Of a stretch of DNA of 32,000 nt, positions 1 through 32,000 are shown in pieces. This stretch comes from Spiroplasma endosymbiont of Antitype chi (GTDB lineage Bacteria > Bacillota_I > Bacilli_A > Mycoplasmatales > Mycoplasmataceae): assembly GCA_964019725.1 (NCBI GenBank), contig OZ026467.1, positions 1,606,794 through 1,638,793 of the forward strand, given 5' to 3'. A program made the position numbers and the translations under genes. The notes under the pieces are model-generated. The model was not told the DNA's origin. It saw only the letters and a program-made list of their open reading frames with translations, and made no database searches. Within the stretch, counting starts at the first letter, position 1. Each line of letters opens with the position of its first letter.

Positions 1-70
1 TTAATAAAATTAGTTGGTTAAAATGATGGTTGTTCTTCAAAAAAAAATCAGGTTTTAATTCTTTTAAAGT

Positions 71-337
71 TTACATTTTTTCAGATAAAGAACTACCACT
101 AACTTTATTTAAATTAGTTTTAATATCTTCAATTTTAGTAGATGGAACATCTTTAAAAGCCTTTAATTCATCTAATTCATTAGATAATTTAATAAAGTCT
201 TCTTTTGATATAACATCTTCGCGTTTTTGCACACTTTCTCTAATTTGTTTTGCTTCATTATTAAACTGATTTAAGATATTTTCTGCAATCTCTTCACTTA
301 AACCTTGTTCTATTAATTGTTCTTTTGTAAGTGCCAT
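71..337 (-). CDS. hypothetical phage-like protein (88 aa), scaffold/GP20-like N-terminus
   Basis: Track ORF with ATG 335-337 and TAA 71-73. SD AGAGGAG lies at 346-352. The MALTKEQLIEQGLSEE start resembles phage scaffold proteins (weak, by eye). Confidence 0.6.
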   Translation of the reverse strand: MALTKEQLIEQGLSEEIAENILNQFNNEAKQIRESVQKREDVISKEDFIKLSNELDELKAFKDVPSTKIEDIKTNLNKVSGSSLSEKM

Positions 338-777
338 TTTATAAACTCCTCTTTTTTTATCCTTGTCCGATTAACAAGTCAGCATAAACTTTTTTTTATG
401 GTAAAAAATTAAACCTATTTTTTTAACTATATACCAATATTTTAAAAATACAATATTTTTTGTATAAAAATACTAAATAAATAAAATAAAAATGTTATAA
501 TAAAAATAAAATAAAATAATAAAATAAATATTAAAAATAATAAAAGAATGATTATTGAAAAAGAAAAAAATACAAATTTAGGTCGTATAAAAAATTATAG
601 GGTAACTTATATAATTTAAGAAATTAGAACGCTTTAAGCATTCCAATTACACTATTATTTTAAACCAAACTATTTTATTGTCAATATTTATCTCTTATAT
701 TTTTTATTTTTATTATTTTTGCACACTAAAAAATAATTTTTATTTATTTAACATCTTTAAAAATAATAAATTAAAAA

Positions 778-2092
778 CTAAATACTTAAATTTTGAACTT
801 TAAGAACTTCAACTAAATTATTTTTATTAATTACAATATTTTTCATTTCTTTATTATTTTTCATATTCGTTTCACTATTAGTTTTAATCATTGAAGCAGT
901 TAATAAATTATTAAAAGTTAATTTATTATAAATTTTGCCTCCTCTACCTTTAACACTTTTTGCTTTCGAAATATCACCTTCCATATGACAACCAATATTA
1001 TTAGAAAGAATTTGATTACGAATACCTTTTTCATTATTTTTAATATATTTAATTGTTTTTAATAAATAACTTCGTTTATTTCCAACAATATATGGCAAAA
1101 GAGAAATTAATAAATCTAATAATTCATCATATTTGCCATTATAAAAATAGTGTTTTGCTACATTATATTTTATTTCTTGCATTTTATTTCTTTTTCGATA
1201 TGATCATAAATGTTCAAATTTTTTAATTAAATGATACTTATCTAAACTTACATCAAGAATATTATTTTTAAATTCTTTCGCAATAGCATTAGCGATAGTT
1301 TCGATATAATTTGCACCATCACCCAAAACTAAAATCTTTGTATCTTTTTTAATATTATAACTATGCATTGCTTCAATAACTTTATTTGTAAATACCTTAA
1401 TATTAGTTAAATTTTTAATTTTATGTGGAATATTATTTATTTCGAAAACACCTTTTTTATTTTTAATTACTGGTCTTTTTTCGGTTGATTTTTCCTTATC
1501 AAACCCAGTATGTATACTAGAAATTAATATATGTTCTTTTAATTTTTCTTTGGTTTTATCATCTCGCATAGTTTGAAATGTACCATCTGCTTGAACATAT
1601 ATAGTATCTCCAGTAATATCTATTTTATTACTTTGATTAATATGAATATAGTCAATTTTATCTAAATCAACATTCTTATAAATATTTGATATTGTCATAT
1701 TGCTAACTTTTGAATCCGCAACTGTATCTATAACATCATTATATCTTTTTCCATCACCCATAAATGATAATATTTTTTCTCGTAATGAATTTTCTGTTCT
1801 TTGTCATTTTTTAATTTCCAAATATTCGTCTAACAAAAAAAACAGATACTTTTCTTTTTAAAATTTCATCAAAATAATAATATCTTCTTCGAGGAATAGT
1901 TACACGGCATCTTTTTGTTATTATAGTTTTATTTCTTTTTTCTTTTATTTTATATTTTTGATATTCTGGATTTTATTTTGTCATTTTAAACAATTCATCA
2001 TCTTTTTCAATTAATTTTTTAGTAATATCTTCAACATATTTTTTATCATTTTCTTCTTCAGCATCTTTAAAAAAATCGATATTTGTAATCAT
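778..2092 (-). pseudogene. ISLre2-like DDE transposase, disrupted
   Basis: Track ORFs 1204-1761 and 778-1182 join in-frame across TGA 1204-1206. Motifs RRRYYYFDE, LLDEYLEI, YVQADGT, LVLGDGANYI and IGCHMEG look like ISLre2/UPF0236 transposases. The N-terminal part (ATG 2090-2092, SD GGTGG near 2103) has an in-frame TAA at 1973-1975 and sits in a different frame from the body (shift near 1830-1860). Confidence 0.55.
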
Positions 2093-2173
2093 TTTAGCAT
2101 TTCCACCTTCTAATTATTATCAAATAATACTCACACACTAACTCTGCTTTAAATATTTGTCAAGGTTAGTAAT

Positions 2174-2202
2174 AAAAAAAACAAGATTAATAATAATCTT
2201 GT
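2174..2202 (-). terminator. rho-independent terminator
   Basis: 9-bp stem acaagatta/taatcttgt (2181-2189 / 2194-2202) with a 4-nt loop, followed on the minus strand by U7 (A7 at 2174-2180 on plus). Confidence 0.6.
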
Positions 2203-2447
2203 AATAGATAGGAGGTGGCAATAATTAAATATTATTAACTATCTTAATTTTTATTAAAACAAACGGCTATGGTTATCGCCGCATATGCCAAATTATATAT
2301 TCTTTTTTTCTGTCATATTACTTACTTAATCTAGCAAGGATTTTGTATATATAGGTAATACCCACTTTCGCATGACTTTATGCCAACCAGCTTCAAGAAA
2401 CTTTTTAATTCCCATTCAACAAATAGGACTACATCTTTGAATCTTGT
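2174..2447 (-). ncRNA. candidate ~270-nt transcript bounded by its own promoter and terminator (ncRNA or 29-aa peptide mRNA)
   Basis: It lies between promoter 2454-2482 and terminator 2174-2202. It is locally GC-enriched (for example ggcatatgcggcgataaccatagccg). The only ORF is 2326-2415 (MGIKKFLEAGWHKVMRKWVLPIYTKSLLD), which lacks an SD. Confidence 0.25.
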
Positions 2448-2453
2448 TTTATA

Positions 2454-2482
2454 TAGATACTGTCATTAAAATATAATATCAA
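2454..2482 (-). promoter_or_regulatory. sigma70-like promoter, copy a of a conserved module
   Basis: Minus strand: TTGATA (2477-2482), 17-nt spacer ending AATGACAG, then TATCTA (2454-2459). Confidence 0.45.
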
Positions 2483-2693
2483 ATAAAAAAGGTAGCATAA
2501 AAAAAGACAATTAACATTGTCTAAAAAAATAAATATGATATTATTAAATTAATTTAATAAATATAAGGAATGATAAACCAACTATCACTCTATAATATAA
2601 TTATAACATAATTATTATGTTTATCAATAAAAAAAATAGAAATTTAAATGGTTATAATCACTTTTTTAATTAAATTAAGGAGGTGAAAAATAC

Positions 2694-2891
2694 ATGAATA
2701 AAAATAATTAAAATAATTTAGATTTAATTTTAAAAGAAAATAAGGGATTAAAAGAAAGAATATTTTTATTAAAAGAAGAATTTAAAAAATATACAAATGA
2801 TACAAATATTATATTATCTGAACTTGAAGATATAGAAACATTAACAAATAAAGTGTGTAGATGTATGGGAAATAGAATAAATAGGAGTTAA
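2694..2891 (+). pseudogene. small coiled-coil ORF interrupted at codon 6
   Basis: Strong SD AAGGAGGTG at 2678-2686 and ATG at 2694. In-frame TAA at 2709-2711, after which the frame stays open for 59 more codons to TAA 2889-2891. Confidence 0.4.
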
Positions 2892-2946
2892 AAAAATAAT
2901 ATTAATTGCTTGTTAGTATTTTATTTTATAAATAAAAATAGTTTAA

Positions 2947-3117
2947 TTAAACTATTTTTTTACTTATTTCCAAAAATTCAATAGCATCATCAATATTATT
3001 AACTGTTATAGAAATTGATATTGATTATTTAACCTTATTATAATTTTTTTCAACATTAAAATAACCTTTATCGTTTGAGTCATTGATTTTTTTTATTTTT
3101 AAATCATTAATTTTCAT
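2947..3117 (-). pseudogene. small ORF interrupted by in-frame TAA
   Basis: SD AAAGGAG and ATG 3115-3117. TAA at 3025-3027, then 25 more open codons to TAA 2947-2949. A hairpin plus U-run follows. Confidence 0.4.
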
Positions 3118-3150
3118 ATATTTACTCCTTTCGCTTTAATTTACATGACA

Positions 3151-3179
3151 ATGATACCGTCATTAAAATATAATGTCAA
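3151..3179 (-). promoter_or_regulatory. sigma70-like promoter, copy b
   Basis: Minus strand: TTGACA (3174-3179), 17 nt ending AATGACGG, then TATCAT (3151-3156). Confidence 0.55.
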
Positions 3180-3301
3180 ATAAATAATTAAAATAATCTA
3201 CCGTTATTAAGTTTTTTAAACGCTATGGGGGTTAATATATAAATTAATGTTTTTTGTTATTAGTTTTAGATAAAGTTTTATTTACTTTTTTATTTTCATT
3301 T

Positions 3302-3466
3302 TTAAATAAATATTTTTTTTAATTCTTCTTTTTCTTCTTTATTTAATTTTAATTTATTTATCATTCAATAAAACCAACATGTTTCATCACAAAAATAAAA
3401 ATTACTATTTTTTTGCATATTTTTAATAAGACAATTTTTTTTACAACTTTTACAAACTGCATACAT
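3302..3466 (-). CDS. small Cys-rich (CxxC...CxxxC) protein, 54 aa
   Basis: SD AAGGGG and ATG 3464-3466. Open in code 4 (one TGA) to TAA 3302-3304. Sequence: MYAVCKSCKKNCLIKN...FCDETCWFYW. Confidence 0.55.
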
Positions 3467-3505
3467 AAAATTAAAAACCCCTTATTTTAAATTAATTAAA
3501 TAATA

Positions 3506-3913
3506 TTAATCTTCACATTTTAATAAAATATTTAAAAAAATATTTCCGCCCAATTCAATATTAGTACCTTTATAAGCATCAACAACAATTTTATTTATTT
3601 TTATATTTTTAATCTTATTTTGATTTTCAAATAATAATACTAAATCACTAGAATAATCTAATAACAAATTAAAATTTCCTTTATTTATAATTATGTAAAT
3701 ATTTATAACCAAAATACCACTATAAATTTTATTTTCTTTATAAGAAAAATTATCTATACTTTCAATTTTAATAAATAAAAAATTATTATTTTTATTAGAT
3801 ATTGTAAAATTTTTATCATTAAAAATATAAACAGGAATATCGCTTATTTTTTCTTTAATTACTTTTTTTAAAGTTTTTGTTGTTTCATAAGCTTTTAAAA
3901 CAATGTTATACAT
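3506..3913 (-). CDS. hypothetical protein, 135 aa (possibly a tail-completion-like phage remnant)
   Basis: Intact track ORF, ATG to TAA. Confidence 0.65.
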   Translation of the reverse strand: MYNIVLKAYETTKTLKKVIKEKISDIPVYIFNDKNFTISNKNNNFLFIKIESIDNFSYKENKIYSGILVINIYIIINKGNFNLLLDYSSDLVLLFENQNKIKNIKINKIVVDAYKGTNIELGGNIFLNILLKCED

Positions 3914-3934
3914 TTTTCAATACCGCCTTCAAAT

Positions 3935-4549
3935 TTAATTTTTTTTATTTTCTTTTTCTCTATTTTTAAGTTCAAAATATGAATCAATAAATTCAATTAA
4001 CGCTATTATTGGATCTTCTAATTTTTTACAAATCTTATTAATTTCATTAATTCTGGTTTTACTTAAAGAACTAAAATCAATTTCTTGTTTTAAAAATATT
4101 TCTTCTTTCTTTATATCTTGAAATTAATTAACTGTATCAACTAATTTTTTATTTTCTTCTTTTGTATCTTCAAAATCAAGTTTATCAATTATTTCAGAAA
4201 ACCCCAACGCTTTAATTGCCAATTTGTAACTTTTTTTATAAAGTTCTAAATATTTCTCTACTTTTTTATTTAAATCACTAGTATTTATTTTATTTAATGG
4301 TTTATTTTCAAAACTTTGATAATTTTTAACCATTTTTTCATGTTGTTTTTTAAACATTCTCTCTAAACTTTTTAAATTTGCTTTTCTATCCTATTCAATA
4401 TATTTTATATTTTCTGATTTTTCCATTTCTTTTAATGCTTGTTCTGCCATTCCTTTAAATTCACATTTTCTACAAAAGAAAAATTCATTATAACCAGTCA
4501 TATCTTTTTGTAAATCTTTCTTTTTATACATCTCACAAATTTTATACAT
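3935..4549 (-). pseudogene. hypothetical 204-codon ORF with two in-frame stops
   Basis: ATG 4547-4549. A single frame runs to TAA 3935-3937, interrupted only by TAG 4391-4393 and TAA 4124-4126. It contains track ORF 4124-4357. Confidence 0.5.
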
Positions 4550-4617
4550 CTTTTATTCCCACTTTCATTTAATTTAACTAAATATTACCATTTATTCTAC
4601 ACTTATGCACATTAGAC

Positions 4618-4646
4618 TTGAATATATATATATATATATATATAAT
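4618..4646 (+). promoter_or_regulatory. promoter whose 17-nt spacer is a TA dinucleotide repeat
   Basis: TTGAAT (4618-4623), 17 nt of alternating AT, then TATAAT (4641-4646). It lies 39 nt upstream of the lipoprotein ATG. Confidence 0.5.
4622..4644. repeat. (AT)11.5 microsatellite
   Basis: 23 nt of strictly alternating A/T. Confidence 0.9.
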
Positions 4647-4684
4647 GTGACAGTATTCAAAAAAACAGAAGTGGGGCATATAAA

Positions 4685-5176
4685 ATGAAGAAATTACTAA
4701 GTATAATAGGAACAATTAGTTTAATTACTGGCGGAAGTAGCAATTTAATTGCATGTAATAATAATCAATTAACATCAGAAAAATTAACAGAATTAAAAGA
4801 GAAAAACAACAAAACTATAAATGGTAATAAATTAGAATGAATGGCACCACAAGAAAAACCATTTAATGCACTTGACGATAAATGATATGTAGTAATATGG
4901 CGTGGTAAGGAAAATCTTGAATGAAAAATTTTTAAGTTAAAAAATGATGAAAAAATAAGGCTTAAAAATGGCTTTAAATTAGTTCTTGATTATTATGGTA
5001 AAGTTGATGATCCTAATAAAATAAATTTAGTTTTTGATGCTGAAATCAATAATTTAAGAGCAAATGACCAAATTTGAACTAATAATAGTATTAATTTTAA
5101 ATCGGTTTATCGTTGAGATGGAAATTCTGAATCAAACACACCCAAAATTGATAATAATGGAAATATTATAGATTAA
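4685..5176 (+). CDS. surface lipoprotein (163 aa)
   Basis: MKKLLSIIGTISLITGGSSNLIAC is a signal peptide plus lipobox Cys. Open in code 4 (several TGA=W) to TAA 5174-5176. A diverged paralogue lies at 30791-31289. Confidence 0.85.
4853..5121. repeat. left arm of a perfect 269-bp inverted repeat
   Basis: Base-by-base reverse complement of 5373-5647, apart from a 6-bp tandem duplication in the right arm. Confidence 0.95.
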
Positions 5177-5202
5177 AAATGAACAATTAAGTTCATTTTT
5201 TT
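5175..5202. terminator. bidirectional rho-independent terminator
   Basis: Stem aatgaac/gttcatt (5178-5184 / 5191-5197), with an A-run before and T7 after. It lies between the convergent genes. Confidence 0.65.
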
Positions 5203-5314
5203 ACTTTAATTTTGTAGAAAACTCTTTATATTTCAATAAAAATTTAATTTTTATGGGTTTTGAAAAAAATTAATAAAGACTTCATCTAACAAATTATTTT
5301 ATATAAAATAATAT

Positions 5315-6442
5315 TTATTTGATTAGTTCAAAAAAATAAATAGTTTTTCCTTTTATATTTGGATTTTTTACACCATCTCAACGTCAACGATAAACCGATT
5401 TAAAATTAATACTATTATTAGTTCAAATTTGGTCATTTGCTCTTAAATTATTGATTTCAGCATCAAAAACTAAATTTATTTTATTAGGATCATCAACTTT
5501 ACCATAATAATCAAGAACTAATTTAAAGCCATTTTTAAGCCTTATTTTTTCATCATTTTTTAACTTAAAAATTTTTCATTCAAGATTTTCCTTACCACGC
5601 CATATTACTACATATCATTTATCGTCAAGTGCATTAAATGGTTTTTCATTTGGATAAACTTTTGTAAAATGTTCTATTTGATAAATACCGCTATTTTTAA
5701 TATATATTTCAAGTTCATTTAATTCTTGTGTTTTTCTATATTCTAAATTTGTTAAATAATTTTTAATATTTTTTAGTTGGTTTTGTTTTTCTTGTAATAG
5801 TTCTTTTTCTTCTTGTATTTTTTGGGTGATTATTAATAATTTTGATGGGTTATGAGTTGATTCCATTAAAAGTGGTAATAAATATGTACTTTCATCTTTG
5901 ATATTTTCAATAGTTTCAAGATCATAAATATCTTTTTTAAATTTTGCTTTAAAACTTATTAATGGAAATTCATAAATACCGTCATTTGGTTTTTGGTTTA
6001 AATTATCTTGGATTAATTTCGAAACAGTGTTAATTATTTTTATTTCGATGGGATTGCCAAATTCTTTTAATTCACCATTAATTATTTTTGCTTCTTTACT
6101 TAAATCCACTCTAATTACCATATAATAATTTTCATTATTTGCTACATAATCTTTATCTACAAGTAATTTGGTATTTTTTTCTAATTTAATAATACGACCA
6201 CAAACACTTAAATATAATTGCGAATTAAAAGTAAATTCAACACATCTATCTGTTATTTTATATGTATATTTTAATTTTTCACTTTCATTTTTGATTAAAA
6301 AACCTGTTGAATTTTTATATATAGTTTCACTATTAGGTAAAAGTTTTTTTGTTTGTTGTTTTAATAATAAATCGTATAATATTGCTTGGTCTTTCGCTAA
6401 AACAATATTGCCGTTATCAAATGTTATTTTTCTAATTCCCAT
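5315..6442 (-). CDS. tail fibre / receptor-binding protein 2 (375 aa) with a lipoprotein-derived C-terminal domain
   Basis: Track ORF 5615-6442 continues across TGAs to TAA 5315-5317. The N-terminal ~270 aa are paralogous to 7010-7630 (GRxxxxExNT, GIYExxLIS). The C-terminal ~90 aa are encoded by the inverted repeat. Confidence 0.75.
5373..5647. repeat. right arm of the inverted repeat
   Basis: Reverse complement of 4853-5121, with tcaacg duplicated in tandem at 5378-5389. Confidence 0.95.
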
Positions 6443-6454
6443 TTTTTATTTCCT

Positions 6455-6655
6455 TTATTTTTTGTCATTATCATTTTTGATTATTGTTTCTATTTTTTCA
6501 TTATCTAATTTATCGCATTCTTTTTTAATTTTATCTTTTAATTTAATTAGTAATTTATTAAATTGTGCTAGTAATGCGGGGATTCCTAGTGTTAATCCGT
6601 GAATAGTTCAGTATAGTATTCTTAAAAAGAATAGTTTAATTTTTTTATTTTTCAT
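6455..6655 (-). CDS. small single-TM protein, holin-like (66 aa)
   Basis: ATG 6653-6655 overlaps the upstream stop. Open in code 4 to TAA 6455-6457. Hydrophobic segment: WTIHGLTLGIPALLA. Confidence 0.55.
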
Positions 6656-7010
6656 TTTTATTATCTCCTTGTTTATGTTTGATATTTATTTCGTTGTTGT
6701 TTGATAATTTGTTGTTGAAATTAACAGTCATAATATCTAGTTTTGTTTCAATTCGCAAAATGGATAATTGAATTTCGCTTTTTAATTCGTTAAATTCTTT
6801 AATGTAAATATTATTTATATTTTGTATATTTGTTATTTCTTTGTTGATTGTTTTTAATTCGCTTTTAATATTTTCATTTTCTTTTTGTAAATTAGCACTT
6901 TGTTCTTTAATATTTTTATTTTTTTTATTTAATAACACCGCAATAGTTCCAGTTCCTCCACCAGTTAATAATGATAATATAATTGCAAATATTTCAAGTA
7001 CTTGTTCCAT
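6645..7010 (-). CDS. N-terminally membrane-anchored coiled-coil protein (121 aa), possible holin or lysis factor
   Basis: Intact track ORF with SD AAAGGAG. TM segment VLEIFAIILSLLTGGGTGTIAVLL. Confidence 0.7.
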   Translation of the reverse strand: MEQVLEIFAIILSLLTGGGTGTIAVLLNKKNKNIKEQSANLQKENENIKSELKTINKEITNIQNINNIYIKEFNELKSEIQLSILRIETKLDIMTVNFNNKLSNNNEINIKHKQGDNKNEK

Positions 7011-7630
7011 TAAACATTAAATCTCCTTTTAATATTAATAATTTCATTATTTATTCGTGTTTCTAAATCTTTTGCTTTTTGATCAGTATTATTAATTTCA
7101 TTGTTTATTTTTTCATATTCTTGTTTAATGTTTTTAATTTCAGTTATATTTTTAGTTAATTGATTAATTTCAATGTAATTTAATAATTCTTTAATATTTG
7201 TAATATTATTTGATGTTGCTTGATAACTAATTAATGCTATTTCATAAATGCCATTTTCTTTATTGATTAGATTGTCATTTTGTAAATTTGGACTTGATCC
7301 GTTATTGTATTTAATTTCTAAATTAACTGGATCAGATTGTCCTAAATTAACTTTTATTATTACATATCCTTAATAAGTTTCATTTGGATTACTGGGTTGA
7401 ATTAATTCTATTTCTGTATTTTCTTCAATTTCTAATAATCTGCCATAAATTAAAATATAGTTTTGATTAAAAGTTATTTTGTTATTATTTTGCGTATAAA
7501 GTACTTTTTCATTGTTTTTAATAATCCCCGCTTTATTTTCTGTGTTATTTGATAAAAAATAATTTTGTATGTTTGCGTCATCTACGGATTCAATATTATG
7601 ATTATTAAATGTTTTTCCTACGACTGCCAA
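7010..7630 (-). pseudogene. tail fibre paralogue 1, interrupted by one TAA
   Basis: SD GAGGTG and TTG start at 7628-7630. In-frame TAA at 7370-7372. The same frame then stays open for 119 more codons to TAA 7010-7012, checked codon by codon. Confidence 0.6.
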
Positions 7631-7658
7631 TTTTATTCACCTCATTTGGTCGTGTGTC

Positions 7659-7687
7659 ATCATACCGTCATTAATTAAAATTGTCTA
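7659..7687 (-). promoter_or_regulatory. sigma70-like promoter, copy c
   Basis: Minus strand: TAGACA (7682-7687), 17 nt ending AATGACGG, then TATGAT (7659-7664). Confidence 0.5.
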
Positions 7688-7693
7688 TTAAAA

Positions 7694-9202
7694 TTAAATA
7701 TTTTTTGTTTTTAACATATCAATAAAATTAATTCTTGCTTTGCCAAATAATAAATGAATAGTGTTTTTGTTATTTTCATATTGAATTGCAGATAATATTG
7801 TTTCATATTATTTGTTATTAAAATATAAAATAAATTTATCACCTAATTTTATTTTGTTTAAATCTAAAATATTTGTATTTTTACTAATATCAAATTCTAT
7901 TGAATGTGAATATTTGCTTTGTTGTAATTCTTGTTTAGCATAATCAAATATATTAATTTTTTTATCTAATTTAGCAGTTTTATTTATAATTGGTAAAATT
8001 CTGTTTTTAATATCATTTTTATTTTTAATATTTTCAATATATTTTTTAACATCCGCTAAATTTTTTAATTCTATTTGTAGTTCTGTTATAAATTTTTTTA
8101 ATTCTAAAAATTCATTTCAATTTAAAATGCTATATTTTGCTATTTCATTTCAAGTATTTTCATTATTTGGAACAGAAAATAAAAATTGTCTCATTAGTTG
8201 TGGTTTTAAATCTTTTAAAATTTCTTTATCTGTTTCACTAATACCAGTATCTCTATAACCTGTTTCTTCTTTAACATAAAAATTTCATAAATTATTTTCT
8301 TTTTTTAATTTAAAACCATCACCTCATTTTAACTTTGTTCCAATCGGAAAATTTTTAATTAATTCTAGTGTAATTTTTTCTTTTTCAAAGGTAAATTTTA
8401 TTTCTTTTGAAATTTTATTTCAAATATTTAAAATATTATTTCAATTTTCCAATGTTTTATTATTAATAATTTCATTATTTTTAAGTAAATACCAACTTTC
8501 TTTAAAGTTATTATTTTCATCATAAATATCTAATTTATTAATTAATTGTTTATAAAAGTCATCTATTTTCAAATTATAAATATTATTAATGTTATCTTTT
8601 AAATAATAATTTTCGTTATTTGGTGAATTAAAAGTTATATTAATTTTTTTATTTTTTATGTCTAATTCAAAAGATACATAATTTTTTGTTTGGTCATAAG
8701 CGATTTTATAAAAATCAAATAAACTTATTTCTATTTCATTTTTATTAAAAAAAGTAAACTTGGTTGTTGCTGTTTTATCAATTAATTTTAAGTTATTTTC
8801 TAAAAAATCGTTTAAAAAATTATCTTGATTAAAATAATCTTTTATTTTTTCTTTAATTAATACAGCCATGTCACGGTCAACTATATTTTTAACTAATATT
8901 TTAAAATCAAATATTCCAATTATTGATTTACAACTAACTATGCAAGATTTATTTTCTTTAATATTTTCGATATTTGTTATTATTCCTAAATATATTTTTT
9001 GATTAATATCATTATTTATATAAACATAATCACCAATAACAGCGTTTATATTATTTTTACTTAATGTAAATTTTGAAACTTGTAAAACATAAATATCTTC
9101 ATAAATATTATACTTTTCAACAATACTATTATCTTTAAAGTTTAAATTAATTTATGAAAAAATATTAATATTAAGATAATTAGACTGATAAATATTCTTC
9201 AT
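7694..9202 (-). pseudogene. large tail/baseplate protein (Tal-like position), two in-frame TAA
   Basis: ATG 9200-9202. One frame of 502 codons runs to TAA 7694-7696, checked codon by codon. The only interruptions are TAA 9152-9154 and TAA 7808-7810. Contains track ORF 8441-8869. Confidence 0.6.
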
Positions 9203-10079
9203 AGTATTTTATTTCTAAACTCCCCGCTAATTTTGATTTTGGTAAATCATTAAAGTATTTAATTTTATATTCTCCTATTGGTATTGTAAAGAATGTATTT
9301 AAATTAAAATATTGTTTTTCGTAAATATTAATTTCTTGTTTAACTTTATTGTTTTTATCTTTAATAACTTTTATAATTTTTTGATTTTCGATAGTTGTAT
9401 TAATAATAATTGCTTCGTTTTTCTTGATTGTTTCATAAATTTTACATTCGCTAATTTCTTTATTATCTTTAAGAAGTTTTATATGTGGATTTATTGATTC
9501 ACCATTTATGATTATTTCGCCTTTTGCTGGTAAATCACTATTATTTTTTATTTTCTTTGTTTGATCATAAATACTTGTGTATTTAAATGCTCCAAATTTA
9601 TAATTATATTTTTTTCCGACACTTGTATCAATAATTAATTCTCACTCAATTTGAATTTCTTTTTTTCAATTAGAAACTTGTTCTAAAATAAAATCAATTT
9701 CTAAATTATTGAATTGGTTTAATTCATTTTTACCAATATTTTTAATATATACATCACAATAATATTCATTATAGTTATTATTATATGTAACACCATAAAT
9801 TAATTTTAATGATTCAGAGTTAGCAAGTTCCTATTTTATTTTTTCAATAAAATCACGATATTTTTGATATGCGTTAGGGTTTATAAACAATAATTTTAAG
9901 GATAATTCATTTAATACTTTTTTATTTGATTCTAAAATAAAGTTATTTTTAACATTTAAAAAAGAATTATTAAAACCAACGCCAAGATTATTAAAAGAAA
10001 TGGTTAATATATCACTAGTATTTTGTAAGTCAATAATTTCATTATTACTTGTTTTTAATTTAAATGTTCTAACTATCAT
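9180..10079 (-). pseudogene. distal tail protein (Dit-like), one in-frame TAG
   Basis: Track ORF 9831-10079 ends at TAG 9831-9833. The same frame continues for 216 codons to TAA 9180-9182. The position directly after the tape measure fits Dit. Confidence 0.55.
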
Positions 10080-10085
10080 AAAATG

Positions 10086-11994
10086 TTAACTCCTATTTAT
10101 TTTATTTCCCATTTGTGTAAGAATTTGATTTGTTGCTTCTTCAATATCCATATTATTTGAAATATTAAAATTATTATTAAATGTATTACTATTATTTATA
10201 TTTTTTGTATTAAGAGTTGATTGTTGTAATGCTGGTTTTTGAATTTCTGGTAATGATGGGATTTGAACATTTACTAATCCAAATGTTAAATATTTTAGCC
10301 CTGTTAATACTTTATTTATTAGTCATATAATACTATTTAAAATTTTAATTAAAAAATTAAATGGAGGTATTAAAAAAGTTATAATTGCTTTTCCAATCTT
10401 AGCAAAATAGATGCTAATCCATTAAATAATGTAAAAATTGGTTTTAAAATTGGCATTAATGCTTGAAATAAATTTTTAAGTAATTCAATAACTGGAATTA
10501 ATAATTGTTTACAAATATTCCCTAATTATTTTAATAATTCTTTAAATTCTTCATTTTGGGCTAATAAAGGTACTAATAAAGCACCAATAATACTTATTCC
10601 TATTCTCCGGATTGCACCCATTGAAGATGGTAACCCCAAAAAAGCTGTTTTTAATAAATTGATGGTGTTTATTAATAAACCTCCAATAGATATTAATTTT
10701 CCGAATATTAATACAGTGGGTGCCATAACTGTTAATATACCTAAAATTTTAAATATTAATTCTTTTTGGCTAACACTTAATGAATTAAAAGTATCAGTTA
10801 TTTTTTTAATTGAAGGTATTAAATCACTATCAATAAAATTAACAAACTTTTCAAAAATAGGGAATAAACCTATTGCTAATTCCATTTTTATTATTGATAG
10901 TTTTTGTGTTAATTCATTTCATTTATTACTTAATTCTGTCATTTTTTTAATATTTTCATTTGAAATTAATGTTAAATTTTCAAAATTATTAGTTAGATTT
11001 TTTATTTCCTAATTACTTTTTAATAATAACGGGGCAATTTTACTACCTAATTCATAACCAAAAATTTTAAAATAAAGTTACTTTTTTCTGTTTTATTTGT
11101 TATTTTAGATAGTGCATTTTTTGTTTCTAAAAAAATAGTTTCAGTATTTTTTAATTCCCCACTAGTATTTTTAATATTAATTCCTAATTGTTGAAATGCA
11201 TCAGTACTTTCATTGAAAATGCCTTGTGACAATTCATAGTTTGTTTTATTTAGTTTTTGAAATAAAATTTCAATATTTTCAGTTTCTAAACCAATCTTTT
11301 TAGCAATAAATCTAAATTTTTGTAAATTATCAGTTGAAATATTAATTTTTTGTGCTGTTTTATTTAATTCTTCACCAAATAAAATCGTATCTTTTGTTAT
11401 TTTTCCTAAAATAGCCTTAATACCAATTAACGGTATTGTAATATAAGCACTTAATTTTTTACCTATATCTGATAATTTGTTTCCAAATTTAATAAATTTA
11501 TCGCCACTTATTTTAGATAGTTGTTTGTTAGTTTCTTTTAAGTCGCTATTAAACTTAATTATATTACGATCAATTCTATCAATAGTTAAATTTGTAAATT
11601 CATTTTCCCTTGGTATTGCATTAAATTTCTTTTGTAATTGAGATAATTCAACATTTAATTTTTTAATTTGTTTTTCATCTGTTCCATTTTTAATTGCTAT
11701 TTCAGTTTTTTTAATTTGATTTAAATATTCTTTTTGATTTTTTTGTAATTCATTTATTTTATTAATTAATTGCTGTTTTTGTTTTAGGGTATTTTCAATA
11801 TTTTTGTTATATTCAACAATTTTATTTCTTAAATTATCAAGTTCTTTGCCATTTTTAAATTTTAAATTAGCATAAAGATTAGCAAGTTTTCGATTTGAAA
11901 GATTAACAGTATCGGCTAATTTTTTGACTTCTGTATTTATATTTGATAAATTTGTACTAATTTCAAGATGAATTCCTTTGATTTGTTCTGCCAT
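10086..11994 (-). pseudogene. tail tape measure protein, multiply disrupted
   Basis: ATG 11992-11994 lies behind SD GGAGG. The N-terminal part is coiled-coil, followed by hydrophobic helical repeats (track ORF 10526-10885). Lesions: frame change near 11050-11090, TAG 11009-11011, TAA 10526-10528, and a frame change near 10400-10420. Confidence 0.7.
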
Positions 11995-12000
11995 TAAATT

Positions 12001-12524
12001 TTAACCTCCAAAAAATATTTTATTTATTTTTTCTTGTGTTGGTTTTTTAGAAAAATTATTAACATCTTGATATCTTTCTGAATGTAAAGCGATAATATTT
12101 AAAAATTATTTTAAGGTAAATAATTTTAAATCACTAACTAAATAACCACATTCTTTAATTAAACAAATAAAAGTATGAGTTCAATTTTTATTTAAATTTT
12201 GATTAACTACTTTTTTTCATTAATATTATTATTTGAAATAAATACCTCTGCTATTAAATTATTTAATTTTGTTACAAATGCTTCATTCATAATTTCTGAT
12301 AATGGGATACTTTGGAAAAATTATTTATAATCTAAATTATTATCATAATTATATGCAAAAGAAAACAACATATCTAGTAATTGTTTATATGAAAATTTTT
12401 CATTCTTCATTTTTTCAAAATCAGTAATTAAATCACTACCAGTTAATTGTTCATAAATTATTAAAAAATAAGCACTTGTATTAATATTTATATCAACATT
12501 CCCAACTTTAATTTTTTTGTTCAT
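12001..12524 (-). pseudogene. tail assembly chaperone G/GT pair (with in-frame TAA lesions)
   Basis: It lies between the major tail and tape measure genes. The G frame runs 12524 to TAG 12207-12209, with TAA at 12321-12323. The -1 frame continues to TAA 12001-12003, with TAA at 12106-12108. Confidence 0.55.
12210..12216 (-). promoter_or_regulatory. -1 programmed ribosomal frameshift slippery heptamer A_AAA_AAG
   Basis: Minus strand reads GAA AAA AAG TAG. A -1 slip gives AAA AAA GTA GTT and opens the T extension. Confidence 0.6.
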
Positions 12525-12554
12525 ATTTAACTCCTTTAAATTCTTAAATATTTT

Positions 12555-13430
12555 TTAAGAATTTTTAATTACAACATCAATCGGATTTGTTTGACCAATA
12601 GCATTATTTTTACCTTCAATTTGAACTTCTACAGTTTTATCATTTGTCATATTAATTGGTCAGTATTCACCTTTACTTTCAATAAAGTAATCAAAATCAC
12701 TCTCGGTTAAAGAACTATTTACTGCTTTTACTGCTTTTAAAACAACAGCTTTAAATTGTGGTTTTAACTGTTCTTGTGTTGTACTTGCTGCGTTTGTGAC
12801 ATGAATGATTGGTTTCTCTATTTTATTAATTTTACTAATATTGATTTTAATTATTTCAGAATGTATTTCACTATTTTCTTTATATACTTCATTAAATCAA
12901 CTATTAAAAATATTTTTATTAGTATTTTCACTAATATAACTTTTAATAATATTATCTTCTGCTCTGGGCAGGGAATTAAATTCAAATGAATAAGTATCTG
13001 CTTCAACATTTTCATTTTTTGTATTGTGTGTTTCATTAGAAATTTTTAAATTAACTCGATAAAGTCATATTCTTCGTTTTTCAGTGTCACCATCAATTTC
13101 AAAACCCAATGCCATTTCTTTTGGTTGAATATTTGATTTTTCAAATCTAATATTATTTTTATCTTTTATTAATCCAAAAATTTCTTCTAAAAATGTATCA
13201 CTTGGTTTAATAATAGTTAATGTTCCAGTATAACCTTGATTAGAATGAGCAATATAATAGGGAATATTATCAGCATAAATAGTAGTTGTATTTTCAGCAA
13301 TATTTAACGCTAAACTGGTAGCACCTTTAATTATTTTTGGTGTTTCATAACTGATTTTATTATCTATTGTTTTAATAATTGCATAATGAACATTTGAAAG
13401 TCCAAACTCAATTAAATTATCTTTGTTCAT
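12555..13430 (-). CDS. major tail protein (phi13/TP901-1-like), 291 aa, intact
   Basis: Track ORF 13065-13430 continues across TGA. The length of 876 nt is in frame to TAA 12555-12557. The RRIWLYRV region and gene position fit a major tail protein. Confidence 0.8.
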
Positions 13431-13447
13431 ATTTTTTCTCCTTTTAA

Positions 13448-13826
13448 TTAATTTCTTGTATTAATTAAATAAACTTCATATATTGTTATATAAATTTTTT
13501 CACTATTTAAATAATAATTTTGTATTTTTTTGAAAATGATTTTATTATTTTCTAATATTTGTTCTAATTCTTCTTCTAATAAAAAATTTATTTCTTGTGT
13601 AAAAATTGATATTTGAATTACTTGTTTTTTCACATATGAAATATTATCTGCGTATAAAATACTTTGATCAGTAATATCATATTATGTAATGTAATTTGAT
13701 AAATTATTATCATCTATTTTACTCAAATTATAAAAAATAGGTATTTTTAAATAATTTTTAGAAATTAACCCGTTTATTAATTTTAAATTTTTTGTATTGA
13801 GTAATTCATTTAATTTTAAACCCCAT
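13448..13826 (-). pseudogene. tail-completion/terminator-position protein, disrupted
   Basis: ATG 13824-13826 is in a different frame from the body. In-frame TAA at 13682-13684. Contains track ORF 13448-13633. Confidence 0.45.
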
Positions 13827-14229
13827 TTTTAATAATATTTTTTATATTTTCTATAAACTCATTAATATTGTTGTTATATGCGGGTCGCATAAATAGGCGT
13901 GCTATAATTTGTGTTCCAGACAAATAATGTCTTACACCAAATTCAATTAAGTGAACTATTTGATATTTTTTCTTTGCTCTTATGTAAGCAATTATTTCAT
14001 CTTCATTTTCTTTAATTTCTAAAATAAAATAATTTCGTAAATGATTTTTATTGTTTTTGCTAATCGGAACTTTTTCTTTTATTTCTGCTAAAATTTTATT
14101 TCCAGTATTAATAACTTCATTTTTTATTTTATTTTGAATATCAAATGTATATTGTTGAATAGATGAAACCATTTCTGATGTTATATCTTTTAAAGAATTA
14201 AATTTTTTCTTCATTTTTTTATTCTCCAA
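13816..14229 (-). CDS. HK97 gp10-like head-tail joining protein
   Basis: Intact track ORF. The HLIEFG...FMRPA motif is typical of the HK97 gp10 family. Confidence 0.75.
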   Translation of the reverse strand: MENKKMKKKFNSLKDITSEMVSSIQQYTFDIQNKIKNEVINTGNKILAEIKEKVPISKNNKNHLRNYFILEIKENEDEIIAYIRAKKKYQIVHLIEFGVRHYLSGTQIIARLFMRPAYNNNINEFIENIKNIIKNGV

Positions 14230-14545
14230 TATTATCTGTTAAAAATAATTCTAAGTAATCATTTTTAGGATCATATATTCTTTTAATAAAAAATTCTTTA
14301 TTAGTTCCAAATAAATTTATTTCAACATAATTTTCGTTATTAAAATTGTGTTTATAAATAATAATTTTATGTTCCATTTTTAATGTTTCTTGGTTAGCAA
14401 TAAAATAATCATTAATATGTGTAGATAATATTTCTCCAAAAATATTTTTCCGGTATTTTTCTTTTAAAATTGGGCGATTAATTTCATCTTTAATAGTTTG
14501 CTTAAAAATTAATATTATTTTGTCATTAAATTTTCTTTTATTCAT
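14219..14545 (-). CDS. head-closure/adaptor protein
   Basis: Track ORF 14219-14554. The likely ATG is at 14543-14545. The call rests on position in the connector cluster. Confidence 0.6.
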   Translation of the reverse strand: MNKRKFNDKIILIFKQTIKDEINRPILKEKYRKNIFGEILSTHINDYFIANQETLKMEHKIIIYKHNFNNENYVEINLFGTNKEFFIKRIYDPKNDYLELFLTDNIGE

Positions 14546-14832
14546 TTTGCTCAATTTTTAAATTTTAATTGTCTAATATGCCAATAAAATAAATCTGGTA
14601 ATTCATTAATTTCTCGACCAAAATTATGTTTACAATAAATACCTATGATATCTTTTATTTGTTCATCCTTATCAGAATTAATAACAATTATAGGAATGCC
14701 AGAAGTTAATAAAATTTCTTTTGCAGATAAAATTAATGTTTTAAGTTCTTTATCAAAACTTTTATCATTTTCTTCTAATCTCAACAATAATTTAATATAA
14801 TTTAAAAATTCTGTTGTTGTTTCTACTGGCAT
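14515..14832 (-). CDS. gp6-like head-tail connector protein
   Basis: Track ORF 14551-14832 continues across two TGAs to TAA 14515-14517. The LNYIKLLLRLEENDKSFDKELKTLILSAKE pattern is typical of the family. Confidence 0.7.
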
Positions 14833-14849
14833 AATAATTTATCTCCTTT

Positions 14850-16715
14850 TTACTCTCTTACTACATTAACAAATGATCATTTTGCGACAGTATTTCCATC
14901 GGCAATGAATGTTGCTTTGTATGCGATTAAATCTTGATCAAAAAAGAAGTCTGTTTATTTAGTAATGTTTAATTGTTTTTGAAAGTTTCATTTATATTGA
15001 CTTAAATCCCCAAATGTTATAAATGTTGATTTTTCTGTTTCTGAATATTCTGGATATTCATCACATAAAATAACATCATAACCAAAAATATTGTATTTTA
15101 ATGTTTCATCACTTTTTGTGTGGTTTCAAATTGGTCTATCATTTTTATCTTTAATTGCTTGAATTTGTGTAAAGAAAGTAGATTTATTCATAATAAACTT
15201 AGCATTATTATGATAACCAGTTGGAAGTAAAGAAATAATTTTTTGAATTGTATCATAAGAAATATTTTTTTCAGTTTGTGCTAATTTATGTTTAAGAATA
15301 TTAGTATTAGTAATTATTCCTTGTGGTTCAAGTTTTGCAGATCCTTGTCCTTTTGCAATAGCATATTCAATAGCATTTTGTACTTCTATTGCTAAACTAT
15401 CAATAATAAACTTTTCAAAATTATCTATTGTAATTGCTTCTGCACTTTCTGAAATAGTTATCATTGTTCCTCATCTATATCCATTTAATTGGATTGATTT
15501 AAAATCAAGTTTTCCAGTTAATTTTTCACCTTCTTTGCTTCATTTTCCGCCAACATTCTCATCTTTTTTAATAGCAAATTTTAAAAAACCATCAATATTT
15601 GAAACTGATACATTTCTAATTAAATCAGATGTACCTTGTAATTTTGCAATAATACTTTCTCATATTGTTGTTGGTACCAATGGTGAAGCATCTTGGTTTC
15701 CGTTTGAATTTGTTCCGATTTGTAAAAACTTAGTTTCTTGATTTGTTAATTTTTTGTGTTGTAATTTTTTTAATCAAGCATTTTTATATTCTTTTGATTT
15801 TAGAACATCGTCAGTATTTTGTAAAATACTTTTATTTTCATAATTATTATAATTATAAAAGTTTTCAATATTCCGAGATTTTTCTGGTTGTTCTGTTTGA
15901 TTATCTTCAATAACTTCCTGTTCAATTTCATTTTTAATCATTTCTAAACGATTAAATTCTGTTGTAATTTCATTAATTTCTTTAACAAGTTCTTTAACTT
16001 TTTTTACATCTTCATCGGATACATCTGCTTTTGTTTCAATATTTTTTTTTAAAAAGTTTAATTCTTCTTTTTTTATTAGTTTTTGATTTCTTAATTCTTT
16101 TAATTTATCATTTAAATTTTTTGTCATTTTGTTATTTTCATCTCCTTGCAAAATTTCTTCTATTTCTAGATTTAATATTTCTTTTTGTAAAATATTAAAA
16201 TTATTAGTATTTTTACTTTTAATTTCTTGCACCTCACTTTTTGGGTTTGCACCTAATGGAACTAATGAGACCTCATTTACTTCAACTTGTTTTAAGTATC
16301 TAACAATATTTCCTTTAATTTCCTTATCTTCTGTTTCTATTGTTGTATATCCTATGCTTAATTGCATCGGTCTATTGCTTTTTTGCATTTGTTTTGAAAT
16401 TTCATATACTTCTTTTCCAACCGTAATATTTGTATTAATTTGCATTTTAGCTCATAATCCATCTTTTTTGCTTTCTAAGTATGCGATTCCAATTGGATTT
16501 TTATGTTCATGACCCCATAATAATGGAACTGCTGGTGTATTTTTTATAGTTTCAATAAAACTATTTTCATCAGTAATGTCACCATGATAATCAACAACAT
16601 TATATTTATTAGCAATTCCGATTATTTCTTTAATGCCATCGTCATTTGTTTGTATAATATTTTTTACTTTAAAATTAATTTTTTTATTAATCTCGTTATT
16701 AATTGTTTTGTTCAC
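14850..16715 (-). pseudogene. fused prohead protease - coiled-coil scaffold - HK97-type major capsid protein (621 codons), one TAA 35 codons before the end
   Basis: Track ORFs 16452-16715, 15774-16445 and 15126-15464 are all in one frame, joined only by TGA codons (checked codon by codon). In-frame TAA at 14955-14957. The frame continues to TAA 14850-14852. Confidence 0.75.
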
Positions 16716-17898
16716 TTTTATCTCCTATATTTTTATTTTTAAGTTGTTCTCTTTCTTGCCAATCATAATTTTTTGTCATTCCATAAATATCTAATCCTTC
16801 AACACTTTCATATCCCTCTTGATTTCTAACTTCATTTGGTGATAAAACACTATGCTCTAACATTTTTGCGTAATATGCTGTTTTATCTTGTAAATTTCCC
16901 AATAATACTCGTTTTGCTGAAAATGATATATAGTTTCCTAATTCTAATTCTTTTTTGCTGAAAATTTTAAAACTAAATTCTTGTTCTCATTGTGTTAATA
17001 ATGGTTGAATAACAGAACTAACATAACCTTGATACTGCTCTGGACTATATTTTCCATTAACAATTTCAGAAGCAACATTATAAAATTTATAAATATTATT
17101 TCGATATTGTTCCATTTGTTCTTTATTTAAGTTAGAAATATTACAATCTACTTCTTGAAAATCTAGACCATTATCTAAAATGGCAAAACCGCGATATTTA
17201 TTTTGTAAATTATTATCTACAAATTCTTTTAATTTTTCTTGTAATTGTTCTGGGGCAACTATATTATTAACTTTTAATATACCTTTTAAATTACCTGATT
17301 GTTTTAAATTATTAATTGAGGAATTAATCATCTCTTCTAGTAATTTTGTTGAATATTCTAATGATTTATTTGGAATTTCTCAGAATAATCCTTTATTATA
17401 AAATTTTCGTAAATGTATTAAATCATCATATGGTAATACTAAATTTGTGTTATTTAAATAAAACTTTATAAAATATTGATTATTTTTATCGAATAAAATT
17501 TCTAAAAAATCATACTCAATAGTAATTAAAGAATTAATTTTTTCATTTTCTCATTGAATATAAATAAAAGTATTTCCTTGTAAAAACAAATTGGTTGTTA
17601 TTTTATAATAAAAATCATAAGCACTCATCCCCGAATTTGGTCTAACATTTAATAAATATTTTAAATTATATTTATTTGTAGTTTTAATATTTTCTTTTTC
17701 GACACATTGTGGTATTGCTTTTAACTGGGCAATATCACTCGCTATTCGATTAATTGTACTTTTAACAACATCAATTTCATAATTATTAGTAAAATTTGAT
17801 AAAAAAGTTTTAAAGTCATGATTAATATACATAAAATTTTGTTTTTTGGATAAATTATTATTTATTGTTTTTTGTTTTTTCTTAAATCACAGAGCAAT
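16699..17898 (-). CDS. portal protein (HK97 family), intact
   Basis: Track ORFs 17551-17832, 16987-17331 and 16699-16902 are in one frame, joined by TGA. SD AAGGAGGG at 17905-17912 points to an ATT start at 17896-17898, with ATG 17830-17832 as the alternative. Confidence 0.85.
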
Positions 17899-17942
17899 TT
17901 TATTACCCTCCTTACTTAAATAAATTAATTTAAGTCGTCACG

Positions 17943-17971
17943 ATGATACCATCATTATTTAAAAAGTACAA
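17943..17971 (-). promoter_or_regulatory. sigma70-like promoter, copy d
   Basis: Minus strand: TTGTAC (17966-17971), 17 nt ending AATGATGG, then TATCAT (17943-17948). Confidence 0.5.
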
Positions 17972-18002
17972 ATTTTTATAAAAACTTGTACTTTAAAATT
18001 AA

Positions 18003-19704
18003 TTAATCATTAAAATTTTTCCCGATATCTGTTTGATAAATTTTAAAATGTTGTTCATTATTTATATACATTTTATAAGCAAATAATAGTGCCATAAAAC
18101 CATCAATTCTTTTGCGTGAACTTTTTTTAATTGGCATAATATTTTCTTTACTATCTGTTATAAGTTTTGTGTTATCTAAATTTCATTTAAAAATAGGGTG
18201 ATTATTATAAATAATTTTATCATCATAAAATAATGGAGCAATCGATTTTATTAATGGTGATATTGTATATATACCATTTGTGACAATTTCTGTTCTATTA
18301 GAAAAACTGTTTTGTTCTAATTTTTCTTTTATATAATCTGCATAATATCTATCATATCCAATTTTTACACAAATTAAATTATATTTTTTAATAGTTTCAA
18401 TAATATAATCAATTATTTCATCTCTATTTACAGCGGATCCAAGTGTAAAAGTTATGTATCCTTGTTTTTCTCAAACAGAATATAAAACTTTGTCTTCTTT
18501 TTCATTTTCATATGCTCTTTCTCGGGGAATAAAAAAATGTGGCAAAATAAAAAACTCACCAGTTTTTTCGGGTATTAAAATTACAACAGCAGTTAAGTCC
18601 ATTGTTTGTGATAAATCAATACCAACAGTACAGTATTTATTTTTTAAATAATCTTCTAAATTAACATTTTTATTATTTTTTTCTTGTAAATATCCAAAAT
18701 TAAATAATGAAGTTTCTTGCAGAGAAGCAATATTACAATGACGAGTTAAAAAACTAGGTTGTTGTAATGGCTGGTTAATTGCTGTTTCTCATTCTTCTTT
18801 TAACTTTTCAATATTTTTAGAAATACCAAGATTTGGATTTGCTTTATATATATTTTTAAATTTTTTTCATTCATTAAAATTATCTAATTCATATATTCAA
18901 GGTAAAAAATTATCGTTTTGATAAATATTATTTAATACTTTTTCATCATATTCATATCTCTCATCATAAATGCTCTCACGAGTACTTCCACTTGTTGTAA
19001 TTAAAAGCATTAATGTATTTTTTCTTTTTGATGTTGCTGATTTAATAACATCATATAAGTCTCTTTTTTTCATAGCCACCAATTCATCTAAAATTACTAT
19101 ATATGGATTTAAACCATCTAATGTTTTATCTTCTGATGCTAATGGTTGAAAATGTGATCAATCTCTTAAAAATTCTATTTTATCCCTTGTTATTTTTAAT
19201 TTACTATTTAATCATTCTTCCTGTCTAATCATACTTTTAACTTCATCAAAAATAATTTTTGCTTGTTCTTTTTTTTGTTGCAACTGTATATATACTTGCC
19301 CCTTTTTCGTTATCTAATAACAAACATTTTAAAACAATAGCAGATGCTAGGGTTGATTTACCATTCCCTCTACCAACAACCAATAATGCTTCTTTAAATC
19401 TGCGAATATTAGTTTATTTTTCGTAAAAACCAAATAATGCTTCTATAAATGCTTTTTGTCATAATTCTAATTTAAAATTTTGTCCTGCATATTCACCAGT
19501 TGAAAGATGACAAAATCTTTCTATAAAAATTATTGCACCACTTGCTTGTTTTTTATTAAAATAAAACCTTTTACTATTTTTTAATTCATTAACTAAATTA
19601 GATACTATCTTTTTAATTTTCAAACAAACAATATCTTCGTTTTTTTTAATTCACTCATTATATAATTCTAAATTAGTTTTATTATTTATCGTTTTTTCAA
19701 TCAT
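18003..19704 (-). pseudogene. terL: terminase large subunit, one TAA plus one homopolymer frameshift
   Basis: Walker A VVGRGNGKST, ILDE, and a nuclease half containing track ORF 18897-19082. ATG 19702-19704. In-frame TAA at 19414-19416. The frame changes at T8 19269-19276. Stop TAA 18003-18005. Both frames were checked codon by codon. Confidence 0.85.
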
Positions 19705-19713
19705 AAATTATTT

Positions 19714-20149
19714 TTATTCTAATTGTATAATTTCATCTAATAGATTATTGTTTGTTTGTAATATAAACGATACTTCAATTTTTTCATTACTTTCTTTTAT
19801 TCATTTTTCAATAATTATATAGTGACTTTTATAATTTTTTAACATTGCATTATATTCTGGCAAAATTGGATTTTTTTCTTGTCTTTTATTCCCGCGAATA
19901 TTTTCAACATCAATATAATAATTATCTAATTGACGAATTTTTTTATCCATATCATAAATTAATCATTCAATTTTACAAAATGTTTTAAGGAAATTAATTT
20001 TTGACTTATCTAAATCAACATTATTATTAATTAATATTTTTTTTATAATCTTTAAAAAGATTATTTATTTCTTTTTCACCTTTTAAATTTAGTTCATTTT
20101 CGTTTAAAATTGCTTTATTTTTATTCATTTTTGGGTTATTTTTATTCAT
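19714..20149 (-). pseudogene. terS: terminase small subunit (P27-like), frameshifted in an A8 tract
   Basis: It lies directly upstream of terL. ATG 20147-20149, with a second ATG at 20126-20128. The frame changes at T8 20037-20044. Stop TAA 19714-19716. Confidence 0.5.
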
Positions 20150-20282
20150 TTTTAAGCTATTTTTTACAAATTTTTTATTGTTTTTTTTTTTTGCTTTCCA
20201 TTAATAAAATCCCTTATTTTTAAATGTTTTTTTATTATTTTACATAATTTATTTCATCACACCATAAAATTTTTGCCTTTTG

Positions 20283-20313
20283 TGTGCACGTGCCCCCAGC
20301 CCTCGGTGGCCCA
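20283..20313. other. GC-rich island in the late-operon leader (candidate cos/packaging site)
   Basis: The sequence gtgtgcacgtgcccccagccctcggtggccc sits in an otherwise very AT-rich region, between promoter e and terS. Confidence 0.35.
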
Positions 20314-20383
20314 AAATATCTTTAAAATAAGATACAATAGGGGGTAAAATAAAAATATAATTATATATTTAAAAATCACTGAC

Positions 20384-20412
20384 ATAATACCGCAGATTAA
20401 ATTTTTTGTCGA
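20384..20412 (-). promoter_or_regulatory. sigma70-like promoter, copy e (late operon)
   Basis: Minus strand: TCGACA (20407-20412), 17 nt ending ATCTGCGG, then TATTAT (20384-20389). Confidence 0.45.
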
Positions 20413-20440
20413 ATTAAATAATTAAAAATTATATATTTTT

Positions 20441-21831
20441 TTAATCAACTAAATGATAAAACAAAATTGCTAATTGAAAGTTTTTTTGATTATCTTGCTC
20501 AAATGAAAAATCATAAATAATATCATAATCATTTAACAATTTATATTTTTTTATAAATTGTGGATGTTCAATTATTATAGAATTAATTTTTTCTATAATT
20601 GATGATATATTTTTATCTTTTACAAAAATAATCAATGCTGATTTTGTATCTCTTCATGTTAAATAACTTTGCAATTGATTAATAGCAGAAAATAATTGTT
20701 TTTTTTCCATGTCAAATTTTACATTCAGCTATAAATATATTTTCATTATTATATTTTAGTAATATATCTGTTTTTCCATTTCTATTAAATGCTTCAGCCA
20801 TTACAGATACTTTAAAATTTAAAGAAAGTATTAATAAAATATAATCTCTAATTGTTTCTTCATTTTTATTACGATAAATATTTGGGTATTCTTCCATTCT
20901 TTTTCCAAACTCATAAATTACACTTAATATTTATAAATAAATATCTTCAGAAATTATTGGATCTAAATTAAAGTCATTTTTAATTTCTGGTAATTTAATT
21001 GATATTTTTTCTTTTTTCTTTATTAGAGATACTGAAAATGTATTATTATCTTTATCTTCTATTTTTCTTAATGGAACAATTAAATTTTTTAAAGAATTTG
21101 TTATTGTTTTTTCTTTTTCTTTTTTGTTATTAAAAATATTTTTAATATAAGGTTTTAAATTATTATTGTATGAATCAACTTCTTTTTTTATATTGTCTAT
21201 ATAATATTTTAAATAATATTTTATTTTATTAATTTTATCATTAGAATAATTTGCATTATTTTCTTTTCATTCAACAACGAAAGAAATTTCATTATTACTT
21301 ATTTGAATTTCATATTTTGAACTTGTTTGAGAACTAGGATATGTTTTAAATAATTCTGAATCACCTTCATATGGTATACTAATTTTTACCATTGTCGCAA
21401 TATATTCATGTGTACTTGAATTTGAAATTACATTAAACGGAATAGGAATTATTTTTTTCTCTTTGTAATCTTGTGAAGATCAATTATTAAAAAATAAATT
21501 AATTGGTTCTATTTCATATCTTTTAAATAAATATTCAATAATATTATTTTCATCAACATTTAAAATATAATTATCTTCGTAATTATTAATTTCATTTCTA
21601 ATATTTTCATATAAATTATTAAAAAGATCATGTAAAAATATATTTTTAAATGGTATTATTTTATTTTTTCCCCTCAAATTTATCAATTATATTATATAAC
21701 ATTTGCTCAGTTTCCTTAGAAAAATTGCCTTTTATATGTAATTTACATATTATGTTTTTTAAATTATCAAAATCAGAATTAATTATATACTCCATTATTT
21801 TATCTGACATTTGTATATTTATTTTTTTCAT
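20441..21831 (-). pseudogene. ~460-codon protein with a C-terminal PD-(D/E)xK (RecB/Cas4/Shedu-like) nuclease domain, disrupted
   Basis: SD AGGAG and ATG 21829-21831. Track ORFs 21480-21686, 20712-20897 and 20441-20635 belong to it. Motif GKTDILL-x9-IAECKIW followed by QLQSY. Lesions: frame change at T6 21664-21669, TAA 20931-20933, and a frame change at T9 20698-20706. Confidence 0.55.
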
Positions 21832-21886
21832 TTTATTTTTCTCCTATATTTTTTTAACAATTATATTAATTCCTAAATTGTTTTTT

Positions 21887-22354
21887 TTATTTTTTATCAT
21901 ATTTGTTGTATCCTAAATAAAAACCATTATCTCAATAATTAGGATTATCAATATTTTCTAAATCTTTTAGTAATTGTTTTAATTCTTCTGATGTTAATTT
22001 TCTTTGCTGAATTTTAGTATTTTCATAATGACTATTATATTCATTTAGTAAATCACTATTATCATCATTTTTGTTTTGCGAATTAAACTGCTTTTTGTTT
22101 TCTTGTTTTAATTTTTCAAAAGATAAAATTAAATTTTTTCCCACAATATTACCATTTTTATTATCGATAATACTATGAACCATATATTTTTTATTTTCAT
22201 CAATTTTTAAACTAAAATAATTTTTATAACTTGATAAACCTAAGTAATTTTTATTTCAAACAACACAATCTTTTTTCTTATTTATTAAGATATAAATCAT
22301 ATTATTTTTTTCTTGCGAAATTAAATTTTGATTTAGATAAATTTTTTTTATCAT
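21887..22354 (-). CDS. hypothetical protein, 155 aa, intact
   Basis: SD GTGAGG and ATG 22352-22354. Open in code 4 to TAA 21887-21889 (checked). Contains track ORF 21932-22183. Confidence 0.65.
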
Positions 22355-22541
22355 ATTTAATTACCTCACTTTATTTTTTTATATTTTTAGCATTTATAAA
22401 ATTTATTAAGCGTTAATAATTCTGAATTTGAAATTGCAAACTCTTGCTTATATCTAATACAATCAATAATTATTTTTCCATTAAACTTTGTTTTAAGTTT
22501 TGAATAATTTTTTTTTATTATAATAATTACCTTTCTTTTTT

Positions 22542-22793
22542 CTAATATTTTATATTTGACAAATTATTATTTTTTTCTTCTTTACTTGGTAATTAACTAT
22601 CTTTTTTAAGATTATTTTTATTTCAATTTCATATTTTTGAAATTTTATTTTCTAATTCATGGGTAATTAATCAATGTTCTTCACATAATATTATTTATTT
22701 TTTATAGTTTAAATTTAATGCTAATTTGCCATTATCATTAATTATAAAAGATTTGCGAGAATAACCATTATTTTTACAAACATTACAAATCAT
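22542..22793 (-). pseudogene. small zinc-ribbon protein, two in-frame TAA
   Basis: ATG 22791-22793 (TAATG overlap). MICNVCKNNG start. TAA at 22695-22697 and 22593-22595. Stop TAG 22542-22544. Confidence 0.45.
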
Positions 22794-23128
22794 TATTTTA
22801 CATCCTTACTAGGTAATTTGTAATATAATGAATTATCTTTTAATTCTCAAGTTGTGAAACTTGTATGACCTTTGGAACTAAAACTGGTATTTGCTATTTT
22901 CTTAAAATATTCTTTATATAATTTTGGTTGATTATATTCTCTACTTTTAGTTGAATAAGTAATTTCTCTATTTGCTGTTAATAGCAAATCAATTTTTCTA
23001 TCTTTTTCAGCAAGTTCATTTTCATATTTATTTATTAAATCTTCTAATGTTTTTAATGATAAAGCACTATTACATAATTTAATTTCTTGTTTTATTTTTA
23101 CAATTAATTCTTTAACTGTTTCTGTCAT
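22793..23128 (-). CDS. hypothetical coiled-coil protein (~111 aa) with C-terminal LKDNSLYYKLPSK tail
   Basis: Track ORF 22847-23206 continues across TGA to TAA 22793-22795. The likely ATG is at 23126-23128. Confidence 0.55.
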
Positions 23129-23190
23129 TTTTATTATCCATTTTAATAAAATTATCTTTTGTTTGCATATCAGCAAACTGTTTTGTTGTT

Positions 23191-23316
23191 TTAAATACCA
23201 TAACAATTAACTCCATTTTCGCAACCTATGCAACATACAACTATTCCACCACATCAACAATTTCAATAACCTTCGCCACATTCAATATAAATATCATATT
23301 TACTATTGCCAGCCAT
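23191..23316 (-). CDS. 41-aa Cys-rich peptide (7 Cys)
   Basis: ATG 23314-23316 (TAATG overlap, SD GGAG upstream). Sequence MAGNSKYDIYIECGEGYWNCWCGGIVVCCIGCENGVNCYGI. Stop TAA 23191-23193. Confidence 0.5.
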
Positions 23317-23666
23317 TATTTTTCTCCTTTACTTTCTAACTTACTTGGTAATTTGTCATATTTTGAATTATCTTTTAAATTAATTATTCTTTTTCATCCA
23401 CAAGTTCGACACTTATTGTCAAAAGGAAATTCTTCATCTCTACAATTAATACAATATTTATGTACTATAAAATCTTCTTTAAACAATTGCTGTTGTTCAG
23501 TTTCAAATTTATACTGGGCAATTTCAAATTCTTTATCGTGTTTAAATTGTTCATACATTCTTTTTAATTGTTCTTTATGTTCTTTATCTTTTTCAGCAAA
23601 TTCTTTTTTAAGTTTTTCATTTTCTTCTTGTAGTTTGTTAAATTTAATTGATTCTGTTATATTCAT
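23316..23666 (-). CDS. coiled-coil plus zinc-ribbon protein (116 aa) with C-terminal LKDNSKYDKLPSK tail
   Basis: Track ORF 23394-23666 continues across TGA to TAA 23316-23318. Zinc-ribbon motif CINC...CRTC. Confidence 0.6.
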
Positions 23667-23667
23667 T

Positions 23668-23892
23668 TTAAATTTCCTCCAATTTTTTTTCCATAATTAA
23701 AGTATCAATATATTCATAAGCATTTTCTTCTGAATGACATTCTTCTAATGCTTCATTAAATAAGTCTTCATCTGTATAAACTTTGCATTATTCATCTTTT
23801 CACATATTATTCACATCCTTTTTACAAAATAAACAATAATCAGAATTAATTTGATTAACAGCACACTGACACTTTTTACAATATTTTGCCAT
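23668..23892 (-). pseudogene. small zinc-ribbon protein, one in-frame TAA
   Basis: ATG 23890-23892. CKKC...CLFC motif. TAA at 23788-23790. The frame continues to TAA 23668-23670. Confidence 0.45.
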
Positions 23893-24025
23893 TATTAACT
23901 AGATCTCAATTTGTAGCAATAATTTCACTACCAGTAACTATATAAATCAATTCTTTTTCTAAACATTTACCGCATTTTTTAGTATATTTTGTTTCATTTA
24001 TTTTACATTTAACACATTTTTTCAT
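23876..24025 (-). CDS. small zinc-ribbon protein, 49 aa
   Basis: ATG 24023-24025. CVKC...CGKC motif. Open in code 4 to TAA 23876-23878. Confidence 0.5.
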
Positions 24026-24026
24026 A

Positions 24027-24191
24027 TTATTCACATCCTTGTCATTTAATATTTTCATTATCTAAATCAATAATTGTTGTTTTACAATAACTTAAATTTT
24101 GAGAATGTGCTTTCGCTTCATCAAATGTATAAAAATATGTAGTATTTAGGCTGTATTTATCTTTTGTTACTAATAAATATATTTTATTCAT
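24027..24191 (-). CDS. hypothetical protein, 54 aa
   Basis: ATG 24189-24191 overlaps the upstream stop. Open in code 4 to TAA 24027-24029. Confidence 0.45.
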
Positions 24192-24580
24192 AATTTATCA
24201 CCTCATAATCTGCTTCTTCATCTTCTAAATAATCACTAATGAAACCTTTAACTTCATCAATTTCATATCATTTGCAATTTAAGTCAAAATTTGTTGGCAA
24301 TGAAATATTACCTACATGTTGTTCTTCATTGCTAAATTTAAGATATAAATTTAATTCAAAATTATCTGAATAACCACGATTAATTTGTGCATAAATAATA
24401 TCTTTATTTGTAATTTTTAATGCTTTATTATTAATTCATTTTTCATTTAAATAATTAATTCTTTTTAGTATTTAATGCTCAATGCTCATCATTTATTTCA
24501 TCTGATGATACTGGGTAACTTCTAAGCATTATTTTATTTAATTTATTAACTATGTATTTATTTAATTTTTTCTTTTTCAT
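24184..24580 (-). pseudogene. hypothetical protein, frameshifted by a 7-bp tandem duplication
   Basis: SD AGAGGA and ATG 24578-24580. The sequence aatgctc is duplicated in tandem at 24474-24487. The C-terminal 91 codons are in another frame and end at TAA 24184-24186. Confidence 0.4.
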
Positions 24581-24645
24581 ATATCCTCTATTAATTAACA
24601 AAATTAAAAAACTTTTAATTTTATTTTTTATATTTACTTTTAGAA

Positions 24646-24984
24646 TTATTTTTTATTTATTATGTACTCACCAGTTTCTAAATTAATTTCAGCGTTATCG
24701 TTAAACGCTTTTTCACGCATATGTTCTTTGTTATGACATTCTAAACATAATAACTCTAAATTATTTATTGATAATAATATTTCTTTATTTCAATTAATAA
24801 AATCTTGATCTTTTATATATTTTTTATGATGAACTATTATTCCTTTATTTAAATAACCCTTATCTTTTTTGCATCTTTCACACATACCCATTTTTAAAGT
24901 GAAGTAATAATCCCTTACTTTTTTTCATTCAGTAGTATGATAAAATTTATTACGAATTGGACGAGTTTTATATTTATTATTCAT
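24646..24984 (-). CDS. HNH endonuclease, 112 aa, intact
   Basis: ATG 24982-24984. CERC...HHKKY...N...LCLECHNKEH is an HNH motif. Open in code 4 to TAA 24646-24648. Confidence 0.8.
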
Positions 24985-24993
24985 TAAAAATTA

Positions 24994-25827
<834 letters not shown>

Positions 25828-25828
25828 T

Positions 25829-26651
25829 TTAAATCTCCTCTTTAAAATTTGCACTATTTTTAAAAAATAGTGCTTTTGCATCTTGTCATTCTAAATTTAA
25901 TTTAGTTGTTATTTTAAAATTAATTCTTTCAATTCCATTTTCATTTATAATTTAAATTTCGCCTTTATCAGCAACATTAATACCATTGGCTTTTAATAAA
26001 TGTGCATATCCCGTAATTTGTAATTGTGCCATTTTAATTTTTTTAAGTTCAACATTTTTTCAAGTTTTAAAATCAACAACAATAGCATTATTATTTTCCA
26101 TATAAACCAAATCGGGTGTACCACAAATTAATCCATCTGAAATTGGTTGTTCTATTATTGCTATAATTTTTTTAAATTCTTTTTCAATTTTTTTAATAAA
26201 ATTATTAAACTTTTTTATTAATGGAAATAATTCTTTAATTTCATTATATTCAACATTTAATAATTCTAATATTTGATTGATATTGTTTCGTGAGTTTTCA
26301 TTTTTAACACAATCGTATAATATTCTTGATGCAAATTCATGAATAATATTTCCCCTAATTATTGCTTTATTAAAATATGCAGAACCTTTAATATCAGAAT
26401 AATTTGTATTAAAATAATTAGGTCGCATGTAAAAAATAAGGGTTTTTATTTTTAAATGTTATTTAGTTTAATATAAATTAAGGATATTTTTTTATTGTTT
26501 TTATAAAACCCTTATTTTTTACATGCGACCAATAATTATTAACTATGAGTGTAACACTTGGCAAAAATTTATTATTAAATTTATATCTATGTTCATCTTT
26601 TCAAAATTAAGCTTCATATTTTAAATTAATATTTTTATCAATAAATTTCAT
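25829..26651 (-). pseudogene. Cas4/RecB-like PD-(D/E)xK exonuclease, split by a MITE and two TAA
   Basis: ATG 26649-26651. N-terminal motif HRYKFNNKFLPSVT. GTPDLVY...VVDFKT is a D...DxK motif (track ORF 26060-26428). TAA at 26607-26609 and 25952-25954. A 110-bp insertion occupies 26421-26530. Stop TAA 25829-25831. Confidence 0.65.
26421..26530. mobile_element. 110-bp MITE-like element with 26-bp perfect terminal inverted repeats and an 8-bp target-site duplication
   Basis: TIRs ggtcgcatgtaaaaaataagggtttt (26421-26446) and its reverse complement (26505-26530). It is flanked by aataatta at 26413-26420 and 26531-26538. In-silico excision restores ...SVTLIVNNYFNTNYSDIKG... in frame. Confidence 0.8.
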
Positions 26652-26806
26652 AAATAATTTAATAATGAAACTTTGTTTTATAATTAATTTCTAATCCATC
26701 AATTTTAGGATTTTCAATTTGCTGATTTTTTATTCAATTTAAAACATAGTCTGTATCAAGTTCTTTTTTAATAAATTTATTAGGAACTTTATCAATGTCA
26801 ATTATT

Positions 26807-27319
26807 TTAATATCATATTCTTTTTTTTTGCTTTAATCCTCTAATTTTTAATTCGTTTTCACTAATTAATTGATCAATAATTCCAACATTATTAGTTAAA
26901 TTATTATTTTCTAAAATTAGTTGTTGCTGTTTTTCATACCAATAAACTTGTTTTTGTAAAATTTCATCTGTTAAATCTTTAAATTTATTACTAATTTCTT
27001 TTTCAAATAATAATAAAATTCTTCTTACTTGATTTAAAATAGTTTTTGATGAAGAAAGTGGATTTAAGTATTTTTTTTCTTCCATTTTTAAAATATACTT
27101 TAATTCGCTACCATTATCTGCATCTTTTTTATTATTAATTGTGTAATTAATGATTTTATTTTGTAAAGAATTAAAATAATCAATATTATTTTTATCAGTT
27201 ATTTTTGATATAAAATCTTTCAAATAATTTAAAGAATCATTAAGTGAATTCCTTAATTTTATTTTTTCATCTTCAATATCATTTTTAGTTATTAATTCTT
27301 TTATAGTTGTTAATTCCAT
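26807..27319 (-). CDS. coiled-coil hypothetical protein (170 aa as read)
   Basis: Track ORF 26813-27319 plus two codons across TGA. A T9 tract at 26821-26829 sits 4 codons before the stop. One A fewer would extend the ORF by about 50 codons to TAA 26659-26661. Confidence 0.6.
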
Positions 27320-27324
27320 ATTTT

Positions 27325-27831
27325 TTAATTCTTCCTTTCGTTATTTACTATTATTATTTTTAATGTTATAAAATATAAAATTGGTAAACATATTGTATTT
27401 GTAATTAATATTCCGATAATTATTTGTTCTATACTTAAAACTCCAAGATTTAATCAAAAAAGAATAAAATCAATCGGAAGATAAATAATTATGTTTGATA
27501 ATAAAATAAGAATAATTTTAATAATATGATTTATTTTTATTCAATTAATTAGTTTAATTAAAATCGCCAATAAACCCGTACCAATATTTCAACATAATGA
27601 TCCCAAAGTAAAACCTCATAATGTTAAATCAGATAGAAAATGTCCCATAAATCCAATTAAGAAACACCAATATCAATTTAAAATAAATCCGCTTATAAAA
27701 ATGGGAATTAAAAATAATGGAATTGATGTTCTTGAAATAATTTGTATTCGCATTACTTGTGATAATACAATTATTATCGCAATTAAAACTGCCACATAAT
27801 TAATTTTTTTAATTAATTGAAAGTTATTCAT
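27325..27831 (-). CDS. multi-pass membrane protein, 168 aa (ECF-transporter S-component-like by size and topology)
   Basis: ATG 27829-27831. Open in code 4 (7 TGA) to TAA 27325-27327, checked codon by codon. It has 5-6 hydrophobic segments. Confidence 0.7.
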
Positions 27832-27964
27832 TAGACTTCTTGCGATACTAGAAAAAACGAAGAAAATTAAAAATTAAAAAAATTAAATTAAAATTTAAAA
27901 TAAGCATTTTTTAAAATTTTAATTTATTTTTGAGTACAAATAAGGGGGTATCGCAAGAAGTCTA
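27832..27964. repeat. 133-bp element bounded by a 17-bp perfect inverted repeat
   Basis: tagacttcttgcgatac (27832-27848) and gtatcgcaagaagtcta (27948-27964). It fills the whole gap between the methyltransferase stop and the membrane-protein ATG. Confidence 0.85.
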
Positions 27965-27968
27965 TTTT

Positions 27969-28709
27969 TTAAAAATTTAATTTAAGTTGCATTTTCTTTA
28001 ATCGCTTTTGTACCATTGCAAAGTAATTATTATTTATTTCACAACCTAGTCATTTTCGGTTTAATTGTTCACAAGCATGTACAGTTGTACCGCTTCCCAT
28101 AAAAGGATCTAAAATTAAATCATTTTCTTTGCTATGTTTTTTAATCAAATCGCCAAATATATTTAATGGTTTTTCTGTTGGATGTTCTGTTTTTTTATAA
28201 GATGAACCTATTGGATTTTTAAATATTGTTTTTTTATTTTCATAGTTTTTTATATAGTTTGGTATTGGATCTTTTTTAGAATAAATAATCATACAATATT
28301 CTTTATCTTGAAAAATAAAATTATTAGTTGGCATTGGATTTGTTTTTTCTCAAAAATAAAAATCAAAATTCATATTATTTTTATAAACTCAATCTAAATA
28401 ATCTTTAATTTGTCTTCTATTCATTCAAATTAACATAAATTTATTTTTTGAAATTCGGTAAAACTCATCTAAATAAGTATTTATATAAAATGAATTATGT
28501 AAATTATTATCATAAATAGCATTAATATATTTATTTATACTTTTTGATATTTCACTAGAATTTATTTGTTCTTTTTTCCTTGTTGGTAAATCGTATAAAT
28601 AAGGTGAATCAGTTAATAATAAATCAACGCTATCATTTTCTAATGTTTTTACAAAAGATAAAGCATCACCATTTATTAACTTACCTAAATTAGTCTTAAA
28701 TTCTTGCAT
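27969..28709 (-). CDS. beta-class N6-adenine/N4-cytosine DNA methyltransferase, 246 aa, orphan
   Basis: Track ORFs 28425-28709 and 28050-28334 are in one frame, joined by TGA (checked). Motif IV LLLTDSPY precedes motif I ILDPFMGSGTT. Stop TAA 27969-27971. No partner endonuclease is visible. Confidence 0.8.
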
Positions 28710-29670
28710 TAAATTATCATCCTATTTTTTGTATTTTATTAAACTAAAATTATTAAATATTTTTTTAGAATTATATTTTATAAATAATTTTAAGATATGT
28801 TTATCAAAAATATTTAATTTAATATATTTATATTGTTTGTTTATGATAGAGATTGAAATAAATATATTATTAATAATTTTTTATTTACTTTTAATCTAAT
28901 TTATTTATTAACAAGTATATTAATTTTGTTATTAACTAATTATTTATGAGAGAGTGAGAGAAATATTAATATTTTATTTTTTATCTCTTTATCTCTCTGT
29001 CTTTTAAATAAATATATTAAATATATAGTAAAAATAAATTTTTGCACATTTAAAATATGCAAAATAGCAAAAAATGGCACACCGAAAAATACTATTAAGT
29101 TTTCAAAGAACAGTTATTTTAGTTATTAAACAAAATATTAAATTAACTAAAATAATATAAAACTAGTGTGCCATTAAGTTTTTAAAAGTGTTTTGAAATA
29201 GTGGAGGGGCAATACCTTAATTTAATAAATATATTATTAAAATTAACTGAAACAAGGAAGTGAAAATGCTTAGAGCTAATTAAAAAGATATTGCCTTTTC
29301 ACTATTTAAAATATTTATTGTTAAAAACAAAAAATATCACTTTTTTGTAAGTGATATTGCTTTTACATTAATTTCTAATTTTTATATTTTTACCCTACTT
29401 TTATTTATACGACCCAAATTTATTAGATATTAAAAATAATAAATATTATTTAGAAGAATATTTCCCATATAGAAAAGATAGTTGTATAATTAATCTTAAT
29501 AAATATAAATTAGATGTTAAAAAAAGAAAAATAGAAATAGGCACATTTGATATTAAAGATGCTATTAATTTCTTACAAGAATATAAAAATGAAATAAAAA
29601 AAGAAAAGGATTAAATTCCTTTTTCCTTTTTCTTATCTATTATCATTAGTTCTACATAATTTTATTTATT

Positions 29671-29859
29671 TTAAGAAGCAAGAATTATACGGGCAAATAT
29701 TTTTTCTTGGTCTTCAATATTATCAAAAGTAGCTAATATATTTTCATCTTTTGTTTTTAAATCAATAAGTTTAATCAAAAAATTATCTTTTTCAGATATT
29801 TTTTTAATTTCAAAATTATTATCTATAAATAAAGATGAATTTCCTTTATTAAAAATCAT
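29671..29859 (-). CDS. hypothetical protein, 62 aa
   Basis: Intact track ORF with SD AAAGGGGTG upstream. Confidence 0.6.
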   Translation of the reverse strand: MIFNKGNSSLFIDNNFEIKKISEKDNFLIKLIDLKTKDENILATFDNIEDQEKIFARIILAS

Positions 29860-30140
29860 TTTTTCACCCCTTTGATTAAATTAATAAAGAAGTAAAAAAC
29901 ATCATTCATTCTTACTTGAAATAATTATTTATTTATATATAATATAAAGCAAGAATGATGTCGGGTCATTCTCTTTTTTATTTAATTAAATTAATAATAT
30001 CATACTATTTTACCAATACAATACTTTATGGTATACAAAAAAAACTAAACTTAATAATTTTGTTGCTAATTTAGACCTTAAAAAGCATAATAGGGGCTAT
30101 TTAACAATATAAAATTTATAAATAATTTCTAATTTTGCTT

Positions 30141-30153
30141 ATATATATATATA
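30141..30153. repeat. (AT)6.5 microsatellite upstream of the secreted-protein gene
   Basis: An alternating AT run between TTGCTT (30135-30140) and TATAAT (30150-30155). Confidence 0.85.
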
Positions 30154-30208
30154 ATCAAAGTAAATCTTGATAAAAAGTTTCAAGATTAAGAAAAGAAGAA
30201 AAACAAGT

Positions 30209-30703
30209 ATGAAAAAAATACTAAGTTTATTAAGTGTATTAATAATTGGTGGAACTTCTGTACCAACAAAAATTTCCGCTAGTCCTTATCAAAAAGAAGA
30301 AATTAAATTAGAAAAAATTGAAATTAATTCACAAAAAAATAATTTAGGAAATTTAAATAGAATTAAAAGACAACAAAGAAAAATTAATATTTCATTAACA
30401 AATAATTGAAATAGGAGTTTAGGTACTATTTTTTATGATGATGAAAGTAATATTAGTTATGGTTTTGTTGTTAACAACCTTCACAATATAAATAATTTAA
30501 GTCAACAACAACAATTTGATTTTAATAATTATATGGGGATTGGAAATATAAATCGAAGAGCATGAATGGCTACTATATATTTTTTACCAAATAATTCTTT
30601 TGAGGGTACATTAACTGTTATGTGGAATAGATCCGGTCTTGGAACTAACTCATTAACATTAACGGGGCCCGATTATTATAGTGATGGACATATTGATTTA
30701 TAA
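30209..30703 (+). CDS. secreted protein with signal peptide (164 aa)
   Basis: ATG 30209. MKKILSLLSVLIIGGTSVPTKISA signal peptide, with no lipobox Cys. Open in code 4 to TAA 30701-30703. It extends track ORF 30167-30409. Confidence 0.7.
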
Positions 30704-30721
30704 TAATTTTAATAATTATTT

Positions 30722-30756
30722 ATGGAAATAAATTTTATTTTTATTTCCATTTTTTA
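30722..30756 (+). terminator. rho-independent terminator
   Basis: 11-bp stem atggaaataaa/tttatttccat (30722-30732 / 30740-30750) followed by a T-run. Confidence 0.7.
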
Positions 30757-30790
30757 TTAAATTAAAAAAATATATGAGATGAGTTAAATA

Positions 30791-31289
30791 ATGAAAAAAA
30801 ATATTAAGTCTTTTGGGAACAATCACTTTAATAGGAGCAAGTACAACAAGTTTAGTTGCTTGTAATACATCGCAAGAATATACAAAAGAAAAATTATTAC
30901 AATTAAAATCAAAAAACAATATAATAACAAAAGGTGGTATTTTAGAATGAATATCAACGCAAGAAACACCATTTAATAAAGTTGATAATAAATGATATTT
31001 TGTAATATGAAAAGGTAAAAATAAATATCATTTAAACAAATTTAAAAATATTGCGCACAAAGATGAACTAATATTTAATGATGGTACTAACCACCTTTAT
31101 TTAAGATTAGACGTTGATTTTAATTTGTTATATGTATATGAAACTTATCAAGGAAAAGAAACTAAGTTATATTATTGAAAAAATAAAAATGATGATTATA
31201 TTAAATCTGTTTATAATTGAAATGGTAAAGAACAAAATTTACCTGACTTAATTGTTGATAATGATGGTAATGTAAAAGTTAACGGATAA
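30791..31289 (+). pseudogene. lipoprotein paralogue, out of frame at an A8 tract directly after the ATG (phase-OFF or pseudogene)
   Basis: ATG 30791 is followed by A8 at 30794-30801. With A7 the ORF reads MKKILSLLGTITLIGASTTSLVAC... to TAA 31287-31289. The total length of 499 nt is 3n+1. It shares the LEW..PFN..D.KWY.VIW.GK and SVY.W.G motifs with 4685-5176. Confidence 0.7.
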
Positions 31290-31405
31290 TAAAAAAAGAT
31301 ATACTAAATCTCTTTTTATTTTTTATCTTGGTTTCATTGTAATTTTAACAGGGTTATTGCTGCTATTTATAATCCTCAAAACATTTGGATTATTTATATT
31401 AAATT

Positions 31406-32000
31406 TTATACTTCCCCGTATGAAATAGGTGTTTCATATTCGGTTGTACCTCAATATCGAATATCTCCATATCCCTCAACTCCTAATAATTTGGGAATTA
31501 TACTTTTTGATATTATAATTTTTAATTTCATATTATTAGTATAATATACCTGAAGTTTAGTTTCTTTAATTTTATCGTTATCATTATTATATAATTTTGT
31601 TATTTGCAATAATAAATAAATAAACGCTTCACCTAACTTAGTTTTATATTTAGTTCTATATTCTTTATTTATTAATCCATTAGTATAATCAGCAGCAACT
31701 GTTTGAATATAATTTACTCTTATATTATCAGTATATAAAGTTATTTTATTATTAAAATTAACTTTATCAACTTGTTACATTCCTTGTGTCTATATTTTTA
31801 CACAATCCAAATTACCTAAATAATCTGAACACCCCGTTATACCAAATAAAATTTCAACATTTCTATTAGGAATAAAATTTTCTATATTTAGTGGTTCACA
31901 TTCAACTTGTAAATTACTTAGATTACTTATTTCAATTGTTTTATAATAACTAATAAATTTATCTATACTTTGAATGATTGGGTCAATTTGTTTTAAGTCA
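31406..32000 (-). pseudogene. 3' part of an unknown ORF (continues beyond the window) with adjacent in-frame TAG and TAA
   Basis: A single frame is open (code 4) from 32000 to TAA 31406-31408, except for TAG 31790-31792 and TAA 31775-31777. Confidence 0.45.

Follow-up and report, generated by a model that had tools for sequence, protein, structure and literature searches.

In-frame TAA and TAG codons in a Spiroplasma endosymbiont prophage are best explained by recent neutral decay under AT-biased mutation

The comparison of S. poulsonii sHy with sMel (PMC8208695), which concerns the same genus as the locus analysed here or a close relative, likewise found degraded or pseudogenised prophage regions, with GC>AT-biased substitutions enriched at prophage loci and absence of mutS and mutL as features of these Spiroplasma symbionts, whereas its strains belong to the Citri/Poulsonii clade and the present prophage family was not described there. 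Cryptic prophages in general share with this locus a recognisable phage gene order and the inactivation of essential genes by point mutations and frameshifts. In stop-recoded phages, where TAG or TGA is read as sense, the recoded codon occurs often, is not used at genuine gene ends and corresponds to a single amino acid in alignments. In Buchnera and Blochmannia, frameshifts in poly(A) tracts of AT-rich genes are reportedly rescued in part by transcriptional slippage.

The window, i.e. the whole stretch of 32,000 nucleotides analysed, corresponds to a tailed-phage prophage of about 30 kb with around 20% GC and its genes on the minus strand. It encodes an HK97-type head and a long non-contractile tail in a recognisable order (terminase, portal, protease-capsid, connectors, major tail, chaperone, tape measure, Dit, Tal, fibres), and uses code 4, with 88 TGA (Trp) versus 12 TGG codons in coding frames. 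Its nearest relatives are prophages of insect Spiroplasma endosymbionts, with 90-99% nucleotide identity. Five of these loci were selected by their terminase large subunit (TerL) genes (L001-L005; 90-97% DNA identity), and another, L008, is 98.9% identical across 4784 bases with zero indels. Unlike in cryptic prophages in general, decay here is very recent, as the frames are still open and a near-identical copy is intact over 4.8 kb.

All 24 TAA and TAG codons listed in the initial annotation were found where it had placed them, 23 on the minus strand and one (2709) on the plus strand, and around 20 of them truly interrupt formerly continuous genes. As 10.5% of the codons in non-coding minus-strand frames are stops, chance alone would rarely leave a stop flanked by long open frames such as those detected upstream and downstream of 7370 (104 and 119 codons), 9831 (84 and 216), 20931 (251 and 83), 4391 (53 and 88) and 19414 (97 and 58). 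The claimed continuation of the open frame past each stop was thus borne out at most sites, but was weak at five (2709, 3025, 22593, 31775 and 31790). The TAA at 3025..3027 could be where a gene properly ends, the frame being open for 36 codons upstream and 25 downstream (P about 0.06); that at 2709..2711 has only 10 open codons upstream, and the plus-strand ORF downstream of it ends in a fragment resembling a tape measure C-terminus (inverted repeat I2). The TAG at 31790 and the TAA at 31775, four codons apart (31775..31792), lie in a window-edge ORF (31999-31406) that is open for 69 codons upstream and 122 downstream of them, and for which neither a homologue nor a Pfam match was found. The interrupted products were recognisable, as proposed, a single PHROG profile match crossing the stop or stops in TerL (residues 31-557), the protease-capsid fusion (83-619), Dit (1-204) and Tal (11-500). 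The genes for the portal, major tail protein, RecT, methyltransferase, membrane protein and HNH protein and that at 22354-21887 have open reading frames, also in agreement with the initial annotation. The portal, though open, carries five window-derived amino-acid changes.

All the lesions described below are on the minus strand. In TerL, a TAA (19414..19416) between the N-terminal region and Walker A (GRGNGKS), crossed by the phrog_9 match, corresponds to GAA (Glu) in L001, L002, L003 and L005. Three-frame translation also revealed a frameshift at an A8 run (T8 on the plus strand; 19269..19276), which is one base shorter and in frame in L001 and L005 and is A8 also in L002 and L003; TerL is disrupted in every copy examined, differently from copy to copy. 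An additional stop outside the earlier list, TAA 19714..19716, lies in the gene upstream of TerL, two codons short of its end, and is GAA in the same four relatives. The TerS-like gene (20149-19714) is split by another A8-run frameshift (20037..20044; one base more than in L002, L003 and L005), the frame switching between segments 20149-20027 and 20064-19714. The gene at 21686-20441 combines a TAA (20931..20933; CAA, Gln, in L005) with an A8-run frameshift (20700..20707) deduced from ORF continuity, frame 0 reading ...IWHGKK and frame 1 continuing across the run as KKQLFSAINQ.... The protease-major capsid fusion has a TAA 34 codons before its end (14955..14957), where L008 has TCA (Ser) and both P0001 and the S. 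citri capsid P0003 have Ser. The TAA in the head-tail joining gene (13682..13684; gene at about 13809-13448) is TAC (Tyr) in L008 and L005, the L008 counterpart being an intact 120-aa call.

Among the tail genes, the tail assembly chaperone has one TAA in its G part (12321..12323; 77 open codons upstream, 37 downstream) and one in its -1 frame extension, the T part (12106..12108; 37 upstream, 34 downstream), both outside the coverage of the relatives. The tape measure gene contains a TAG (11009..11011; GAG, Glu, in L002, whose ORF continues there), a TAA (10526..10528; GAA, Glu, in L002) and two 1-base deletions, each with one A fewer than L002, at 11060..11072 (near 11068) and 10398..10408 (near 10403), where the L002 protein is continuous (...NNFIFKIFGYELDSK... 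and ...GLASIFAKIGKAIITF..., respectively); each of the two copies is continuous where the other is broken. The distal tail protein (Dit) has a TAG (9831..9833; TAT, Tyr, in L002), crossed by its phrog_13564 match. The tail-associated protein (Tal) is interrupted at codon 17 (TAA 9152..9154; CAA, Gln, in L002) and 37 codons before its end (TAA 7808..7810; also TAA in L005), the phrog_7064 match continuing through the latter stop to profile position 363 of 365. A fibre-like gene (7663-7010) has a TAA (7370..7372; TAC, Tyr, in L005).

In the remaining genes, a small Cys-rich gene carries TAA codons at 22695..22697 (GAA, Glu, in L002) and, in its tail, at 22593..22595, where L002 also has TAA and only 16 codons are open downstream; the alignment of the latter with the Lys of the KLPSK tail in two neighbouring paralogues was confirmed. 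Another small Cys-rich gene has a TAA (23788..23790) whose counterparts, AAT in L005 and GAT in L002, lie in copies of no more than 73-76% identity. The PD-(D/E)XK exonuclease has a TAA at 25952..25954 (TGA, Trp in code 4, in L002), crossed by weak Pfam PDDEXK_1/Cas4 matches, and another in its N-terminal part (26607..26609; GAA, Glu, in L002), on either side of which the frame changes, near 26659 and 26478. The ORF at 4549-3506, for which a search that included PHROG profiles found no homologue, contains a TAG (4391..4393) and a TAA (4124..4126; 88 open codons upstream, 62 downstream). The UPF0236-family transposase gene (2092-778) has a TAA (1973..1975) and switches frame near 1857, Pfam UPF0236 matching residues 22-360 of the merged product; its L004 copy has an indel at the 1973 site and seven stops of its own.

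These lesions contradict the claim that nonsense codons come without indels or exceed them, as frameshifts occur in TerL, the TerS-like gene, the 21686-20441 gene, the tape measure, the exonuclease and the UPF0236 transposase. A single stop with no indel does describe the capsid, Dit and the 13809-13448 gene, but not TerL or the tape measure. Neither is there one stop per gene, at least two being present in each of the tape measure, Tal, the G/GT chaperone and the 4549-3506 and 31999-31406 ORFs. Both arguments for which readthrough had been left open were therefore factually wrong.

Nine sites had no informative relative (1973, 2709, 3025, 4124, 4391, 12106, 12321, 31775 and 31790). Of the 17 sites that relatives cover, 14 have sense codons in them: Glu at five (GAA at 19414, 10526, 22695 and 26607, GAG at 11009), Gln at two, Tyr at three, and Ser, Trp and Asn/Asp at one each, so that the comparison with homologues that had been called for revealed diverse residues and none consistent. 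Except for TAT-to-TAG at 9831 and the change at 23788, the step from ancestral codon to stop is a single G/C-to-A/T change. The stops are lineage-specific, only two of the 17 being common to a relative (7808 with L005, 22593 with L002). These two could by themselves hint at conservation, but common ancestry explains them just as well and, for 7808, whose context in the window is AAA TAA TAT, so would repeated mutation of a hot AGA site, provided that the codon was originally GAA; around 19% of AGA-context G's are now T in L005.

Counted in the same ancestral frames as for the window, the relatives have stops of their own: six in L002, compared to six (automated) or nine (with stops outside coding pieces) in the window over the aligned codons common to both, one in L001, two in L003, nine in 722 codons of L004 and 58 in 2734 codons of L005. 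They also carry independent frameshifts of their own at places other than those in the window, with 38 frameshifting indels between L005 and the window over 6 kb.

When differences between the window and L008 were polarised by outgroups, 22 were window-derived and five L008-derived. The window-derived changes comprised 14 missense codons, one nonsense and four synonymous, compared to neutral expectations of 0.74 missense, 0.07 nonsense and 0.19 synonymous; the missense:synonymous ratio of the window lineage is thus neutral, on small branch-specific counts (27 polarised codon changes in one test, 22 polarised single-base differences in the other). Pairwise missense:synonymous ratios were below neutral (238:127 with L002, 47:44 with L001), and therefore part of the divergence took place under selection and inactivation is recent rather than old. 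The per-site rate of G/C-to-A/T change was about 10 times that of A/T-to-G/C. The G:C-to-T:A changes cluster in AGA and TCT contexts, which explains both the predominance of GAA-to-TAA and the presence of AAA before 11 of the 23 minus-strand stops.

With a probability of roughly 0.93, this is a dead prophage in neutral decay under AT-biased mutation, the recently inactivated cryptic prophage that the initial annotation had preferred and that diverse codons, lineage-specific stops, the relatives' own lesions and the neutral ratio support. The prophage would no longer make phage, ordinary mutations having accrued at the neutral rate since its genes escaped selection. On a coding strand rich in codons one G/C-to-A/T step from a stop (GAA, CAA, TCA, TAC and TGA), a random substitution would yield TAA or TAG in about 7% of cases, because such codons abound and the G/C-to-A/T spectrum is strong; the nonsense share of the lesions is unusually large because of the extreme AT bias together with code 4. 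Slippage at A7/A8 runs would contribute frameshifts, and the frames would still be open past the stops only because too little time has gone by since the lesions arose for more stops to build up in the old frame. The three window frameshifts in A8 runs (19269, 20037 and 20700) resemble those of Buchnera and Blochmannia, but the nonsense codons of the same genes would be beyond rescue by slippage. We infer truncated, non-functional proteins and a prophage that is not inducible.

It is very improbable that the stops and frameshifts are consensus artefacts of sequencing or assembly in AT- and homopolymer-rich DNA. Although these three frameshifts lie inside 8-base homopolymers, a classic error context, the majority of the lesions are substitutions outside them, independent assemblies from other hosts show similar lesions at different positions, and three independent assemblies have the same A8 run in TerL. 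Moreover, the substitution spectrum is coherent, strand-symmetric and biological, and the excess in the window lineage extends beyond stops to missense changes. Programmed readthrough or suppression, in which a suppressor tRNA or leaky termination would decode TAA and TAG and so regulate phage expression, deserves even less credence: the open frames after the stops, the three genes with a single stop and no indel and the two shared stops could be read in its favour, but Glu, Gln, Tyr, Ser, Trp, Asn/Asp and a paralogue-inferred Lys align with the stops, TAA and TAG are both affected, most covered sites are sense in relatives and a 98.9%-identical copy is intact, the stop-bearing TerL and tape measure are also frameshifted, and the lineage evolves neutrally. 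Besides, TAA closes nearly all genes in the window and the relatives, L002 has the same stop at 13 gene ends, and neither a tRNA in the window or seven related loci nor an Rfam match was found, so that, as far as sequence goes, the conditions which the initial annotation itself had set speak against its suppression hedge. Reassignment of TAA and/or TAG to sense in the phage or host code has a negligible probability, even if TGA is already reassigned in the host lineage and stop-recoded phages, which also have in-frame stops in structural genes, exist, as the window shows none of their three features, in-frame stops make up merely about 0.3% of codons, at least five different amino acids are replaced, TAA ends nearly every gene and near-identical copies lack the stops.

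Comparison with sister copies from other insect hosts allows the probable neutral decay of this prophage to be followed at the level of single codons.

The window, of about 20% GC and with a T-rich plus strand, holds nearly all of its long ORFs on the minus strand when TGA is read as Trp, and the feature of genetic code 4 was also present in the coding frames, where 88 TGA codons were counted against 12 TGG. Profile searches were carried out with TGA translated as W. PHROG profiles matched the terminase large subunit (TerL), portal, major tail protein, tape measure, Dit and Tal, as well as a head-maturation protease fused to an HK97-type major head protein, whereas Pfam matched RecT, HNH and the N6/N4 DNA methylase N6_N4_Mtase, with only weak matches to PD-(D/E)XK nucleases, and also a UPF0236-family transposase at the left edge. 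The morphogenesis and replication genes stand in phage-like order. A scan with TerL, limited to one genome for each species, yielded five related loci (L001–L005), 90–97% identical to the window at the DNA level and all in Spiroplasma endosymbionts of insects (hosts Polydrusus pterygomalis, Lasioglossum calceatum, Seladonia tumulorum and, for two of the loci, Polydrusus formosus). Therefore, gene content and relatives together identify the window as the prophage of a tailed phage, resident in a Spiroplasma-type endosymbiont. A blastn search of GenBank phages with window positions 14000–20000 gave no match, and the sole relative found with TerL in IMG/VR (L006) was 25% identical and was left out of the comparisons.

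All 24 in-frame TAA and TAG codons that the initial annotation had listed in otherwise open frames were found in place, 23 of them on the minus strand, with 2709 alone on the plus strand. As these two codons make up 10.5% of all codons in non-coding minus-strand frames, the open stretches flanking most of the listed stops far exceed chance, with 104 open codons upstream and 119 downstream of 7370, 84 and 216 around 9831, 251 and 83 around 20931, and 97 and 58 around 19414. In addition, single PHROG matches cross the stops in TerL, capsid, Dit and Tal. Of the 24 sites, about 20 were supported as real interruptions, the case being weak for 2709 (10 open codons upstream), 3025 (36 upstream and 25 downstream), 22593 (16 downstream) and the pair 31775 and 31790, which lie four codons apart in one ORF at the window edge. 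A further premature TAA, missing from the original list, was detected at 19714. The tape measure, Tal, the tail assembly chaperone and the ORFs at 4549–3506 and 31999–31406 depart from the previously described pattern of a single stop in each gene. Genes essential for particle production were hit by inactivating lesions: a stop and a frameshift in TerL, a stop in the capsid, stops in Dit and Tal, and two stops plus two frameshifts in the tape measure. The UPF0236-family transposase gene (778–2092, minus strand) carries one stop and one frame change.

Nor did nonsense changes far outnumber indels, as had been proposed, since frameshifts were found in TerL, a TerS-like gene, the gene at 21686–20441, the tape measure, the exonuclease and the transposase. 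Three of them map to runs of eight A: in TerL at 19269–19276 (T8 on the plus strand), where L001 and L005 have one base fewer and keep the frame; in the TerS-like gene at 20037–20044, split by an extra base specific to the window; and in the 21686–20441 gene, split at 20700–20707. The tape measure shows one-base deletions near 11068 and 10403, at both of which the L002 copy is uninterrupted, and the frame changes near 26659 and 26478 in the exonuclease and near 1857 in the transposase. Alignment of the window with L002 shows about 445 mismatches and 32 gap events, and in 25 of these gaps the length is not divisible by three. The window, L002 (the Lasioglossum symbiont) and L003 (the Seladonia symbiont) have the TerL A8 frameshift in common, and it is not found in L001 and L005; it may be older than the split of the three copies that carry it or may have arisen by repeated slippage.

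Homologous codons were obtained by pairwise alignment for 16 of the stop sites, and L008, a Logan contig of 4784 bases (SRR21069255) that is 98.9% identical to window 13084–17866, together with a protein alignment, added 14955 and confirmed 13682. At 14 of the 17 sites covered, relatives have sense codons: GAA at 19414 (in four relatives), 10526, 22695 and 26607, GAG at 11009, CAA at 9152 and 20931, TAC at 7370 and 13682, TAT at 9831, TCA at 14955 (where the S. citri capsid also has Ser), TGA (Trp) at 25952 and, in distant copies, AAT or GAT at 23788. Only two stop positions are shared with a relative, as TAA in each case, namely 7808 with L005 and 22593 with L002, and 1973 falls in an indel in L004. 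The residues replaced were therefore Glu, Gln, Tyr, Ser, Trp and Asn/Asp, with no one amino acid recurring and with both TAA and TAG present, and every resolved change was a single G/C-to-A/T step except for TAT-to-TAG and 23788. The assignment of 22593 to Lys by alignment with paralogues was borne out by the neighbouring sequences. A protein search with six concatenated ORFs (4549–3506, the chaperone and its −1 frame extension, 31999–31406, 23892–23668 and 2092–1811) gave no match at E<=0.001, and the stops at 1973, 4124, 4391, 12106, 12321, 31775 and 31790 were left unpolarised, as were those at 2709 and 3025.

Readthrough or suppression of the stops as a regulatory layer had been considered as the alternative to decay, and the sequence evidence went against it, by the sequence-based tests that the initial annotation had proposed: the aligned residues are diverse, and ARAGORN detected no tRNA, with a suppressor anticodon (UUA or CUA) or any other, within the window or any of the seven related loci searched (L001–L005, L008 and a further one, L007). 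Rfam searches at gathering thresholds gave no match either. TAA terminates nearly all ORFs of the window, in contrast to what is expected of a reassigned codon, which should not end genes, and L002 shares 13 gene-end stops with the window, showing that TAA is the normal terminator. It is very improbable that leaky termination at the youngest single-stop, indel-free lesions (capsid 14955, Dit 9831 and the head–tail gene at 13682) gives some full-length protein, in which case the element would retain part of its function, perhaps in the form of a domesticated particle or a toxin-delivery module; the sequence data speak against such a reading.

The related copies are also decaying, independently, as seen over the aligned codons within the coding frames of the window. 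One own stop was found in L001, two in L003, nine in 722 codons in L004 and six in L002, against six by automated count for the window over the same 4274 codons, a number that reaches nine when stops outside the defined coding pieces are added. L005 has 58 stops in 2734 codons and 38 frameshifting indels relative to the window over 6 kb. L004 and L005, both from the Spiroplasma endosymbiont of Polydrusus formosus, show very heavy decay; they were aligned to window 586–2279, 7180–8306, 13010–14161 and 16338–22386. The lesions are lineage-specific, with stops and frameshifts private to each relative, and TerL is disrupted in all the copies examined, differently in each. The L002 tape measure has frameshifts of its own and, at about 13701–14135 of L002, a deletion matching window 12011–15543 leaves the capsid gene fused directly with the beginning of the tape measure (...ENVGGK-NLMAEQIKG...). 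The L004 copy of the UPF0236-family transposase gene, 88% identical to that of the window, has seven stops of its own, thus mobile elements beyond the phage core decay likewise.

L008, which spans the portal-to-connector module, has intact gene calls throughout and zero indels relative to the window, meaning that another sample contains a phage of the same family that is functional or was so until very recently. Of the 50 differences between both sequences, 27 could be polarised by outgroups, 22 being derived in the window and five in L008. The window-derived changes comprised 14 missense codons, one nonsense and four synonymous, which are small counts. From the ancestral codons and the mutation spectrum of the window itself, neutrality would give proportions of 0.74 missense, 0.19 synonymous and 0.07 nonsense; a second nonsense, 14955, was unpolarised, yet obviously derived. 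On these small counts, the missense to synonymous ratio of the window lineage is indistinguishable from neutral, which points to relaxed selection. Even the portal, counted as intact in the initial annotation, has five derived amino-acid replacements. The pairwise missense to synonymous ratios were below neutral (238:127 for L002 and 47:44 for L001), so part of the divergence arose under selection, which fits recent inactivation. Over about 25.7 kb of coding sequence, a window-specific substitution rate of about 0.9% (43 changes among 4858 polarised sites) would give roughly 16 new stops under full neutrality, of the same order as the approximately 24 seen.

The mutation spectrum was strongly biased, with per-site rates of G/C-to-A/T changes about ten times those of A/T-to-G/C. 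G-to-T changes in an AGA context reached 0.19–0.21 per site in L005 and L004, compared to about 0.10 overall, and the complementary C-to-A in a TCT context was higher still (0.33–0.50), so the signature is strand-symmetric, mutational and context-dependent. As GAA represents 7.4% of codons and bears about a fifth of the coding-strand G, this hot spot and the abundance of GAA explain why GAA-to-TAA dominates among the new stops; in L005 and L004 it accounts for about 60–75% of them. A reassignment of TAA to Glu in these two copies, which this dominance could suggest, was rejected, as TCT-to-TAT is equally elevated, frameshifts are counted in dozens and TAA ends genes. Likewise, AAA directly precedes 11 of the 23 minus-strand stops and represents 11.9% of codons, but its role as a slippery or recoding signal was discarded because the AGA-context hot spot and the common Lys-Glu dipeptide account for the excess. 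Work on Spiroplasma symbionts of Drosophila reports GC>AT-biased substitutions with enrichment in prophage loci, a universal absence of mutS and mutL, and degradation of prophage regions (PMC8208695), and other Spiroplasma genomes have expanded by many prophage regions and contain hundreds of pseudogenes (PMC13375240).

One frame change looks like a conserved programmed G/GT frameshift rather than a lesion. At its end (12207–12219, minus strand) the tail assembly chaperone reads ...GAA AAA AAG TAG, in which the heptamer A_AAA_AAG, a classic −1 slippery site, abuts the stop, and the −1 frame runs on KKVVNQNLNKNW... toward the tape measure. An inverted repeat of 290 nt (arms 4847–5136 and 5364–5653, 96% complementary and 227 nt apart) was also found, one arm of which encodes the C-terminal part of a fibre-like protein (6442–5315, minus strand) and the other that of a convergent plus-strand lipoprotein (4646–5176, lipobox LIAC), so the extreme C-termini could be exchanged if the arms underwent inversion or gene conversion. 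More lipoprotein genes lie on the plus strand at 30164–30703 and 30792–31289. A second inverted repeat, of 63 nt and 76% complementary, links 2829–2891 (plus strand) with 10086–10148, and the plus-strand ORF that follows 2709 terminates in ...MGNRINRS, compared to ...MGNKINRS at the C-terminus of the tape measure. This similarity suggests that the left end of the window carries part of another prophage copy in the opposite orientation.

The above results, namely lineage-specific lesions, diverse ancestral codons, frameshifts and a neutral missense to synonymous ratio, support recent neutral decay under AT-biased mutation, as first proposed, and the window is a clear and well-resolved case of an already known process of prophage decay. 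Its value is chiefly that of a negative result: as about 7% of random substitutions make stops, single in-frame TAA or TAG codons with long open frames beyond them are the expected sign of recent neutral decay in very AT-rich code-4 genomes, and such scattered codons should not be taken for recoding. The AGA/TCT signature of G:C-to-T:A changes may help research on mutation and the loss of DNA repair in Spiroplasma symbionts. Finally, sister copies with 95–99% identity in different insect hosts, each with different lesions, indicate that this phage family spread recently and was inactivated quickly once integrated, with the window serving as a dated snapshot of prophage decay.

Follow-up and report, generated by a model that had tools for sequence, protein, structure and literature searches.

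A lipoprotein gene and the last tail-fiber-like gene of a Spiroplasma prophage were found to carry the same hypervariable module of ~90 aa, each copy being encoded by one arm of an inverted repeat. In several Spiroplasma lineages, the geometry is seen as 11 independent pairs, which together hold nine distinct module variants and two unrelated partner proteins, and the variants of the lipoprotein and the fiber-like protein were matched in 11 out of 11 pairs. As judged from the arm sequences, this is concerted evolution, not fresh duplication. We conclude that the locus is best explained as a two-gene specificity module that closes the tail operon in a siphovirus-like prophage of Spiroplasma.

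Results

An inverted repeat within two convergent genes

The window (the whole analyzed stretch of 32,000 nucleotides from the Spiroplasma endosymbiont of Antitype chi) has a G+C content of 20% and uses genetic code table 4, in which TGA is a sense codon. A comparison of the region with itself (blastn) returned positions 4853–5116 against 5384–5647 as a gap-free inverted match (264 bp, 100% identity). The sole difference between the arms is a 6-bp tandem duplication (tcaacg twice, 5378–5389) that adds Arg-Trp. With the duplication included, the left arm (4853–5126, plus strand, 274 bp) is the reverse complement of the right arm (5368–5647, minus strand, 280 bp). The original prediction had described perfect arms of 269 bp (4853–5121 against 5373–5647); the inverted repeat and its single duplication are as described, whereas the perfect stretch and the arms have the lengths given here, and the spacer measures 241 bp (5127–5367) instead of 251 bp. 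The runner-up inverted repeat within positions 4000–8000 is only 30 nt long at 77% identity, so the repeat in the window is far beyond chance. We considered an assembly artifact and rejected it: genomes assembled independently, from S. citri, S. phoeniceum, and four insect endosymbionts, show the geometry too, which makes such an origin of the repeat very unlikely on the sequence data.

Both open reading frames and the coding content of the arms confirmed the predicted pair of convergent genes with a shared domain. The lipoprotein gene (4685–5176, plus strand; a table-4 ORF of 163 aa) encodes a signal peptide with lipobox Cys24 and a short helical linker, followed by the beta-rich shared module; the left arm covers residues 57–148. 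The terminal tail-fiber-like gene, fibB (5315–6442, minus strand; a table-4 ORF of 375 aa), encodes an N-terminal beta domain, a coiled coil of ~50 residues, and the shared module at the C terminus, with the right arm covering residues 266–358. Both genes end within the spacer, the lipoprotein gene with its final 16 codons and stop and the fiber gene with its final 17 codons and stop; the remainder of the spacer is noncoding DNA.

The lipoprotein is identical to database protein P0019. Its residues 1–24 (ending in NLIAC24) match NF038029 (LP_plasma, 35.4 bits, cut-off 24), and its N-terminal signal peptide terminates at a lipobox Cys, the feature by which Mollicutes lipoproteins are recognized. 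It is predicted to be a lipid-anchored surface protein that bears, on a short stalk, the same module as the tip of fibB. The AlphaFold2 model (pLDDT 69) had no Foldseek match to a known fold below an E-value of 0.1 in the PDB or BFVD.

The lipoprotein genes are preceded by ribosome-binding sites and AT-rich regions of their own and lie on the strand opposite the late operon. In the window, a consensus scan placed a promoter-like site (TTGAAT-17-TATAAT, 10/12 matches) at 4618–4646 on the plus strand, ahead of the lipoprotein gene, with a (TA)11 microsatellite (4622–4644) as the promoter spacer. The (TA)n spacer repeat was dismissed as a general feature, being found in the window copy only, with no such run in front of the orthologs at other loci. 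Directly 3′ of the lipoprotein stop, an AT-rich hairpin followed by a U-run (5175–5202, plus strand; −8.4 kcal/mol, z-score −3.3, 0/200 shuffles as good) is likely an intrinsic terminator. A stricter consensus scan found no terminators, at 5175–5202 or elsewhere, and RNA folding gave no convincing terminator hairpin after the fiber gene stop. Of the bidirectional terminator that had been proposed for the spacer, RNA folding supports only the lipoprotein side.

The repeat lies at the end of a prophage tail operon

fibB exactly matches database protein P0001 and is the last gene after those of the tape-measure, Dit-like, and tail proteins. From this gene order, together with its position and architecture, we infer a role as a tail fiber. 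Its structure model was set aside as too poor (pLDDT 58, with a helix at residues 199–249). Two small membrane-protein genes on the minus strand come next, o66 (6455–6655) and o121 (6645–7010), the latter with a weak Rz-like spanin match; in S. citri and S. phoeniceum, homologs of o66/o121 are located inside the repeat spacer. They are followed by fibA (7010–7663, minus strand), a paralog of the N-terminal part of fibB. The paralogy had been put at about 270 aa; it is real (32% identity, E = 8 × 10^−9), but it extends over ~160 aa only. fibA is a pseudogene here, with an in-frame stop at 7370–7372, and has an intact copy in one insect endosymbiont (L001). Given this stop codon and the fragmented tape-measure and terminase genes, the window prophage looks defective. 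The source genome has further prophage copies (P0002, P0007, P0024, and P0025, the last a similar lipoprotein).

The prophage also encodes a RecT protein (24994–25881, minus strand; PF03837, E = 1 × 10^−40) and a PD-(D/E)XK exonuclease (25952–26428, minus strand; PF12705, E = 1.6 × 10^−4); jointly (24994–26428), these are candidate machinery for homogenizing the arms. The only recombinase-like gene near the repeat, located where the prophage ends, is an Mbov_0401/ISLre2-like DDE transposase-like gene (778–1761, minus strand; NF046004, 162.6 bits, cut-off 162). It does not belong to an invertase family, and its homologs at the same position in the S. citri loci bear PF06782.

The module is shared among Spiroplasma viruses

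In the module, a hypervariable center is flanked by conserved frame motifs (EKPFN-VDNKWY-VVWRG ... YRW-G). Searches returned 30 homologs at E ≤ 1 × 10^−3 and 70 representatives in 1.84 billion proteins. By sequence similarity, the window copy belongs to the Spiroplasma phage-associated lipoprotein/ORF1 module family, which is partly covered by PF12461 (DUF3688) and phrog_14869. The module matched phrog_14869 (E = 3.9 × 10^−5), and the current Pfam release gave no match for the window copy. Profile searches found no sequence relatives of the module in the PDB, and no functional name for the fiber or the module came from Pfam, PHROGs, or PADLOC. A module profile did match residues 197–266 of ORF1 of plectrovirus SpV1, in the exposed N-terminal half of a protein that has a signal peptide and a C-terminal anchor. 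A third copy in the window confirmed the predicted diverged family member at 30791–31289 (plus strand), a family lipoprotein gene with an out-of-frame start (ATG followed by A8) that is part of a second prophage remnant, of podovirus-like type. Since the module is found in siphovirus-like prophages, podovirus-like elements, and SpV1 ORF1, we regard it as serving at the surface of three Spiroplasma virus types that are unrelated to one another. That it binds a receptor we infer from position and hypervariability alone.

It had also been suggested that the phage captured the domain from a host lipoprotein. A host origin of the module is not supported by these sequence data, as it is phage-associated wherever it was found (SpV1 ORF1 and podovirus-like elements). 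One element of that suggestion, a flow from lipoprotein to fiber, does find an echo: in two insect endosymbiont loci (L003 and L009), the arms extend as far as the stop codons and the fiber gene carries a lipoprotein-type C-terminal tail, which suggests copying in that direction.

The arms evolve in concert

The geometry was detected in insect endosymbionts (L001, L003, L009), in S. phoeniceum (L004–L007), and on the chromosome and plasmids of S. citri (L010–L018), with arms of 216–314 bp that are 96.4%–100% identical. The lipoprotein gene is directly beside the terminal fiber gene in the window and in all class-A loci, and the N-termini of the fibers are only about 30% identical between phages sharing the arrangement. 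A second, unrelated partner protein occurs in L004 (15871–16107 against 16789–17026) and in L019. One member is broken in several pairs (L001, L003, L019, and the second pair of L004). Scans of viral and metagenome contigs with the fiber profile found no further loci.

An 11 × 11 comparison of the arms gave identities of 96.1%–100% within loci (the diagonal) and 41%–91% between loci (median 63%); every arm had its own partner as best match, in both directions. Substitutions were mirrored: across L001, L003, and L009, 21 out of 25 variable columns were the same in both arms and differed between loci. Such mirroring of species-separating substitutions rules out a very recent duplication. Three prophage copies of S. 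phoeniceum are about 90%–100% identical from the fiber gene to the start of the lipoprotein gene, except for two mirror-image islands (~220 bp, 40%–65% identity), which are the two arms. Ongoing gene conversion had been predicted from arm identity in the window; the matrix, the mirrored substitutions, and the islands show the pattern across loci. Mismatches between arms are of all types and sit at arm edges. One locus (L002) has a near-symmetric central deletion of 591 bp, indicating that the arms interact physically.

Similar behavior is familiar from the plastid inverted repeat and from Y-chromosome palindromes, whose arms are near-identical within a genome and diverge between lineages. The likeness extends to mismatches at the edges and to occasional central deletions. 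Those repeats duplicate whole genes, whereas the Spiroplasma repeat comprises one hypervariable module in two otherwise unrelated genes. Closely spaced inverted repeats homogenize even without selection, so the identity of the arms is in itself no proof of a need for identity.

The mismatches also bear on templating like that of a diversity-generating retroelement (DGR), in which a template repeat would rewrite a variable repeat at the 3′ end of a receptor-binding gene. DGRs have such template and variable repeats at receptor-binding genes, for example, mtd of Bordetella phage BPP-1, and the Spiroplasma pair resembles them in having a second tip-coding copy beside a receptor-binding-like gene. 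However, both copies are coding and inverted, the differences are not adenine-specific, and no reverse transcriptase was found among the window ORFs scanned (Pfam). We excluded DGR-like templating on the mismatch spectrum and assign it a negligible chance.

The spacer keeps a single orientation

Inverted repeats within tail-fiber coding sequence, with an oppositely oriented coding segment beside the fiber gene, are also known from the Mu G and P1 C segments (PMC9881135). In an inversion switch of the Mu G, P1 C, or shufflon type (the original prediction had put forward Mu G/P1 C logic), crossing-over between the arms would flip the spacer and swap the 3′ tips and terminators, producing two phenotypic states. 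Long inverted repeats in two convergent coding sequences are a substrate of such systems (PMC9881135), and the tails beyond the arms do differ between the two genes in the window and in S. citri. With the arms themselves identical, inversion in the window would exchange tails of 16–17 residues.

In the phage systems, the repeats are short, an invertase is dedicated to them, the two alternative C-termini are different, and the population contains both orientations. In Spiroplasma, by contrast, the copies are the same, and the arms (216–314 bp) far exceed recombinase sites of typical length. Among the window ORFs scanned, none encodes a serine or tyrosine recombinase; the DDE transposase-like gene is the only recombinase-like gene nearby. 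The orientation of the spacer is constant in every locus compared; these loci include 11 copies from S. citri and S. phoeniceum, in which a flip would be seen as two genes reversed. In L003 and L009, where the arms run up to the stop codons, a flip would exchange only 'WN'. With a constant orientation and no invertase found, we rejected inversion as the main explanation and consider it highly improbable.

Discussion

In T5 and its relatives, the gene of the exclusion lipoprotein Llp (llp) is located directly downstream of the gene of the receptor-binding protein pb5, and equivalent exclusion modules are located downstream of gpJ in other coliphages (PMC9586334). The Spiroplasma locus is similar in that a small lipoprotein gene adjoins the terminal receptor-binding gene (taking fibB to have the receptor role that we ascribe to it). 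It is also similar in presenting a cognate pair in which both members shift in specificity together from one related phage to another, seen here in the matched pairs and the mirror-image islands. The proposed role, blocking of the phage's own receptor, would be the same. By this analogy, the locus suggests, without proving, that the lipoprotein blocks the receptor of its own phage, and a membrane-anchored copy of the receptor-binding tip that would provide superinfection exclusion, as the original prediction had also proposed, is the best functional reading. The systems differ in that Llp lacks homology to pb5 and reaches FhuA from the periplasm, whereas the Spiroplasma lipoprotein carries the fiber-tip module, the genes converge, and the shared part is a near-identical inverted repeat. 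Searches of Pfam, NCBIfam, and PADLOC found no homology of the lipoprotein to Llp or Cor, only the signal peptide being matched.

Retroviruses offer a second likeness. Env expressed from proviruses is a membrane-anchored receptor-binding protein that occupies the receptor and blocks superinfection; the resident element thus displays a membrane-anchored copy of its own receptor-binding protein, as the Spiroplasma prophage may do. Retroviruses are eukaryotic viruses in which the same gene product does both jobs, whereas Spiroplasma has a separate lipoprotein gene with a copy of the module.

Our leading interpretation, which we hold tentatively and at somewhat less than an even chance, is that the locus encodes a receptor-binding protein and its cognate exclusion lipoprotein, with a binding module common to both and the arms held alike by non-crossover recombination. 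The copies would be kept alike by gene conversion or by replication template switching across the repeat, possibly with assistance from the phage RecT and exonuclease. The inverted geometry would be the only stable one, since direct repeats would delete the spacer. The module would form the receptor-binding tip of the phage. The lipoprotein, expressed in the lysogen from its own promoter, would occupy the same receptor in the membrane of the wall-less cell; phages of like specificity would thereby be kept from superinfecting, and progeny would be saved from loss on lysogens and membrane debris. A more specific form of this proposal is receptor interference by self-mimicry, with the inverted repeat as a copying device. 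A new specificity cassette arriving in one arm would be copied to the other, so both copies would follow and host range and exclusion specificity would switch together. We consider this form possible, if on the unlikely side. We found no description of the arrangement in the searchable literature, and an expression study of S. citri lipoproteins excluded these genes as 'redundant viral'.

The tails of L003 and L009 raise a different interpretation. The lipoprotein gene could be a neighboring donor that rewrites the fiber tip by gene conversion, with exchange among prophage copies and lipoprotein paralogs changing the host range; arm identity would then be the footprint of conversion and would answer no need of the phage. 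Besides the lipoprotein-type tail that runs to the stop of these two fiber genes, the sharp variant boundaries in conserved frame motifs are consistent with such a reservoir, as are variants common to several species, the several prophage copies and extra lipoprotein genes per genome, and the presence of RecT. However, a single donor that is identical to its recipient stores no diversity at the locus, and the donor, far from being a silent cassette, is a full gene that has a promoter-like region, a ribosome-binding site, and a signal peptide. A reservoir would also leave unexplained why the arrangement is conserved between phages with such diverged fiber N-termini. We judge it an unlikely account, with perhaps one chance in a handful.

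A comparable, similarly small likelihood attaches to the repeat being a neutral by-product. One ancestral inverted duplication of the module would have been followed by mechanical homogenization of the arms; the lipoprotein would have an unrelated role (e.g., in interaction with the insect host), and the sharing would be functionless. Identity indeed persists in a prophage that looks defective and in pairs with one pseudogene, and toxin cargo genes (OTU/ankyrin and RIP) adjoin the module, in a region that is a typical site of lysogenic-conversion genes. Moreover, family lipoproteins in podovirus-like elements (L008 and L021–L023) have no matching copy in any neighboring gene, and self-mimicry therefore could not be the only role of the family. 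Against neutrality, deeply diverged phages have the arrangement, two unrelated proteins serve as partners in it, the shared portion is exactly the hypervariable part, and all nine variants are paired, which is hard to obtain from a single ancestral accident without selection for pairing.

If the pairing of a receptor-binding protein with a cognate exclusion lipoprotein is correct, a temperate phage would match the specificities of entry and exclusion economically, through one module kept the same by recombination. Self-mimicry with the repeat as a copying device, if real, would be the first case of a phage that achieves exclusion by copying its receptor-binding module, and it would put gene conversion between inverted repeats to a new use. 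To our knowledge, no receptor or adsorption protein is known for any Spiroplasma virus, and a receptor-binding module would thus be named for these viruses, one common to plectroviruses and two types of tailed phage, the siphovirus-like prophages being one of them. Male killing and protection by insect symbionts depend on toxin genes that these prophages carry, and in S. citri, a plant pathogen, the prophages are a driver of genome rearrangement; knowledge of their host range and mutual exclusion is therefore of practical value. Regardless of function, the locus offers a clean natural example of concerted evolution limited to one hypervariable protein module.

Results

The window has a G+C content of 20%, and its homologues assigned it to Spiroplasma; it uses genetic code 4, since TGA is read through. 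Self-comparison recovered a perfect inverted repeat of 264 bp (4853–5116 versus 5384–5647), with arms that grow to 4853–5126 and 5368–5647 once a 6-bp tandem duplication (5378–5389) is allowed. No other inverted repeat >30 nt at 77% was found in a scan of 4000–8000. The left arm lies within a lipoprotein gene (4685–5176, plus strand; 163 aa) whose residues 1–24 match the Mollicutes lipoprotein signal with a score above threshold. The right arm encodes residues 266–358 of the convergent tail-fibre-like gene fibB (5315–6442, minus strand; 375 aa), which closes a tail module. Minus-strand genes run in the order terminase, portal, protease-capsid, connectors, major tail protein, tape-measure fragments, Dit-like protein, tail protein, fibA, two small membrane proteins, and fibB.

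The original prediction described the repeat and gene pair correctly apart from small points. The spacer, put at 251 bp, measures 241 bp; it holds one terminator-like hairpin, and no second was found to make up the bidirectional terminator proposed there. The paralogy of fibB with the upstream fibA (7010–7663, minus strand) is real but shorter than claimed, spanning ∼160 residues at the N-terminus of fibB (32% identity, E = 8e-9). The prophage does carry lesions, as had been noted: fibA has an in-frame stop codon at 7370–7372, the tape-measure region (9183–12000) is spread over several ORFs, and the large terminase (18003–19704) is in two pieces of 96 and 409 aa. Together with a Dit-like ORF lacking an ATG, these make the prophage apparently defective. 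A (TA)11 microsatellite forms the 17-nt spacer of a promoter-like site (4618–4646) ahead of the lipoprotein gene, a layout linked elsewhere to phase-variable expression; no (TA)n promoter spacer was seen upstream of the corresponding genes in other loci.

Other insect-associated Spiroplasma carry fibB homologues, as do S. citri and S. phoeniceum at ∼30% identity. We retrieved 18 loci encoding them; with a single exception, a convergent lipoprotein gene lies downstream, and an inverted repeat connects it with the 3' portion of the fibre gene. Arm identities were 99.1% over 217 bp (L001), 99.5% over 221 bp (L003), 100% over 216 bp (L009), 97.0% over 265 bp (fibre pair of L004), 99.6% over 277 bp (L005, identical to L007), 96.4% over 277 bp (L006), 97.6% over 290 bp (L010–L015), 99.65% over 288 bp (L016 and L017), and 97.1% over 314 bp (L018). 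The spacer reaches ∼750 bp in S. citri and S. phoeniceum, with homologues of the two small membrane-protein genes inside. The pairing is thus a recurrent design and no accident of the window genome, and recurrence in independent assemblies rules out the assembly artefact that the original prediction had named as a possible refutation.

The ∼90-aa module encoded by the arms has a second partner unrelated to the fibre, a P0011-type protein that carries it in mid-protein. Such P0011/P0018-type proteins, with ∼190 residues beyond the module, pair with an adjacent convergent lipoprotein remnant at L004 (15670–17302; arms 96.6% over 238 bp) and L019 (5845–7488; 97.7% over 266 bp). They probably belong to another type of tailed phage, whose genes lack PHROG annotation. 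The sole exception among the 18 loci, L002 (8764–8925) from the Spiroplasma endosymbiont of Polydrusus pterygomalis, differs from its sister copy L003 by a near-symmetric 591-bp deletion with 7-bp microhomology. The deletion took out the repeat center, fused the arms into a quasi-palindrome, and destroyed both genes, and is itself evidence of arm interaction.

Several loci carry toxin-like large genes just beyond the lipoprotein gene, at the prophage end. Those of L001 (10437–14645), L003 (10601–14080), and L009 (6586–10987), from three endosymbionts, encode proteins that combine a signal peptide, ankyrin repeats, and an OTU domain (Spaid-like); that of L019 (8104–9312) weakly matches a ribosome-inactivating protein (PF00161).

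We found at least nine clearly different module variants among 11 independent pairs. In an 11 × 11 matrix of partner arms versus lipoprotein arms, the diagonal was 96.1%–100% and the off-diagonal 41%–91% (median 63%), and every arm matched its own neighbor best in both directions. Over the stretch from the fibre gene up to where the lipoprotein gene starts, three prophage copies in S. phoeniceum P40 are ∼90%–100% identical, except for two mirror-image islands (∼220 bp, 40%–65% identity) that are exactly the two arms. Across three endosymbiont loci sharing one variant, in 21 out of 25 variable columns the two arms of a locus agree while the loci differ, so substitutions fixed since the lineages split were copied to the other arm. 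Variants are common to different species; that of the window recurs in a lipoprotein from an S. citri plasmid, a Spiroplasma sp. ChiS fibre fragment, and L019. We hold the descriptive claims, on anatomy, pairing, and concerted evolution of the arms, with high confidence.

The few within-locus mismatches lie at arm edges, within conserved frame motifs, and involve all base types. These positions and base types exclude adenine mutagenesis of the kind made by a diversity-generating retroelement, whose probability we put at essentially nil. A programmed switch that inverts the spacer, as originally proposed, is very improbable: No serine or tyrosine recombinase was found among the ORFs scanned, and spacer orientation is identical across all loci. 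In L003 and L009, moreover, the arms reach as far as the stop codons, leaving two residues for a flip to alter. In the window, the nearby gene at 778–1761 is Mbov_0401/ISLre2-like and DDE transposase-like.

An exhaustive profile search of 1.84 billion proteins returned 70 cluster representatives with the module, mostly ∼165-aa lipoproteins and a few larger proteins; named homologues in earlier searches were all from Spiroplasma. For the lipoprotein, AlphaFold2 gave a beta-rich model of moderate confidence, weakest in the hypervariable center and with no structural match in PDB or BFVD. The module also occupies residues ∼183–268 of ORF1 of plectrovirus SpV1-R8A2B (L020, X51344, 877–3024). Its form there, "NWKLI...YRWDG", is the short one, shared with fibre variants P0006 and P0007 and with a 147-aa L019 lipoprotein. 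Homology to SpV1 ORF1 was already implicit in precomputed Pfam hits for some lipoproteins. ORF1 (715 aa) begins with a signal peptide and ends in a membrane anchor, a topology that it shares with filamentous-phage adsorption proteins. With ORF1, the module is present in Spiroplasma viruses of three unrelated kinds, each time in proteins expected to be exposed. This use across virus kinds fits a putative role in receptor binding.

Family lipoproteins were also found in podovirus-like elements (S. poulsonii phage MaM-2019a, L021–L023, and window 30791–31289), tail-to-tail with late genes, including that of a ∼1,067-aa tail protein in L008 and L022; no matching module copy was found nearby in these elements. 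The window gene (30791–31289, plus strand), the diverged family member noted originally, is present with a frameshifted start: Its ATG is followed by an A8 tract, where A7 would read MKKILSLLGTITL..., so that the gene is either pseudogenized or subject to slipped-strand phase variation. Facing it tail-to-tail is a fragmentary ORF (31409–31774, minus strand) similar to the C-terminus of the MaM-2019a tail protein of 1068 aa, which makes the right end of the window what is left of a second, podovirus-like prophage.

Elsewhere, the window major tail protein (12555–13430) and a structural protein of L019 (1–787), from an element unrelated to the window prophage, share a nearly identical ∼90-aa C-terminal extension (KPQFKAVVLKAVKAVNSSLTESDFDYFIESKGE...), another module swapped between Spiroplasma phages. 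An ECF-transporter S-component-like membrane protein (27325–27831, minus strand; PF07155, E = 1e-6), encoded in the prophage early region adjoining a DNA methylase, may be cargo.

Discussion

The arms may be homogenized by non-crossover recombination or template switching between them. Genes for RecT and a PD-(D/E)XK exonuclease are present in the prophage, and since S. citri reportedly has no functional RecA, single-strand annealing by a phage system is an attractive candidate. Two identical segments can persist in no layout other than the inverted one, because direct repeats would delete the spacer. The sharing could also be a neutral side effect of homogenization, with the lipoprotein doing something unrelated, or the lipoprotein gene could serve as a cassette donor for tip switching; we regard both as unlikely, and equally so.

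In T5 and many coliphages, a superinfection-exclusion lipoprotein gene directly adjoins the receptor-binding gene, in cognate pairs (PMC9586334). The order of receptor-binding gene followed by exclusion lipoprotein is thus known, as in T5 pb5/Llp; for a fibre tip and adjacent lipoprotein whose specificity module evolves concertedly as an inverted repeat, we found no description in the searchable literature, which covers subscription journals only in part.

We tentatively favor, at slightly less than even probability, a full reading in which the lipoprotein would be a cognate receptor blocker: In a wall-less host, its copy of the binding module, held by a lipid anchor, could bind the receptor within the same membrane. 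Receptor blocking would account for the hypervariable part being the shared part, for the pairs always matching, and for the persistence of the arrangement in phages that have diverged deeply. Podovirus-like elements could, in turn, use their unpaired lipoproteins to keep out heterologous phages relying on that receptor.
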